DNA of 64,000 nucleotides from a virus, in the IMG/VR virus record IMGVR_UViG_3300042197_004075, positions 1-64,000 of that record; one strand, 5' to 3'. The notes under the pieces are model-generated. The model saw only the letters and a list, made by a program, of their open reading frames with translations, did not search any database and had not been told where the DNA came from. This document shows, in pieces, positions 1 to 64,000 of the stretch (positions are counted from its first letter, which is position 1; each line of letters begins with the position of its first letter). The translations under genes were made by a program, and so were the position numbers.

Positions 1-415
1 CAAGTGGTTCATCTCCACCTTGCTTATTAGTAGTAGATTGTTTTCTTAAATTTTGTATTTCAGGAATATAGAACTCATCTTTCATTACTGAATATCTTGC
101 TGAAGTTTCGTTCACGCTGCTAGTTCTATGCCTAAACATTTGTCTGGCCACAAACAAGGGCATCTTAATTGCAAACTTAAAATCAATTGCCTCTATTGGA
201 GAAGTGTGACTATGTCTAAGCAAATATCTAATAAGTCCTTTGTCTTCATTTACTGATTTAGTTCCAGCACCATAACTTACTCTTGCCATTTGTGCTATAG
301 CGTAATCACATGTTTGACCATCTGGTACAATTCTTGGCATCACATCAATAAGTTTTACAAATCCTTTATCAAGACAATTTACTTGTTTTTCGGGAACAAG
401 ATCAAGAGCGTCCAT
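1..415 (-). CDS. thyX: Flavin-dependent thymidylate synthase, truncated by window edge
   Basis: Not in the ORF track. Hand translation from ATG at 415 (GGAG upstream): MDALDLVPEKQVNCLDKGFVKLIDVMP...MARVSYG...LIRYLLRHSHTSP...VARQMFRHRTSSVNETSARY, containing the ThyX RHRxxSxxxxSxRY motif. Confidence 0.95.
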   Translation of the reverse strand, partial: MDALDLVPEKQVNCLDKGFVKLIDVMPRIVPDGQTCDYAIAQMARVSYGAGTKSVNEDKGLIRYLLRHSHTSPIEAIDFKFAIKMPLFVARQMFRHRTSSVNETSARYSVMKDEFYIPEIQNLRKQSTTNKQGGDEPL

Positions 416-436
416 AACATTCTCCTAGCTATGTTT

Positions 437-465
437 AATTTAGCTACTCAAAAGAGTTATGGCAA
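437..465 (-). promoter_or_regulatory. sigma70-like promoter for thyX
   Basis: TTGCCA-17 nt-TAAATT about 20 nt upstream of the ATG. Confidence 0.5.
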
Positions 466-496
466 AAAAAAGGAGAGGTTTTCGGTAAACCTCTCC
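464..496 (-). terminator. Intrinsic terminator
   Basis: 10-bp stem GGAGAGGTTT/AAACCTCTCC followed by T8 on the minus strand. Confidence 0.8.
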
Positions 497-616
497 AGAA
501 ACCCCGGTGCGAACACCGCCCTAAGAATTATGATATGAATTATATTTTATTATAGTAATTAATTTTCTTATTTATTGTATAGGGGGAAGACCAAAGTCTT
601 CATATTATTTATGCAC

Positions 617-829
617 TTATGATCGTTTTTTTCTTTTATTTTTAGGAATTGTATTGCTTGCCATAAGATCGCTTACTGGCCCTGCCAATCCGTGATCGCC
701 AACAGAATAAAATTGAGGAAATTTTCTTGTGAATAATCCACCAATAGGCAGACTAAATGTTGCAACATCAGCAGTTGATGTTGACACTTCGGATAATTCC
801 AGAAATTCTTTGAAATTCAATTTATTCAT
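617..829 (-). CDS. Hypothetical protein, candidate internal head protein
   Basis: N-terminus MNKLNFKEFLE resembles the T4 capsid-targeting sequence; overlaps the upstream stop. Confidence 0.6.
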   Translation of the reverse strand: MNKLNFKEFLELSEVSTSTADVATFSLPIGGLFTRKFPQFYSVGDHGLAGPVSDLMASNTIPKNKRKKRS

Positions 830-1221
830 GTGGCTTTTTCCTTTTCAGGAATGGTATCCCAACCAGTTAGTCCTTGAGCCACAAGTCGAAAGTAGGTGTC
901 TGCGTCAACTGTTCCTAGAACATGCATTTTTTCAACCTTGCGACCATCTTTATAAAGCATATTACCTTCATCATTCTTGAGGAATATTCGATACTTGTTA
1001 CCGCATGGCTCTACAGAAAATTGTCCAAGTCCAATTTGTGAACTTGTTTTAGGATCTAGCTTTGCAATAAGTTGTGCAAAAATTGGAACACTTTTTGTAA
1101 TTGCATCATTTACAACATTTGTTGGAATATTCAGTACAGATGTATATGCTTGTTTTATTGTGGCCAGTTTAGCTTTGGGATCAGCTTCTTGTTCAGCCAA
1201 AAATTGACGGAATGTTGTCAT
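826..1221 (-). CDS. Hypothetical protein, candidate internal head protein
   Basis: Start moved to MTTFRQFLAEQE; TATATA 6 nt upstream. Confidence 0.65.
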   Translation of the reverse strand: MTTFRQFLAEQEADPKAKLATIKQAYTSVLNIPTNVVNDAITKSVPIFAQLIAKLDPKTSSQIGLGQFSVEPCGNKYRIFLKNDEGNMLYKDGRKVEKMHVLGTVDADTYFRLVAQGLTGWDTIPEKEKAT

Positions 1222-1251
1222 ATAGAATATATACAATAGAAAGACTAAAAT

Positions 1252-1611
1252 ATGAATAAATTTAGAGAGGTTATCTTTCATAAACAAAAAATTTTGTTAC
1301 AGGAAAAATTATGTTCTGTCTTGAATAAACACGCAGACAAAAAAGGTTTTATTATGTATTTTACACTTGGAGACAAGTGTTTTGCAACTACAGAAGATGG
1401 TAGAATTAGTTTCAAAAACCTTAAAAAACCAGTTAAAGGAACAGTCATTGAGGATGATTTTGAAGCAATAAATCTTGACAAATTAGTTAACGGGCAAAAC
1501 AATACTCAAATAATAGAAAAATCTGCGATTCCAAAAATTTCTGTTGTTGATTTTGATGAAATTTGTAAAATATTAAGTGACAAATATAAATTATTTACAT
1601 TACCAAAATGA
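1252..1611 (+). CDS. Hypothetical protein
   Basis: ORF coupled to the next gene by an ATGA overlap. Confidence 0.65.
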   Translation: MNKFREVIFHKQKILLQEKLCSVLNKHADKKGFIMYFTLGDKCFATTEDGRISFKNLKKPVKGTVIEDDFEAINLDKLVNGQNNTQIIEKSAIPKISVVDFDEICKILSDKYKLFTLPK

Positions 1612-2210
1612 AAAAAAGATTAAGAGAATATTTGTGTTTTGTTTGTTCAGAAGAATTTGAAGACTATGATTCTATGAAATCACATATTTTTTCAAATCAT
1701 CGTGAAGGTGATGACTTTGTCGTTTGTACAAAATGCTTTTGTCCTTTAAGAGATTTAATCAATCATTACAAGACAAAACATATTGGTTGTCAAATACCAC
1801 CAAATTCGCAGATCAGACCAATTATTCTAAGAGATTGCTACAAAAATAAAAAAACAAAATTTAAACAAGGAAATTATATTTCTCAAAAAACAAACAGAAA
1901 TGTAAATTTCAGAAGTGGTCTAGAACTAAAATTCTATGAACAATTAGAAAAAAATCCAAAAGTTAGAGACTACAGGGTTGAAAATATTAATATTGAATAT
2001 TTTTTTGAAGGTACAAAACATACTTACACACCTGATGTTTTAGTTGAGTACACAGATGGTAAAATTGAAATGTGGGAAATTAAACCAAAGTCTCAAACTA
2101 AATGGCCAAAAAACTTAGCCAAGTGGCAAGCTGCCAATATATTTTGCAAAAATAGAAATTGGGAATTTATTGTGGTAACAGAAAATGCGCTCAAGAAGAA
2201 AAAACCTTAG
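1608..2210 (+). CDS. T4 gp4-like head completion / TnsA-N PD-(D/E)XK nuclease with N-terminal C2H2 zinc fingers
   Basis: RSGLELKF...YTPD...EIKPKSQT...NLAKWQAA..FC...W.F.VVTE; two N-terminal CxxC...H...H motifs. Confidence 0.8.
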   Translation: MKKRLREYLCFVCSEEFEDYDSMKSHIFSNHREGDDFVVCTKCFCPLRDLINHYKTKHIGCQIPPNSQIRPIILRDCYKNKKTKFKQGNYISQKTNRNVNFRSGLELKFYEQLEKNPKVRDYRVENINIEYFFEGTKHTYTPDVLVEYTDGKIEMWEIKPKSQTKWPKNLAKWQAANIFCKNRNWEFIVVTENALKKKKP

Positions 2211-2470
2211 TTAATCATCCCATCTGTTATTTCAATGTGCAGCTTGTTTTTAGTTATAGAATACTTAATCATATGCCAACTTGAATCATCTATTGGGCAC
2301 TTTCTTTGTTTGTTAAATTCCTCTAGTGCTGTATTTTTATAATGCTGAATGACTTCTAATGCTCTTTTCAATTTTTTAATATCAAAGTCTGATAAAGAGA
2401 CAGTAATATGCAAATTATTTACATGTTTGCCAAGTGTGTTTTCTTTTGTAACAACTTTGTTTTTATTCAT
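2207..2470 (-). CDS. Hypothetical protein
   Basis: ORF coupled to the dNMP kinase stop. Confidence 0.6.
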   Translation of the reverse strand: MNKNKVVTKENTLGKHVNNLHITVSLSDFDIKKLKRALEVIQHYKNTALEEFNKQRKCPIDDSSWHMIKYSITKNKLHIEITDGMIN

Positions 2471-3087
2471 GTTAAATTATCAACCTTTGATTTAATGAAT
2501 GGGAACAATTGGTTTGTAACTCTGTCTTCAAGTTTCTTTAAATCGCCATCATTAATTAGAAAATAATCAAACATTGGATATAATTCATCGTAAACTATAG
2601 GTCCGTCATATCCCATGTCGGCAAAGTGACATGCAATTTGACCCATAATTTTCTCGCTATCGTTTTGATCATTGTTAATCATATCAGGTCTTATTAAACA
2701 AATATTTAGACCTTGTCTTCGTTTGATATTAATTGCCTCGTTGCAATACCTTACATCTGAAATAACAAGATCATTGACAGGATCTTTGAGGACAAACTCA
2801 ATCCAAACATCTGATTTTATTTGTCTAAATCCGTCACCGATCATCTGCAAACCTTTTCTTACTGACACCAAAAAACTTTGAGGTGCTTGCTCTTTTCTTT
2901 TCCAGTCTTCAATAAAATCCAAATCTACCTTGAAGGCTTGAGCAAATATTTTTTTAACATTTCCGGCAAACGAGTCTCTTACAAATGAGAAATTACCCAT
3001 ATTATTCAATAATGGTAACAAAAATCCCGCTACTGTATCTTTTCCAGATGCGGCTTGACCGGCCAAGCCGATAATTACCTTTGACAT
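2467..3087 (-). CDS. Deoxynucleoside monophosphate kinase (T4 gp1-like)
   Basis: IIGLAGQAASGKDT P-loop, SFA..VK, R.GLQ..G..FR, VISDVRY.NE, ND G.L motifs; AGGAG RBS. Confidence 0.88.
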   Translation of the reverse strand: MSKVIIGLAGQAASGKDTVAGFLLPLLNNMGNFSFVRDSFAGNVKKIFAQAFKVDLDFIEDWKRKEQAPQSFLVSVRKGLQMIGDGFRQIKSDVWIEFVLKDPVNDLVISDVRYCNEAINIKRRQGLNICLIRPDMINNDQNDSEKIMGQIACHFADMGYDGPIVYDELYPMFDYFLINDGDLKKLEDRVTNQLFPFIKSKVDNLT

Positions 3088-3126
3088 AATTTCTCCTTCA
3101 CTTTATTATCTTATAGAGGTTTACTA

Positions 3127-3393
3127 ATGTCGCAAGAAAAAAAATGCAAATCGTGTTTGTGTTACGACAGGGGGTCAGGATTTTGTCAAGTCAATATTCT
3201 CATAAATGATAAGAAATTAAAATTACCTGTATTTCAAGACGATTCTTGCCACTATATTGCGCTTGGAGTAAGCGTTGAACAAATTCGGTTATGGGAAGAA
3301 GAAAAACAAAATGGTGAAAAAGTAGTCAAGATTGAATATCCTGTTGGGTTTTTTGGGTCTGATGACAAGAGTCCAGCAAAAAATCTTCCTTAA
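3127..3393 (+). CDS. Small Cys-rich hypothetical protein
   Basis: CKSC..Y.....C...C; GAGG RBS. Confidence 0.65.
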   Translation: MSQEKKCKSCLCYDRGSGFCQVNILINDKKLKLPVFQDDSCHYIALGVSVEQIRLWEEEKQNGEKVVKIEYPVGFFGSDDKSPAKNLP

Positions 3394-5326
3394 GATTTAA
3401 AACTTTACTCGCTTTTTTAATATTGTTTATTATATCACTTTTTGTTCTAAAGCCATTAGAGTATAATAATTCTGCTCTAATCTTTCCAATATTTTTGATT
3501 TCAACAAGTCCTAAAAGCTCTGGTCTTACACCATAAATTATGCGCTTTGACAATGTGTAAAAAAACTCTTCTTTATTCCATCCAAGTATTTTGGACATCA
3601 TGGCTAGACAGGATGTTATCCTGCCACAATCTTTTTGTAATGGTTCTTTTAAATATAGAAGCGGGCCTATATTTGTACCATTCATCATAGACCAATACGC
3701 AAAACCATACTTTATTGCAGAAGATTCATAATACTTGTCTTTTAACAATTCTTGTATTCTTGTTGCATAATTGAGACAAAAACTTGATTCTTCTCCTGAA
3801 ATATAAGTAGTATTACATGATGGTATATTTGCTAAAGCATAAGAAACTAAACTATCTTTCCAAACATTTGTCTTAACAAGATTGTAAAAATTAATCTGAT
3901 AACTAAACAAGTCGTATGGATCAATAAAATAATTACAAGATAATGCTCCTATTTTAGTAACTTTATAATTACTATCAACTATTTCTAAAAATTTAAATAA
4001 TATAAGTCTATTGATTGTTTTTTGCAAATAATCTAAATTTAGTTTCCTATACTGGAACGCAAATGTATCTTTAACAAAATCAATAATTTGTTGTATGTCT
4101 TTGCAATGACTGTTGTATATTAATCCAAGCAAATAAAATGAAAAGTTATAGTACTCTTCTTTTTTGTCAAATGCTAATATTGATGATCTGATAGGGTCAA
4201 TTTTTTTCAATTCACTTACAAAAAACTTTTTGTTTTCTGGAATATAGATGTATACATCGCCCTCGCTATCGATCCCTTTTCGTCCAGCCCTACCCATCAT
4301 TTGCGTTATTTCGGCTTTATCTACGAATGCAGTTCCTCTGGTCACCCCGAAGACTACGACTCTTCTAGCTGGTAAATTAACGCCAGCTGCAAGGGTGCTA
4401 GTGGCTATCAAAACTCTAATTTTGCCCAATTTGAATTCTTCTTCAATTTTTGTTCTGTCATTTGTTTTGAGATCTGCACAATGGAAATCACATGCATGAC
4501 CAGCATTTTGTAAAATCTTTTTTAATTTTTTGCCTGTAACTTTGCTATGCACAAAAATTAAAAACTTTTCAGGATGTCTTGATAGCAAGCCTTTAACTGA
4601 ACTAACCAAATCTGTTGAGATACCATCATCGTAATACGAGTCATCATATTTCCTATAATGTATTGTTAGTGGTACAGGTCTAAATTGACTTTTCAGATAA
4701 ACAGTCGATTTTTTTGTAAGTTTACACAACCACGCTGAAACCTCATCGCCATTTGATAATGTACCGCTTAATAAAATAATTTTGCAAAATGATATTTTTG
4801 ACAACATGATTAAACAAAATTCAAGAGTGTGACCTCTTGATTCGTTTCCAAGTAAATGAGCTTCATCAACGATTATTGAATCAACATTCTTAAATATTTC
4901 AGGTTTTGTCATTAACTTGTGACACAAACCCTCTATTGTAAAAATTCCAATATCAAAAATATCTTGGCTTTTTGAACCTTCTGTAAAATATGCAATTGAT
5001 TTTTTGGAATATGAATGGTTTTGATTATGCCACTCGCTAAACTTTTCATGGGCTAAAGCTTTCAACGGACAAACATATATTGACTTCATGCTTTGTTTAA
5101 GAACCGAATGTGATATGAAAAATTCTGCTATAACAGTTTTGCCTGCACTTGTGGATGCTGAAATTACACAATTATTATCTTCGTCGATGTATGGAATTAT
5201 CGCAGCTTGTACAGGATTAAATTCTTCAAATTTATCATAATTAACTAAATTGTATGTGTTTGTCTTGACTGGTTTTGCATCTTCTATTTCAATAATTTTC
5301 ATAATCTTATTATAATCTTTTTTCAT
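3326..5326 (-). CDS. Ski2/Hel308-like SF2 helicase
   Basis: Q motif FNPVQ, ASTSAGKT, PLKALA.EK, VDEAH, LSGT, RPVPL, ATSTLAAGVNLPA, QMMGRAGR, C-terminal HhH IKNIGKIRAELL. Confidence 0.9.
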   Translation of the reverse strand: MKKDYNKIMKIIEIEDAKPVKTNTYNLVNYDKFEEFNPVQAAIIPYIDEDNNCVISASTSAGKTVIAEFFISHSVLKQSMKSIYVCPLKALAHEKFSEWHNQNHSYSKKSIAYFTEGSKSQDIFDIGIFTIEGLCHKLMTKPEIFKNVDSIIVDEAHLLGNESRGHTLEFCLIMLSKISFCKIILLSGTLSNGDEVSAWLCKLTKKSTVYLKSQFRPVPLTIHYRKYDDSYYDDGISTDLVSSVKGLLSRHPEKFLIFVHSKVTGKKLKKILQNAGHACDFHCADLKTNDRTKIEEEFKLGKIRVLIATSTLAAGVNLPARRVVVFGVTRGTAFVDKAEITQMMGRAGRKGIDSEGDVYIYIPENKKFFVSELKKIDPIRSSILAFDKKEEYYNFSFYLLGLIYNSHCKDIQQIIDFVKDTFAFQYRKLNLDYLQKTINRLILFKFLEIVDSNYKVTKIGALSCNYFIDPYDLFSYQINFYNLVKTNVWKDSLVSYALANIPSCNTTYISGEESSFCLNYATRIQELLKDKYYESSAIKYGFAYWSMMNGTNIGPLLYLKEPLQKDCGRITSCLAMMSKILGWNKEEFFYTLSKRIIYGVRPELLGLVEIKNIGKIRAELLYSNGFRTKSDIINNIKKASKVLNLKEDFLLDSCHQTQKTQQDIQS

Positions 5327-5375
5327 TAAAAATCAAAAATTTGCACAATTATTTTTTTATAATTTGCGGCAAAAT

Positions 5376-5398
5376 AAAAAGGGGGAGTAAACTCCCCC
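5376..5398 (-). terminator. Intrinsic terminator
   Basis: GGGGGAGT/ACTCCCCC stem followed by a T-run on the minus strand. Confidence 0.65.
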
Positions 5399-5439
5399 CC
5401 CCCTTATGAGTGTCAGTCCGAATCACCCCCTTTTAGATC

Positions 5440-5715
5440 TTACGACACTCCGTATTCATCAAGATTCCTTTTTGCAAATTCATTAATTAGTGCTTGAGTT
5501 AAACACTCAATTCTATAATGAAATGTGCTGCTGTCTTCCACACAATCAAGAACCTTGTGAATAGGTTCAAGAACTTTTTCGTTGAAAATAACATTGAGTG
5601 CATGAACCAGATCATCCTGATATCTATACTTGAATCTTGAATACAAGAAATCAAGAAGCTTGTTGTTTACGCTTGAAAGCAAAACTTGCATGTTGTATGA
5701 ATCACTTTTTTTCAT
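5440..5715 (-). CDS. Hypothetical protein
   Basis: ORF, probable start MKKSDS. Confidence 0.6.
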   Translation of the reverse strand: MKKSDSYNMQVLLSSVNNKLLDFLYSRFKYRYQDDLVHALNVIFNEKVLEPIHKVLDCVEDSSTFHYRIECLTQALINEFAKRNLDEYGVS

Positions 5716-5778
5716 CTCAATTCTCGTTGACAGAAAAAATGTATAACCACGACACATTACTAATAAAGTAATTAAAAA

Positions 5779-6099
5779 CTAAGCTACATTGATTGTTTTT
5801 ACATTTTCCCCGTTTGCATCAACAAATTTGTCATCCATGACAATCAATTTTTCATCGGCTGAAAATCTCAATCCCAAATTATATTTGTCAATAACAGTAG
5901 CTCTTAAATCATTTTGAACAATTACATAACAATAAGATTCGCCCTTTTTCATATTTCCGTTATCATCTTCTTCCAAAATTCCTATTTCAAGCACATTATT
6001 ATCAGGTAAAATAACTTGTAATGTACCATATTTTTCAAGATGTTTAATAATTGATGATTGTATTCTTTTATTGTGAACTTTGTTTAATGGTGTATTCAT
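5779..6099 (-). CDS. Hypothetical protein
   Basis: ORF within the co-oriented recA-downstream block. Confidence 0.7.
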   Translation of the reverse strand: MNTPLNKVHNKRIQSSIIKHLEKYGTLQVILPDNNVLEIGILEEDDNGNMKKGESYCYVIVQNDLRATVIDKYNLGLRFSADEKLIVMDDKFVDANGENVKTINVA

Positions 6100-6149
6100 G
6101 TATTTTCACAGAAATAATCCTGTGGCCTCTTCAGAAGAAAAATAGTAAC

Positions 6150-6611
6150 CTAGTATAAAAATTCATTTTTTACAAAATAATATGTTAAATTTCCATATTG
6201 TTTTTCAACCATAAATTTTTCAATAGGTTTCATAGGCTCTCCATCTAATGTAGTCATCTTTGTCCAACAATACAAAAATTTACCAGAATTATTAATGTGG
6301 AAAAGACAAAGGTTGTTGTGTTTAATGAAAACTTTTGCAACTTTAACAGATATGCTAAAAGGTAAAAAATTAAAATCTTCTGACCAAACTTGTAAAGAAC
6401 ATATGCGAGAATCTTCAGCTACTGTTTTTGTGAAATAAGTAACCACATCATAACCATCAACAGGAAAACGCCATACTTTAAATGGACTAAGTGCCTGTTC
6501 AACACTTGAATCAAATTTTGGAAATGAATATGGCTCTAAAACAGTACTAACTAAATCGGACATCTTCGCTGCATCAACAACATTGCTGGATTTGTTACTA
6601 CTGTAGTCCAT
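6150..6611 (-). CDS. Hypothetical protein
   Basis: ORF, probable start MDYSS overlapping the upstream stop. Confidence 0.65.
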   Translation of the reverse strand: MDYSSNKSSNVVDAAKMSDLVSTVLEPYSFPKFDSSVEQALSPFKVWRFPVDGYDVVTYFTKTVAEDSRICSLQVWSEDFNFLPFSISVKVAKVFIKHNNLCLFHINNSGKFLYCWTKMTTLDGEPMKPIEKFMVEKQYGNLTYYFVKNEFLY

Positions 6612-7074
6612 TTGTTTTTTCCAGCTTGTAACGACCATTCTTAATCTTATTTACAATCCAGCCACTTGAAACTAGCTCTTGTCTGACAATTTTAAAGTGA
6701 TTGTTCAACGCTGCCAACGAATAATTTAACGACTCAAACATCTTACAAATTTCTTTGAAGGTAATTTCTTTGTTTTTAAGAAAATGATCTTTAATTTTTC
6801 TACGAATGTAATTAGAAGAATTTCCATTTTCGGTTATCGAATCACTAATTTCCGTAGCAGATTTTGAAAAAAACTCTACCGAAGGATTATAATTGCTATC
6901 ACAAATTATTTGTGCAATTTGAGAAATGTCAAGAATTTTATTTTCATCCTCAACATTTACATAGTTTGTAGTTAGACGAAAACAATCGATGAATTCTACA
7001 AGTTGGGGATGGTTAGTCTGACTTGTAATCATCTGTTTTCCATTTGGACTTGTTAATAAAAGACAGGCTTTCAT
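6598..7074 (-). CDS. Hypothetical protein, possible C-terminal winged helix
   Basis: GAGG RBS directly after the recA stop; C-terminal helix-helix-hairpin pattern (ELVSSGWIVNKIKNGRYKL). Confidence 0.7.
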   Translation of the reverse strand: MKACLLLTSPNGKQMITSQTNHPQLVEFIDCFRLTTNYVNVEDENKILDISQIAQIICDSNYNPSVEFFSKSATEISDSITENGNSSNYIRRKIKDHFLKNKEITFKEICKMFESLNYSLAALNNHFKIVRQELVSSGWIVNKIKNGRYKLEKTNGLQ

Positions 7075-7082
7075 TTTTCACC

Positions 7083-9365
7083 TCATCCCATAAGATCATC
7101 AATTTCATTTTCATCTTCGCCAACATCGCTAATTTCGCCATCACATTCAAAATTAATTGCATCAAGATGGGGATCAAGATAGCTTCTAATGTCAAGCTCT
7201 GAATCTGCATCAAGAAGCAATGGATACTTATAAGCAATATCTAGTGGGATGTCATTCCGTTCCATAGATGATCTGAATGATACTTCTTCATTATTCGTAA
7301 ACTCTGGTTTTATAAGGAACTTACCACCACCTTGAGGAACGATTCGTCCCGCATCAATTAATGCACCCAAAACACCTCCAAGGGGATTTATACCCTTGTC
7401 AAAATAAAGTGGAATATTGTCAACTTCAACAAAGGGACGATAGCTACGATTTTTTTTATTTTGAATTTTAATATTTATTCCAAGAATTTTCTTTTTTGCA
7501 CTTCCAGCAATCTTGGATTCAATCTTCTTCTGTGTTTGTGATCTGATTCTCAAGGACGCATAAAATGGCAAACCCTGACCACCAGCAGCGGTGGTTTCTG
7601 GAGAATTGTGTACAATTGCACCATCCACAACATAAGTATGGTTCCCTTCTACTGTAATATCAAATTTAACAGAAGACCTAGTTGGAGGCTTGGCATAAAT
7701 TTCAAGAACTTCCGATTCTTGAACTCCATAATTAATTTTAAATTCATCCACTTCTTCAATTTCATAATTAAACAAATTTCTAAAATCAGGATGTAATTTG
7801 TAATTCATGCATGGGTGAACAAATGGAGCAATTAATCCATGCAATTTGTATGTGTTTTCAGAATCAAAAACAATTCCTTTGTCAGATATTTTGCAATCCA
7901 ACCCAAATTTTTCTTTCAAAACATTTTTCATTTTATTTTTATTTTGAAATTTCACACTATAAATTATTGATTTTCCTTTACCCCATTTAGCAAAATAACC
8001 AGAAAATGATCCATCATCTAAATACCAAACAGCAAGACCCAAAACATCCAAATTTTTAATGACTTCTTCAGGAATGACGCAATCTCTGCATTGAACTCCA
8101 TTCTTGCGAGGAGAATTGCGAAATTTTAAATTGTTTAATTCGCACATAGGAATTGTGTCAAACCCAACTCTTCTTTTTTCAGAATAAGAATAACCAATCC
8201 AAGGTGAAAGAATAGCTTCTTTCCAACGACAGTATTCAGCTTGTTTGCAACCATGATTAATTCTAAGACTTGTGCAAGAGTGATTTTTTCTTAATGAACC
8301 ATCGCCAAGAATAGAACCATAAACAACTTGTTTTTGTTCTTTTGTTAAATATTGAGGTTGAATTTGAGCTAATTTGTCTCCTACTTTTAATTCACCAGCA
8401 GCCTTTTCAATAATTTCTCCATTTTGATAAACAAACAACATGTGATTTGGAGTGCAACCAAATTGTGTAACTCCATTTCCCCATGGTTTTTTTGCTGTAA
8501 ATTGGATAAAACTTTCTCCTTTTTTCAAGTTACCATTTTTATGCCAAGCAATTACTTTTTTCGGTTCAATTGTATTTGTCTTGGCATTATATGACAAAAC
8601 TTCAACAGGTAATTTTTGATTAACAATTTTACCAATTTTCATAGACGAACCATCTGCCAAAATAACACGACTGTTATGGTGAAAACAACCATACATAACG
8701 CCTATCTTATCTCTTATTTGATTTAAAATAACTACAGTCACATCATTTTGTTCCATTTCCGTATTTAATTTTCGCAATTCTTTTGAACAAATTTTGGCTC
8801 TTTCACCCGGTTGTTCATTTGCGCCCACGATTCGTTTGAAGTCAGCTTTAGAGTATCCTTCGGGAAGTTGTGTTTCACGAAGTTCTCTTGCACTAGGAGA
8901 AACTGAAATAGAGTCATAAACAATAACAACAGGCAGATCAATTTTTTTCTTTTTCCGAATATACTCAATCGCTCTGTAAATTGTTCCAAAACAATCTTCC
9001 AAAGTTACTGGCGTATATCGAATAATTTTATTAATATCACACTTCGTGGCTTGCTGAATAAACTCTCCGTTTATTGCATTTTCTGTATCGAGGATGATTC
9101 CAATTCCACCAAGCTTTTGAACACCGGCAAGTATATTGGTGCCAAGCAAACTTTTACTACTTGCACTTGGCCCATAAATTTCAGTTAGTCTACCACCGGG
9201 AATGCCACCTTTGGTAAACTTACCACTAGCGCAATAATTAATGGCCAAATTGCCTGTGTCTACATAATACTTTGCTACATCAAGATTTGCGACAACTTGG
9301 GCACCTGTATCTTGTGCCATTTGAGTGAAAATATCATCTGCGCCGTCTTTTTTCTTAGCAGCCAT
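7083..9365 (-). CDS. recA: RecA/UvsX recombinase interrupted by an intein
   Basis: GGIPGGRLTEIYGPSASSKS, LDTENA, YDS, ILNQIRDKIGVMYG|SPETTAAGG..L.FYASLRI, KKNR. Confidence 0.95.
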   Translation of the reverse strand: MAAKKKDGADDIFTQMAQDTGAQVVANLDVAKYYVDTGNLAINYCASGKFTKGGIPGGRLTEIYGPSASSKSLLGTNILAGVQKLGGIGIILDTENAINGEFIQQATKCDINKIIRYTPVTLEDCFGTIYRAIEYIRKKKKIDLPVVIVYDSISVSPSARELRETQLPEGYSKADFKRIVGANEQPGERAKICSKELRKLNTEMEQNDVTVVILNQIRDKIGVMYGCFHHNSRVILADGSSMKIGKIVNQKLPVEVLSYNAKTNTIEPKKVIAWHKNGNLKKGESFIQFTAKKPWGNGVTQFGCTPNHMLFVYQNGEIIEKAAGELKVGDKLAQIQPQYLTKEQKQVVYGSILGDGSLRKNHSCTSLRINHGCKQAEYCRWKEAILSPWIGYSYSEKRRVGFDTIPMCELNNLKFRNSPRKNGVQCRDCVIPEEVIKNLDVLGLAVWYLDDGSFSGYFAKWGKGKSIIYSVKFQNKNKMKNVLKEKFGLDCKISDKGIVFDSENTYKLHGLIAPFVHPCMNYKLHPDFRNLFNYEIEEVDEFKINYGVQESEVLEIYAKPPTRSSVKFDITVEGNHTYVVDGAIVHNSPETTAAGGQGLPFYASLRIRSQTQKKIESKIAGSAKKKILGINIKIQNKKNRSYRPFVEVDNIPLYFDKGINPLGGVLGALIDAGRIVPQGGGKFLIKPEFTNNEEVSFRSSMERNDIPLDIAYKYPLLLDADSELDIRSYLDPHLDAINFECDGEISDVGEDENEIDDLMG
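7605..8687 (-). mobile_element. 361-aa intein with LAGLIDADG homing endonuclease in recA
   Basis: Starts CFHHNSRV.LADG; block B CTPNH; YGSILGDGS and LAVWYLDDGS; ends VHN followed by Ser. Confidence 0.95.
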
Positions 9366-9422
9366 GTTGACCTCATCTTCCTGAATATCGTCAATATGAT
9401 GTAGTGAGAAAAATAAAATAGC

Positions 9423-9460
9423 AAAAAAAAATGCGTATCAAATAGTTTACTTGATACGCA
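9423..9460 (-). terminator. Intrinsic terminator
   Basis: 10-bp stem TGCGTATCAA/TTGATACGCA with T9 on the minus strand. Confidence 0.7.
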
Positions 9461-9620
9461 AGCAAAGACATGATTCGTCTTGGCAGACGCAATCAACTCT
9501 TTTTACATTACAAGCACATGAATTTTTTTCACAAATGTTGCAACAAGATTTAAAACAGGAGCAGCAGCCAGAAACAATTAGTAATGCTGCTGCTGTCAGG
9601 CCAACCAATAATTTATTCAT
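9447..9620 (-). CDS. 57-aa Cys-rich putative lipoprotein (not in ORF track)
   Basis: GGAGG RBS; MNKLLVGLTAAALLIVSG-CCSCFKSCCNICEKNSCACNVKRVDCVCQDESCLCLRIK; lipobox VSGC, 12 Cys. Confidence 0.8.
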   Translation of the reverse strand: MNKLLVGLTAAALLIVSGCCSCFKSCCNICEKNSCACNVKRVDCVCQDESCLCLRIK

Positions 9621-9638
9621 AAAAACCTCCGTTTATAT

Positions 9639-10547
9639 TTACTGCACACCTATGTTCTTTAACGCAGTTTCCCAATCTGAATCCAGTACACCTTCAAGTT
9701 CTGATGACAAACCATTTGAGGTTTTTTCGCCACCTTTAGCTTGAGGAACTTGTGCTTCAGATGATTTCACATTTGTGTCATGTTTTTCTTCAAGCACAAG
9801 CTTGAGACTCTTTTCCATTTCTTCGTATGACAAGAAAACAGGAATTTTTTCAATGTCATGATAACTGGACACCCAGTTTCTAATTTCGGCATCTGTGCCT
9901 AAAGGGGATACATCCTCAAATGATGACTGGCCATAATCAGGATATGTGCCGCCTTTGATCTGCTTGACAAGTCTAAAGTCTCGGCCTGTAGCGATGTTTG
10001 CAACATCTCCTAGTTTTCTTCTGCCGGAAACTTCGCTACCTTGAATTGATTCTCTTATGATTGTTTGTACTTGTTTGGGGCATGAGTAGATTTTAGGGCC
10101 AACATTAGTTTCCAATGTTTTGGTCTTACTGTTAACTTGTTGCCTGACAATTACATTATAATAAAACCTTTCTGCTGGCTTAATTGATCTTGCTACATCT
10201 TTTGCTTTTTCTGCTTCGACTGTGTTGGTCATTTTATTGATCTGTTCCCACATTTCATTATATTTTTTGCAAATTGGACAAGGCCTTTTTGAATCAGCCA
10301 ACCATCTTTCGCCCCGTGCCGTTTGAGTGAGAATATGTGGGCAAAAAACAGATTTACTATTAGGGTATGCGCCAAGTCGGTGAATACGAGCAGCAACAAA
10401 AAACTCTCTGTTTTTAAGTTTTGGCAAAAATCGTAAAATTACAAATCCATCTTTTTCAGGCAAACGGACATAGTTGTCTGACCCAGCAGACTCCTTAGCA
10501 TAAATTTTTTCGTCGAGTGATTCAATTCCCAAATCTGCTGGAGTCAT
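9639..10547 (-). CDS. Single-stranded DNA-binding protein (T4 gp32-like)
   Basis: LRFLP, H..., CP, CPIC, RFYYNVIV, G.DFRL.K, YPDY.QS.F, acidic tail; upstream of recA. Confidence 0.85.
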   Translation of the reverse strand: MTPADLGIESLDEKIYAKESAGSDNYVRLPEKDGFVILRFLPKLKNREFFVAARIHRLGAYPNSKSVFCPHILTQTARGERWLADSKRPCPICKKYNEMWEQINKMTNTVEAEKAKDVARSIKPAERFYYNVIVRQQVNSKTKTLETNVGPKIYSCPKQVQTIIRESIQGSEVSGRRKLGDVANIATGRDFRLVKQIKGGTYPDYGQSSFEDVSPLGTDAEIRNWVSSYHDIEKIPVFLSYEEMEKSLKLVLEEKHDTNVKSSEAQVPQAKGGEKTSNGLSSELEGVLDSDWETALKNIGVQ

Positions 10548-10616
10548 GTCATATTCCTCTGCTATAGTCAGGATGATCTGCACACACCAAACACATGGTG
10601 ATTAACAAATGGTAAA

Positions 10617-10937
10617 CTAAGAAGCTTCTTGTGTCAAATCGTTTTGGAAATTTTCAGTCGGTGTCAAGTTATTTACTTTAGACAATTTTGCTTTTTCAAG
10701 TTCTTCTGCCTTTTTTTGCATTTCATCATAAATGCCTTGCAAAATTTTATAATTTTGTTCAATTCTTTGATTAATTTCATCTTTGCTAAGATTTTTTAGC
10801 TCTTTAGACTCAAACTCCTGTTCCAATCTAACCTCCTCTTTTCGTTGTTTTCTTATTTCTTCCCTACGAGCCAAAACCTTCTTCCTAACTTCAATCTTTC
10901 GTGCTTTTTTCTTTTGATCTTTCTTGCGCTGATTCAT
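10617..10937 (-). CDS. Hypothetical basic/coiled-coil protein
   Basis: GGAG RBS; K/R/E-rich. Confidence 0.7.
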   Translation of the reverse strand: MNQRKKDQKKKARKIEVRKKVLARREEIRKQRKEEVRLEQEFESKELKNLSKDEINQRIEQNYKILQGIYDEMQKKAEELEKAKLSKVNNLTPTENFQNDLTQEAS

Positions 10938-10951
10938 TAGAAAATCTCCAT

Positions 10952-11674
10952 TTAACGCAACACAGGTGGAGCATCGTTACCATCACCTTGCCAGTTTAAA
11001 AGATCAATGTTTCCGTCTTTTTTTGACAAATTCATTTCATCAGTATATTCAAGATTATTACCAAATGGAACAAAATACTCATCATGTACTTCCACATCAT
11101 TTCCAGCATCATCTACCATTAACAAAATCATGCCTATGCCATTTTCAGCATATCGTTCAGAAAAAACGGGATACTTTTTGTTCCTGCTAAATTTAAAATT
11201 AAATTTAGATTTATCAACATTTAAAGGTGGACTAAAAACAACAAAACGATTAGGTTTTTTATTTTTGTTTCTTGTAATTTTATCAGCTAAATTTTCAAAT
11301 CGATTTTTAGTCTGGACAATAGCATTTGGTTTTTGTTTTTGACTATTTTCACTTTGTTCTGCAATTTGAGTTTTTTCTACAACCAATGTATTATTCTCTA
11401 ACATTTCATCATATGATACTTTTTGGTTTTTAAGGACTAAACCATTTTTTGTAATTTTAAATGGAATTTTTTTGCGTGTAAATTCAAACACATCAACATC
11501 AAAAACATAAATATCTCTTCTAGCCAAATATCCAGTTATGTTGCTCATCAACTTATCCATCGGATATTCTGTCTCAATTGTACCATATTTTTTCTTTATT
11601 TCTTGTGGCTTATCGAGACAAAATGATCCATCATCTTTAACATCATAATATTTAAACACAACTTCATATGCCAT
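10952..11674 (-). CDS. Hypothetical protein
   Basis: 240-aa ORF within an operon. Confidence 0.75.
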   Translation of the reverse strand: MAYEVVFKYYDVKDDGSFCLDKPQEIKKKYGTIETEYPMDKLMSNITGYLARRDIYVFDVDVFEFTRKKIPFKITKNGLVLKNQKVSYDEMLENNTLVVEKTQIAEQSENSQKQKPNAIVQTKNRFENLADKITRNKNKKPNRFVVFSPPLNVDKSKFNFKFSRNKKYPVFSERYAENGIGMILLMVDDAGNDVEVHDEYFVPFGNNLEYTDEMNLSKKDGNIDLLNWQGDGNDAPPVLR

Positions 11675-11690
11675 GAAAATTTCCCCAATA

Positions 11691-12314
11691 TTATATTTGA
11701 GTGTTATTGAATTCGTTTTTATCTATTTCAAAAATTTCAATATTTGACTTTTGAAACAAATATCTACTACCAATAGAATAATCAACACTATCTTTATAAC
11801 AAAACAATTTTGATATTCCGACATTTATTATAACTTTTGTACACTCTATACATGGTAGTGGACAATAAGCAAACATAAACGAGTCATTTAAATTACATTC
11901 AGCATTAATAATTGCGTTTACTTCTGCGTGGACACATGTACACAAACTGAGTCTTTCTCCAGATTTACATCCTATTAATTTTCTGGGACATTCCTTTTTA
12001 TATGCAAAATTTTCAACAAATTCATCAATACAAAAAGTGTCCAAATTCATTTTATTTTGCAAATACATTTTTTCTTCAGAACTTAACTGTGGCACAAATA
12101 CATTTTTATAGTGTTCAGGTGTGTTGCAATGCGGGATTCCTCTTGGAGGCCCATTGTAGCCAATCGACAAAATTTTATTTAAATGTTTGTCTGTAATTAC
12201 CACGCCAATTTGTCGTGAATAACACGAATCATTTTGTGATGCTATATATTTTGCCATATTCATATATTTTATTATAAATTTTTTGTTTCTAGCATCTTGT
12301 AAAAAGTTTGACAT
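11691..12314 (-). CDS. dCMP deaminase
   Basis: SC.SRQIG, GYNG.PRG, VHAEVNAI, PCIEC; GGAGG RBS before MSNF. Confidence 0.92.
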   Translation of the reverse strand: MSNFLQDARNKKFIIKYMNMAKYIASQNDSCYSRQIGVVITDKHLNKILSIGYNGPPRGIPHCNTPEHYKNVFVPQLSSEEKMYLQNKMNLDTFCIDEFVENFAYKKECPRKLIGCKSGERLSLCTCVHAEVNAIINAECNLNDSFMFAYCPLPCIECTKVIINVGISKLFCYKDSVDYSIGSRYLFQKSNIEIFEIDKNEFNNTQI

Positions 12315-12344
12315 AAATTCCTCCTTGTCAAAGTAAATAATAAC

Positions 12345-12980
12345 ATGGAATACAGTTTTAAACAATTTCTAAAATGTAAAGATTTTTATTTTTCCGAAAT
12401 CTTTGTTGGAAATCAAGAAAGCAAACGGAAAACAACTGATTTGAGTCCATTGGCAAGACAATTTGAAAATTTAACAAAATCAATACTAGGTGACAAAACA
12501 GTAAACAAATTATTTTTCAATCCTATCAAACAAATTGATGAAAATTTAATAGGATTTGCAAAATTATACAAACTTGCAGTTGGGCCTACAAAAACAGCAG
12601 CCATGGACACTTTCAGAGATATAAAAACTTATTTGACCACAAATAATAAAGACGAAAAAGAACAAGCTCTAAAATCCTTTTTGAGTAATGCTGATGAATT
12701 AGTAAGACTAGTTATAATAAATCCTATTTTTACCTTGGCTCCTACAGAAATAGCTTTTCAAGCCTTTGCAGAGACACTTGGTGTTAAACCTACTTTTGTA
12801 CATAAAATGATTTTCGCATTTATGACAAAAATTCCTTACTATGTTTTCATGTATGTTTTACCCATGCTTGATTTGCTTTCAGAAGTTGAAAATTTACAAG
12901 TTCAACAAACAGCAAAAAGACTTTCAACCAAAATTAAAAAATCTATGCCTAAAACAGCTTTGTATAAACCGGCAGCTTAA
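12345..12980 (+). CDS. Hypothetical protein, candidate internal head protein
   Basis: MEYSFKQFL start; TAAATA 5 nt upstream. Confidence 0.7.
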   Translation: MEYSFKQFLKCKDFYFSEIFVGNQESKRKTTDLSPLARQFENLTKSILGDKTVNKLFFNPIKQIDENLIGFAKLYKLAVGPTKTAAMDTFRDIKTYLTTNNKDEKEQALKSFLSNADELVRLVIINPIFTLAPTEIAFQAFAETLGVKPTFVHKMIFAFMTKIPYYVFMYVLPMLDLLSEVENLQVQQTAKRLSTKIKKSMPKTALYKPAA

Positions 12981-13624
12981 TGAAAGAATCATATTCACAA
13001 CTTGGCCAAGATTTGTTTATCGCAAAACATTTTAAATATAAAAGTAAAGGTTTTTTTGTTGAAATTGGAGTCGGTGATGGGGTTAATTTATCAAATACTT
13101 ATTTGTTAGAAAAAAATTATAATTGGAATGGTATTTTGTGTGAGCCACATCCAGATGATCATAAATCTATAAAAATTAATAGAAATTGTTTTTTAGAACA
13201 GGCAGCAGCATATAGCGAATCAAATATGCAAGTAGAATTCAACATGTGCAAAATAAAAGAGTTAAGCGGAATTAAAACACATATGAAAACTTCACATTCA
13301 ATTCATGCAAAAGATATTAATAAGGTTATAAATGTTAAAACTATTTCATTAAATGATTTACTTAAAAAATATAATGCTCCCACAAAAATTGACTACATAA
13401 GTCTTGACACCGAAGGTTCGGAATTTGAAATAATAAAAAGTTTTAATTTTGATAATTACAAAGTATCTGTATGGTCAATAGAACATAATAGTATGCATCG
13501 TTCTGATGGAGAACAATACTTAATGAAATTAAAAAAACATATGAAATCAAAAAATTACTATTTTGTTCCAAACCAATTTGATTCCTATTTCATTCATGAA
13601 GGCAAAAATAAAATTTATTCGTAA
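12980..13624 (+). CDS. FkbM-family SAM methyltransferase
   Basis: YSQLGQD, GFFVEIGVGDG, SNT.LLE, W.GILCEP, IDYISLDTEGSE, IEH. Confidence 0.9.
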   Translation: MKESYSQLGQDLFIAKHFKYKSKGFFVEIGVGDGVNLSNTYLLEKNYNWNGILCEPHPDDHKSIKINRNCFLEQAAAYSESNMQVEFNMCKIKELSGIKTHMKTSHSIHAKDINKVINVKTISLNDLLKKYNAPTKIDYISLDTEGSEFEIIKSFNFDNYKVSVWSIEHNSMHRSDGEQYLMKLKKHMKSKNYYFVPNQFDSYFIHEGKNKIYS

Positions 13625-14052
13625 TTTGAAATTGAACGAATATCTCCATGTAACTTATCCATTTCTTTTCGCAACATATGTCCCCTTTGATGTCCATCTT
13701 CACGGGCTGAATTGAGGGCTTGAAGATGAGCGTAAAGACGATCCTTAATATATTTTGCATTGATTGTCATTTGTTTTAGATTAATGCAATCTGGATCACC
13801 CTCTGCATATAATTCTGCTGTTTTATCTGATTTTCCTGCATCTTTTTGGGCTTTGAATTTATCAATAAACATTTGCTTATAAGACAATTCGCAAACTGCG
13901 TGGTATCGCATGGCATTGGCGTGTGCGCTACCAATGTAGTCAATAATACCGCCAATTTTCTCAAAAAATGTATTGAGCGTTGAATCAGTAAATGACAAGT
14001 CGCTTGTATCAATTTTCCAATCGGTGTCTTGAATCTTGATGTTCTCGATCAT
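13615..14052 (-). CDS. UvsY-like recombination mediator
   Basis: Start moved to MIENI (GGAG RBS); helical protein with SDKTAELYAEGDP pattern; downstream of the helicase. Confidence 0.55.
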   Translation of the reverse strand: MIENIKIQDTDWKIDTSDLSFTDSTLNTFFEKIGGIIDYIGSAHANAMRYHAVCELSYKQMFIDKFKAQKDAGKSDKTAELYAEGDPDCINLKQMTINAKYIKDRLYAHLQALNSAREDGHQRGHMLRKEMDKLHGDIRSISNYE

Positions 14053-14062
14053 GTCAAACTCC

Positions 14063-15598
14063 TTAGTCGATGATATCGTTGTTGGTGCTGGGCTTTTTTC
14101 GCCGTGATGATTTAGTTTTGGCCCCTTCATCATGGTTAAGTTGCTCAGGAGTAACCAAACCATATTCTTCAGCCTTGCGCTTGGCGTTATTATGCATGAC
14201 AGCCCGGTATTCATCAACCTTAATTTCGTAAATATTCAAAATATCCTTATCGTACTTAATGCAAAAATGAAATTTTGATCTTCCGTTGCGGTGTTTCACG
14301 ACAAAAATTCTACCTAAATTACAACTAGCTTCTTCCGTAGTTTGATTAATCGACCATAAACCATCCAAAGGTTTGTACATGTCATAACTTGTTCCAATAT
14401 TACCTTCTTCAATAAATTCACTAGATGTGTGTTCACTTGAAGCTCTATTTGCTTGCATAGCAGTAAACACAATCATTTTCTTTTCACCAGCTAATCCACG
14501 CAAATCTCTCATAATTCGATATTTGCTTTCCCATGTTGGAATATTTGGTGTATCTTTCATTTCACCGGGATAATCAACAATAAGAACATCTGGCACAAAT
14601 CCATATACTTCCAATTGATTGACAAATGCTCTAATATCGTGAACATCAATAGATGCTGCCGGGAAATCTTTTATAACCAATCTATTTTTATCATCATAAT
14701 TAATATTATTATACTCAATAAATTCCTTAATTTGAGTTTTGTTTTCTTGCAGATTGCCAAAGGAAAATCCTGAATATTGACTTGTAAATCTTTTTGAGAT
14801 TGAAACCCAATCCATTTCAACACTAATAAATAAAACCTTATAGCCTTTTCTTATATTTTCTACTGCTGTTTTTACAAGTGCAAGACTTTTTCCTTTTCCA
14901 GCCATTGCAATAAAAGCATAGATTTCTCCACGCCTACATCCACCACCACTTAAAGCTTCATCTATGCTTAAAAACCCAGAAGTAAACATTCCTTCTCTTG
15001 TTTCTTCTTTTTCCAACTCATTGAAGAAATTTTCTATTTTTTGAAAGTATTCAAATCCAACATCAAATGATTTATTAACATTCATGACATTACGAAATCG
15101 TTCAAATATTTTATGCCAAATTGCCTCGGAATCTGGGTCTTTTTTCAGGTCTTTTTGCGACTCATCCATAGCAATTCGCAAACTTTGCATTTTTGCAAAA
15201 GTGACTAATTTTTCAATTAATATTTCTCTAGATGCCATATTTGGCATATGATATGAATAAATAGCTTCTAATTCAGATTTATAATATAATTTTACTGCAT
15301 CAGGTTTATCTTTGTTAATTTCATCAAGGTACTGTTCAATAACAAATTTATCTGGTACTTCTCCTTTATACTTTTCAACACACTTAATTACAACTTTGCA
15401 TATATCAATGTGACATTCATTTGTAAAGTACTCTGGTTTAATTAAATTAATACATTGACCAATAAAATTTTGGTCAGTAAGAATAACTCCTATAATTCTT
15501 TTTTGAAATTCTTCATCCCAACGAAACTTTTGCTTAACAATTTGCTTTTGTAATAACGAATCAAGTATTTTTTCCTGATCGTCGTTTAAGTCAGCCAC
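14063..15598 (-). CDS. Replicative DnaB/T4 gp41-like helicase
   Basis: SGF.SID..L.GG, AMAGKGKS, ISVEM, LIVDY, TAMQANR, KHRNG. Confidence 0.92.
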   Translation of the reverse strand: MADLNDDQEKILDSLLQKQIVKQKFRWDEEFQKRIIGVILTDQNFIGQCINLIKPEYFTNECHIDICKVVIKCVEKYKGEVPDKFVIEQYLDEINKDKPDAVKLYYKSELEAIYSYHMPNMASREILIEKLVTFAKMQSLRIAMDESQKDLKKDPDSEAIWHKIFERFRNVMNVNKSFDVGFEYFQKIENFFNELEKEETREGMFTSGFLSIDEALSGGGCRRGEIYAFIAMAGKGKSLALVKTAVENIRKGYKVLFISVEMDWVSISKRFTSQYSGFSFGNLQENKTQIKEFIEYNNINYDDKNRLVIKDFPAASIDVHDIRAFVNQLEVYGFVPDVLIVDYPGEMKDTPNIPTWESKYRIMRDLRGLAGEKKMIVFTAMQANRASSEHTSSEFIEEGNIGTSYDMYKPLDGLWSINQTTEEASCNLGRIFVVKHRNGRSKFHFCIKYDKDILNIYEIKVDEYRAVMHNNAKRKAEEYGLVTPEQLNHDEGAKTKSSRRKKPSTNNDIID

Positions 15599-15624
15599 TT
15601 AGAACTCCTGCCAAAGCTATTCTG

Positions 15625-16179
15625 CTAGTAGAACAGAAAATCGTGTTCTGACAAGGATACTTGACCAACCCTAATCTGTTTTTCTTTAGTAATTTTTTTA
15701 CCTATAAAGCGACTAGCATTCCAAATGATTCTTTTAGCATAAATTTTGAACTTTGTATTGATGATTATTGGTGAAGTTTTTGAAGGCATTTCATCTTTTG
15801 GGATAAATTTGACGGCTAACATTTCAAGTATTTCTTCTTGTTCTTCACCAAATTTACGCTTATATGCACCATGCTGTGTTTTTTTACTCCACAAATATTG
15901 CAAAGATTTATTTAATTCTGACCAAATATCATTAGATTCAATATACTTGTCTAATTTTTGAAAAACAGCTTCAATCCATGTTTGACGCTTATAATAGGAA
16001 CCAGCACGAATAACACTCATAAGTAGTTCTTGCTTAAAATCTTCAATTTCATGTTGATGATTGTTTTTACTATTATTTTGCATAAGCTGCCAAGAAACAA
16101 AATAACACAATTGACTGAATTCTTCTTCTAGAAGTTCATACTCTTCGGCAGTAATCGAAAAATTCTTGAAAGTGTTCAT
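15625..16179 (-). CDS. Hypothetical protein, weak sigma-factor region 2 resemblance
   Basis: EDFKQEL...IRA and KFKIYAKRIIWN; AAGGAG RBS. Confidence 0.45.
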   Translation of the reverse strand: MNTFKNFSITAEEYELLEEEFSQLCYFVSWQLMQNNSKNNHQHEIEDFKQELLMSVIRAGSYYKRQTWIEAVFQKLDKYIESNDIWSELNKSLQYLWSKKTQHGAYKRKFGEEQEEILEMLAVKFIPKDEMPSKTSPIIINTKFKIYAKRIIWNASRFIGKKITKEKQIRVGQVSLSEHDFLFY

Positions 16180-16200
16180 AAAATTTCTCCTTATTTAAGA

Positions 16201-16229
16201 AATATAATACTATTCAAATTTTGAGTCAA
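16201..16229 (-). promoter_or_regulatory. sigma70-like promoter
   Basis: TTGACT-17-TATATT upstream of the 16179 gene. Confidence 0.65.
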
Positions 16230-17542
16230 GAAGTTTTATTAATTTTGATCAACTGGTTCAGTTTATTACCCACTTTACCTTCAGCAAAAAGAATAACATC
16301 AGGAGCTTGATCAATTTTTTGCTCTAATAAATCCTTAATTTCATAAAACTTCTTTTTAACCTGACTTTTCTTTACAGAAAGACAATAGGCATCATGATTT
16401 ATGTAAAAAACCCTGAAACCTATTTTGTTCTGATTCTCAATTAACCTATTCAAAATTAATTGGTTTATTGTTGCTGCTGGTGATTGAACAACAAAATTTT
16501 TAGCTTTAAATGATTCATCTGGTTTGAATATTCTAATTCTACCAAAGCAATCATCAACTAGTCCTGTTTGTGCCGCCTGTTGGTATGCTTTATCCATATA
16601 CTCAAATGATGCTGAAAAGTTCAAACGAAGTGAAGAAATATAAACCTTTGCTTGTTCTACACTTATGTGGTTTTTTTCTGCTAATGTTGATGCTGAAATT
16701 CCGTAAATTACTGGTAAAAAAATTTCTTTTCCTAAAACTCTTGAATTGAAATTATCAATATTAAGCACATATTTTGCAATTTGCTCATAAGGATCGGCAC
16801 ATGAATTTATAACTGTGCTTAATTTACCATCTTTAGACAATCCTGCAAGCACACTAGCTTCCATAGATCTATAATCAAAAACAACAAATGCTTCATCTTC
16901 ATATGGATTAATTAATATATTTTTCTTTTCATCATCAAGTGTGTTAGGATTATAAGATTTTGAACCAAATATTTTTGTGTTTAATCTTCCATTATCTTGT
17001 CCCTCAACAATGTAATGAGGATAAATTTTTTCTGCGGTTAAATCATTAACAAGAAAAGTATTTTCAATTTTTGGTAATGAAACACAAATTAGTTTTTGAA
17101 ATATAGATTTGTAAATTTCTAAAACATTTGATGTAAGAAAGTCTCTAAAAGTTTCACAAATTTGTTTAAAATTTTCAAATTTATTTTCATCTTTGATTCC
17201 AATATATTTTTTATACCAAAGAATGTCATAAATTTGTTTATAACTAATTCCAATACTATTATTTTTTCTACAGAATAATTGAAATATTTTAGCATCTATA
17301 AATACAATTGGTTTATTGTTTTTTTCAAGAACCTTGTTTATAAAATTAATATAAGTGTTTGTGTTCCTTGAATTTAATCTAAATTCAATTTTTGTACCCT
17401 TCATGCCGTAAATTATAATATCAAGTTTAGACTCTTGTAACACATTTATATAAATGTTGTCTTTTATGATCTCAAAATATAAAAATTGTTCAATTATGCA
17501 AGCATTGAAGAATAATTGAAAGAACGGAATTGAATCATTCAT
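16226..17542 (-). CDS. Small family A DNA polymerase (start uncertain: 17593/17542/17404)
   Basis: NGRL, motif A FDYRSMEASVLA, motif B R.LGK....VIYG, FGRIR, NFVVQSPAA, motif C NHDA; no clear exonuclease motifs. Confidence 0.85.
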   Translation of the reverse strand: MNDSIPFFQLFFNACIIEQFLYFEIIKDNIYINVLQESKLDIIIYGMKGTKIEFRLNSRNTNTYINFINKVLEKNNKPIVFIDAKIFQLFCRKNNSIGISYKQIYDILWYKKYIGIKDENKFENFKQICETFRDFLTSNVLEIYKSIFQKLICVSLPKIENTFLVNDLTAEKIYPHYIVEGQDNGRLNTKIFGSKSYNPNTLDDEKKNILINPYEDEAFVVFDYRSMEASVLAGLSKDGKLSTVINSCADPYEQIAKYVLNIDNFNSRVLGKEIFLPVIYGISASTLAEKNHISVEQAKVYISSLRLNFSASFEYMDKAYQQAAQTGLVDDCFGRIRIFKPDESFKAKNFVVQSPAATINQLILNRLIENQNKIGFRVFYINHDAYCLSVKKSQVKKKFYEIKDLLEQKIDQAPDVILFAEGKVGNKLNQLIKINKTS

Positions 17543-17586
17543 GGCAGAATTTAATAGCAAAAGCTCGCTTATGTCAAATTTTGTAA

Positions 17587-17611
17587 TTGGCACAAGATTT
17601 GCTTCGTGCGT
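17587..17611. repeat. 25-bp inverted repeat, left arm
   Basis: TTGGCACAAGATTTGCTTCGTGCGT; reverse complement at 17839-17863 with 1 mismatch. Confidence 0.9.
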
Positions 17612-17660
17612 GTGCGTGTGCGCCCGTGCGTTTGTATTTAATACTTATATTAATAATAGT

Positions 17661-17716
17661 GTGTTTCTAGTCCACTTCGTGGACTAGAAACACGATCTAG
17701 CACTTCGTGCTAGATC
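17661..17716. repeat. Two abutting perfect palindromes with 3-nt loops
   Basis: GTGTTTCTAGTCCAC-TTC-GTGGACTAGAAACAC (15 bp) then GATCTAGCAC-TTC-GTGCTAGATC (10 bp). Confidence 0.95.
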
Positions 17717-17739
17717 AGTTAATGGTTTTTTTATCTAAA

Positions 17740-17829
17740 TTAAACCAATTAAACCAATTAAACCAATTAAACCAATTAAACCAATTAAACCAATTAAACC
17801 AAATAAACCAATTAAACCAAATAAACCAA
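17740..17829. repeat. 9-bp tandem repeat, 10 copies
   Basis: (T/A)TAAACCAA x10. Confidence 0.95.
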
Positions 17830-17838
17830 ATTAACAAG

Positions 17839-17863
17839 ACGCACGAAGCAAATCCTGTGCCAA
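17839..17863. repeat. 25-bp inverted repeat, right arm
   Basis: ACGCACGAAGCAAATCCTGTGCCAA. Confidence 0.9.
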
Positions 17864-18068
17864 AATATAATAAAATTAGAAAAAAATTTGTTTTTTAGTA
17901 GCTTTTTTCAAATCTTAATTATTTGCGTTTTAAACGACTTTGTATTAAGATTTGATTGTTGACACGGATTGGGTGCAAAAGTGGCCTTAAACGCAAAAAT
18001 TAAGCCCTTAAATTGAAAGATAACTTGGCCCACATGACTTTCAACTTGTGTTTGGAGGAACGCACCTT

Positions 18069-18770
18069 ATGATTCCTAAAGTTTATACATCGAACAACGA
18101 AGTGATTCTCAAATATTGTAATGATAAAGTGACACTTTTGGCATATGAATTATCATGTTTTTACATGAATTGTGAAATGTTTTATTTTCCAAAAATTACA
18201 CACAGCAAATTTAATGTCATGAAACAGCCGCAAAAGCAATTCCTATTTAAACACATTTTAAAAATGGTAAATACCTTGAAGTCGAAATATTTACCAACTG
18301 AATTCATGGGTTATATTAAAGCGCAATTTGAAATTATGAAATTAAATGAAAACCACAATCCCATGGTTACGCCAAATATGCTTCATGGAAAAAAGGCTGA
18401 ATATCGATATGCAGTTTGGTTACAAATGCTTGCAGATAAACAAATTAAGGAAAACGAAAATACCTCAAAAATTTCTTTGAAGTATCTTGATCACTTAATG
18501 AAAATTTCAAAAAACAATATTAAAAATGTATTCGGTGAAAATGTTAAATTTCAAGATTTTGTCGATCATCAAAAAAAACTTATTTTGATGGTCAAATCAA
18601 AACAAATTGCACATGTGTATTGTTTTGCTAGTGTTTGGATAAAAAAACTTGAAAAAAGTGTTGTTGATGAAATAACAAAATTTAGCGAATCAGAAAATCT
18701 TTATAAATGCAATATTGATGATATCAATCAAATATATTTGAAATATTTTGAAAATGAACTTAATATGTAG
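18069..18770 (+). CDS. Hypothetical protein adjacent to the origin-like region
   Basis: GGAGG RBS before MIPKV. Confidence 0.75.
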   Translation: MIPKVYTSNNEVILKYCNDKVTLLAYELSCFYMNCEMFYFPKITHSKFNVMKQPQKQFLFKHILKMVNTLKSKYLPTEFMGYIKAQFEIMKLNENHNPMVTPNMLHGKKAEYRYAVWLQMLADKQIKENENTSKISLKYLDHLMKISKNNIKNVFGENVKFQDFVDHQKKLILMVKSKQIAHVYCFASVWIKKLEKSVVDEITKFSESENLYKCNIDDINQIYLKYFENELNM

Positions 18771-19575
18771 TGAATATTTTTTCAAGAATAGTTACTATTT
18801 CTTGTGGTTCTTGATTTGGCGCAAACCACTCATCCCATTCAGGGGTTTGAGGACGATATTCGTAGCCTTGATTTGATGACGAATGCTCGGCTCCCCAACT
18901 ATGAATCAATCCAGCTTTGGGATCAAAGCAAACATAAACATTAAATTGATTTACTTTTTTATGATCCGGTGCTTCTAAGCCGTAGCCTTTGTAGCTAAAA
19001 TAAATTAAATAATTGTTAACATCCAATTGAATAACCCCTTGAAAATTCATCACTTGCGGATGTTTCAATTTCATGTTTGAGGCTATTTTGATGACAAGAT
19101 CTTGTAAATCTTGATAAGTAACATCTGGGCTTTCAAGGTCTGTTGAATCAATAAAAGTAATAATTTCATTTGCTCTAATAGCAAGCATTTTTTCTACAGC
19201 AATGTCTTGTATTGTTAAATGTTCGTAGTCGTTAATAACTGGAATGGCATATCTTGTGATCCACTTTGAATCTCCTTGAGCGTCTTTAATCATTCTTTGT
19301 ATTGTGATTCTGCATGATCCAAGTGGAGAAAATTCAACCCTAAGTGATCCCACTTGGTCTTTTGGCCCATAAGTGACCATGTTCCCAAAATCTTTAACTG
19401 GTATCTTGGTTCCAACATTTCCAAGACTCACAATTTCATCCAAGCAAGTTTCAACTTGTAGTTGTTCAATTGGATGTTGTTCGTAATTTAATGCGATTGG
19501 TGAGGTTTTTTTATTTGGATTTGTAAACCCAAAAAGCTTATCTGGTGAAGTGCCAATCCATTCGTAAAATTTCAT
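18760..19575 (-). CDS. Hypothetical protein, candidate virion protein
   Basis: MKFYEWI start; TATAAATA upstream on the minus strand (19613-19620). Confidence 0.75.
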   Translation of the reverse strand: MKFYEWIGTSPDKLFGFTNPNKKTSPIALNYEQHPIEQLQVETCLDEIVSLGNVGTKIPVKDFGNMVTYGPKDQVGSLRVEFSPLGSCRITIQRMIKDAQGDSKWITRYAIPVINDYEHLTIQDIAVEKMLAIRANEIITFIDSTDLESPDVTYQDLQDLVIKIASNMKLKHPQVMNFQGVIQLDVNNYLIYFSYKGYGLEAPDHKKVNQFNVYVCFDPKAGLIHSWGAEHSSSNQGYEYRPQTPEWDEWFAPNQEPQEIVTILEKIFTTY

Positions 19576-19619
19576 AGGTAGCCTGTTATAGAATAGTTAC
19601 TTGTATATTATATATTTAT

Positions 19620-19904
19620 ATGCAAACATTTAAACAATACATGGAAGCAAAACATCCTAGGAATACTTTGGACTCTAAAGAAAAATCATTCGCAGCACAA
19701 CTTAAATTAGGTAATATAACGCCAGAAGGTATGCAAACCAACAGAATATCTGGAACTGATAAAGCTGAATTTATGGCCAACCTAAGAAATTGGAGTGTTT
19801 TTCAAAAATTACCTAAAGAAAAACAAGAAACAATTTTGGATACAATCAATGATAAGCCCGATGTAACAAGTTTTGCTGATATTTGTGATTTGATTTATGA
19901 TTAA
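19620..19904 (+). CDS. Hypothetical protein, candidate internal head protein
   Basis: MQTFKQYMEA; TATATA 5 nt upstream. Confidence 0.7.
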   Translation: MQTFKQYMEAKHPRNTLDSKEKSFAAQLKLGNITPEGMQTNRISGTDKAEFMANLRNWSVFQKLPKEKQETILDTINDKPDVTSFADICDLIYD

Positions 19905-20423
19905 CTATTTTTTAAAGACTGCTACACCCCTGTGTGCGTAAAATCCATCATAAAGTTTTTTTTCACCCTCTGTGGATAATATTATTTTCGATTTATACTT
20001 TGACATCATTCTTGCTGATTCTTTTCTTGCTGAGTCATGAAGTACAATCGTACCATCATTAGATATTAAATCAAATGCTAGATCCAAGCAAGCATCTCGA
20101 TAATTACCATCAACAAGAATAAATTCATATTTTTTATTTTTTGGTCTATTTATGTAGTTACTTTCTGTTTTTTCAAGTATTAATGTTACTTTTGATGAAA
20201 CAACATTTTTAATCAATGCATAGTGACTTGGACAATGTTCTATAGAGTACCAATTTTGTACTGACTGATTTTGTATCGGAAAATATAAAGTTGAATTACC
20301 TGAACCCCATTCTAAACAATTTGTATATTTATTATCTGTTAATATATCATTGATGATTCTAATTTCAGAATCAGCCATCATAGGAAGAGAACCAACACAA
20401 TCTTTTAATTTTTTTACACTCAT
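19905..20423 (-). CDS. Class I SAM-dependent methyltransferase
   Basis: LEWGSGNST, SIEH, ILVDG.YR, G.IVLHD. Confidence 0.8.
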   Translation of the reverse strand: MSVKKLKDCVGSLPMMADSEIRIINDILTDNKYTNCLEWGSGNSTLYFPIQNQSVQNWYSIEHCPSHYALIKNVVSSKVTLILEKTESNYINRPKNKKYEFILVDGNYRDACLDLAFDLISNDGTIVLHDSARKESARMMSKYKSKIILSTEGEKKLYDGFYAHRGVAVFKK

Positions 20424-20435
20424 AATATGTATTTA

Positions 20436-21845
20436 TTATTTTATTTCAATACTATGACCTTCTTTTTCAAGAATTTTGATTCTTTTTTTAGAATGTTTTT
20501 TTAGATATGGGTTATTTTCAAATAGAAAGTCAATATAAAGAACTGCGTCTTTGTCATCAGCTGTCCTGAGACCTCGACCCATGCGCTGAATGATTAAATG
20601 ATCGGCTTGACCACCAGCAGCATTAATAAGATTGTGGATTTTAACATTGATTCCAGTATTGAATATTTGTTGAGTGGCTATTGCGATACAACTATGTTTT
20701 GAAGTTTGCAACATATCAATTACTTGTTTGCGAGTTTCATTATTATCTTGACCAGTAATCCAATAAGCATTAGGTATTAAAGTTTTTAGATTGTCTCCAT
20801 GTGCAATTCTATCAACTAGGATAAGTGTTCTTCCAGTAAGATTAAGACATAAATCGTAAACCTTTTTATGGAACAAACTATTTTTGACAATACCATTTTC
20901 GATAGCATCTTGATACAATTCGTATTGTAATTCAGGTTCGGAAATCTTATAGAAAATACAAGATGATTTTGATAACCTTCCTGTTTTTTGCAAATCTGAT
21001 GTTTTAATAATACCTGTTTCGGTTGTATTGGTTTTGAAAAGTGGGCCAAAATATCCTTTTACCAAATATTTGTGTACCTTATCTGATTCTCCATATTTGA
21101 ATGGTGTTGCGCTTAATCCAATTCGCATACTTGCACTTTTAAGTTGTTTATAGATTTCTTTTGATTGTGCGCTAACCATTTCATGTACTTCATCAACAAT
21201 AAGCACCTTGATATTTTTTAATTTGTCACCAAGATGATGTGCGCTTTGAACAGTCGCCACAGTAATTGTGTTAGGATTTACTGAATTACCCCATAATGTT
21301 CCAGCATTAGAAACCTTCCATCTTAACATTTCTTCATAGTTTTGAATTGCTAAATCTTTTTTGTTCTGTAGCAATAAAACAGATTGTCCTTCTTTAATAG
21401 ACTTAATAATACTAGCTAGGATAAAACTTTTACCAGAACCTGTAGGAGCATAAACAATACCACGCTTGTATTGTAAAGCTTGATTTACAAGATCAACTTG
21501 ATAATCAGTTAGTTCAATTTTAGAAGAATAGTCTATAGTTTGTAAATAATTTTTATCTATAGTATTGTGTAATAATTCTATAGATACTGAATTGTTAATT
21601 ATTTGTGGTATTTCGTTAAATTTTTTAATAGCTGTTACGACTTCAGGTAGTATTCCAGTTAGGAATTTACCTGTTTTATTACTGAAAAAATTAACATAAC
21701 CATCCCATTTTTTTTGTTTATATAATGGATGAAAGTGGTATCCTTTTTGCCTGAATCTTAGGTTGGCATACAAATATTCCATTAATTCAGCATTATCAGT
21801 TTCTATTTGTGATTGATCGTTATTAATTGTTAATTTTATAGACAT
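20436..21845 (-). CDS. uvsW: UvsW-like SF2 helicase
   Basis: KWDG N-terminal motif, YQ, PTGSGKS, VDEVH, GLSAT, NTGIN, QRMGRGLR. Confidence 0.85.
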   Translation of the reverse strand: MSIKLTINNDQSQIETDNAELMEYLYANLRFRQKGYHFHPLYKQKKWDGYVNFFSNKTGKFLTGILPEVVTAIKKFNEIPQIINNSVSIELLHNTIDKNYLQTIDYSSKIELTDYQVDLVNQALQYKRGIVYAPTGSGKSFILASIIKSIKEGQSVLLLQNKKDLAIQNYEEMLRWKVSNAGTLWGNSVNPNTITVATVQSAHHLGDKLKNIKVLIVDEVHEMVSAQSKEIYKQLKSASMRIGLSATPFKYGESDKVHKYLVKGYFGPLFKTNTTETGIIKTSDLQKTGRLSKSSCIFYKISEPELQYELYQDAIENGIVKNSLFHKKVYDLCLNLTGRTLILVDRIAHGDNLKTLIPNAYWITGQDNNETRKQVIDMLQTSKHSCIAIATQQIFNTGINVKIHNLINAAGGQADHLIIQRMGRGLRTADDKDAVLYIDFLFENNPYLKKHSKKRIKILEKEGHSIEIK

Positions 21846-22922
21846 TTATTTGTACCATATAATTTTTGACTCAGCCCTACTTGCAGCGGTGTAATTCCAT
21901 CTGTTTTGTTCCCACAACGAACTTGGTTCCTCAAAGACTGCAATTGAATCAAACTGATCACCTTGCGCCTTGTGGCATGTGATTGCATAGGCGTAATCCA
22001 TTATGATTGCTTCATTCCTATAATAATCTAGTAGATCTTGTGGTATTTTTTCGAGATTAAATGTCTCTGGTGCGTATGTGAGTTTTTTAGCCAACCATCC
22101 ATCAAACTGTAAATCTACAGTTGAATGATTACCATCTTTTGAAATATTTTTTATGACACCTTGTTGTCCATTAAATACACCATGCGTTCTATTATTTTTT
22201 AGTACGATGATTTTATCTTCAACAAATGGATGGTCAGGTAATTTTAAATATGAACGAATTTTATTGTTCAAAAAAATTCTTGTTTTATTGTACGCACAAA
22301 TTATTTGCTCTACAGAAATTAAGTCAGACAAAATCGCATCTTGTTTTTTCATTATTCTTACATCATCGTTGTAAGATTTGAAGTCGAAAGCATTTCTACC
22401 TTGGCGTAGATGATCTGCAAAATGTGCAATTATACCCGCATTTCGATGGATAGTTTCCAACTTGTAGTCGGGGTTTGACATAATGTTGAATTTGGCATTA
22501 CCAATAGGAGGAAGTTGACCATGATCGCCAACAAAAATAATCGGCTTTTTGAAAGAACTTAAATCATTAAATAATTCTTCACTTATCATACTAGATTCAT
22601 CAATTATAAATCCTCTTGCATTTAAACTTCTTGGTTTTTTCAAATTGTAACTAATTTTGTCATTTTCATTCACTTCAACATTATAAATTGTGCTGTGTAT
22701 TGTTTCCGCTTCATATATCTGTTTTCTTCTTAATATGTTTGTAGCTTTTCCCGTAAAGGCACACACTTTATAATTTGATAAATTTTTAAGCAATTCTTGT
22801 ATAATTGTTGTCTTGCCGGTTCCAGCATAACCACCAAGAGATACAATTTTTTTAGTTTTTATATCACCTAGAATATTTTTTATAACAGCAACTTGTTCAT
22901 CTGTATATTCGACGCTTGACAT
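21846..22922 (-). CDS. Dda/RecD-like SF1B helicase
   Basis: GYAGTGKTT, AFTGKA, TIHS, IDESSM, GDHGQLPP, YAITCHKAQG, YTAASRA. Confidence 0.9.
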   Translation of the reverse strand: MSSVEYTDEQVAVIKNILGDIKTKKIVSLGGYAGTGKTTIIQELLKNLSNYKVCAFTGKATNILRRKQIYEAETIHSTIYNVEVNENDKISYNLKKPRSLNARGFIIDESSMISEELFNDLSSFKKPIIFVGDHGQLPPIGNAKFNIMSNPDYKLETIHRNAGIIAHFADHLRQGRNAFDFKSYNDDVRIMKKQDAILSDLISVEQIICAYNKTRIFLNNKIRSYLKLPDHPFVEDKIIVLKNNRTHGVFNGQQGVIKNISKDGNHSTVDLQFDGWLAKKLTYAPETFNLEKIPQDLLDYYRNEAIIMDYAYAITCHKAQGDQFDSIAVFEEPSSLWEQNRWNYTAASRAESKIIWYK

Positions 22923-23048
22923 AATTGTTGGTCCCGCTTGAATTTTCTTTATTATAAACGAAAAATCTGTTAAATAAAGAAAAATAATGTTGTATCTTAG
23001 AAATTCTTCTGCGAACAATAAATAATAGGTCTAGATATAGGAGTTGAG

Positions 23049-23231
23049 ATGAAATCAGACGAAGAGTTCATTGACAACACATATCAAAAAATCTGTGATA
23101 CAGATAAAAATCTTGATAAGTTGCAAGAAAGACAGTCTTATCTAGATAATATGCTTGATGCATTATTAGGTCTGAAAAAAGAAAATATTATTACAAAACA
23201 AATTAGTGTTAAAAAACCAGCCCACTTATAA
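23049..23231 (+). CDS. Small hypothetical coiled-coil protein
   Basis: AGGAG RBS. Confidence 0.55.
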   Translation: MKSDEEFIDNTYQKICDTDKNLDKLQERQSYLDNMLDALLGLKKENIITKQISVKKPAHL

Positions 23232-23648
23232 TTATATTCTATTTTTAACATTTAAATAGAATAAATAACTATCTTTCCCACCGGGTTTTAAGCTTTTTGC
23301 ATTTTGTCTATAATCAATTACAAGTTTTGTTTTTTCACTTTCATACATCAAAATATCTTTCAATCGTGATAAAACTGTAGTAATAAATTCTTTTGATCCA
23401 GTAATACGAATTCCGTCTTCTTGAATTGTAGTTCCTTTGTGGGTTGCCTCAATTGGTCGTAATGCTAATGGAATACTTGGAGCTATAGTTTGCCAAAATT
23501 TAAGTGTCTCTTTTTTGCTTGCTTTCCATGGCTTTAATTTTCTTGCATAAAAAGAATAAGGAGTTGGCGCAGAAACAGGAGCAACATCTGCTGTTGTTGA
23601 TGTCGGAGCAAAATCAACTTCTTCCAAAAATTGGTAAAAACTTTTCAT
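23232..23648 (-). CDS. Hypothetical protein, candidate internal head protein
   Basis: MKSFYQFLEE start. Confidence 0.75.
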   Translation of the reverse strand: MKSFYQFLEEVDFAPTSTTADVAPVSAPTPYSFYARKLKPWKASKKETLKFWQTIAPSIPLALRPIEATHKGTTIQEDGIRITGSKEFITTVLSRLKDILMYESEKTKLVIDYRQNAKSLKPGGKDSYLFYLNVKNRI

Positions 23649-23652
23649 TTGT

Positions 23653-23662
23653 AATATATATT
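23653..23662. promoter_or_regulatory. Putative bidirectional late promoter
   Basis: Palindrome AATATATATT in an 18-bp gap; TATATA core is 6 nt from each divergent ATG. Confidence 0.6.
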
Positions 23663-23666
23663 CAAT

Positions 23667-24071
23667 ATGATATCAATTTATGAATATAGAATTAAAAATA
23701 ACTTGTTTATGGAAGAGGATGCACCAGCGGGGGGCGCACCAACACCCGCAGCTGGAGGAGATGCAGGAGGATTAGGTGGAGGCGCACCACCACCGGCAGC
23801 TGGAGGAGATGCAGGAGGACTTGGTGGAGGTTTAGGTGGAGGGTTAGGAGGTGGAGGGCCAACACCACCGGCACCTGATATGGGTGGTGGTTTAGGAGGT
23901 GGATTAGGTGGAGCGGTGGGGGCTGGAGGGGCTGTATCTGATATAACAACAAAACTAGAGATATATAATTGGGATTCAATATTACAAGAATATTTCAGAA
24001 ATAAAGACAAAGAATCTGATGAAAAAAAGGATCGGGATACTATCAAGAGATTATCTTCACAGTTTTTTTAA
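23667..24071 (+). CDS. Gly/Pro-rich low-complexity protein
   Basis: Repeated PAAGGDAGGLGG and GGGL units. Confidence 0.75.
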   Translation: MISIYEYRIKNNLFMEEDAPAGGAPTPAAGGDAGGLGGGAPPPAAGGDAGGLGGGLGGGLGGGGPTPPAPDMGGGLGGGLGGAVGAGGAVSDITTKLEIYNWDSILQEYFRNKDKESDEKKDRDTIKRLSSQFF

Positions 24072-24125
24072 ACTTGATTTTTTGACCTGATCAGTTATAT
24101 TTTCTTAAGCCAAGAGGGCATTCAT

Positions 24126-25220
24126 GTGACAGTAAGTAGTTTTCTTCTATTTACAGATTTACACGCACATCCACATAAAAAATCTGAGCAAAGACTCAAT
24201 GATTGTTTGGAAACTCTTAAATGGGTGTTTGAAACAGCTAAAAAAAATAATATTAAAAATATATTGTTTGGTGGCGATTTTTTCCACGATAGAAACAAAA
24301 TTGATCTGCTTACTTGTCATCAAACATTTAGTTTGATGAAAAATTATCTAGATGGAAGCATAAATTTATATCTTGTTTTAGGAAATCATGATCTATGGTA
24401 CTACGAAAAAACATCAGTAAGCGCAGTTACCATGTTTTCTTCTTTGCCAAATGTAACTATTATTGATAAACCGCAATCTATGCGTATAGATGGTATCAAA
24501 TGGCACTTGATACCTTTTACTCATGATCCAACAAATACATTACAAGCACTTGATTCAGATATCGATGATAAGACATTTTTGTTAGGTCATTTGGCTATTG
24601 ATGGTGCTAGGCTGAATAGTGCTGGAAGTATTTCGGAAGTTGAAATTGAACATGATGGAGATATGATTAAAATAAACAAGTCTTTGTTTTCACGATATAA
24701 ATCTGCATTTTTGGGGCACTATCACGGATATCAGACTTTATCAAAAAATCTTGAATACATTGGAAGTCCGCTTCAATTATCATTTGGAGAAGCTAATGAA
24801 ACAAAACATATTCTGCATCTTAAAATTGAAGATACAGGAGAATATCAAAAAGAATATATTGAAAATGAATTTAGCCCAAGACATTATTGTGGTACATCCG
24901 AGCAACTATTACTTATTCCTAAAAAATTCCTAGAAAAAGCATTTATTACTTTGATTTCATCACATGAAAATAAACAAGATATTGCTCAAGAAATAGAAGA
25001 GCTTGAAAAATCTGGAATTAAAACAATAAAAGTAAAAAAACAAGTAGAAAAAGACTCTGCCGAAGATACAAGCACAGTACAAACATCAAAGTCAATTCTT
25101 GAGAATACAGAAACCATGGTTGAACAATATGTTAAACATTTAAATCCTACAGCTGATCATGAAAAATTAATCAAAATTGGTAAAATTATAGTATCTGCGA
25201 CAAATCTGGAGGATGAGTAA
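24126..25220 (+). CDS. Mre11/SbcD-like nuclease (T4 gp47-like)
   Basis: DLH, GDFFH, GNHD, GH, GHYH, YIGSP.QLSFGE. Confidence 0.93.
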   Translation: MTVSSFLLFTDLHAHPHKKSEQRLNDCLETLKWVFETAKKNNIKNILFGGDFFHDRNKIDLLTCHQTFSLMKNYLDGSINLYLVLGNHDLWYYEKTSVSAVTMFSSLPNVTIIDKPQSMRIDGIKWHLIPFTHDPTNTLQALDSDIDDKTFLLGHLAIDGARLNSAGSISEVEIEHDGDMIKINKSLFSRYKSAFLGHYHGYQTLSKNLEYIGSPLQLSFGEANETKHILHLKIEDTGEYQKEYIENEFSPRHYCGTSEQLLLIPKKFLEKAFITLISSHENKQDIAQEIEELEKSGIKTIKVKKQVEKDSAEDTSTVQTSKSILENTETMVEQYVKHLNPTADHEKLIKIGKIIVSATNLEDE

Positions 25221-27229
25221 TGCACAAGATAAAGTTTAAGAAATTAGTTATTCAAAACTTCTTGTGCTTTGGCAAGGAAGCAACAATAATTGATTTTGAC
25301 AATTTAAATAAAGTTATTTTAGTTAAGGGTCAAAATCTCGATACAATTTCGGATATTGATGATAATACAAGCAGTAATGGATCTGGTAAAAGTTCTATAC
25401 TTGATGCATTTATTTATGCTTTATTTGGCAAAACAGTCAAAAATCCAAAAAAAATTGGTGCGAAAGATGTTATTAATAATATTATTGGCAAAAAAATGGT
25501 TCTTGAAATTTATTTTGACGATTATAAAATACAACGAACTAGAAAGCCTGATAGTTTAAAATTTTGGAAATGTCCTGAAGGTAAGTTTGATGATGCCTCT
25601 GAACTTACAAGAGGTGAAATGCGACAAACCCAAGCCCTTATTGAATCAGTTCTAGGTTTTTCCTATGATACAATGAAATCAATTTGTGTCTTTACAGATA
25701 ATAATTCAGATAGTTATTTAGAATCATCAGCACAAGAAAGAAGAAATATCATTGAAAATCTTTTAGGTTTAGAAAAATATAGAAAATTTCACGAAAAAAC
25801 AAAAGAATTTATTAAAGAAAATAAATCAGATATACAAATAAAAAATAGTGCTAAAGACAGTATTGTTCTTTTGAACACTTCTAATAAACTTAATTTACAA
25901 ACTTATCAAGAACAAAAACAAAATTGGAAAACTCAAATACAGAATGATATAGATAAATATGAACTTGAAATAAATATGCATAAAAAGCATATTGAGAATA
26001 TCTATAGCAATAATACAGAACTTCAGAAATATAATGAAGCTCAAAACGAAATTGTAAACAAGGAAGATTTGCTATCAACACAAAAAACCAAGCTGGAGTT
26101 TCACGAAGATTTAGTAAATAAGATTCAAGAAAAGGCTGTTGAAATTGTTAAATCTATTCAAGATTTAAAAGATGGACTTACACCTATTACAACAGAAATG
26201 GCCGTATTAAATAATGATCTGAAAAATATAGATATAATAATCAATAAAATACAAAATTTATCTGATGGGGTGCAATGTCAGCATTGTTTCAATAATGTTT
26301 CCCATAAAAATTGCTCTACAATTTTATCAGATAAACTTCAAGAAAAAAATGTCATTGATAAGATTATTATTGATAAAGCACAAATTATTGAACATACTAA
26401 ACAGTCAATTCAAGAAAAGCTGAACGATCATAAACAAGCTAATGATGTTGCAAAAACAAATACATTAATAATCAAAAATATTAAAGATAATATTTTAAAA
26501 TTTGAAAAAGAGATTGCTGAACTACGCAAAATTCAAAAACCTGAAACAGCTACTATGGTTGATCTCATCAATAACAAAATTACCTCTCTAAAAATTTCTG
26601 TAATTGAGAAACAATCAACACTCAATAAAAAATCTCCATATTGTGATTTGATTGATCAAGTTACAAAGCAAATTGAAGATGAGAACACTAAAATAAAAAC
26701 TATTGAATTGGATATATCTGATCTTAAAAATAAAGCTGAGTTATATGATTTTTGGCTTGAAGCTTTCAGCGAAAAGGGCATAAGAAAATTTATTATTGAA
26801 CAAATTCTTCCTGTTCTTAATAAGACAATTGAAGAAATGTTGGATATTTTAATTGATGGCAAATTAACATTAATTTTTGATAGTGAATTTAGTGAAAAAA
26901 TTAGTAAATTTCCTGAATTGGTTGAAATGCCTTATGACTTATTAAGCAACGGCCAAAAGAGAAGAATTAATCTTGCGTTGTCTCAAGCTTTCGCATATGT
27001 GAGACAACTAAATGTCGGAAATTATCCTAGTGTTATGTTTCTTGACGAAGTTTCAATAAATATGGACAGTCAAGGAAATCAGGCTATTTACAATCTCATA
27101 AATGATATAAGCAAAGAAAAACAGGTATTTGTGACAACTCATGATAGTGAACTTCAACAGCTGATTTATGGTGGTAACTGTGACAATATCTTGGTTCAAA
27201 TGAAAGATGGATTCTCAAAAATAGTATAA
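25220..27229 (+). CDS. Rad50/SbcC-like ATPase (T4 gp46-like)
   Basis: NF..F, NGSGKSS, coiled coil with CQHC hook, LSNGQ, FLDE, TTH. Confidence 0.93.
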   Translation: MHKIKFKKLVIQNFLCFGKEATIIDFDNLNKVILVKGQNLDTISDIDDNTSSNGSGKSSILDAFIYALFGKTVKNPKKIGAKDVINNIIGKKMVLEIYFDDYKIQRTRKPDSLKFWKCPEGKFDDASELTRGEMRQTQALIESVLGFSYDTMKSICVFTDNNSDSYLESSAQERRNIIENLLGLEKYRKFHEKTKEFIKENKSDIQIKNSAKDSIVLLNTSNKLNLQTYQEQKQNWKTQIQNDIDKYELEINMHKKHIENIYSNNTELQKYNEAQNEIVNKEDLLSTQKTKLEFHEDLVNKIQEKAVEIVKSIQDLKDGLTPITTEMAVLNNDLKNIDIIINKIQNLSDGVQCQHCFNNVSHKNCSTILSDKLQEKNVIDKIIIDKAQIIEHTKQSIQEKLNDHKQANDVAKTNTLIIKNIKDNILKFEKEIAELRKIQKPETATMVDLINNKITSLKISVIEKQSTLNKKSPYCDLIDQVTKQIEDENTKIKTIELDISDLKNKAELYDFWLEAFSEKGIRKFIIEQILPVLNKTIEEMLDILIDGKLTLIFDSEFSEKISKFPELVEMPYDLLSNGQKRRINLALSQAFAYVRQLNVGNYPSVMFLDEVSINMDSQGNQAIYNLINDISKEKQVFVTTHDSELQQLIYGGNCDNILVQMKDGFSKIV

Positions 27230-27272
27230 ATTTGACTATAATTAGGCCTTAAAATCCCGTTACTATTTTTTC

Positions 27273-27300
27273 TTGATTTTTTCTTAAAGATTGCTACACT
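27273..27300 (+). promoter_or_regulatory. sigma70-like promoter for RNR
   Basis: TTGATT-16-TACACT. Confidence 0.5.
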
Positions 27301-27347
27301 AATGGATACATAATTTTTCAAGCGTAAAAAAATTAGTTGGGGGAATC

Positions 27348-30300
27348 ATGACACTAAAAGCTTTAGCTGATTATACATTTATTTCTCGTTATGCAAGATA
27401 CAATAAAGATCTTAAAAGAAGGGAAAGTTATCACGAAGCAATTGATCGTGTCAAAAATATGCATCTTGAAAAATATCCAATGGCTAAAGCAGAAATTGAA
27501 TTTGCATTTAAACATGTTCATGAAAAATTAGTTTTAGGTTCACAAAGAGCGTTACAATTTGGTGGGAAACCAATATTAAATAAAATGGCGAGAATTTACA
27601 ATTGCTCGGCAGGGTATTGTGATCGAGTAAGGTTTTTTCAGGAAGCCACATGGCTTTTGCTCTGTGGTGTAGGTGTAGGCGTTAGTGTTACAAAAAATCA
27701 TATTGCAAAGTTGCCTGATTTTCATACAAACCTTGAAAAACCATCTGATTTTGATACTGCCAAAACATTTGTGATTGAGGACAGCATCGAAGGATGGTCA
27801 GACGCATTTGGTGTGCTTTTAGCGTCTTATATGCCACACGATGAATTTAATGCTTATCATGGTCGGTATGTAGAATTTGATTACAGTAAAATTAGGCCCA
27901 AGGGATCAGCCCTGTCTTATGGGGTTGGCAAGGCACCCGGCCCTGATCCATTAAAAGCAAGTCTTGAAAAATGCAGACAAGTTTTGAATACTTGTTTGAC
28001 TAATAATCAAAGAAGACTTAGACCAATTGATGCAATGGATATTCTTCTTCATGCATCAGATTGTGTTATATCTGGCGGAATTCGTAGATCTGCTGTCATT
28101 GTTTTGTTTTCAAAAGATGACATGGAAATGATGACCGCAAAAACAGGAGATTGGTATTATACTAATCCGCAAAGAGCAAGAAGTAATAATAGTGTGTTGC
28201 TTGACAGAAAAACAACAACTTCTGAAGAATATCACCAACTTTTTGCATCAGCAAAGCAATTTGGTGAACCCGGAATTGTTTGGACTGATTGTGTTGAAGA
28301 ACAATTATTTAATCCTTGTGTTACATCAGATACAACAGTAGTTACAAAAAATGGAATTGTTCAAGTAAAAGAATTAGTTGGACAAAAGTTTGATGCACTT
28401 GTTGATGGAAAAATTTATTCATCAACACAAGAAGGTTTTTGGAAAACAGGAACTAAAGATGTAATTAAATTAACATTTGCATCAGGAAGAGAATTGAAAC
28501 TTACATCAAATCATAAGGTAATGACATTAGACGGATGGAAAGAAGCTGGAGAAATTTCGTTTGAAGATGAAATTGTGATACATGATCATTCAGAAAACAA
28601 TTCAATTAGTGTAGATAAATTTTCAAAATCTTACGCACAAGGTTATTTACTTGGATCTTTTATTGGAGATGGCAATACAACTGGTACAAAAGAAAGTGTC
28701 CAAGTAAAATGGTGGGGGAAAGATAGGTATAATTATAGAAAAGATGGTTGTGATTTATTGGAACAAGCAGAATGGCAAAATTGCCATCATAATAAAACAA
28801 CAATTAATGATTGTAAAAATTCATATTGTTGTATAGAATCAAAAAAATTATTTAATTTTGCTAAAGAACAAGATTGTATTGTTGATGGTAAAAAATGTTT
28901 ATCATTAAAAGCTATCCAAGGAAATTGGTCCTATCTAGCGGGAATTGTTACTGGATATTTTGATGCAGACGGAACAGTATTAGTCAAAAAACAAAAAGGG
29001 TCATCAATTAGACTAGCATCCGTTGATTTATCAAATTTAAAACATATACAATTAGTTCTAGGAGCTTTTGGAATATTTAGTAAAATATACCAAAATCGCA
29101 GGGCAGCAGGATTTTATGAATTGCCAGATGGACACGGAGGATCAAAACTCTACCCAGTTGAAGAAGCACATGAGTTGATTATTAGCAGAAATAGCATTGA
29201 AAAATATGCAAAACATATAGGCTTTAGAAACATAGATAAAAGCAATAAATTAAATAAAATTTTATCAACAAGAGTTAGAGTGCCATACAGATCAAAATTT
29301 ATTGATAAAGTTGTTAACAAAGAATTTATTGGAAAACATGATGTTTATGATTGCACTATAGACTCAATACACGCTTTTGATGCTAATGGCGTTTATGTTC
29401 ATAATTGCAACGAAATTTCATTAAGAGGATATGACGAATCTGGTGACTCTGGTTTTCAATTTTGTAATTTATCAGAAATTAATGGAAGCAAGCTTGTAAG
29501 TGCGGAACAGTTTGCTTTAGCTGCAAGAGTTGGAGCAATCGTTGGAACATTGCAAGCTGGATATACAGATTTTGGTTACTTGGGCAAAGCAAGCGAAAAT
29601 ATCACAAGAAGAGAAGCACTTCTAGGTGTGTCTATTACGGGAATGATGGACAACCCAGACATTTGTTTCAACGCACAACTTCAGCGTGATATGGCACAAT
29701 TAGTTATACAGACTAATAAAGAACTTGCTGCAAAAATAGGTATTAATCAAGCTGCAAGATGCACAACAGTAAAGCCCGCCGGAAGCACTTCATGTCTGCT
29801 TGAGACGGCAAGTGGTATTCATCCTCATCATGCACATAGATATTTTAGACGAGTGCAAGCCAACAGTATGGAAGCACCAGTTCAATTATATAAAAATTAT
29901 AATCCTGATGCTGTTGAATTATCTGTATGGTCTGCAAACAAGACTGATGATGTTATAACATTTATGTGCGAAGTGCCAAATCATGCCTTGACTAAAGGCG
30001 ATGTTGGTGCAATTAAACTACTTGAGTTTGTTAAATTAACTCAAGAAAACTGGATAGAGAGCGGAAAAGTAAAAGAACTTTGTGCGGCACCTTGGTTGTG
30101 CCATAATGTAAGCAACACAATTAATGTTGGTCCTGATGAGTGGGACGCTGTAGAAAATTTTATTTATAAAAATAAAGAATCATTTGCCGGGATATCATTG
30201 CTTGGCAACACAGGAGATCTTGATTATAATCAAGCTCCATTTACAAAAGTGCTAGAGTCTGACCAAATTCTTGAAAAATATGGTCATGGGTCTTTATTTG

Positions 30301-30701
30301 CATCTGGATTAATTGTAGATGCGCTTCATGCTTTTGATGACAATCTTTGGCAAGCATGTGACGCATTGCTTGGGTATTTTGAAGTCAAGGCACCAATACC
30401 TCCAGAAAAACTCTGTGATAAAACTCTAAATGAACTTCAGGATAATTACAGAAAATATAATATGAGAAATGATTGGATTAGACGAGCAAAGCAATTTGCT
30501 GAGAGATATCTGAAAAATGACACAAAAGAACTTACTTATATGCTTAAAGATGTCAACAACACAAAACAATGGCATGATCTTAAAAGGAGTCATGTTGAAG
30601 TAAACTATGAAAATTTGATTGAAGAAGATGATAATACAAAACTTGCTGAAACTATTGCTTGTTCTGGGCCAAATGGATGTGACCCATTCATGAGGTCTTA
30701 A
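27348..30701 (+). CDS. nrdJ: Class II (B12-dependent) ribonucleotide reductase with intein
   Basis: YNC, DSIEGW, D.SKIRPKG, SGGIRRSA, RARSNNS, GEPG, NP|CNEI, FCNLSE, TTVKPAGS, C-terminal ACSGPNGC. Confidence 0.92.
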   Translation: MTLKALADYTFISRYARYNKDLKRRESYHEAIDRVKNMHLEKYPMAKAEIEFAFKHVHEKLVLGSQRALQFGGKPILNKMARIYNCSAGYCDRVRFFQEATWLLLCGVGVGVSVTKNHIAKLPDFHTNLEKPSDFDTAKTFVIEDSIEGWSDAFGVLLASYMPHDEFNAYHGRYVEFDYSKIRPKGSALSYGVGKAPGPDPLKASLEKCRQVLNTCLTNNQRRLRPIDAMDILLHASDCVISGGIRRSAVIVLFSKDDMEMMTAKTGDWYYTNPQRARSNNSVLLDRKTTTSEEYHQLFASAKQFGEPGIVWTDCVEEQLFNPCVTSDTTVVTKNGIVQVKELVGQKFDALVDGKIYSSTQEGFWKTGTKDVIKLTFASGRELKLTSNHKVMTLDGWKEAGEISFEDEIVIHDHSENNSISVDKFSKSYAQGYLLGSFIGDGNTTGTKESVQVKWWGKDRYNYRKDGCDLLEQAEWQNCHHNKTTINDCKNSYCCIESKKLFNFAKEQDCIVDGKKCLSLKAIQGNWSYLAGIVTGYFDADGTVLVKKQKGSSIRLASVDLSNLKHIQLVLGAFGIFSKIYQNRRAAGFYELPDGHGGSKLYPVEEAHELIISRNSIEKYAKHIGFRNIDKSNKLNKILSTRVRVPYRSKFIDKVVNKEFIGKHDVYDCTIDSIHAFDANGVYVHNCNEISLRGYDESGDSGFQFCNLSEINGSKLVSAEQFALAARVGAIVGTLQAGYTDFGYLGKASENITRREALLGVSITGMMDNPDICFNAQLQRDMAQLVIQTNKELAAKIGINQAARCTTVKPAGSTSCLLETASGIHPHHAHRYFRRVQANSMEAPVQLYKNYNPDAVELSVWSANKTDDVITFMCEVPNHALTKGDVGAIKLLEFVKLTQENWIESGKVKELCAAPWLCHNVSNTINVGPDEWDAVENFIYKNKESFAGISLLGNTGDLDYNQAPFTKVLESDQILEKYGHGSLFASGLIVDALHAFDDNLWQACDALLGYFEVKAPIPPEKLCDKTLNELQDNYRKYNMRNDWIRRAKQFAERYLKNDTKELTYMLKDVNNTKQWHDLKRSHVEVNYENLIEEDDNTKLAETIACSGPNGCDPFMRS
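28317..29405 (+). mobile_element. 363-aa intein with LAGLIDADG endonuclease in RNR
   Basis: Starts CVTSDT; LTSNH; LGSFIGDG and GYFDADG; DVYDC; ends VHN followed by the catalytic Cys of NPCxE. Confidence 0.95.
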
Positions 30702-30702
30702 C

Positions 30703-31269
30703 ATGAGAGTCAATTTATTTGGTGCGCCGGGAAGTGGAAAAACCACCCTAGCTGCCGAGCTTTTTGTGCATTTTAAAAAGCAAAATATTAATTGTGAGAT
30801 TGTTAATGAGCTTGCAAGAGAATGGGCTTATTTGAATAGACCAATTGTTTCTTGCGATCAAATATTTCTGTTTGCTTCTCAAATGAATCGTGAAGACACC
30901 CTGCTTTCACGAAACAAAGCAGACATGATTATTACCGATTCGCCTGTTTACCTAAATGCATTTTATGGTATTCTTAAGGATGCAAAATTATTTAAAGGTT
31001 TGCAATCATTGTCAAGATATTTTGATTTGAAGTATAAGTGTGTTAATTTATTTTGTAAATTAAATGAAAATTTTATCTATTCAGATAAAGGTAGGTATCA
31101 TAGCAAAGAAGAAAGTAAAAAGCTTGAAACATTAATGTTAGAAGATGTGGAATCATATTATAGAACAATTTTAATGGATGTAATTATTTTAGATAATTCA
31201 AAAGAAAGATTGGATCAAGCAATCTCAATAATTGAAAGTCAATTTTTTGATCCAATATTTCCTTCTTAA
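30703..31269 (+). CDS. P-loop NTPase, NadR/AAA_28-like
   Basis: NLFGAPGSGKTT, ELARE, IITDSP, GRY. Confidence 0.8.
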   Translation: MRVNLFGAPGSGKTTLAAELFVHFKKQNINCEIVNELAREWAYLNRPIVSCDQIFLFASQMNREDTLLSRNKADMIITDSPVYLNAFYGILKDAKLFKGLQSLSRYFDLKYKCVNLFCKLNENFIYSDKGRYHSKEESKKLETLMLEDVESYYRTILMDVIILDNSKERLDQAISIIESQFFDPIFPS

Positions 31270-31297
31270 TTTAGAATATAATAACTAAATAAATTGT

Positions 31298-31834
31298 ATG
31301 GAAGACTTTAATTTCAAATCATTTTTACTAAATGAAAACAAAGTATACTTGGCACAAGAAATTGGTGAAATCTTAAATTCTGTGCAAGAGCTTAATGATG
31401 AAGTTGATAAAATTGGTACAAGAAATTTAGTACGATATACACAAGTTATAATTAACAAAGCTAGAGGAATTTTACAAGGACATTGGGGGGATGAAAATCG
31501 TAAGTGGTTAACCAAACTTCAAAAGTGTGCTGTGGCATTGGCAAAAGCTATAGATGAAAATGATAATACTGAAGAAGTATTGAAATCAGTTCAAACTGAA
31601 GTAGAAAATATGTTGAAAAAGATGGGGGTGCCATTTAATACAATTTCACCATCTAGTCAGCCAAAACAGCAAGACAATAGCGCAACGACGGCAGCAATAC
31701 CACAACAAGTTGGTGGCGAGACTCCCGCAGGACAACCGGCACCAACATTGCAGCCTGACTTAGCGGGACAAGAAGGTATGCCAGCATCACCGACTGGAGC
31801 AGTCAATCAAATGCCTGACAATCTAGGTCTATAG
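31298..31834 (+). CDS. Hypothetical protein, candidate internal head protein
   Basis: FNFKSFLLNE N-terminus; TAAATA 6 nt upstream; P/Q/G-rich tail. Confidence 0.75.
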   Translation: MEDFNFKSFLLNENKVYLAQEIGEILNSVQELNDEVDKIGTRNLVRYTQVIINKARGILQGHWGDENRKWLTKLQKCAVALAKAIDENDNTEEVLKSVQTEVENMLKKMGVPFNTISPSSQPKQQDNSATTAAIPQQVGGETPAGQPAPTLQPDLAGQEGMPASPTGAVNQMPDNLGL

Positions 31835-31837
31835 AAT

Positions 31838-32659
31838 ATGTGCGGACTTGCTGGATTCATTGGAAAGTCAAAGCAACCATATGTTTCGTTTGAACTTTTC
31901 TCAAATTTATTTGTAAACACACAAGTTCGTGGCGTTGATGCTGCCGGAATATACGCCGTCGATTCAAAAAACAATATTACATTTTTAAAGGATGGCGTTC
32001 CTTCTGAAGTTCTAATTAATTATGATGATTATATTGATCTGCAAAACAAGGATATAAATCTTTTATTGGGTCATTGCAGACAAACAAGCATTGGAGTTGG
32101 AGGATCAGAAGAAAATATTAACAATCACCCATTTGTTTCAGATAATAATAATATAGCCGTAATTCATAATGGAAGAATTGATCAAGAAGAATATAATAAG
32201 CTGGCAAAAGTTTATAATCCAACTGGCAAGTGTGATTCAGAGGTGATTTTAAGACATGTTGAAAAAAATGTTACCAAAAGTTCTGAAAATAACGCTGATT
32301 TAATATTAGAATCATTGACGCATTTTGTAGGACTATGTCCTGCTAGTCAATATGCGATTGCTTTAGGGGAGGTAAAAGAGCATGACAGAGTATTATACCT
32401 TTTGCGTAATGTACACAGGTCTCTTTGGTTCTTCGACTTAACCAAACAGCTAAATCAAATATTTTTTGCATCTACAGACGAAATTCTTTTTACATCACTT
32501 CTAAGTGTTTTACCAAAATTAATTAATATTGATGAAATTAAATTATATAAAATTGAACCAGATTGTATTGTCAAAATTTTGATGAAAGAGAACACTCTTG
32601 ATATTTTTTCTTATAAGTTAAAATTGCATCAAAAAATTCTTCTTGATTATATGAGGTAA
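31838..32659 (+). CDS. Class II (Ntn) glutamine amidotransferase
   Basis: MCGLAG, RG.DAAG, GHCR, NNHPF, HNG, CDSE, FAS. Confidence 0.9.
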   Translation: MCGLAGFIGKSKQPYVSFELFSNLFVNTQVRGVDAAGIYAVDSKNNITFLKDGVPSEVLINYDDYIDLQNKDINLLLGHCRQTSIGVGGSEENINNHPFVSDNNNIAVIHNGRIDQEEYNKLAKVYNPTGKCDSEVILRHVEKNVTKSSENNADLILESLTHFVGLCPASQYAIALGEVKEHDRVLYLLRNVHRSLWFFDLTKQLNQIFFASTDEILFTSLLSVLPKLINIDEIKLYKIEPDCIVKILMKENTLDIFSYKLKLHQKILLDYMR

Positions 32660-32660
32660 C

Positions 32661-33215
32661 ATGGATTTTCATAATTATGAGGTTGATGATTTAGGTCCGA
32701 TTAAGAAACCATCAAAAAAAAGAAATGGTTGCTCAAAAGGTAAACGATTTGAGAGAGAAATAGTAAAAAAATTAATAAATCGATTTGGTGTAGGCTTCAG
32801 CAGAAGTGTTGGAAGCGGTAATAGATGGGGACAAGTAGCAAATTTACCAGAACATGCAAAACAGACCCTTACAGGCGACATCTGTTGCCCAGAGGGATTC
32901 CTGTGGGTATTTGAATGTAAAGGTGGATACTCTGATATAGATTTACATTCATTTTTCAATGGAAATAAAAGATTTGATGAATTTTTACAGCAAGCTGAAG
33001 ATGATGGCAATAGACTTGATAAAAAACCAGTTGTTATATGGAAAAAAGATAGAAAAGAAATTGTAGCAGCATTTAAACAAGATGATTTGTTTGTTGAGTT
33101 TAAATATTGTTTTAATTACAGAAATTGGGTTATCGTTTCATTAAACGATTTTTTATCTTTAGATGATCGATGTTTTATTCAAAATCCTCAAGTTGGTAGG
33201 AATGAGATTTTTTAG
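32661..33215 (+). CDS. Holliday junction resolvase-like PD-(D/E)XK nuclease
   Basis: KGKRFERE, R...SG, GDI, FECK, QA..D. Confidence 0.8.
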   Translation: MDFHNYEVDDLGPIKKPSKKRNGCSKGKRFEREIVKKLINRFGVGFSRSVGSGNRWGQVANLPEHAKQTLTGDICCPEGFLWVFECKGGYSDIDLHSFFNGNKRFDEFLQQAEDDGNRLDKKPVVIWKKDRKEIVAAFKQDDLFVEFKYCFNYRNWVIVSLNDFLSLDDRCFIQNPQVGRNEIF

Positions 33216-34515
33216 GGATTAAATTTTTATATTCTGTGGACAAAAACCAATGCCATCTATTCGGAAATTGAGGATTTACATGTGTTCCGTAACCATCAGT
33301 AATAACAAATACAGCAGCAGGATATTTGTTACCCTGATTAACTATAGATTTAATATGATCTTCAATAATACTAAATGATGTTCCACCTCCACCATAAACT
33401 TGTTGACCTTTAATATCTGTTTCAACAACTCTTGTGTCAAAACAGAACAATCTGATGTTGAACTTTTTTGGATCAAGCGTTAGAGCAGCAGCAAAAAACC
33501 TATCTTTCAGATGAATACAACTACCTGAAGTGTCCATAAAAAAGAAAACATCAATTTTATCCTTCTTCATGCGAATATCTTCAACGATCTCGTCTGATGG
33601 AATAAACAATTCTGTTTCTATGCACGAAAATCTGCGTGGTAAACGAATCCATTGTTCAATTTCAAATTCGTCATGTCTTAAAGCAATCTTTTCCCACTTT
33701 TTAATGACTGTTTCCCACTTTTGTTTTTTAATAATTATGTTTGGTTTCACAACTAGAAAAGGTACGCACCCAAGAGCAGTACCTGCTTTGAACGACTTTG
33801 AAATTTGATTTTGAAGTTTGTCTTTCAAAACTTGAATATCTTCATCACTTAAACTTTCAATAACATCCTTGATCAAATCTGGATTGTCGAGGTCATCAGA
33901 CCATTTATCGTGATTATCCACAGTACTTGGTAAACCATCATCAGATTTGGAACCAGAATCAGAATCAGACTTTTCGTCTGAATTACCTTGATCTTTATCT
34001 TGACCTTTGCCTTGACCCTGACCTTTATCTTTGTTTTTGGCTTTATCCTGTTCTTTTAGTAATTGAACATAATAAAATTCTGAACTTTCATCAGTAGGGT
34101 AAGGTCTGCCATAAAGTTGTTTGCCCTTAAAAACAGTATCAACCCAACAATACTTTTCCCAATCTTGAATTTCTGTTTTAATAAAACCAAAACTTTCACA
34201 TAGCAAATGATTAATAACAATGTCTTGAGCAACATTTGCTATTCGCTTTTGATCACAATCTTTAAATCTTGAACCATGATTTAAAACGACATGCAAACAT
34301 TCGTGACAAATAACAAACAATTTTTTGTATTCATCACATTCATTCCAAAAATTTTCATTGAATAAAAAGTTGATGCATTTACCTTCCTTGTTGAACACAA
34401 CGGCAGCAGTATCCACGGAATCAGTAAATACAGGTTTTCCGAGTTGCCAAAATTTGTAAAATAAGGCATGATGTTGCTCAAGTTTGTCACCAATACTTTT
34501 CCAATAGTCTATCAT
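33175..34515 (-). CDS. Metallopeptidase-VWA protein (DUF2201-like)
   Basis: TAAV, HECLH, NVAQD..IN, MIDAS DTSGS, GGGGT.F, ITDG. Confidence 0.9.
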   Translation of the reverse strand: MIDYWKSIGDKLEQHHALFYKFWQLGKPVFTDSVDTAAVVFNKEGKCINFLFNENFWNECDEYKKLFVICHECLHVVLNHGSRFKDCDQKRIANVAQDIVINHLLCESFGFIKTEIQDWEKYCWVDTVFKGKQLYGRPYPTDESSEFYYVQLLKEQDKAKNKDKGQGQGKGQDKDQGNSDEKSDSDSGSKSDDGLPSTVDNHDKWSDDLDNPDLIKDVIESLSDEDIQVLKDKLQNQISKSFKAGTALGCVPFLVVKPNIIIKKQKWETVIKKWEKIALRHDEFEIEQWIRLPRRFSCIETELFIPSDEIVEDIRMKKDKIDVFFFMDTSGSCIHLKDRFFAAALTLDPKKFNIRLFCFDTRVVETDIKGQQVYGGGGTSFSIIEDHIKSIVNQGNKYPAAVFVITDGYGTHVNPQFPNRWHWFLSTEYKNLIPKKSHSYQLEDFE

Positions 34516-34517
34516 AA

Positions 34518-35951
34518 TTACCTCATAGTAAATGATGCGTTTGGACGCAGAGTACCATCAGTAAATCTTTCAAGGCCAACCTTTGCAATTTTAGCATTAA
34601 AAACATTATCATTGGTGTATTTCCCAACTGCATCAACTTGAAGCTGATTGATAAGTTCATTATAAACCCGTAAGAAATTTCCACAACAAGTTTCTTTAAG
34701 TTTTGCAGTAAAAGTCTTGTTAACAAAATAATGAATGAAAGCAAGAGTTTGTTCAGCGTTTACAAATAAGTTTCCAGATTTAATAGCATCGAATTCCTTT
34801 TGGTTATCCGAATTGTTCAGAGAAATTTTACAATGTTGTGTCCAATCACAAACTGTTTTGGAATCAACATCAGAAAGTTTAGATCGAGCTATTGATTCGT
34901 ACATGGAACCAATTTCACGAACCAAATTTTTATCAGCACTTGCCGAAATAATATTTCCCAGCATTTCGTCATATTTTTTTGTTACATCTGGTTTAAGGTC
35001 TTCAACAGAACGACTCATTTTAATATGGTCGAAAATAGTTTCTTTAATAAGTTTGCCATCTGTTTCACTCATAAGTAGAGAAATCTTCTCGTTGCTGATT
35101 AGGGGCAAATAGAACTCACATAGTTTTTTGTTAGCTTTTATATACTTTTTAGCTTGTTCATAATTGTTTTCAGCAGTAATGAATGTTTTGGCTTTTCTCA
35201 AGTTGCCTGTATTCATAAGTTCATGCAAAGTTTTTTCCACAGGTCCATTAATAAGCAAGGACTTAAGTTTAGAAATGTTGCTGTTACGAGGAATCACATC
35301 TTCAAGATCACCACCAATAATGTGATTATTAATTGCATAGTCTAACCGACGAGGAGATATATGATCTTTAAACTCAACAGGGAGATCATTCCACCATTCA
35401 ACAGCAGCTAAACCAATATCATCACCATATTTGGTCTTAAAGTATTGAACATCGCACTCATAAGGAATTGGCAAAAAGATTTCAAACCTATCTCGTTGGG
35501 GTGGATCGAGTTTCTCAACATCATATACTTCTTCTTCAGTATAAGGATTAATTGCTGCCCAAACGACTTTTAGATTGGGAAACTTTTTGCCATTAATTGA
35601 CTTAAACTGAATCAATTCTAGAACAGCATTTCTGATCTTCTTGGGCGCACGATTGAACTCATCAAAGAAAATAGCTTGTACTTTGGAACTGTCGCTCAAT
35701 GCCCTAGGTCGGACAAAATCAAGCACCCTGTTTCCCGATGGGTCCAAAGTTTCTTTTGGGACTCCGATGAGATCCGTCCAAGGATCAAGCGTAGCAGCAG
35801 AAAAATAGAGATACGACTCACCCAAAACTAAGCCAGCAGATTCAAATACCTGTTTAATCATGGCAGTCTTGCCAACGCCATGCTTTCCCTCTAGCAAGAC
35901 ATTGAGATTGTTATCGAGATAAAATTTTAGCTTGTTGATTTTACTAGACAC
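34518..35951 (-). CDS. MoxR-like AAA+ ATPase
   Basis: GKHGVGKT, DLIGVP, FFDEFNR, AAINP, DRF; adjacent to the VWA gene. Confidence 0.88.
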   Translation of the reverse strand: MSSKINKLKFYLDNNLNVLLEGKHGVGKTAMIKQVFESAGLVLGESYLYFSAATLDPWTDLIGVPKETLDPSGNRVLDFVRPRALSDSSKVQAIFFDEFNRAPKKIRNAVLELIQFKSINGKKFPNLKVVWAAINPYTEEEVYDVEKLDPPQRDRFEIFLPIPYECDVQYFKTKYGDDIGLAAVEWWNDLPVEFKDHISPRRLDYAINNHIIGGDLEDVIPRNSNISKLKSLLINGPVEKTLHELMNTGNLRKAKTFITAENNYEQAKKYIKANKKLCEFYLPLISNEKISLLMSETDGKLIKETIFDHIKMSRSVEDLKPDVTKKYDEMLGNIISASADKNLVREIGSMYESIARSKLSDVDSKTVCDWTQHCKISLNNSDNQKEFDAIKSGNLFVNAEQTLAFIHYFVNKTFTAKLKETCCGNFLRVYNELINQLQVDAVGKYTNDNVFNAKIAKVGLERFTDGTLRPNASFTMR

Positions 35952-36017
35952 GACTCATACTCCTATTGGCAATTGGTTTTTGCCACTAGTATAAGGCATA
36001 GTCGGTAAAGTTCTAGT

Positions 36018-36752
36018 TTATTTGTAAATCTGTAAAGACATTCTGTCGCTTATGAATGTGTTATCACCTATTTCTAATGTGAACCACACATCATAGATAC
36101 CTTCATTCAAATCTGTCGTATCAAGTAAATAATAAGCAAAGTTCTTTTCTCTATAGCTAGTTGCAGCAGCATCAACAACAGTTCGCAAATCTTCTTCAGC
36201 TGGCAAACAATCGCCACATTTTTGAACTATGCTTATTTTAACATCAGAGGAAATAATAAGGTTTTCGTAATATCTTTGCAAATCTGTTCCTCTTGGAACA
36301 TTTGGAGTTATTTGACAAATTATATATTGTTTGCTACCTTTTCTGAACTTATTAGGTCTAAAAATAAAAGAAAAATCGTAAACAACAGGAATTGGTGTTG
36401 TGTACCAAAGATCAGGGTATAAGGTAAAACTGTTTACTATTTCACTTGAACCTTCTTCATTTGTAAAAGATATAGTCCAAACATCAATATAATTGCCAGT
36501 TATATATATTGGATAGCTTGTAGGCAAGTCAATGTAGTATTTTCCTGTGTCATCCTGATTGACTGATGAAATAGTTGTAATTAAAGTTCTTGCATTTGGA
36601 TCATTTACTGAAACACCATCATTAATACGATAGATTTCTACTTTTTCAATTGAGTCTACATTTGAAAAGTTGTTCTGATTATATACAAATAGTCTAAGGG
36701 CGACAGTATTTCCAACTGTAGGATTTTGATATCTTTCTCTTGTAGTTGTCAT
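36018..36752 (-). CDS. Hypothetical beta-rich (Ig-like) probable virion protein
   Basis: TGKYY, GNYIDVW, GIYDVWF repeats; downstream of the tail chaperone. Confidence 0.65.
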   Translation of the reverse strand: MTTTRERYQNPTVGNTVALRLFVYNQNNFSNVDSIEKVEIYRINDGVSVNDPNARTLITTISSVNQDDTGKYYIDLPTSYPIYITGNYIDVWTISFTNEEGSSEIVNSFTLYPDLWYTTPIPVVYDFSFIFRPNKFRKGSKQYIICQITPNVPRGTDLQRYYENLIISSDVKISIVQKCGDCLPAEEDLRTVVDAAATSYREKNFAYYLLDTTDLNEGIYDVWFTLEIGDNTFISDRMSLQIYK

Positions 36753-36754
36753 GT

Positions 36755-36997
36755 TTATCTCCTAGACCTTGCTTGGGATTTTGCTTTACGAGCTTCTTTA
36801 TCGTGTTCTTCTTTTTCTCGTTTCTTTTGTTCCACAAACTTGTCTATAAGATATCTACGCTCTGTGATTTCAAGTCTCATAGCTGAAAATTTATCCATAT
36901 GCATATGGTATATGAAAAAGAAAATCTCATCCATGAGATTTCTCCACAATACTAGACTTGGGTTTTCGCTCCCTTCTTGCTCCGGGGGAAGAAAAAA
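36755..36997 (-). CDS. Tail chaperone C-terminal extension (lambda T / P2 E'-like), probably reached by -1 frameshift
   Basis: -1 frame is open from the slippery site to the stop at 36755; own start is a weak TTG. Confidence 0.65.
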   Translation of the reverse strand, partial: FFLPPEQEGSENPSLVLWRNLMDEIFFFIYHMHMDKFSAMRLEITERRYLIDKFVEQKKREKEEHDKEARKAKSQARSRR

Positions 36998-37989
36998 TTT
37001 GCTTCAAGAGGTAGATCGATTTCAAATTCTTCATTGTTATAAGGACTTACAATTGTAACTTTGGTGTCAACACCAAAAGGAGGATCATTAACAAGATTTC
37101 TAAGATAACTTACATCTTGAATAGGTAGATTTTTAAGAACAACTTTAATTTCTTCCTTTTCAACTATGCTTTCAATATTGTTGATTAGTTGTGCTGTTCT
37201 AAATAAAAGTGTATCATCAGCAGCAGTATCACCAAAGGCTTTCAATCGCCTTTCACGATAATCTTGCAATTCTGTTTCATCTCGACCCTTGGACAATCGA
37301 TAAGTAAATTTCAAACCACTTTTGGGTAGAACACCAGTCAAATCATTGCTGTTGAAAGAGTCTGGGCAACGCTGAACGGGTATAGTATCAAGGTCAATTA
37401 CAGTTTGGAAAGGACGATCAGTTTCAGGACACTTTACCTGAACTTCGTAGTCTGAACCATATGAAATGCCACGAAGATAAATCAAAAGAAAAGTTCTATC
37501 AGCGGTCAAAAGATTTTCAGGTTTAATAGATTCCTTAATACATTTTGAAAAAATCATGTTCATAGCAATGCCCTTTTTGACGAAACGAGGTGTTGCTAGA
37601 ATCTGTTCTTCTTCACCAGTCATAGCACGAATGTGAATCTTCCCATCAACAGGCCCATCTGTACCATCATAAAATCGACCTCGGCTTGGTAAAACAACTT
37701 CTTCAAAATTTGAACTTTGATTTTTTAGATTTTGAAGCAGAATTGTTAGTTCTGTGTTTTGTTGAAATCCAGCAGGAGCAAATCCTGCAACAGGTTGTTG
37801 AGGTTGAGGACTTGACGAGTCTAAACCCATGGCAGCACGGAATTGTGGAGGAATATTTCCTGTGATTTTTACAGGACTTTCAGGTTGCTGCCCGCCCATT
37901 TGCTGCCGAAGTGGATGATGCTCTGGCAAATCAACATGATCATTGTTTTGTGTATTGGGACGCTGTGGACGATAGATTTCATCTGACAT
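36952..37989 (-). CDS. Tail/baseplate hub assembly chaperone (T4 gp26-like)
   Basis: LPSRG.FY, MTGEEE.IL, L..ADR.FLLI.LR.ISYG..Y, CP, LPKSG, ends NFFFP. Confidence 0.8.
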   Translation of the reverse strand: MSDEIYRPQRPNTQNNDHVDLPEHHPLRQQMGGQQPESPVKITGNIPPQFRAAMGLDSSSPQPQQPVAGFAPAGFQQNTELTILLQNLKNQSSNFEEVVLPSRGRFYDGTDGPVDGKIHIRAMTGEEEQILATPRFVKKGIAMNMIFSKCIKESIKPENLLTADRTFLLIYLRGISYGSDYEVQVKCPETDRPFQTVIDLDTIPVQRCPDSFNSNDLTGVLPKSGLKFTYRLSKGRDETELQDYRERRLKAFGDTAADDTLLFRTAQLINNIESIVEKEEIKVVLKNLPIQDVSYLRNLVNDPPFGVDTKVTIVSPYNNEEFEIDLPLEANFFFPRSKKGAKTQV

Positions 37990-38085
37990 GTTTTTTCCTC
38001 TTTACTTTTAATGTGTCATTTGACACTAGTTTATAAATTAATACAGTAAAAATAAATTTTTCTTACATTAAACTAAGATATTTGT

Positions 38086-38466
38086 ATGATTACAATTGGA
38101 ATTCATAACATCGAAAATATTATTTTTGATAATAAAACTATAAGAGATTCTTTACCTAGACATAAACAATATTTTGATTCTTGGCAATTGAGTAAATCAA
38201 TTCCTTTTATGAGGGCACTTGGCACAAGATCAATTTTACAGTTTATTGATCAAATCTCTGATGATGACAAAAAAATTATTTCTGACATCTTGAAAACAGA
38301 AGTATATTTTCTTGAAATTGATTTATCAAAAATTTTGAGTTATTCGGGAACAACAGAAAATATAGAATTTGAACTGCCCCTACACAAAAATATAAACGAA
38401 ATAGCTATTACAAGAAGTAGAGATAAAATTGGTGTCACTTTACACGCAGGAGAGAGTCATGAATGA
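38086..38466 (+). CDS. Hypothetical protein
   Basis: First ORF of a coupled plus-strand operon. Confidence 0.7.
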   Translation: MITIGIHNIENIIFDNKTIRDSLPRHKQYFDSWQLSKSIPFMRALGTRSILQFIDQISDDDKKIISDILKTEVYFLEIDLSKILSYSGTTENIEFELPLHKNINEIAITRSRDKIGVTLHAGESHE

Positions 38467-38779
38467 ATTTGTGCTAATTATGTGGATTTTTGGTTGCATT
38501 GGCATGACACATATTATTGTAGAAAGCGATATTTCCAAAAAAATCAAAGATTTTATTGAACCATATACGCCCACTTTTCTTTTTAAAGCGTTGGGCTGTT
38601 ATCAATGTACAGGATTCTGGTCAGGAGTGTTTATAACAACTGCATATCTAATTATGCAAGATAATATAAACGAATTTTGGTTTCTTATTTTTGTTGGTGG
38701 TTGTGCAAGTAGTTTTTTAAGTACATTTGCAGCAATTCTGCTTACATATTTAGAGGCAAATTCAATGGTGAAAGAATGA
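38459..38779 (+). CDS. Small membrane protein (DUF1360-like)
   Basis: Three hydrophobic segments, CYQCTGFW; GGAG RBS. Confidence 0.7.
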   Translation: MNEFVLIMWIFGCIGMTHIIVESDISKKIKDFIEPYTPTFLFKALGCYQCTGFWSGVFITTAYLIMQDNINEFWFLIFVGGCASSFLSTFAAILLTYLEANSMVKE

Positions 38780-38997
38780 ATAAATTAAATTTATATTGTG
38801 ACTTTTGTAATAGAAAGTATCATTCTGTTGATGAGAAAAACTTTATTCAACAAATAAAGTCACAAGTACAAAAAAGTTTTAAAATTGCAATTGATCAGGA
38901 ACAGATAAAACAAGAAGCATTTATTGCACAGAAACCAACATATAAGTGTCCTAGATGTGGATATCTTATGAGGAACATTGTCAAAAATGAAAAATAA
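38776..38997 (+). CDS. Zn-ribbon protein
   Basis: CDFC...CPRCG. Confidence 0.7.
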   Translation: MNKLNLYCDFCNRKYHSVDEKNFIQQIKSQVQKSFKIAIDQEQIKQEAFIAQKPTYKCPRCGYLMRNIVKNEK

Positions 38998-39373
38998 ATC
39001 ATACATAAGTCTTTTTGATGTAAAACAAGCTCTAAGAGATTCTAAGTTCAGAGAATCCTTACCAGAGTCTTTAATGCCAGAAGTTCAAAGATTTCTTAAC
39101 AACCCAAGCTGTACTTGTAATTATTCAATTTATGTAAAGATAATGAAAGATGCCAAAGATCAACTTATTCAATTCTATCCAGAAAAACAATACATGTCTC
39201 CTGATGAAGAAAAGGAAAAACTTGCCAAAAATAATTTTACAGTAATAAATTGTTCAATTGGAGAGCTAGAATCTCGGCTTAAATTACTTAAACCGGGAAG
39301 AAAACAAATAGCAATTGCAAGATTTGAAGATCAAGCAACTGTAATTGTTAATGAACTTGATCAAATTTTTTAA
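38987..39373 (+). CDS. Hypothetical protein
   Basis: ORF within the operon; NPSCTC motif. Confidence 0.7.
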   Translation: MKNKSYISLFDVKQALRDSKFRESLPESLMPEVQRFLNNPSCTCNYSIYVKIMKDAKDQLIQFYPEKQYMSPDEEKEKLAKNNFTVINCSIGELESRLKLLKPGRKQIAIARFEDQATVIVNELDQIF

Positions 39374-40103
39374 TCAAATATAAAATATTATTTCTCATTT
39401 CATTTAATATGGTTTTATGATATTTGGGACACATTGGGTACAAATCATATATGTTCCGCTTACTTACTAATTTTGAAGCAATATCTAGAAACGAGAGTGC
39501 TTTATAATGATTATTTTGCTCGTAGAAATAGCTTGCAGTAAGAACAGATAGTTCAATAAATTGTGGATAGGTTTTTAGCAAAGTATTTAGCCATTCTTGT
39601 GATTCCTTCAAATTTGTATTCTTTTTGAGCCAATCTTTTAATATTTGAAAATATACATACAATAAATCCTCAGACATTTTTTTACCAAAAAGAAATTTTG
39701 TAAAAACTGCTATTCTGTCATGCGTATCACTTTCTTTAATCCAATTTTGATCAAATGGGAAAATGTTAAATTCATTACTTTTTAGAATTAATTTATTCAC
39801 TTTATGATTATTTGTATTAAAAACTCTCGGTGATTTTACAAAAAAGTCATTTACAGCGAGACATACATGTGAACAATTAAGATCATCCGGCAAGTCAGAT
39901 ACTATCTTTTCATCACTTAAAATGAGTAAAAATGGTTCTTTACCAAATTCGCTTATTATTTGTTGTAATTTGTTTTTATTTGAAGAAATAAGTTTTATGC
40001 AGTCTTTTCTATTACCATCACTAAAATACTTTATTTTTCCATTACAATCTATTCTTAATAGTTGTTGAGAGTCTTGTTTTTGATAGATTGCTAAATTTAT
40101 CAT
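39348..40103 (-). CDS. Hypothetical protein, TPR-like C-terminus
   Basis: 251-aa ORF; YPQFIE...YFYEQNNHYKAL. Confidence 0.65.
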   Translation of the reverse strand: MINLAIYQKQDSQQLLRIDCNGKIKYFSDGNRKDCIKLISSNKNKLQQIISEFGKEPFLLILSDEKIVSDLPDDLNCSHVCLAVNDFFVKSPRVFNTNNHKVNKLILKSNEFNIFPFDQNWIKESDTHDRIAVFTKFLFGKKMSEDLLYVYFQILKDWLKKNTNLKESQEWLNTLLKTYPQFIELSVLTASYFYEQNNHYKALSFLDIASKLVSKRNIYDLYPMCPKYHKTILNEMRNNILYLIKKFDQVH

Positions 40104-40136
40104 TTTGTTTTTATTTACTAACTTATACTAGAAAGG

Positions 40137-40652
40137 TTGAACAAAAGTATGGATTATGTAAATAATAAACAACTAGAAAATAATATTTTATTATTTCAAA
40201 AGTATTTAAAAAACAAAAAAAAGTTTGAATACATGAAAGCTGACTATGAAAACCATAAACAGTTATTAGGTAATAAAATATTTTTACCATTTGATGATAC
40301 TCGGTACGAAGAAAATAACAAAAAATTAAAGGAAGTTAAAGATTATCTGGCTAGTGAGTTTTTTATTCTGGCACAAAATATAGTCAGGTTTACAAATTAT
40401 CAATCTGTAGATGTAGATGATGCAATTCAAGAAGGTGTTTACATTTGTTTGAGCAGGGTGGAACGATTTGATCCCAGTAGAGGCAGCAAAGCTTTTAATT
40501 TTCTTACAACATGCCTTATTCACCACTTGCGGCAGATTTATAGAAGTAATAAAAATTTTATAGAATTAAAGCGTAAATACTGTGATTTTATAGTTCAAAA
40601 GCATGGTAGAGAACTACCAGCAAAACGAAATGAAAGATTAGGTAAAAAATAA
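40137..40652 (+). CDS. T4 gp55-like late-transcription sigma factor
   Basis: YVNNK.L, F.ILA.NI..F.NY, DAIQEG..IC.....RFDP...SKAF..LT.C. Confidence 0.8.
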   Translation: MNKSMDYVNNKQLENNILLFQKYLKNKKKFEYMKADYENHKQLLGNKIFLPFDDTRYEENNKKLKEVKDYLASEFFILAQNIVRFTNYQSVDVDDAIQEGVYICLSRVERFDPSRGSKAFNFLTTCLIHHLRQIYRSNKNFIELKRKYCDFIVQKHGRELPAKRNERLGKK

Positions 40653-40659
40653 TTATTTT

Positions 40660-40688
40660 TTGACGCACTTGATTTTTGTAGATATATT
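40660..40688 (+). promoter_or_regulatory. sigma70-like promoter
   Basis: TTGACG-17-TATATT. Confidence 0.55.
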
Positions 40689-40729
40689 TCCTTTTGATTC
40701 TTTTGAAGAATTTTAAATTGGGAGTTTAT

Positions 40730-40966
40730 ATGAAAAACAAATTTCTCGATGGTATTGAAAACGCTGAACTCATGGCGTTGCTCGAAAATAGTAGTGTTCG
40801 TGAAAAAATTAACACAATTCTTTTAAATGAAAGTATTGTTTACACTAAGAAGGGTAGACTTAACAAATCTGGAGCATGTCGTGTACTCAACATGAAGCCA
40901 AAAGAGCTTGACGATTTCATTATTGAGTGTCGGGATATTATAAAAGCAAGTCAATTTGAAGATTAA
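40730..40966 (+). CDS. Small putative HTH protein
   Basis: GGAG RBS; NKSGACRVLNMKPKEL. Confidence 0.65.
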   Translation: MKNKFLDGIENAELMALLENSSVREKINTILLNESIVYTKKGRLNKSGACRVLNMKPKELDDFIIECRDIIKASQFED

Positions 40967-41598
40967 TTGATACAATTATACCATTCTGCTCGATCATATC
41001 TAAGAGTAAGATTGATACGCATGACATCTGCGGATGTCATGTCGTGTTCACCAAATTCAACTTCTTGTGGCCAAGCATTATAAAAATACCATTGTTCAAG
41101 AAAATTACCACCACCATCTAGTGATGTTACTGTAACATCACGCTTGAATTTACTAGCAGGATCAGCCTGATTTGCAAATTCTAACCCACCATAATATTTT
41201 CCTGTTGCAAAATTTCTATTATTATTTGTCATCCCGTAGACGAAACTTATCCACTCAACAACGGGACTCGCTTTATGCATAGTATCATATAAAGTTACTT
41301 TAATTGGCTTCCAATCGGGTCTACCGGGATAATAAATTGTTTCTGTTAAATGTGTTACTTCAGTCTCTTTGAAACTAAATGATGGCCTACTTGCTTTTTC
41401 CCAAATTAAAATTGATAAACCATCACGCAAACTTGTAATATTTGCATTTGTAATTCGTACGGCTGGTTTATCTTCAGTACCTGTGCCCGAAACATTTCCG
41501 GTTGTGACACCCCAAATGTTTAAAATAAATCGGCAAGCTCTCTTGAACAAAAGTTGAGAGGCAAAACCAATTCCCATATTTCCTCTAGCATTTGGCAT
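40963..41598 (-). CDS. Tail tube protein paralog (gp19-like)
   Basis: ASRP, YYPGR..W.PI.VT.YD, FKRD, W.FYNAWP..V.FG, TLRYD. Confidence 0.85.
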   Translation of the reverse strand: MPNARGNMGIGFASQLLFKRACRFILNIWGVTTGNVSGTGTEDKPAVRITNANITSLRDGLSILIWEKASRPSFSFKETEVTHLTETIYYPGRPDWKPIKVTLYDTMHKASPVVEWISFVYGMTNNNRNFATGKYYGGLEFANQADPASKFKRDVTVTSLDGGGNFLEQWYFYNAWPQEVEFGEHDMTSADVMRINLTLRYDRAEWYNCIN

Positions 41599-41615
41599 TT
41601 TTGTTTATCCTAATG

Positions 41616-41654
41616 AAAAAACTCCACTTCTATATAGAACAGAAGTGGAGTTTT
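41616..41654 (-). terminator. Intrinsic terminator after the major tail tube gene
   Basis: 14-bp stem AAAACTCCACTTCT/AGAAGTGGAGTTTT. Confidence 0.8.
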
Positions 41655-41671
41655 GTGTTTTAAATTTAACT

Positions 41672-42301
41672 TTAGTAAGTACCAGCACGACCACCGGGAC
41701 ATGCAGGCACGGGCAGAGTGCCGGGAGGCACAGGAATACAGTAGTTTGTGTACTTGGCGAAGCTATAACGCATATTCAATTCAATTGTACATTCTTCGGA
41801 GCTTGAGTAATCAAGATCACCGAAGTTAATTGAAACTGGCCAGCAGTTAATCAAACGCCACTCTTCAAGAGCATAACCACCACCATCAAGAAGTGTGAGA
41901 ATGCCGTTGCCAGCGTATCCATCTCCAGCAGCATTTTTAGCAACATTCTTTTGTGTTGCTGAGATAAACTCACCATTTCCATCAGAGAAGTTATAAACCT
42001 TGTTTACCCAAACAAGAAGGTTGTTTACAGCAGCATCAGTAGAAGCGATATCGTAATAAGTTACTGACAACTGTTGGAATGTTGCCTTACCGGGAATCCA
42101 TGTCTTGCCATTAAGGAAGTTAATTTCAGTTTCCTCAACCTCAAGTTGTGGACGATTAGCAACTTTCACATATTGGCCACCTACGCCTAGTTGTGGATTG
42201 CCACCAATATTATCAACACGGAATGTCCATCTATACTTCCGTTTGAAGGTTGCACTACCGAGTGGGCCGATGCCCATATTATTTACTGTCGAAATTGCCA
42301 T
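41672..42301 (-). CDS. Tail tube protein (T4 gp19-like)
   Basis: KRKYRW, ANRP, PGK..F..LSVT, EEW.L.NCWP.SINFGDLDYSS; directly downstream of the sheath; GGAGG RBS. Confidence 0.9.
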   Translation of the reverse strand: MAISTVNNMGIGPLGSATFKRKYRWTFRVDNIGGNPQLGVGGQYVKVANRPQLEVEETEINFLNGKTWIPGKATFQQLSVTYYDIASTDAAVNNLLVWVNKVYNFSDGNGEFISATQKNVAKNAAGDGYAGNGILTLLDGGGYALEEWRLINCWPVSINFGDLDYSSSEECTIELNMRYSFAKYTNYCIPVPPGTLPVPACPGGRAGTY

Positions 42302-42334
42302 GTTTTTCCTCCAATTTGTATTTTAATTAATTCA

Positions 42335-44674
42335 TTATCCAAGGCTAGTGCCAGTTCTATTTAGTGAAAATTCAATAAAGATGAATTCTACTGCCCTTGT
42401 TGGAACAACACCAATTCTGGCTCGGAGTTCGTTCCTATCAATAACATCGGGTGGGTTAAGTTCCTCGTCGCACTTAATAACGAAATCAGTAAGACCTTGA
42501 CCCTGTTGCACCTCTGAAAGAATTGATGTGCAAGCTGAAACGAATGTGCTGCGAAGAGCCTCGGTGTTTGGTTCAAACAGTAGTGCCCTTGCAACATTCT
42601 TGATTGATTTTTCAATAAAGAACATCATTCTACGAACATTGACTCTATCAAGAGCAGTAGGTGCCCTTTGAAGAGTTTTCTGGCCCCAGATAACAAATCC
42701 TGCGATGTCAGGATAAGAAATAATTGGGTTAATTGCATTTTGGTTGCCGTACATCTGATCTCGTTCAGCCAAAGTTGGACGAGTATACACATTTGCAACA
42801 CCTTGAGTTACACCACGGGTCAAACCGGCTGGAGCGAACCATACGGCAGACAAATTGTCGCTGTAACAGATAGTTGCTAGTACAGTACCGCTTGGTGGAA
42901 CCCAGACAGGAATGTTATTGTATGTGTCTGTGATCTGCAACCAAGGCCAATAAAGAGCGGCAAAGTCACTATCAAAGCGATCTGAATTGAGCGGATGCAC
43001 ACCATTTTGCCAATCAATAATATCCCTTACAGTTAGTCCGAAAGGAGGATCAACAATCGCCAAGCAATCCTGTCGATATGTTTCAGCAACACTAACCAAA
43101 GCACGAATAACTGCGGTGCTTGATCGACCGGGAGCGGCGATAAGGTCAATGTCAATCTGTTCTGGTTCGGATAGATTATAAAGACCTGTTCCAGCAACAG
43201 GATTGCCAATCACTAAATCATCCTGATCATCAGGATCGACAGGTAAACCATCAACGCCACCACTCAATGACAAGCCAGTCGCAGCGGTGTTTGCAGGAGG
43301 AGCAGATGTTGCTGTGTTGTCAACAATCCTAATGAAATTAGAGTTTGCATTTACATATGTTGGTGCATAGAAAGTTGAGTCCTGATTCTTAGTCAAATTG
43401 CCCCATGATTCAACAGATGCCCCGTTATTAAATACTTTCACAGTAAATGAGCCGTTTGTGGTATCATTTTGGAAAATAACTTGGGTGTGGTTGCCTTCAA
43501 GACCCGGAGAATCTGCATAAACAGTAAGGCTCACTAGACTTGAACTATTTGCAGAACCTGTAATAATACCACCCGTGTCAGTAGATCCTCCACCGGATGT
43601 CTCAGTTGGAGAAGTACCAGCTTTTTGGGTGTTTGCAAGACCAAGCACCACATCTAGAGTGCTATCAGCCTTCACAAGAAGCTTGCTATCTCTACCAAAA
43701 GCGATAGTCTCAAGTTGCACATAATCACCAACTGCAACTGCTAGGAAGCCACCCGGAAGACTACTAATTTGATTATTAATTTCTGCTACAACTTGAGCAG
43801 TTGTATAGGTGCCGCCAGCAAGAGCATCAAGATTAACTACTTGCACGACATCATCAATATTAACATTACCTGTTCCACTAACAACAACTTGAAGTGCTGT
43901 TTCCATAGTGGTCATGCTAACACCTGAGAAGTTCCAAGTACCAGCAGAGGTGTAGATATCGTCAGGATAACGATCAGCGGTGCCGAGAAGTTCGGCAACT
44001 GTCATGGATGTACCCATTCCAACAATGCTGGATGCTCCACCATAGATTGAGTCTTGGATCGAAACTAGCTCGATTGAAGCTGATGATCCGAAGGCCCAAG
44101 TACTGCGAAGTCCTAAAGTATTGCTGCTTGTTGCGTAGAATTCAATACCATCGATAAGTGCAGTAAGTTGATCATTAAGTTCTGTTACCAAAGCTGTTAA
44201 AGTATAGGTTGCAGCAGCCACTACAAGTGTTTTACTGGCTAGTACACCATTTAGTTTCCATGCAAAATATGAATCTACAGCAAATGTATATGGGCCAGTA
44301 GCTGAACCAATAATGTCAACTAATCCACCGGCAGCAGGGACTTGGACAGATGCTGTGGTAGCTTGTGATCCGCTTGTTGGATCAACATCAGCTACACGAA
44401 CAATTACCACATCGTTTGAAACCTGAAGTGCCTGTTGAGCAGCGTAAATAAGATAAGGGTCACCTTGATCAGGGTGTGGATTACCAAACTTGGTGGCAAG
44501 GTCGGTGAGACTTGTCACACTAGTTGGTGTATTGATTGGCCCTTTAGATGCAAAACCAACAAGACCAATTCTGTGAAAAGTAGTTGTTGGTGAAAGAAGG
44601 GTCAAATCAACTTCAGAGATACGAACTGAAGGACTTATTGTGTTGCTTGGTGGGAAACCTGTTAGGATAGCCAT
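42335..44674 (-). CDS. Tail sheath protein (T4 gp18-like)
   Basis: SPSV.I.EVD, KGP.N.P, ALYWPW, VPPSG, WFAPAG..RG, INPI, WGQKT, RVNVRR, FEPN, EFI.I.F. Confidence 0.96.
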   Translation of the reverse strand: MAILTGFPPSNTISPSVRISEVDLTLLSPTTTFHRIGLVGFASKGPINTPTSVTSLTDLATKFGNPHPDQGDPYLIYAAQQALQVSNDVVIVRVADVDPTSGSQATTASVQVPAAGGLVDIIGSATGPYTFAVDSYFAWKLNGVLASKTLVVAAATYTLTALVTELNDQLTALIDGIEFYATSSNTLGLRSTWAFGSSASIELVSIQDSIYGGASSIVGMGTSMTVAELLGTADRYPDDIYTSAGTWNFSGVSMTTMETALQVVVSGTGNVNIDDVVQVVNLDALAGGTYTTAQVVAEINNQISSLPGGFLAVAVGDYVQLETIAFGRDSKLLVKADSTLDVVLGLANTQKAGTSPTETSGGGSTDTGGIITGSANSSSLVSLTVYADSPGLEGNHTQVIFQNDTTNGSFTVKVFNNGASVESWGNLTKNQDSTFYAPTYVNANSNFIRIVDNTATSAPPANTAATGLSLSGGVDGLPVDPDDQDDLVIGNPVAGTGLYNLSEPEQIDIDLIAAPGRSSTAVIRALVSVAETYRQDCLAIVDPPFGLTVRDIIDWQNGVHPLNSDRFDSDFAALYWPWLQITDTYNNIPVWVPPSGTVLATICYSDNLSAVWFAPAGLTRGVTQGVANVYTRPTLAERDQMYGNQNAINPIISYPDIAGFVIWGQKTLQRAPTALDRVNVRRMMFFIEKSIKNVARALLFEPNTEALRSTFVSACTSILSEVQQGQGLTDFVIKCDEELNPPDVIDRNELRARIGVVPTRAVEFIFIEFSLNRTGTSLG

Positions 44675-44675
44675 C

Positions 44676-44897
44676 TTACTTTTCTCCTTCTAAAATATTA
44701 GATATTCTTCTAGTGGTAATTAATCCATCTTTTTCTGCTCTATCTATATATTCAGTATGTCTTTCATCTTCAAGAAAAAATACATTTTTTCCTTTGCCCA
44801 AGGCTGGTATGTTGAGAACTGTGAATTGCCTAGTTCTTTTTTTACTCTTGATAATGAGTTGAACTGGAAATTTTTTCAAGTTCGTAATTTTAATCAT
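44676..44897 (-). CDS. Small hypothetical protein in the tail operon
   Basis: Tightly packed between the gp15-like and sheath genes. Confidence 0.7.
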   Translation of the reverse strand: MIKITNLKKFPVQLIIKSKKRTRQFTVLNIPALGKGKNVFFLEDERHTEYIDRAEKDGLITTRRISNILEGEK

Positions 44898-44898
44898 C

Positions 44899-45891
44899 TT
44901 AACCGCCTGACTCTTTTATTCTACCTATTACACTTGTTACTGAATCAAATTCAACAGCATCAACAATATCACCTTTAAAGACCTTTATTAACGAATCATA
45001 ACGCTTAATAGGCATTGGCACATATGTTTCTGCTGTTAAACCAAACTGAAACTTGATTACTCGCAACGCTTGATCACCGGGTTCTGTTTCAAGGTTGTTG
45101 GCAATCGAGTCCAATTTGACAATAACATCTTGTAAAACTCCTCTAACTTTTATGTATGCAACAAGACTAAATTTTGTGACTATCTGTTCTAAAATTTGAT
45201 TCATGTCTTCAAGTTGCATGGTCCAAGCATATAATGTATACTCTATATTTAATGGAATGCCTCTTGACACACCAAAAACAGTTGATTTATTGTCTGGCAA
45301 GTTTCTATCAAATTTTGAAGATCCTGTGTAGGCATTTAAATATCTTAATGCTTGATGATAAGTATATCGATTTGCATCAAAAGAGTAACCAGTAGAACTT
45401 ATTGCTAACATAGGAAGTTTAATTCTATCAACAACAATAGTTTCATCTTTGCGAACATTTTGCTGTAATATTGCAGCTACTGCTCTTTCTTGTGTTCCCC
45501 AAATTACAGGAACCTTTATGGCTTTACCATCTTCATCGATTACAACAATGTCTCGAAACAAATCCATAACACCTTCATCAGTTCCTCGCACAGCTTTGCT
45601 GTACCGATAAACTGTATTATCATCTATTTTGCCATCTACATCGTTTACAATTTTACCAGCTTGCATTGGATCAGCATTATTTGCTGCACCATTGCCGGTG
45701 TTTTGTACTAAATTGTCATTTAACCAATCTTCGACTCCATTGTTTCCAATGTTGTTTTGATTATCAGGTTTTTCATTACAAACAAAACCCGGTGGACCAT
45801 CTGTGTTGTTTGATCTTCCTAAAGGTGAAAGATCTGGACAAGTTTGTAGATTGTCTTTATATGAATTTGGATTCGGCCCGATTGGTAACAT
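44899..45891 (-). CDS. Tail completion / sheath stabilizer (T4 gp15-like)
   Basis: LF.DI.V, IKVPVIWG..ER, LPM, P.NIEY.L, DMNQILEQI. Confidence 0.8.
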   Translation of the reverse strand: MLPIGPNPNSYKDNLQTCPDLSPLGRSNNTDGPPGFVCNEKPDNQNNIGNNGVEDWLNDNLVQNTGNGAANNADPMQAGKIVNDVDGKIDDNTVYRYSKAVRGTDEGVMDLFRDIVVIDEDGKAIKVPVIWGTQERAVAAILQQNVRKDETIVVDRIKLPMLAISSTGYSFDANRYTYHQALRYLNAYTGSSKFDRNLPDNKSTVFGVSRGIPLNIEYTLYAWTMQLEDMNQILEQIVTKFSLVAYIKVRGVLQDVIVKLDSIANNLETEPGDQALRVIKFQFGLTAETYVPMPIKRYDSLIKVFKGDIVDAVEFDSVTSVIGRIKESGG

Positions 45892-45937
45892 AAAATTATG
45901 TAGTTTTAAATATTATTATTTTTCCTATATTAATTTT

Positions 45938-46783
45938 ATGAGCAGCAGATATGGCAGTAAGTTTCATATTGAATATAGAACATACGGCAAGTCATTGCCT
46001 CCAAAAAGATGTGCTATTCATATTCCCGGTTGGGCAGGAGATGCCACAGATCACACAAATGGAAGCGTTGCAAAACCATTACATTGTATACCATTTGTTG
46101 AAGGTAGTACTTATGGTCTGGAATTGATATATGCATTTGATACAACAACTTATGTCACCAAGAAAAATGGTGAAATCATTTTTGAGGGCGAGTGGGAAAA
46201 AGAAAATTTAATGGGCGTAAAATATGATTCGATACCTCCATTCGGAGCTTTTGCAGCTGATCATTATGGTATGACATCATGTTTAGATATTAAAATTCCA
46301 AAAGATCATGTTCTGAGACTTGAACCACATCCAAGTTTTTATACAGATCCAACTTATTCAACACCTTGGGTGGTGCCCGGTCACATTCAAGCAGAGTGGT
46401 GGTCTAGTATATTTTTTGTTGTTTTTAAAGCTCCCCCAGAAGGACACACTCATGTATTTCAAAAGAACACTCCATATGCACAAGTATTAATTTTGCCAAG
46501 AAAAGTTAATTATGATATTGAAAAAATGTCAGAAACTGCCGAGAAGGAACGATCAGAAAGGAATAACCTTATTTTTAACAATAGGAAAAAATATTCAAAA
46601 AATATCTGGAAAGATTCAAACGGAAAAGAATTTGACGATAAATATAAACAAATAAAAAATATATTTGAAAAACATGGAATAGAAGCAGTCGATAAGTTTT
46701 TATCTAAATTCAAAAATCCACAAGAAGTAAAAAAAATTAAAAGAAAACTTAAATTATTTGGTGTAAAAAATAAAAAAAAATAA
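45938..46783 (+). CDS. Hypothetical protein (DUF6065-like)
   Basis: HCIPF.....YG, PGHIQAEWW, F....P.AQV..LP. Confidence 0.6.
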   Translation: MSSRYGSKFHIEYRTYGKSLPPKRCAIHIPGWAGDATDHTNGSVAKPLHCIPFVEGSTYGLELIYAFDTTTYVTKKNGEIIFEGEWEKENLMGVKYDSIPPFGAFAADHYGMTSCLDIKIPKDHVLRLEPHPSFYTDPTYSTPWVVPGHIQAEWWSSIFFVVFKAPPEGHTHVFQKNTPYAQVLILPRKVNYDIEKMSETAEKERSERNNLIFNNRKKYSKNIWKDSNGKEFDDKYKQIKNIFEKHGIEAVDKFLSKFKNPQEVKKIKRKLKLFGVKNKKK

Positions 46784-46826
46784 GTCTTGATTGCTCAAAA
46801 CTTATTTTTATAATTTATAAATTGAA

Positions 46827-47492
46827 TTACATTTGGAAATTCATAGCTGGTGCTTGTGCTTGTGCATTTCCAGCGGCAGGAGCTTGTTGACCTCCTGCTG
46901 GAGGTGCGGCTCCACCAGATTCCCCGCCCATGTTCATATCAAGATCCATACCGGAATCTGCGCCTTGAGCCTGATCACCACCCGCAGCGTCACCTTCGGG
47001 TTTATTGCCTTCCTCACCTTCGCTATCGGCCTCTTCTTCATCTTCATCCTCCACGGAATCAGCAAGTTCACCAATCTTATTTACTGCTTGTTTAAGTCTT
47101 GAAACAGTATCTGAATCTAGTGTATTATTGTTATCTTGTGCTGCTGAAAGAACTTGATCTAAAAGTCCTTTGATCTCGCCTAGAGATTCTTTTGTTTCAT
47201 TCTTGCCAACTGAGCCAACTGATTTAGAAAGTTGTGAATCGCCTGTATCTCCCATATCGCTCATAGTTCCTTGCTGATCAGCAGGAACTTGGCCAGAAAC
47301 TCCCTTCATCCCACCAGCAGAAGCCCCTGAATTATCTCCACCAAAATCAACACCGCCACCAGCAGCATCTCCACCCATGCCGCCTCCCATATTCCCACCC
47401 ATGGAGCCACCCATGTCACCACCAGCGGCAGCATCTTGCTCAAAAAGTTTTTTAGCTTGAATTATTTGATACATTTCATAAAAAGTTTTCAT
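46827..47492 (-). CDS. Gly/Met/acidic low-complexity protein, candidate internal head protein
   Basis: MKTFYEM start; GAGGAG RBS; TAAATA at 47511-47516 (minus). Confidence 0.8.
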   Translation of the reverse strand: MKTFYEMYQIIQAKKLFEQDAAAGGDMGGSMGGNMGGGMGGDAAGGGVDFGGDNSGASAGGMKGVSGQVPADQQGTMSDMGDTGDSQLSKSVGSVGKNETKESLGEIKGLLDQVLSAAQDNNNTLDSDTVSRLKQAVNKIGELADSVEDEDEEEADSEGEEGNKPEGDAAGGDQAQGADSGMDLDMNMGGESGGAAPPAGGQQAPAAGNAQAQAPAMNFQM

Positions 47493-47523
47493 AATTTCTC
47501 CTCGTATGCTTATTTAGCAAAGA

Positions 47524-48060
47524 TTAAATAATTTTGTAATCAGCATTTTTCTTTTCACCAACAGAAGAACCTGATACATCGTCTTCTTGGAACCTCTGAC
47601 AAATAAGTTGCAATCTCAAAGCATTATACTTTTTAAACTCACCTAATTTTCTTTCAATAATTACCCAATCCTCATTGAGAAAAGGCGTTCTTACCCTACT
47701 GCCAATTTTTGGCGCATAGCCCAAGTCTCGCAATACGGCCTTGTAATTTAGGTCAAAAGTCATTTCATCTGGGCTATCTAATCCAAATGCAGTTTGCATA
47801 TTTTGACTTGGAATTGGTTCGTACACGCACCATAATTGGACAGGATTTTTACTGTAAATTTTTGCTCTTGTCTCAACATAAAGTGGATCAATATTATTTA
47901 CATCAACAAACAACTCATAGTAAAACAAGGGACTGCCACCAAGTCTTATAGACTCTTCATCCCATTTATTAAACAAATCTCGATCTGGTGATGAATCATC
48001 GAACTGTTGAAGCGACCCAACAGCAGAGTATGGTTTTCCATCAGATCGATAGATTGTCAT
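47524..48060 (-). CDS. Neck protein (T4 gp14-like)
   Basis: ESIRLGG...YY, DPLY.E, FGL...DE..F, PKIG. Confidence 0.75.
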   Translation of the reverse strand: MTIYRSDGKPYSAVGSLQQFDDSSPDRDLFNKWDEESIRLGGSPLFYYELFVDVNNIDPLYVETRAKIYSKNPVQLWCVYEPIPSQNMQTAFGLDSPDEMTFDLNYKAVLRDLGYAPKIGSRVRTPFLNEDWVIIERKLGEFKKYNALRLQLICQRFQEDDVSGSSVGEKKNADYKII

Positions 48061-48071
48061 AAACTCCTTTG

Positions 48072-48476
48072 TTATGCACAACTATTGAGCGAAATTGTTG
48101 ATGTAATTAGAATTTGACCACCACTTGCTGGTAGCTGGAAAGGAGCAGCGGTAAAGCGTTCCAACCAAAGCAAGTTGCTTGAAGTATCAGTCACATAGTA
48201 ACCATATACTGTAGCACTTGTGGAGAAAGTGAAAGTAATTTCAGGATAGGAAGCAGTCGCCACACCACTACTTGTCGCCACTGTCCAAGTGGCAGATGTT
48301 AATGTAACAGCAGCATAACCGCTAGCAGCGACTTCTGTGACGCTAGCAGTTGTAGCATTAGCATCAGGTGTGTAGTTATTTGAAAATAGACGGAGAACTG
48401 TATTAGGTGGGGCGATTACATTAAGCATATAACTAAGCAGCTTAACTTCACCCACATTTGGAACAACTAAAGCCAT
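48072..48476 (-). CDS. Probable virion structural protein
   Basis: LRLF.N, GY..VTL...W, FT.......YGYYV, ERF; S/T-rich; AGGAG RBS. Confidence 0.7.
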   Translation of the reverse strand: MALVVPNVGEVKLLSYMLNVIAPPNTVLRLFSNNYTPDANATTASVTEVAASGYAAVTLTSATWTVATSSGVATASYPEITFTFSTSATVYGYYVTDTSSNLLWLERFTAAPFQLPASGGQILITSTISLNSCA

Positions 48477-48520
48477 TTTACTCTCCTAAATTAAGGTTGA
48501 TATTATATATTAATGTAGTC

Positions 48521-49156
48521 ATGACTATTTACAAAAAAGATGGTTCTATTTATAAATTTTCAGAACCAAATAAAATTATGATTCAACAAAACTTATGGGA
48601 TAATTATATAACCCATAATTTGAATTACCTTTCTCAATATATATTAATGGCAGAGGAAAAATCTTTTTATTCAAATGTACTAGATTTAACAACAAAAATA
48701 AAAAAGCTATCTGAAATTAAAACAAATGTTGATATATCTAATCAACAACAGTTAATTGAAATTGCCAAAGAAGTTGAGCAAAATCAACAATTAGAACAGA
48801 TTACAGAGATAAAACCAATTGTTCAATCAACACAAGATACTAGATTAAAGTTACAAAAAACAATTGCACATTGTTTAATTGCTAAAATAAAAGAAAAAAC
48901 TGATGATTTATATGGAGATATTAACAGAAAGATTGAATACTCAGATTCATTTACTGTAGAAATTATAATTGTTGAAACACAAGATCTTAAAATTAAAATT
49001 TTTACAACTTATGAAAATTTTTCCATGGACACAATTTTGTATCCTAAAGACACGGAAAAGAGATGGTGGCAAATTGTTAATATCATACCTAATCCTAAAG
49101 GATTCTTTTTGGAGTGTATTCCATCAAAACTACAACCTAGTTTTTCTATGAAATAA
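48521..49156 (+). CDS. Hypothetical protein
   Basis: Start moved to MTIYKKDG; DDLYGD motif; possible distant gp14 paralog. Confidence 0.7.
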   Translation: MTIYKKDGSIYKFSEPNKIMIQQNLWDNYITHNLNYLSQYILMAEEKSFYSNVLDLTTKIKKLSEIKTNVDISNQQQLIEIAKEVEQNQQLEQITEIKPIVQSTQDTRLKLQKTIAHCLIAKIKEKTDDLYGDINRKIEYSDSFTVEIIIVETQDLKIKIFTTYENFSMDTILYPKDTEKRWWQIVNIIPNPKGFFLECIPSKLQPSFSMK

Positions 49157-51776
49157 GTCTTTGCAATGCATTTTTTATTTGCGGAAATGAACTCATTTTT
49201 TTCAATTTTAATATATTGGTAATTTTTTTTCTTATAGATTCATTTATCGTAAAAACTTGTGTGTGTAGATTATTCATAACATCATATTTTTCAGACAAAT
49301 TTGATTGAAGTGCAGCATTTCCGACTCTAAAATCACTTATGGACTGTAGCAATGATTCTAGTATTTGATTGTTGTTTTCAATAGTTTTTACTAAACTTTG
49401 AATTGCTCTATTGTAGACTGTACTTTCTGGATTAGCAAACTTAATTAACAATTGCATATCTTCCAAAGAAATAGCAGGTTTCATTCCATTTCTGATTTGT
49501 TGTAACAAAAGATATGCTTGTTTGTAATCAATTCTTGTGGATGCTACTGTACAATTTGCATCTGCGTCAGGGGTGCCCAGACGAACTATTTCGGTTTCAA
49601 CAGCAGAATCTAAGTCTTTGCCACTTCTCGTCACACCATTTATAAATGATGAGGCGCATAATTCAGCTGATGTACGAGCATCTGGCCCTGAAAATTTAGG
49701 AGTATAGGCGACCACTAAACGACTAAACAGTTGTAGTCTGTTTGGATTGACACCATCAGCATCAGCAATTCTATTTCTGTATTCAGCCCTGTTGGCAACA
49801 TCGTGCAACCTACCCTGATCAGCTTCCTCACCTTCAGTTGCTGGTTCAATAAACATAGCACCACTATAAAACCTGTTTATTATGTGTTTTATTCTATTGC
49901 AGTCATAAAAAACAGGTAATCTTCTTTGCTTAAATGTCCCACAACCAAAATCAAGTTGTATCATTCTCGTAAATAAATCATTAAGAATTTTTTTGACTTC
50001 ATTTACAGGATCGCTTTTAACACGAATGTAATTATCAGTTAGAAGTTCTGCACAATGATCGTGCAAACGCTTGTAGTCTATTTCGTTCATACATTTATGC
50101 CATTCAGACCATTCAAATGTAAATTCGGCTCCATGAGCTTTTTCTGTTTTTGTTGTCTTAAGTTTTTTCTCAAGATAATTAACAACCAACCTAGACATTG
50201 AATAATTGCCGTCTTCAGTTAAAACTGGTTGAAGAACTCCATCACCACTTGTTTCAAAATTATATTTTTTATAATCTAATATTGATCGTATATTTTGGAT
50301 TTTTGACAAGAAACCTGATTCTGTTGCAATAACACCAGATCGTTGAGGAGAATCTTGATTTGGAATTAAACCACCGCTGATAATTCTTAAATTCTTTTTC
50401 AAACTTGGGTCTTCTTTAAAACTATCCGGTGTTATCCACATAAATGGTCTATATTTACCTTTTTGTCCTTGTGGTAAATGCAAATCTTCATACCTGTGCA
50501 AATTACCTGTAGCATATTCTGAATCTTGTAAATCTGGTCTGTCGTGAATTGGATACAACATCCTTCCACGCTGTAAATCGGGGATTTCAATTATTTCTGG
50601 TTCACCATAAGAATCTCTGCGATTTTTTTTCCTCATCACTTTAACTTGTTTCATTTTGATGCGAGGAGGCAATTTTTCATCTGAATTGGTCTCGGCACTA
50701 TAACGAGGGAATCTGTTGTGTGGATCAACAAATGTGTTGTTTCTTCTCGCTATTCGCAACTCTGATTTACTTAAAACTATACTCAAATATTTATTTCTAC
50801 TTCTGTCTCTTAGGTATGTTTGAAGTTCTGTTAATCCTTTAAGCCTTGTAGCAGGAACTGAAATTTCAAGAATTCTATCTTTTATATATTGAATAATGCC
50901 AATTGCGCCTTTGACTGATCGAGCCAGTTCCTCAATATTTTCATCTCTTATCAAAGAAATCATTCTGTTGTACAATTCTCTGTTTGCAGAATACCATGTA
51001 ATTAAATTTCTTGCAGAAGAAAGATTTCTAAAAAAATTAAAATAGGTTTGCCACCAATGTTTTTCATAAAGTTCATTTACTTCTGTGCCATCAATATTGA
51101 TAAAATCTTTTTTTTCACTTTCTTTTGGTGCGACTGGTGGTAAATGATGCAAATCAGCCCCAGTAAATTCTATCCATCGTCTTAAAGCTTTTCGGATTGT
51201 ATCTCTGCTTGGGAACTGAAAACCTCTTGAGCTAAATTTTGATTTTGTTTGTTCATTTGTTATGTTATGAATTCTTACATTGGTTAAATCATATCCTTGT
51301 GGATTCATGGGACTTACTTCAAGTGATTTAACTAGTTCTTCAATATATGAATTTGCTTTTATAAACGCTTCGCTAGTTTTCCTTTCTGTTCTCCCATGTG
51401 AATAATTTAAAGCACGAACTGTAAAATCTATATCTCGATTTCGGACATTAATGTGATAGAATCTTTCTTCAGCCAAATTTATAGCTTGTAGTAAAGCTCT
51501 TTTCTTTTTAATTTGCAAATCTAAATCAACGCTCTCAAGATTTTTGAGAATTTCATGATATTTGGCTTGTACAAATTCATTATAGCCAGCTTTTTCTCGT
51601 TCAATTTCCCTATTTCGTAAACTACTATAAAGAACAGTATTGTATCTGAGCCACAATGCATCTACCCAATATTCTGCTGGGAATTGTTCAAGAAATGTTA
51701 TATCGCCACTTGAAACAGTAAACAGGAAAGGTTTTCTATTTACTGCACCAACTATGTACTCGTTAAATAAACGCAT
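49146..51776 (-). CDS. 876-aa hypothetical protein
   Basis: Long ORF, GAGG RBS, MRLFNEYI start; no recognised motif. Confidence 0.8.
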   Translation of the reverse strand: MRLFNEYIVGAVNRKPFLFTVSSGDITFLEQFPAEYWVDALWLRYNTVLYSSLRNREIEREKAGYNEFVQAKYHEILKNLESVDLDLQIKKKRALLQAINLAEERFYHINVRNRDIDFTVRALNYSHGRTERKTSEAFIKANSYIEELVKSLEVSPMNPQGYDLTNVRIHNITNEQTKSKFSSRGFQFPSRDTIRKALRRWIEFTGADLHHLPPVAPKESEKKDFINIDGTEVNELYEKHWWQTYFNFFRNLSSARNLITWYSANRELYNRMISLIRDENIEELARSVKGAIGIIQYIKDRILEISVPATRLKGLTELQTYLRDRSRNKYLSIVLSKSELRIARRNNTFVDPHNRFPRYSAETNSDEKLPPRIKMKQVKVMRKKNRRDSYGEPEIIEIPDLQRGRMLYPIHDRPDLQDSEYATGNLHRYEDLHLPQGQKGKYRPFMWITPDSFKEDPSLKKNLRIISGGLIPNQDSPQRSGVIATESGFLSKIQNIRSILDYKKYNFETSGDGVLQPVLTEDGNYSMSRLVVNYLEKKLKTTKTEKAHGAEFTFEWSEWHKCMNEIDYKRLHDHCAELLTDNYIRVKSDPVNEVKKILNDLFTRMIQLDFGCGTFKQRRLPVFYDCNRIKHIINRFYSGAMFIEPATEGEEADQGRLHDVANRAEYRNRIADADGVNPNRLQLFSRLVVAYTPKFSGPDARTSAELCASSFINGVTRSGKDLDSAVETEIVRLGTPDADANCTVASTRIDYKQAYLLLQQIRNGMKPAISLEDMQLLIKFANPESTVYNRAIQSLVKTIENNNQILESLLQSISDFRVGNAALQSNLSEKYDVMNNLHTQVFTINESIRKKITNILKLKKMSSFPQIKNALQRLIS

Positions 51777-51856
51777 TGAAATACCTCATTCGGTGTCAAA
51801 TTACGGCACCATTAGAATTATTTATAATTTTCACAACAAATTTGATAAATATCTTT

Positions 51857-52735
51857 ATGACAACTTGTACAAATGGCACTTTATATTTTCCTAGACCATC
51901 TAGTGCGACAAATTGTGGCACTAATTATAATTTGGGCGTGTCTGATCCGTTAGATATTGGTTCTCTTTCACCGAGACCTAATCGTGGAAAAATTAAATCT
52001 CAATTAAGAGATTATATCCTTTTAATGTTAGGGGCACCTGTAGTTACAGTTGAATTAGATGATCAACAACTTGATGCTGCCGTTGACCTATCATTACAGA
52101 TATATGAAGAATACGCTCCTAGGGAATTTTTTAAATATTATGTATTTCCTACAATACCGGGTAAGAGTGTTTATACACTTCCACCAGATATTGGTTATGT
52201 GAGACATGTATACTATAAAGAAATGGCAACTTTTAGTTTCTCTTCCTCAGACTTAGGTGGTGCAATACCAATTGAATATTTTTATCCCGGTGGCGCATAT
52301 GCTTCAATTACTGGTGGTTTAATCGATAGTGTTACTCCGATTTGGGGCCGTGTTGGAGAATGGAGTCTTTACAAAGGTTACGAGCGCACCTATGCTCGAT
52401 CAGCAAGTAATCTGGGTGGATGGGAATGGGTTGGAGGCTATCAAAACATAAAATTGTATCCAATACCTAGATCGGTACAGGGAGTCATTGTACATTATGT
52501 GCAGAAAAATAACGACTGGCCAAGAGTTAATCAAGCTATGCAAGAAGGCGCACTATGTTTTGCAAAAATTATGCTTGGCAGAATAAGAGGCAAATTTACG
52601 ACACTTCCCGGCGCACAAGGTGGTGTGCAGTTGGATGGTAAAGACCTATTGACTGAAGGTATGCAAGAGAAAAAAGATTGGGAAGAAAGATTAATTACAA
52701 GATACGGCGACACATTGCCAATCACATTTGGATAA
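51857..52735 (+). CDS. Neck protein (T4 gp13-like)
   Basis: LRDYIL..LGAPVV.VELDD.QLD..V, AK..LG..R.KF..LPG..GV.LDG. Confidence 0.88.
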   Translation: MTTCTNGTLYFPRPSSATNCGTNYNLGVSDPLDIGSLSPRPNRGKIKSQLRDYILLMLGAPVVTVELDDQQLDAAVDLSLQIYEEYAPREFFKYYVFPTIPGKSVYTLPPDIGYVRHVYYKEMATFSFSSSDLGGAIPIEYFYPGGAYASITGGLIDSVTPIWGRVGEWSLYKGYERTYARSASNLGGWEWVGGYQNIKLYPIPRSVQGVIVHYVQKNNDWPRVNQAMQEGALCFAKIMLGRIRGKFTTLPGAQGGVQLDGKDLLTEGMQEKKDWEERLITRYGDTLPITFG

Positions 52736-52745
52736 TAGGAAAAAT

Positions 52746-53210
52746 ATGTTAAGTTGGAAAAATTATAAATCTATTGTTTCAGAAGCAGTACAAAATGTAC
52801 GCTATTCTGTTGAAATTAATTATGATACTTCACAAATAGACGCAGTAAGTGGATTTACAAAAATTTGTTTGGGATACATAAGTGCCGCACTTAAGAAGAT
52901 GGATTTTCATACAAAAATTATTCTTACACAAAAACCATTTAGAGTTATAGTCGCATCAAGAAATTGGGATGATGGTGAGTGGGTTGGCATGATAAGTTAT
53001 AATGATGAACTAGATTGCTTTGTTGTTTCAAGAGGATACTACAATAAAATGAACAAGACTGTAAGGGTTGAAAAAACTGTACAAATGCCTCTTGAATATA
53101 GTGCAAAAGACATTTCTAAGTATGTTTTCCAAATGATGAAAGATTTAAAAGGTGTAAAAGATAAGCACTCTCCTGAACACAGGAAAGTGCATCTCAGGAA
53201 AAATTCTTAA
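52746..53210 (+). CDS. Hypothetical protein
   Basis: AGGA RBS; MLSWKNYKSIVSE start. Confidence 0.7.
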   Translation: MLSWKNYKSIVSEAVQNVRYSVEINYDTSQIDAVSGFTKICLGYISAALKKMDFHTKIILTQKPFRVIVASRNWDDGEWVGMISYNDELDCFVVSRGYYNKMNKTVRVEKTVQMPLEYSAKDISKYVFQMMKDLKGVKDKHSPEHRKVHLRKNS

Positions 53211-53212
53211 AT

Positions 53213-53587
53213 TTACTCTGAAATAATTGTAATGCCGTCAGACGGACCTTCGTTGAGTAGAATTTCTCCTTCTTCATTGTTGGTTGCATCCGAAAGAACT
53301 TCCTTCTTTGTTTTGCAAACAACATTCTCAACTTTACCATGATATGTAACTGTGGCTGGTTGTTCAGTAATTAGTTTTTCTTCCATTTTTACCTCTTTTG
53401 GTTTCAAAGGCCCAATATATCTAATCATTCCAGTCTTAACATACTCAAGAAAACTAGAATCAGCAACAAATTGTTTTTTTGAATTAATTAAATTAAATCC
53501 TTGAAAACTTGGTTTTGGTAATTGCAAATCATACTTGTGATGATTTTCAAAAATATGTAATTCGACATTGTTTGGATTTTTAATCAT
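53213..53587 (-). CDS. Hypothetical protein
   Basis: AGGTG RBS. Confidence 0.7.
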   Translation of the reverse strand: MIKNPNNVELHIFENHHKYDLQLPKPSFQGFNLINSKKQFVADSSFLEYVKTGMIRYIGPLKPKEVKMEEKLITEQPATVTYHGKVENVVCKTKKEVLSDATNNEEGEILLNEGPSDGITIISE

Positions 53588-53636
53588 TTTTCACCTACTA
53601 ATATAATAGTATTATAATCAATTTTTTGGTGCATAT

Positions 53637-53981
53637 ATGAAAAAATTAATTGAATGGCATGAAATTTATCCACAAGGCACACAGGAAGGGGATGAAGAAG
53701 CTGCTGTATTTATTGCTCTTACTAGAAACAAAAAGTGGCGTAATTGGCGTAGTGTCACAGCAATATCAAAAGAAACAAAACTAAAACCAGAAATTATTGA
53801 AAGAATTATTTATAAATACTTCAAAATTGGATTAATAATTCAAAATCCAAAGAATGCAGAATTTTGGGGCTATATTTATTGTAATCCTGAAGACGCTCCA
53901 GAAAAAGATATTTCAGTAGTTGATTACGAGAAATACAAAATAATAACAAAACGAAGTCTTAATAAACTCACTAATTCGTAG
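53637..53981 (+). CDS. Putative winged-helix protein
   Basis: RSVTAISKETKLKPEIIERII.KY.K.GLI. Confidence 0.65.
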   Translation: MKKLIEWHEIYPQGTQEGDEEAAVFIALTRNKKWRNWRSVTAISKETKLKPEIIERIIYKYFKIGLIIQNPKNAEFWGYIYCNPEDAPEKDISVVDYEKYKIITKRSLNKLTNS

Positions 53982-53995
53982 CAATAGTAAAATAA

Positions 53996-54029
53996 ATATA
54001 GAGCATCAGTTTGTGCTGATGCTCTATAT
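53996..54029. terminator. Bidirectional terminator between convergent genes
   Basis: 14-bp stem ATATAGAGCATCAG/CTGATGCTCTATAT. Confidence 0.75.
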
Positions 54030-54053
54030 GTTTTCAATAAAAAACCTAAATAA

Positions 54054-54269
54054 TTAGTTGGCTTCTGAAGGTCCGCCCTTTGCTACTTTAGTTGCCTGAA
54101 GTTTAAATGGCGCATCAGCAGCAATAGGTGTAAAATAGTTATTTGGATACTGCGCTCTTACATAAGCGTCAGGATAAGCATATGGAGCAAGACCACCTCT
54201 TTTTGCGTTCTCGCTCACAGTTGGAACGGACAAATTATTATCAGCAGCCCAATCGGAAAATGTTTTCAT
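54054..54269 (-). CDS. Small hypothetical protein, candidate internal head protein
   Basis: MKTFSDW start; GAGGAG RBS; TAAATA at 54292-54297 (minus). Confidence 0.75.
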   Translation of the reverse strand: MKTFSDWAADNNLSVPTVSENAKRGGLAPYAYPDAYVRAQYPNNYFTPIAADAPFKLQATKVAKGGPSEAN

Positions 54270-54327
54270 AATAAATCTCCTCAACAGTATGTATTTAGGA
54301 AGATAAGTTTTTTTACTTATTTATTGC

Positions 54328-54900
54328 ATGAGTAAAATTTTTTTAAAATATCACCCCGCTGAAATAATTGAGAAAGAACCATCTTTAATTTTTGAAGAAT
54401 ATCGTGGATGTAGCTCATGTAACACATTTATGATGCCTGAATTTTTTCCAACATCTGACTCAAAAGTTTGTATATTTTGTCATCGCAGAATAAAAAATAA
54501 TAAAAACTTTACTTTATTTACATTCAAAAATATTTTTTTATTTCTTTCCAAATTTGGTTTTGACTCTAAAGTTTTAACTAAAATAGAATCAAAACAAATT
54601 AAAATTCTTATGAAAGAAGATTGTTTTGATTATGTTGATCAAAATATGATTTGGTATGTTAACAAAGATGAATTAACAAATGCCAGCAAAAGTTTAATTG
54701 ATAGTGTGTATGAAAATTTTGTTAAACTTGAAATAATTGATTCAAAAGTATGGAATATGCATATGGAAAATTTGAAGGGTAAATTATTTTCACAGCACAA
54801 GAATATTGAAAAACTAATTATGCCAAAATTTCTTGCTTCAAATCCGTATTTTGATAGCAGAGCATCAAAATTTTTGAATAGGAATCACATTTTTTCTTGA
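54328..54900 (+). CDS. Hypothetical Zn-finger protein
   Basis: CSSC...CIFC. Confidence 0.65.
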   Translation: MSKIFLKYHPAEIIEKEPSLIFEEYRGCSSCNTFMMPEFFPTSDSKVCIFCHRRIKNNKNFTLFTFKNIFLFLSKFGFDSKVLTKIESKQIKILMKEDCFDYVDQNMIWYVNKDELTNASKSLIDSVYENFVKLEIIDSKVWNMHMENLKGKLFSQHKNIEKLIMPKFLASNPYFDSRASKFLNRNHIFS

Positions 54901-54964
54901 TTTTGTTATTTTATCAACTAAATTAATCCTGAGCTTTTTTTGCTCAACCCTTTTGGAGAATTAT

Positions 54965-55345
54965 ATGACAACTGAAAAGACTGCATCGAAGAAGCGAACG
55001 ATTAACAATAACAGGCCAAGTGCCAAGATTCTAGCGAACGCTATTCGCTTTAAGGTCACCACTAAGCTGAAGAACAACAGCGAAGTGTATGAAGCAACCG
55101 CTAACATCCCCGGTTTTCAACCAACGAAGGTTGTTCGCACAGATGGTTCGACTGTCTTTACTACTCGCAGCAGCCTCACGAAGGCTTGCCGAGATCGTGC
55201 AGCACAATATAAGCGAACACCAGTTTTTGATTACGGAACAATTTCAACAACCACCAAGGCAAAAATTGTGCAACGAGTAAGCGGAAAGGTTCCCGCTGCA
55301 ACTGCTGGTGCCTGTCCTGTTACTGGCGCAGTTGCACGATCATAA
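54965..55345 (+). CDS. Small basic protein, possible nucleic-acid binder
   Basis: GGAG RBS; K/R/T-rich; own promoter-like motif and terminator. Confidence 0.75.
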   Translation: MTTEKTASKKRTINNNRPSAKILANAIRFKVTTKLKNNSEVYEATANIPGFQPTKVVRTDGSTVFTTRSSLTKACRDRAAQYKRTPVFDYGTISTTTKAKIVQRVSGKVPAATAGACPVTGAVARS

Positions 55346-56794
55346 ATCTAAATCTTTGATAGCAAACCCAATCGTTTCCCTAAACGATTGGGTTCTTTCT
55401 TTTCTATAAATTTTGACATTTTTGTACCAATCTGTCGTTGCGCCAAATTTACCCCAACGCCAGTCTGGTTTATCTGAACAAAATAAAATTACTGGAGTCC
55501 CAACTCCCCCAGCAATATGAACGGGCAAACTATCAACAGACATGATCAAATCCATTTCTGACATTAATTTTGCTGTTGCACTTATATCTGTTAGTTTATC
55601 AGCCAAGTCTATTATGTTATACTTTTCAAAATCTTTACTGAAATCTACTGGCTCTTTTTGATGCGGATATTTTCTAGCTCGTCTATCTTTTTGAAATGAA
55701 TAGATTTCATGTTTTTCAAAATCAAGTTGATCAGCAAAATCTGTGAAAAATGTACTTCTTTGATAGTCCATAGGAGCGGCAGGATTTCCCGCCCAAATTA
55801 ATCCAATTTTTTTCTTTTTATTTTTTGGATAATTATAGTCACAAATTTTGTAAGCATCAGGAATAGTTTCAATTCCTAGATGAAAAGGCAAACTTAAAAG
55901 TGATATTCCAAGTTTTGTGTCGGAATTAATTTGTGGTTTCCATCTAATTTTGTCTGTCATTATTGAAATAAAGTTTTCAGGAGCGAAGAAATATGAATTC
56001 TTATAAATGCTTTGAAATTTTTCAAGAAAGCGCAAGTACATCAGGTTATCGCCAGCACCTTGCTCACAGAATACTACAAATTTCAAATCTTCTGACAAAT
56101 TGTCTGGCTTTAACAAATTATTTACGATCATAAATTTTATTAAATTATCATAACAGTAATATCTTTCTTCATAATAAGTCCATGCTTCCTTATACTTTTT
56201 TTGGAAAGCTAAACAATGGAATAAATCTACGCTAATTTCTTTGTCGCAACTTGGAATAGCAACAGCAGTTTTAAAGCATTTTTCAGCATCTTGATACTTA
56301 CTCATTTCTGCAAGACAGCAACCTTTGTTTGCGTGATGAAACCATTCGCCTGATTTCATTTGAAGTGCGTTATCAATAAATTCAAGTGCTTCATTATATC
56401 GATTTAATCTAGATAGTGTCAAAGCATGATTTGATCTAAATACTGCCTTGTCAGGGTTCATCTCAATAGCTTTTAAGGAATAAACCAAAGATTCTTCCAT
56501 TCTATTATTGTTGTTTAAAAATAAAGCGTAATTATTGAAGTCATCTGGATTGTTATAATTTCTGCAAAGCTCAAGGTATAGTTTTTCAGCCTCTTCTAGC
56601 TTATTCAATTTTGTTTTTACCAAAGATAGAAGTTGATAAAAACAATGTCGATCAGATACTTTTATAGTCTGCTCAAGAAGTTGTTCAGAAGTTTTATAAT
56701 CTCTGGCTTTAAGATAATAGGTTACTGTTTGAAACGCTTTGTCGAGAAGTTCATCAAGATCAATAGTTTCACAATTTTTGTCATTATTGTTCAT
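55340..56794 (-). CDS. TPR-repeat + glycosyltransferase family 9-like protein
   Basis: N-terminal TPRs, YEER, EQGAGD, LLSLP, IGLIWAGNP, SVDS..VHIAG..G, DWRW. Confidence 0.88.
   Translation of the reverse strand: MNNNDKNCETIDLDELLDKAFQTVTYYLKARDYKTSEQLLEQTIKVSDRHCFYQLLSLVKTKLNKLEEAEKLYLELCRNYNNPDDFNNYALFLNNNNRMEESLVYSLKAIEMNPDKAVFRSNHALTLSRLNRYNEALEFIDNALQMKSGEWFHHANKGCCLAEMSKYQDAEKCFKTAVAIPSCDKEISVDLFHCLAFQKKYKEAWTYYEERYYCYDNLIKFMIVNNLLKPDNLSEDLKFVVFCEQGAGDNLMYLRFLEKFQSIYKNSYFFAPENFISIMTDKIRWKPQINSDTKLGISLLSLPFHLGIETIPDAYKICDYNYPKNKKKKIGLIWAGNPAAPMDYQRSTFFTDFADQLDFEKHEIYSFQKDRRARKYPHQKEPVDFSKDFEKYNIIDLADKLTDISATAKLMSEMDLIMSVDSLPVHIAGGVGTPVILFCSDKPDWRWGKFGATTDWYKNVKIYRKERTQSFRETIGFAIKDLDL
55365..55404 (+). 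terminator. Intrinsic terminator inside the 3' end of the convergent gene
   Basis: 13-bp stem AACCCAATCGTTT/AAACGATTGGGTT followed by a pyrimidine run. Confidence 0.7.
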
Positions 56795-56837
56795 GTTTTT
56801 TGCTCCACTATCATAAATAGAGTAGGGGGCAAAATAT

Positions 56838-57143
56838 ATGGGTTGTGGATGCAGAAAAAATAAAGGTGCTTTACCCGCAAGAAATGTCAACTTAAACCCT
56901 ATTAGAAATGTTGTTTCTGGTGGGAGAAATATAGTTGCTCCTCAACCACAACAGGCCAATATTGTACCGCAAAACAATCCTTCTAAATCAAATCAACCAC
57001 AGGCAAAACCGGGTGCTGATCCCAAAGTTGCCAATATGAATCTCAATGTCCAAAAAAATCCACAAACTACTGGTATGACAAAAGAAAGGCTCGAAATAGA
57101 AAAAAGAAGAAGAGAAGCTATTAGGCGAGCTTTAGGAAAATAG
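56838..57143 (+). CDS. Hypothetical protein (MGCGC start)
   Basis: TAAATA upstream; Q/N/P-rich middle, basic tail. Confidence 0.7.
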   Translation: MGCGCRKNKGALPARNVNLNPIRNVVSGGRNIVAPQPQQANIVPQNNPSKSNQPQAKPGADPKVANMNLNVQKNPQTTGMTKERLEIEKRRREAIRRALGK

Positions 57144-57185
57144 TTGTTGTTGGATAAATAATTTATTCAAGATTGGAGACATAAA

Positions 57186-58268
57186 ATGATTAATTATGAT
57201 AAATGGAAACTTCTTAATGAAAACTTCATGATTTCACAACCAATTGGTGGAATCAAATCTAATAATGGTTTCCTCGCATATAACAAGTTACACGAAGATG
57301 AAGAAATTGAGGAAGAAGAAGTCGAAGAAGAAGACATGGATGATGAAGGCGAAGAAGACATGGAAGACATGGATGACGAAGGCGACGAAGACATGGAAGA
57401 CATGGATGACGAAGGCGACGAAGACATGGAAGACATGGATGACGAAGGCGACGAAGACATGGATGACGAAGATATGGATGACATGGATGACGAAGATATG
57501 GATGACATGGATGACGAAGGCGGCGAAGACATCGATGACATGGATGACGAAGATGAACACCTAATGGGTCGTGTTCGTAGCATTCACCATCCTGATGCTC
57601 ATAAGCATAAGCATCCTAAGCATCGTGAGCATATGCATGATCGTCCACATCATAAAATGGATGTTGATGAAATTGATTTTGCTAATGCTGCTTCTGAAAA
57701 ATATAGTAAGATGTATGCTAGCTGCGAATCAATGGATTACAAGCTTCCTCCTATGAATGAGTGGCTTGCTAGCGTTAATGGCCAAATGTTTCCAGAACAA
57801 CTTCAGGAATACATCGGTAAGAAAGATGTGTCCATTAATGAGGCTCAAGAAGAAAAATTGACAGGCAAAATGACACAACTAAATCAAAAAATTGATCAAC
57901 TTGCAGAAAAACAGTCAATAACTAGAGTTGAGTTCATGTCTGCTATAAGACATTTCATTCAGGCTCTTGAGCCAAAAGTTTCAGGTGGATTGCCATCAAT
58001 GGCTAAGAGAAGACTTGATCAATTCCTTGAAGAAGTTGCTAAAGTAGTAGAAGACGGCGATTCCAAAAAAGAAGAACCTTCAGAAATGAAGCACATGAAA
58101 AAGGGCAAGGATAAATGTGGTTATTCCATGCGTATGATGGGTATGAATAAGGGTAAAGTTCACCCCAAGCACATGAAAATGTCAAAGAAAAAAATGGGCA
58201 AAGGTTGCATGGATGCCAAGATGAAAGGTCATATGAAATCCCACATGAAAAAAGGCTGGAAGGGTTGA
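57186..58268 (+). CDS. Acidic/His-rich/Lys-Met-rich protein, candidate prohead core protein
   Basis: GGAG RBS; TAAATA at 57155; block-wise composition. Confidence 0.8.
   Translation: MINYDKWKLLNENFMISQPIGGIKSNNGFLAYNKLHEDEEIEEEEVEEEDMDDEGEEDMEDMDDEGDEDMEDMDDEGDEDMEDMDDEGDEDMDDEDMDDMDDEDMDDMDDEGGEDIDDMDDEDEHLMGRVRSIHHPDAHKHKHPKHREHMHDRPHHKMDVDEIDFANAASEKYSKMYASCESMDYKLPPMNEWLASVNGQMFPEQLQEYIGKKDVSINEAQEEKLTGKMTQLNQKIDQLAEKQSITRVEFMSAIRHFIQALEPKVSGGLPSMAKRRLDQFLEEVAKVVEDGDSKKEEPSEMKHMKKGKDKCGYSMRMMGMNKGKVHPKHMKMSKKKMGKGCMDAKMKGHMKSHMKKGWKG
57333..57556 (+). repeat. Coding tandem repeats (33-bp x3 and 24-bp x2 plus degenerate copies)
   Basis: DMEDMDDEGDE and DMDDMDDE units; boundaries approximate. 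Confidence 0.85.
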
Positions 58269-58289
58269 GGAGCCAGCTAAATTAGCCGA

Positions 58290-58322
58290 ATAAAAGCCAT
58301 AGTAGTTTACTATGGCTTTTAT
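58290..58322. terminator. Bidirectional terminator
   Basis: 15-bp stem ATAAAAGCCATAGTA/TACTATGGCTTTTAT between convergent genes. Confidence 0.8.
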
Positions 58323-59209
58323 TTTTTTATCTGAAAGTTAATTTCTTCAACAATATCATTTGGCATAAAATTAGAAATGAAATTAAACAAAACTTCAGCA
58401 GATTTATAATCGCACTCGTTAATTGTTTTTGTTACAAAGTTGAGATCATATCCAAAACATTCATATGCTTGACTTGGATCGGAATCATACAAATCACGAA
58501 TATTAAATGTCCAAAATTTCTGCCACATGTCATTATTCATAAATTCAAATACAAATTCACAAATTCTATATATCAATCCACAATATTCAGGTTTTCTTGT
58601 CCACCAAGATGATAACACTCTGTATTCAATTCCATATGGTTTAATTCTAAAAGACCCAGCTTTGCCGAAAAATTTTCGTCTATCTTTTTGTGTCTGATCC
58701 TTTTCAACCAATAGACTTGAAATGCCTAAAAATAAATCAAGCATATAAACAAAAAGTGGATATTTTGTTTTGTCAGAAATTGAATCGGTGCTTGTACCGC
58801 TCAAATGCAAATGACCACCGCTTGTTCTCATGCAAGTGTTTTTAAGAGCATCTTGAATAAAATAATTTGGTTGCATGTTGTACGCATTGTACTCTATATC
58901 ACAAGCTACAACTTGTGACTTTGAATCGCTCATGAATTCAGGATTAAAATAAGTTGAAGCACTTGTATCAAGAAAGTGTGGCCGAATATTTGATTCAGCA
59001 AAATTAATACCACTTTCAATATTTTCTATAAATTCTCGTATTGATTTACAAGGTGGAATATTGAACTCTAACAAAACATTATCAAAGTATAGTTTTATGT
59101 CCTGATTTGAAATTGGATTATTTTTATCATGATCAATAACTGTATAGGCTGGAATAACATCGCCTAAAGAATTTCTTACAAAAAATTCAACATCAGAACC
59201 GATGATCAT
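58319..59209 (-). CDS. phiEco32-like COOH-NH2 ligase type 2 (amidoligase)
   Basis: IGSDVEFF, DNVLLEFN, CD..YNAY, RTSGGHLH, RR..FG.AG.FR.KPYGIEYRVLS.WW. Confidence 0.88.
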   Translation of the reverse strand: MIIGSDVEFFVRNSLGDVIPAYTVIDHDKNNPISNQDIKLYFDNVLLEFNIPPCKSIREFIENIESGINFAESNIRPHFLDTSASTYFNPEFMSDSKSQVVACDIEYNAYNMQPNYFIQDALKNTCMRTSGGHLHLSGTSTDSISDKTKYPLFVYMLDLFLGISSLLVEKDQTQKDRRKFFGKAGSFRIKPYGIEYRVLSSWWTRKPEYCGLIYRICEFVFEFMNNDMWQKFWTFNIRDLYDSDPSQAYECFGYDLNFVTKTINECDYKSAEVLFNFISNFMPNDIVEEINFQIKK

Positions 59210-59277
59210 GATATTATCTCCCGGTTTCTAAATAATATAGAACAGAAAATTGTTTTTAGACAGTAAATTATATTACT

Positions 59278-60084
59278 ATGATTCAATCAACAGATTTAGC
59301 TTTTGTGTTTAGCGGTGGATCAAGCAATTTCAAACCTAATCTTTCATTAGGTGGTGACCCATCCAGCGTCGAAATCGGAAATATTGGAAATAATCTATTC
59401 AATTCATTAAGTGATGCCCAATTACAGGATGGTATTGTTGATTATAGATGTTTGTACATTTTTAACCAAAGTGAATTTGATACATTTTATTTACCAAAAA
59501 TGTTTATTATCAACAACAGCGAATGTTTTTGTCAAATAGGAGCTACAGTTGCAAACGAATTGCAAAAGATAACAATTTCTGGCAATCCAACAAGTGGAAC
59601 ATTTACACTTATTTTTGACATTCACACATTATTAATTAATTTTTCAACAGATGTTTCTGTGTTACAATCAAATATACAAACTGCATTTGATGGTATTGGA
59701 TATACTGGAGTGGTGGTAACAGTAACCGGGAAAGATTGTGCATATTTTATTGATGTAAGTTTTGAAGGTGTTGATGGGTTTAAGTACCAACCACTTATAG
59801 AATTATCAGCAAATAATTTGACTCCAGAACCAATAATATTTATAAATAGAGAAGTGGCTGGATCACCAATTAATACCATATCAGTAACAACTTCCAACAC
59901 GACTACACCACCAGAGGGTATTCAATTTATAACATATACTGATGGAAACCCTTTGATATTAACAAGCCTTAAACCATTAGAGGGAGTTCCTATATGGCTT
60001 CAGAGAATAATACCAGCTGGGCAAAAAGATGCTGTAAATCAGCAATTTACTTTTGTTATAAGAGGAAAAGGTTGTGCTTCATAG
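59278..60084 (+). CDS. Probable virion structural protein
   Basis: SGG.SN..P..SLGG, NLF, DYRCLY..N, NE.Q.ITI.G.PT.GTFTL, PIWL.R. Confidence 0.7.
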   Translation: MIQSTDLAFVFSGGSSNFKPNLSLGGDPSSVEIGNIGNNLFNSLSDAQLQDGIVDYRCLYIFNQSEFDTFYLPKMFIINNSECFCQIGATVANELQKITISGNPTSGTFTLIFDIHTLLINFSTDVSVLQSNIQTAFDGIGYTGVVVTVTGKDCAYFIDVSFEGVDGFKYQPLIELSANNLTPEPIIFINREVAGSPINTISVTTSNTTTPPEGIQFITYTDGNPLILTSLKPLEGVPIWLQRIIPAGQKDAVNQQFTFVIRGKGCAS

Positions 60085-60560
60085 GCCTAGCTCTAATTGC
60101 GGTTTTTTATATTATATTACCCAAAAATCAAAATTGTAATTTTGAAGATTTCTATTGTTTATCTTCAGATGATTCAGCAAACGAAGATAGATTGGTCAGA
60201 ATATTTGATAAGAAGCAAATTCCTCTTAAAACAACAGAAGTAGACAAAGATGTAAAAGAAGATTTTCTTAATCTATTTTATTTGAATAGGTTCGGGAAAA
60301 ACGAGGTTACAATAAATGGAAATAAAGTAAAAGTTTCTGATCTTGATGAACATGTAAGAGATTATATTTGGTTATTAAAGGCAAAGAAATTTAAGCAAAA
60401 GTTGTATCAAAATTTTCAAAAAAATGGAATTTATGATTATATTAAACATTTGCCTTATAATAAATTCGTTGATTCAATTGCTGATTGTAAAATAAATTCA
60501 CTTTTTTCATCTGAACTTTATGCAATTGACAAAGAACTATTGAGTAAAATAAATGAATAG
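59994..60560 (+). CDS. Hypothetical protein with N-terminal membrane anchor (true start probably near 60070)
   Basis: LCFIGLALIAVFYIIL hydrophobic segment. Confidence 0.6.
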   Translation: MASENNTSWAKRCCKSAIYFCYKRKRLCFIGLALIAVFYIILPKNQNCNFEDFYCLSSDDSANEDRLVRIFDKKQIPLKTTEVDKDVKEDFLNLFYLNRFGKNEVTINGNKVKVSDLDEHVRDYIWLLKAKKFKQKLYQNFQKNGIYDYIKHLPYNKFVDSIADCKINSLFSSELYAIDKELLSKINE

Positions 60561-60819
60561 AAAAAAATGTCCAAATTGCAATGCTGATTTTGCATTTTTG
60601 ATGCAAAAAAGTAGATTAGGTTGTGCTTTTTGTTATACTACATTTAGTGATGAAATTATTTGGCATTTGCGTAAGTTACAAAAAGGCAAAACAGAACATA
60701 AAGGCAAGATGCCACAAAAATATGATGATCCTGTGGAAGTATTTTTCAAAAAATGTGTTGAAAATTCATTTCTAGGCGATCATGATAAAAAAGTAATATT
60801 GAAAGAATGTGGTTTGTAA
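60553..60819 (+). CDS. McsA-like Zn-binding mini-protein
   Basis: CPNC...F......RLGCAFCYTTF...I...LR..Q....EHKGKMP matches the central domain of McsA. Confidence 0.75.
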   Translation: MNRKKCPNCNADFAFLMQKSRLGCAFCYTTFSDEIIWHLRKLQKGKTEHKGKMPQKYDDPVEVFFKKCVENSFLGDHDKKVILKECGL

Positions 60820-60876
60820 GAAGATTAATTGTTGGAAAATAGTACTATATACATTTAGTCTTTAATATATAATACT

Positions 60877-61479
60877 ATGGGCACAAATACTTATACAGAG
60901 CTAAATTGCGGTTCCGGCGGCTCCATTATGGACGAGTTCGGAATTGACTATGGAGATGTTACCCCATTACCAGATGCTTGCGCCCCTGTGGCACCGGGCA
61001 CAACTGTATTGCGTCGAAGAGCAAAAGTTGTTATAAGTGGTGCAAATTTAAGCGAAGTTACCACAGTTAGCGACAGTAATTTAAACGGCAATGAATATGG
61101 TTTATCAATTAAATCAATAGAACGGGCTTATACAACACCAATTAATGACTTTGATCAAGCAACTTCAGTAAGTCCAGACGATGGGTCGGATACATTCACA
61201 TCCGTGTCTTCATACACAGTACCTTCTGCTAAAACATTTGTATTCCAAGGTGCTGTGGTCGGAGGTGATATTGGTGCAAAATTTAGAATCCAAAAAAATT
61301 CTACAACTTTATTTGTTGTAAGAACAACAAATGCGAATACAACCAATAGTCTTATGTTTAAAACACCACCATTTGAAGCAACAGCAACCGATGTAATTAC
61401 AATTGAAGTAATTTATTATAATGACAATTCCAGCATTTTAGCAGATTTTGAAGCAACAATTATGGGGTATATTTTTTAA
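60877..61479 (+). CDS. Probable virion structural protein
   Basis: TATATA 5 nt upstream; YTVP..K, S/T-rich beta composition. Confidence 0.65.
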   Translation: MGTNTYTELNCGSGGSIMDEFGIDYGDVTPLPDACAPVAPGTTVLRRRAKVVISGANLSEVTTVSDSNLNGNEYGLSIKSIERAYTTPINDFDQATSVSPDDGSDTFTSVSSYTVPSAKTFVFQGAVVGGDIGAKFRIQKNSTTLFVVRTTNANTTNSLMFKTPPFEATATDVITIEVIYYNDNSSILADFEATIMGYIF

Positions 61480-61497
61480 TTTATAATAAGTTATATT

Positions 61498-61992
61498 ATG
61501 ACAACAGAAGAATTTGCTATGTGGTTCGATAAAATTGAAGCTGTACAAGTAGTAAAGCTTGAACCAGACAGAGTTTTTTTCTCTTTAGGTAGCGAAAATT
61601 TAATTAAAAAAATAACAAAAACATGTGATGAGTCAGATAATTTTCTTTCTATTCATTATGACAAGGATGGGATTGTATTTTGCATTCATAATCACAAATT
61701 GCAAATGTTTGTAGATATATGGGAAAATAGAACTACTATTACAAAATATGGAACACCGGATTTGTCTCTTGTGACAACAAAACAGATGATGAATGAATTG
61801 AAAAAAAGGCAAAATATTTCATTTGTTTTTATTATGACTGACAATGTAAATTCTAATAATATTATCCTTGAAGCATCTGGTAATCCAACATATTTATGTG
61901 GTCTATTGGCAAGAGGTCAGCACTTAGCAAATAAGTTTGCAGAAAAAGATTTAAGATATCAGACCGATGACGAAGATACATCTGAAACTTGA
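61498..61992 (+). CDS. Hypothetical protein
   Basis: 164-aa ORF. Confidence 0.7.
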   Translation: MTTEEFAMWFDKIEAVQVVKLEPDRVFFSLGSENLIKKITKTCDESDNFLSIHYDKDGIVFCIHNHKLQMFVDIWENRTTITKYGTPDLSLVTTKQMMNELKKRQNISFVFIMTDNVNSNNIILEASGNPTYLCGLLARGQHLANKFAEKDLRYQTDDEDTSET

Positions 61993-62312
61993 TTTTCATT
62001 TATAAATTCATCAAGTTCATCTTTTATAATTAGTTGTCTTATTTTTTCAATTGCAAGTTCTTGTTCTTCAATAGTAAAATCCTTGTTTTGCATAGCGGGA
62101 TAAACTTGATTTTTAAGAAATTTTTTATATAAAAATCCTTTTTTTCGTGCGCTATTTTTTATAAGTGCTTTACTCATCTTGCAATTTTTATACATAAATA
62201 AAAATAGCTCAAGGGATATACTTACAATTGTTAAAATTAAAATCGATGACATTTTGTCATCTTGATCAAACTCTTTATACAACTTGGCTTTAAGTTTGTT
62301 TTCATCGTACAT
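61959..62312 (-). CDS. Hypothetical protein with one TM segment
   Basis: AGGAG RBS before MYDEN; ILILTIVSISLELFLFM. Confidence 0.65.
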   Translation of the reverse strand: MYDENKLKAKLYKEFDQDDKMSSILILTIVSISLELFLFMYKNCKMSKALIKNSARKKGFLYKKFLKNQVYPAMQNKDFTIEEQELAIEKIRQLIIKDELDEFINENQVSDVSSSSV

Positions 62313-62348
62313 AAAAATTTCTCCTTTGGTTTTCACTATTTTAGTGTT

Positions 62349-63569
62349 ATGAACCAAAACCTTTTTACAACTTTGCTTGCTTTTGCAACCATATCTATTA
62401 GCGCATGGGCAATTTTCAAGTATGTTATTTTACTTGAAATCCGTATCGAACCAGCAATTTTCAAAAAAATCTATGAGGCAAGTAATCATAGCTGGAAACT
62501 TGTTTTTGCAGAAGAAGTAAAAATTGAAAACAGAATTCCTGTGGAATATTCGTCAATATTAAAATTTAACAAATATCCATATTTTTATTTAACCCATTCT
62601 GAAAGACTATTGAATGCTGGCTGGCATGGCAAAGATCATATTAGCAAAATCATTTGTTTTCGTTGGAATTATACTGGTATCGCCAAATTTATCAGAGATC
62701 TGGTTTCAAACAAATTACAAATATCTTGTGAAGTGCCAGTTTATGTGATCACACCAAACTTTGTTGATAGTATTGGAAAAATTAAAACATCAACTTTACA
62801 ACCTATTCAACCTAAACCTTTTTGGAAAGATCTTGAAGATCATGTTACTGAGACACTTGATAAACCAAATACAAAATTTGGTTTTATTCTTTATGGGTCA
62901 CCGGGAAATGGAAAAACAAGTTTTATCAAATATTTGGCCGATAAGCACAAGCTGCCGATTTACTACATAACATTTTCACCAGAATATGATAATTTTTCAA
63001 TTATGATGTTATTCGCACAAATACCTCCGAGAAGCATGATTATTTTAGAAGATTTTGATAGTTACTTTGATAAAAGAACATGCATTATGCAAAATAATTT
63101 TGCTGGTTCAACAACAGGAGCAAGATTTACATTTGACACGATTCTAAATAGTTTGGATGGTGTCTATACATCTTTTGATAGAAATATATTTATATTAACT
63201 GCAAATAATATAGAAAAAATTGATGACGCACTCAAGTTTAGACCATCACGATTCAAGATTGTAAGAGAATTTAAGAATCCAACACAAGAAACGATACAAA
63301 ACTTTTTACAACCTTCGTGGGCAAAAAACGCTCCAGATGTCAATTATGACCAATTAATCCGCTTGACCGAATTTCAAAATCAAAAGGTTAAATTTACCAA
63401 AGCACTTTATATGTTGTCTTTGCCTCTTCCAAAAAAAGTATACGAGATTGCAGAAAGAATCCATGAAAATAAAGTTAAATCACATATAAATAGTAATGAT
63501 TTAGAAAATTTCCTACAAGCATGTAGCGAGTATGATAATATTATAGAATGGGAAAAAAATGAGGCGTAA
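62349..63569 (+). CDS. Membrane-anchored AAA ATPase, BCS1-like
   Basis: N-terminal TM, GFILYGSPGNGKTSFIK.LA, IILEDFD, TF..ILNSLDG, TAN....ID.AL..RP.RF. Confidence 0.8.
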   Translation: MNQNLFTTLLAFATISISAWAIFKYVILLEIRIEPAIFKKIYEASNHSWKLVFAEEVKIENRIPVEYSSILKFNKYPYFYLTHSERLLNAGWHGKDHISKIICFRWNYTGIAKFIRDLVSNKLQISCEVPVYVITPNFVDSIGKIKTSTLQPIQPKPFWKDLEDHVTETLDKPNTKFGFILYGSPGNGKTSFIKYLADKHKLPIYYITFSPEYDNFSIMMLFAQIPPRSMIILEDFDSYFDKRTCIMQNNFAGSTTGARFTFDTILNSLDGVYTSFDRNIFILTANNIEKIDDALKFRPSRFKIVREFKNPTQETIQNFLQPSWAKNAPDVNYDQLIRLTEFQNQKVKFTKALYMLSLPLPKKVYEIAERIHENKVKSHINSNDLENFLQACSEYDNIIEWEKNEA

Positions 63570-64000
63570 TATATCTGAAATATTTCTTGAAAATTATAAT
63601 TATGCATTATCAACTTCTATAAATAATTCAAGTTGGCAAGAAAAAATAACACAATATCCTGAAATACTATCAGATTATTTAGAAACAACAAAAACAATTG
63701 ATATAGTTGGTGATAATTTAGATGTTCAAAATTTAATTGAATATAAAAACAAAAATAAACTTAAATTTATTTCTCCAAAAGTACTTTACTTGAACAACAA
63801 TAAAAAAGAAATAGCAAAAAAATTGATCAACAATGTATTTCAAAAGACATCTTATTTTGCACATATAATAAAAAATCTTTTAGATGAATTTGGAGATAAC
63901 AAAAGAAAATTTGCAAATTATAAAATAATACCATATCCAGAAGAACCGGCAGATACATATTTCCCCATTAAAAAATTCAAAATTAATTCGGATATCGGCA
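63559..64000 (+). CDS. Hypothetical protein, truncated by window edge
   Basis: Hand-read open frame MRRNISEIFLENY... with no stop before the window end. Confidence 0.65.
   Translation, partial: MRRNISEIFLENYNYALSTSINNSSWQEKITQYPEILSDYLETTKTIDIVGDNLDVQNLIEYKNKNKLKFISPKVLYLNNNKKEIAKKLINNVFQKTSYFAHIIKNLLDEFGDNKRKFANYKIIPYPEEPADTYFPIKKFKINSDIG

Follow-up and report, generated by a model that had tools for sequence, protein, structure and literature searches.

A shared N-terminal motif resembling the T4 capsid-targeting leader on unrelated proteins of a huge uncultivated myovirus

The window analysed here comprises the opening 64 kb of a 75-kb contig from a huge uncultivated myovirus. It raises the question of why many ORFs with little else in common begin with nearly the same residues, and whether this beginning could direct proteins into the phage head. 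A sequence-only reading had listed 14 such ORFs, all of which are present at the positions and with the N-termini it gave (Table 1). Their common start, M-x-x-[FYW]-x-x-[FYW]-hydrophobic, often followed by [LIVM]-x-E, is found on about 12 of the ~98 ORFs.

Table 1. Tagged genes of the window and associated features (slash, predicted cleavage point; box distances are from the end of the box to the ATG unless stated otherwise)
Coordinates	Strand	Feature	N-terminus and register relative to T4	PSSM (bits)	Promoter-like box	Relatives and context
617..829	-	70-aa protein	leader MNKLNFKEFLELSE, register +2	18.1		
826..1221	-	131-aa ORFan	leader MTTFRQFLAE/QE, exact register (F4, F7, L8, E10)	15.9	TATATA, 6 nt	only 3 close homologue clusters; indel directly after LAEQE
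1222..1251		divergent intergenic spacer, 30 bp			TATATA-type, few nt before each ATG	lacks Shine-Dalgarno
1252..1611	+	119-aa ORFan	MNKFREVI (F4, V7), weaker match	7.2		divergent partner of the 1221 gene
12345..12980	+	211-aa basic protein	leader MEYSFKQFLK...FSE, register +1	14.9	TAAATA-like, 5 nt	orthologue starts MHTFSEFVFIRE, MDFSFINYV
18760..19575	-	271-aa conserved protein	MKFYEWIG, register -1	4.4		LR756511 orthologue start MKSFASWFNE, exact register
19620..19904	+	94-aa protein	leader MQTFKQYME/A	20.6 (top score of contig)	5 nt	divergent partner of the 19575 gene
23232..23648	-	138-aa basic protein	leader MKSFYQFLEE	17.1	6 nt	orthologue starts MLSFREWCEQ, MKRFADYMRE, MKSFMQFIEE
23667..24071	+	134-aa Gly/Ala/Pro-rich acidic protein	MISIYEY...LFME/EDAPAGG, weak match	-0.6	6 nt	N-terminus conserved in related locus L003
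31298..31834	+	178-aa acidic protein	leader MEDFNFKSFLLNE, register +2	9.4	6 nt	LR756511 orthologue start MEFKKFLITE
46827..47492	-	221-aa Gly-rich acidic protein	MKTFYEMYQ...LFE/QDAAAGG	5.0	TAAATA, about 19 nt upstream	Shine-Dalgarno site present
49146..51776	-	876-aa conserved basic protein	MRLFNEYIVG	1.3 (weak)		family consensus MQLFQEYVVG, F4 and Y7 nearly invariant; adjoins neck and head genes
52746..53210	+	154-aa basic protein	MLSWKNYKSIVSE/A	weak taken alone		LR756511 orthologue start MLNFKDYVEE, exact register
54054..54269	-	71-aa basic protein	MKTFSDWAAD...VSE/N	5.6		LR756511 orthologue start MVKTFMQWAEE
57186..58268	+	360-aa protein	MINYDKWKLLNE/N, weak match	not among top scores		
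70785..71456 (contig)		gp21-type prohead protease (Peptidase_S77)				

The motif is clearly enriched. A strict regular expression, [FYW]x[EQD][FYW][LIMV] starting at residues 3-8, finds 7 ORFs on the 75-kb contig, or 8 with the 1221 start, against 0.31 expected from internal positions (p 4e-8), confirming that the shared N-terminus is real. A looser form gives 16 matches versus 3.2 expected, and a motif-free test shows aromatic frequency peaking at positions 4 (0.20) and 7 (0.23) over a background of 0.10. The loosest pattern also matches clearly unrelated N-termini. A PSSM built solely from clade relatives places ten starts above the internal-Met null maximum (4.4 bits): 19620, 829, 23648, 68910, 1221, 12345, 31298, 1252, 54269 and 47492, with 68910 lying outside the window on the 75-kb contig. 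The 19575 start equals this maximum, and the starts at 51776, 52746, 57186 and 23667 score weakly, with orthologues or a family consensus backing 51776 and 52746. Of the 14 proposed examples, about four are weak matches, two of which are rescued by orthologues. In the window, about 9 tagged genes are in exact register with T4 and 4 are shifted by -1 to +2. A look-alike at 16179, absent from the original list, is probably a chance match because its LR756511 orthologue lacks the motif. A candidate role for ORF 15625-16179 as a gp55-like late sigma factor was dropped, as it has no similarity to T4 gp55.

Window leaders are short (10-19 residues) and N-terminal, and the mature parts that follow are mutually dissimilar except in low-complexity tracts. 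The carriers are therefore unrelated, as had been proposed, apart from low-complexity similarity among the proteins at 23667, 46827 and 57186, which includes that of 23667..24071 to 46827-47492. The proposal that replication enzymes lack the motif also holds for the identified replication and repair genes: helicases, UvsX, polymerase, gp46/47-like proteins and RNR. A megablast search of the RNR gene against the phage collection returned no match.

The same N-terminus is widespread among relatives of this phage. In IMG/VR, 391 MCP matches represent the clade, on contigs of up to 533 kb, and LR756511, a relative, is 595 kb long. The closest MCPs of cultured phages are at most 43% identical, and the search turned up no cultured member of the clade. 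Across 80 related IMG/VR loci plus LR756511, the tag occurs on 122 of 1407 ORFs (8.7%) versus 0.77% at internal Met. BLAST groups these ORFs into 47 families, of which about 38 are credible, with the consensus M-[KLIQ]-[TSN]-F-x-[EQ]-[WFY]-[LI]-[EN]-[EN]-[KR]-[ED]. Among the 38 family representatives, position 4 is Phe in 34, Tyr in 2 and Trp in 2, and position 7 is Trp in 20, Phe in 11 and Tyr in 7. A tagged Toprim primase in relatives is a likely false positive, indicating that a simple regular expression is not specific.

The tag is retained in orthologues at 26-41% identity, even where the alignment stops short of the N-terminus; the alignment of 23232..23648 with its LR756511 orthologue, for example, begins only at residue 38, and both keep the tag. 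Positions 4, 7 and 8 are encoded by varying synonymous codons, and Phe, Tyr and Trp interchange; the synonymous variation implies selection at the level of the peptide. Relatives carry the tag as an add-on before complete domains, with FMN_red matching from residue 19, Peptidase_C39 from residue 23 and a HAD hydrolase from residue 18, and it also precedes a PolyA_pol-type nucleotidyltransferase. A further tagged protein has a weak ART-PolyVal match reminiscent of T4 Alt, for which a PDB sequence search returned nothing. The leaders are amphipathic, Glu/Lys-rich at positions 9-12 and without a hydrophobic run. They do not match Sec/Tat or lipoprotein signal peptides, in which a basic N-region precedes a hydrophobic core of about 10-15 residues.

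When the clade-only matrix (38 families) was applied to 285 T4 ORFs, the top four were gp61.1 (15.7 bits), IPIII (12.9 bits), IPII (10.1 bits) and IPI (7.4 bits), over a null with a maximum of 7.2 bits and a 99th percentile of 1.8; the T4 record confirms the ip genes. These four leaders are the only T4 sequences above background, and cyanophage P-RSM4 stays at background. The T4 capsid-targeting sequence (CTS) is MKTYQEFIAE. In IPIII, targeting is governed by residues 4 and 7, and processing by residues 8 and 10 (PMC9026906).

The predicted cleavage site is enriched after the tag but is not universal. Of the 38 tagged families, 17 have [LIVM]-x-E with Glu at residues 9-13, and 10 have Glu at exactly position 10; the corresponding frequencies at other N-termini are 8.3% and 1.9%. 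The 826-1221 product fits the processing pattern exactly, with LAE at residues 8-10, and 18760-19575 and 49146-51776 have no nearby [LIVM]-x-E site. In the 617..829 product, the leader is followed by VSTSTADVATF..., a stretch that reproduces both the N-arm and the predicted cleavage site of this phage's own MCP (BLASTP E 7e-5; residues 12-51 align with 46-88). The predicted MCP maturation site, L-[IM]-N-E/VSTDT, is kept in 74 clade MCPs. A similar relationship of 23232..23648 to the MCP N-arm was dropped as not significant (E 0.58).

The contig also carries a T4-type head module, with a gp20 portal (Portal_T4, E 9e-71), a gp21-type protease (Peptidase_S77, E 3.9e-23) and a gp23 capsid protein (Gp23, E 2e-86). 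A putative scaffold in the gp22 role (contig 71459-72349), so named from its position between the protease and MCP genes and from its composition, has 18 [LIV]-x-E sites; a family search gave it no match. Repeats of the motif were sought inside the protease, the scaffold and a 587-aa head-module protein, and none were found. One tagged clade family is a conserved small gene between portal and protease.

We therefore favor, with a probability of roughly 0.65, a reading of the common N-terminus as a capsid-targeting propeptide of T4 type that the prohead protease removes. Such a CTS would be a short amphipathic propeptide whose positions 4 and 7 are aromatic and whose position 8 is hydrophobic. 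Through the tag, a freshly synthesised protein would dock onto the core scaffold of the forming prohead, the contig-encoded gp21-type protease would trim it at the nearby [LIVM]-x-Glu, and the mature protein would remain in the head alongside the DNA. Docking, cleavage and virion residence are predictions from sequence, as are the ejection into the host and the anti-defence role suggested earlier. That many unrelated proteins bear an address tag like the T4 CTS is itself well supported by the recovery of T4 internal proteins, the conserved positions, the head genes and the [LIVM]-x-E sites. Points against the CTS explanation include several window examples, 19575 and 51776 among them, that are off register (-1 to +2) or lack a nearby Glu, and odd cargo in relatives such as FMN reductase.

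A competing possibility arises from the promoters. Many tagged genes have a late-promoter-like TA[AT]ATA box ending 5-6 nt before the ATG, and the upstream box noted in the sequence-only reading is borne out: it ends exactly 5-6 nt before the ATG at 9 ORF starts of the contig, 6 of them motif-bearing. LR756511 shows the same association: the box ends 3-9 nt ahead of the ATG in 15 of 23 genes with the motif and in 50 of 1152 others (odds ratio 41). The spacers 19576-19619 and 23649-23666 have the same layout as 1222..1251, giving three divergent pairs with 18-44-bp spacers in which each promoter must overlap the first codons of the partner gene. The motif could then be an expression signal, imposed on the 5' coding sequence by near-leaderless late mRNAs or by overlapping divergent promoters. 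This tight link to near-leaderless starts leaves room for the first codons to act in expression. As the origin of the motif, however, such a signal is very improbable: codons vary synonymously and Phe, Tyr and Trp (TTY, TAY, TGG) interchange, 72 of 92 tagged genes in the IMG/VR loci lack the box, many tagged window genes carry ordinary Shine-Dalgarno sites, many box-preceded late genes lack the motif entirely, and the equivalent T4 leader acts at the protein level (PMC9026906). A related idea, that the motif is a by-product of divergent-promoter -35 elements lying in the partner's first codons (Gln CAA reads TTG on the opposite strand), was dropped because of the codon tally and the many tagged genes outside divergent pairs.

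Composition is a still weaker explanation. The contig is AT-rich (GC ~32%), which favors Phe, Tyr, Lys, Asn and Ile codons, and Lys, Asn or Thr are usual at positions 2-3; unrelated N-termini fall within the loosest pattern, and 4 of the 14 examples score no better than background. An accident of this kind is nevertheless hardly credible and has largely been refuted by the controls, given the 10- to 25-fold enrichment over internal-Met and internal-position controls in the same proteins, the retention of the pattern in orthologues of a higher-GC relative, and the background scores of T4 and cyanophage outside the known T4 leaders. The tag could instead be a helix that docks or sorts proteins to somewhere other than the head interior, such as the tail or baseplate, a phage chaperone, a membrane-bound assembly site or a quality-control step for late proteins, with a convergent likeness to the T4 CTS. 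Several tagged genes adjoin tail and neck genes, some tagged proteins lack a nearby Glu site, and FMN reductase and HAD phosphatase would be unusual capsid cargo. This alternative is unlikely, though less so than the other two, because the clade matrix specifically recovers the packaged internal proteins of T4, the conserved positions coincide with T4 targeting and processing determinants, [LIVM]-x-E is enriched after the tag, 617-829 copies the MCP cleavage site, and one tagged family is located between portal and protease.

Under the preferred capsid-targeting explanation, the tagged set is probably mixed. Its likely members are core or structural head proteins, acidic or Gly-rich low-complexity filler, small basic proteins like the T4 internal proteins and, in relatives, enzymes. 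The small gene family between portal and protease and the 876-aa protein are more likely prohead-core or structural components than effectors. Searches of Pfam, PHROGs and NCBIfam gave no credible match for any tagged protein of the window; 1252..1611 is without a Pfam or PHROG match, and 31298..31834 has a sub-threshold match to TssR_VWA. In the 57186..58268 product, the leader is followed by a long Asp/Glu/Met-rich acidic tract and then a His/Lys-rich tail. An AF2 model of 18760..19575 (pLDDT 75) has residues 1-41 disordered and a fold from about residue 44, for which Foldseek found no fold match in the PDB (best E 6e-3 at TM about 0.2). The model of 49146..51776 is of low confidence (pLDDT 61, pTM 0.29), too poor for a fold search, and the ESM Atlas held nothing usable for this protein.

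A broader and more tentative reading, to which we give less than even odds, is that the CTS may serve a widespread clade of huge phages as a general address label, borne by dozens of unrelated families that include enzymes. Tagged enzymes in relatives include a CCA-adding/poly(A)-polymerase-type nucleotidyltransferase, an RNA-repair-type HAD phosphatase, a C39 protease, an FMN reductase and an ART-like protein. Were this the case, the packaged and injected proteome of uncultivated phages could be predicted from sequence, including any ready-made counter-defence or RNA-repair activities that travel with the DNA, and the tagged genes would constitute a late regulon whose mRNAs are nearly leaderless. 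Should the tag act as it does in T4, a single motif would list the head-internal, possibly injected proteins of the whole clade, serving uncultivated huge phages for which virion proteomics is impossible and pointing to candidate early-acting effectors and anti-defence proteins. The T4 packaging address would then have an older origin and a wider use than the T-even internal proteins indicate, and its natural leader variants could be of use in protein-delivery engineering.

Among the full-text papers searched, CTS-like leaders are described for T-even phages, phiKZ-like giant phages and P1, and none outside these. [quoted passage not shown] The DarB signal is unrelated in sequence, however, is known on one protein only, and its loading relies on further Dar proteins, not on a core and protease of the T4 type (PMC9024508). 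The phiKZ-like phages SPN3US and phiKZ have a big head into which many proteins are loaded via N-terminal propeptides that are cut after Glu by a prohead protease related to T4 gp21 (PMC5694885). Those propeptides mostly exceed 100 residues, only one being about 20 residues long, and they lack a common short consensus (PMC5694885), whereas the clade leaders span ~10-20 residues and share one T4-like consensus.

T4 itself is the closest parallel. In both systems, a 10-19-residue leader of the form M-K-T-[YF]-x-E-F-[IL]-x-E precedes otherwise unrelated proteins, the most conserved clade positions (4, 7, 8 and 10) are the T4 targeting and processing determinants, and a gp21-family protease accompanies gp20 and gp23 head genes. 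T4 has three known carriers, plus gp61.1 by sequence, whereas there are about 12 in 75 kb here and at least 38 families in the clade, including proteins of 700-1076 aa and enzymes, with packaging and cleavage predicted from sequence. The clade's tagged genes are scattered among replication and structural modules, and in many of them the late-promoter-like box lies 5-6 nt ahead of the ATG. Position 7 is most often Trp, and the register shifts by -1 to +2. Finally, T4 internal proteins are basic, whereas the mature parts here are basic in only 9 of 16 cases, and many are acidic or of low complexity.

Otherwise unrelated proteins of this phage share an N-terminal tag, M-x-x-[FYW]-x-x-[FYW]-hydrophobic, which is best read as a T4-type capsid-targeting sequence (CTS) propeptide (probability about 0.65). 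The sequence-only reading had assigned such a leader to 14 ORFs, all of which are located where it placed them, and their mature parts are dissimilar, as claimed, except for a low-complexity likeness among three Gly-rich or acidic proteins. The core pattern ([FYW]x[EQD][FYW][LIMV], starting at residues 3-8) matches 7 of ~100 ORFs (8 if the 1221 start is counted), whereas positions inside the same proteins predict 0.31, and a looser pattern gives 16 matches against 3.2 expected. In a motif-free test, aromatic frequency at N-termini peaks at positions 4 (0.20) and 7 (0.23), over a background of 0.10.

Because these patterns were composed after the examples had been seen, the contig was also scored with a relatives-only matrix, built from families of other members of its clade (uncultured phage LR756511.1 and related IMG/VR loci). 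Ten starts (19620, 829, 23648, 68910, 1221, 12345, 31298, 1252, 54269 and 47492) exceed the maximum of 315 internal-methionine controls (4.4 bits), 68910 lying outside the window, and start 19575 equals it. Enrichment over background N-termini is thus upheld; the shared N-terminus, proposed for about 14 ORFs, stands for ~12 genes of the contig, and four listed starts (51776, 52746, 57186 and 23667) score weakly taken alone. F4 and Y7 are almost invariant in the family of the 876-aa protein starting at 51776, and the LR756511 orthologue of 52746 begins MLNFKDYVEE. A look-alike at start 16179 is probably fortuitous, the motif being absent from its distant orthologue.

The motif characterises the clade as a whole. 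Across 80 IMG/VR loci and a 40-kb stretch of LR756511.1, M..[FYW]..[FYW] occurs at 122 of 1407 ORF starts (8.7%), compared with 0.77% at internal methionines; in that stretch alone, M-x-x-F-x-x-W-hydrophobic opens 9 of ~75 ORFs, and the whole LR756511.1 genome holds 23 strict matches and ~13 register variants among 1175 ORFs. The 122 ORFs group into 47 BLAST families, of which ~38 are left after exclusion of the portal, whose conserved N-terminus differs, and a handful of ORFs that are hydrophobic or unrelated in other ways. The consensus of the ~38 families reads M-[KLIQ]-[TSN]-F-x-[EQ]-[WFY]-[LI]-[EN]-[EN]-[KR]-[ED]. Among the regex matches, one (a Toprim primase) is likely to be a false positive.

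The window covers the first 64 kb of the contig (75,060 bp, ~32% GC). Its T4-type myovirus genes encode the tail sheath, sheath stabiliser, tail tube, baseplate hub and a neck adaptor, as well as an intein-containing UvsX, several helicases and a polymerase; a T4-type head module lies just past the window end. The contig's nearest GenBank record is the 595-kb LR756511.1, with a 76% identical major capsid protein (MCP), and IMG/VR holds 391 MCP matches of the clade on contigs of up to 533 kb. Together, these genes and relatives mark the contig as part of the genome of a huge phage whose head is T4-like. The portal N-terminus, strongly conserved here and in related loci (MPIWSDFFKLFTYA...), fits the simple aromatic regex and is nevertheless a distinct motif. 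The second Peptidase_S77 match of LR756511.1 calls to mind the paralogous prohead protease reported for SPN3US-like giant phages.

Features of the contig (window coordinates, or locus L001), of LR756511.1 and of T4
Feature	Location	Strand	Description
Tagged 70-aa protein	617-829	-	Tag, then copy of MCP N-arm
UvsX-like recombinase	7083-9365	-	Split by LAGLIDADG homing-endonuclease/intein segment
Short ORF	17707-17898	+	Run of LNQ repeats (CTN AAY CAR units), in gap upstream of polymerase-like gene
Acidic protein	23667-24071	+	Gly/Ala/Pro-rich; CTS-like or weaker leader
Acidic protein	46827-47492	-	Gly/Ala/Pro-rich; CTS-like or weaker leader
Hyper-acidic protein	57186-58268	+	~130-residue run of Asp, Glu, Met, then His/Lys-rich tail; CTS-like or weaker leader
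gp20 portal	L001:2033-4561, head module	+	Intein splicing domain inside
gp21-type prohead protease	Head module		Peptidase_S77, E 3.9e-23
Coiled-coil, Glu-rich gene	Head module		Scaffold position
gp23 MCP	Head module		E 2e-86
Second, diverged Peptidase_S77	LR756511.1 242621-242989	-	E 3.5e-9, 304-aa frame, far from head module
T4 gp61.1	NC_000866.4 18966-19130	-	54-aa hypothetical protein

Tagged proteins of the window include small basic proteins (mature pI 8.7-10 in 9/16), conserved 271-aa and 876-aa proteins, two Gly/Ala-rich acidic proteins and one hyper-acidic protein; none has a family assignment. The three acidic proteins listed in the table may be space-filling or counter-ion proteins of the head interior. 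In relatives, the tag is an add-on ahead of complete domains such as FMN_red (from residue 19), Peptidase_C39 (from residue 23) and RNA-repair-type HAD (from residue 18). The same holds for a PolyA_pol-type nucleotidyltransferase and for a sub-threshold ART-PolyVal match; the latter recalls Alt, the ADP-ribosyltransferase that T4 packages. The gene of one tagged family holds a constant position, on the opposite strand between portal and protease. In an AF2 model of the 18760-19575 product, residues 1-41 are disordered and precede a confident fold.

Similarity of composition is a very improbable source of the tag, which is retained between orthologues of 26-41% identity, even where the BLAST alignment begins 20-40 residues downstream. 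A docking helix for another destination is unlikely; the tag is followed by [LIVM]-x-E, with Glu at residues 9-13, in 17/38 families compared with 8.3% of other N-termini, and by Glu exactly at position 10 in 10/38 compared with 1.9%. Codons vary at position 4 (Phe as TTT 43 times and TTC 19 times), position 7 (TGG, TAT, TTT, TAC or TTC) and position 8 (six Leu and Ile codons), so it is the peptide, rather than the RNA or DNA, that is under selection.

An expression signal is also hard to credit, though tag and promoter are associated. A TA[AT]ATA box, which resembles the T4 late promoter TATAAATA, ends exactly 5-6 nt 5' of the ATG at nine ORF starts of the contig, six of them tagged. In LR756511.1, a box ending 3-9 nt before the ATG precedes 15/23 tagged genes compared with 50/1152 others (odds ratio 41), the 50 comprising ~13 register variants and a remainder that includes obvious structural genes. 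The box-to-ATG distance points to leaderless or nearly leaderless late mRNAs. Boxed starts at spacers 1222-1251, 19576-19619 and 23649-23666 and at ATGs 12345, 31298, 20423, 51857 and 60877 lack a Shine-Dalgarno site. These spacers separate three divergent gene pairs by 18-44 bp, so that each promoter overlaps the first codons of the partner gene, and LR756511.1 has the same layout (e.g., 398764/398794 and 473532/473554). However, 72/92 tagged genes of the IMG/VR loci have no such box, many tagged window genes have ordinary Shine-Dalgarno sites and many boxed genes are untagged, so the tag is not a side effect of leaderless expression.

T4 gp23 reads ...FLTE then AEIGG at its cleavage position, after Glu65. 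In 74 clade MCPs, the homologous LLENQ stretch precedes a conserved L-[IM]-N-E, after which comes VSTDT.D[VI]AQF. Behind its tag, the 617-829 protein reads ...LSE VSTSTADVATF and then repeats the N-arm of the MCP (E 7e-5); it shares E-VST-x-TADVA-x-F ... R-x-[FY]-P-Q with that N-arm and with the site at which the phage's own MCP is predicted to mature. This copy of the site behind a tag suggests that one enzyme recognises both. The protein itself may act as a decoy, for the capsid lattice or the protease, or form a minor part of the shell.

The T4 CTS is MKTYQEFIAE. According to mutational work reviewed in PMC9026906, its residues 4 and 7 govern targeting and residues 8 and 10 processing, and Asp at position 10 preserves targeting and abolishes cleavage. 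The conserved positions of the clade leader coincide with these four residues. Run on all 285 called T4 ORFs, the matrix from 38 clade families ranks gp61.1 (MKTFKEFIKE; 15.7 bits) first, followed by IPIII (12.9), IPII (10.1) and IPI (MKTFKEFTST; 7.4), the three ip gene annotations being confirmed in the T4 record; 1016 internal-methionine controls reach at most 7.2 bits (99th percentile 1.8). Outscoring all three internal proteins, gp61.1 is possibly an unrecognised CTS-bearing protein. By analogy with T4, the tagged proteins of the clade would be packaged, cleaved, injected and used in anti-defence. The literature searched holds no published description of such leaders for such phages. Cyanophage P-RSM4, of the T4 superfamily, is at background (8/240 ORFs by a looser regex), and the expansion of the tag is thus specific to this clade. 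In kind, these leaders add a new and greatly enlarged member to the known CTS system; they are not a new mechanism.
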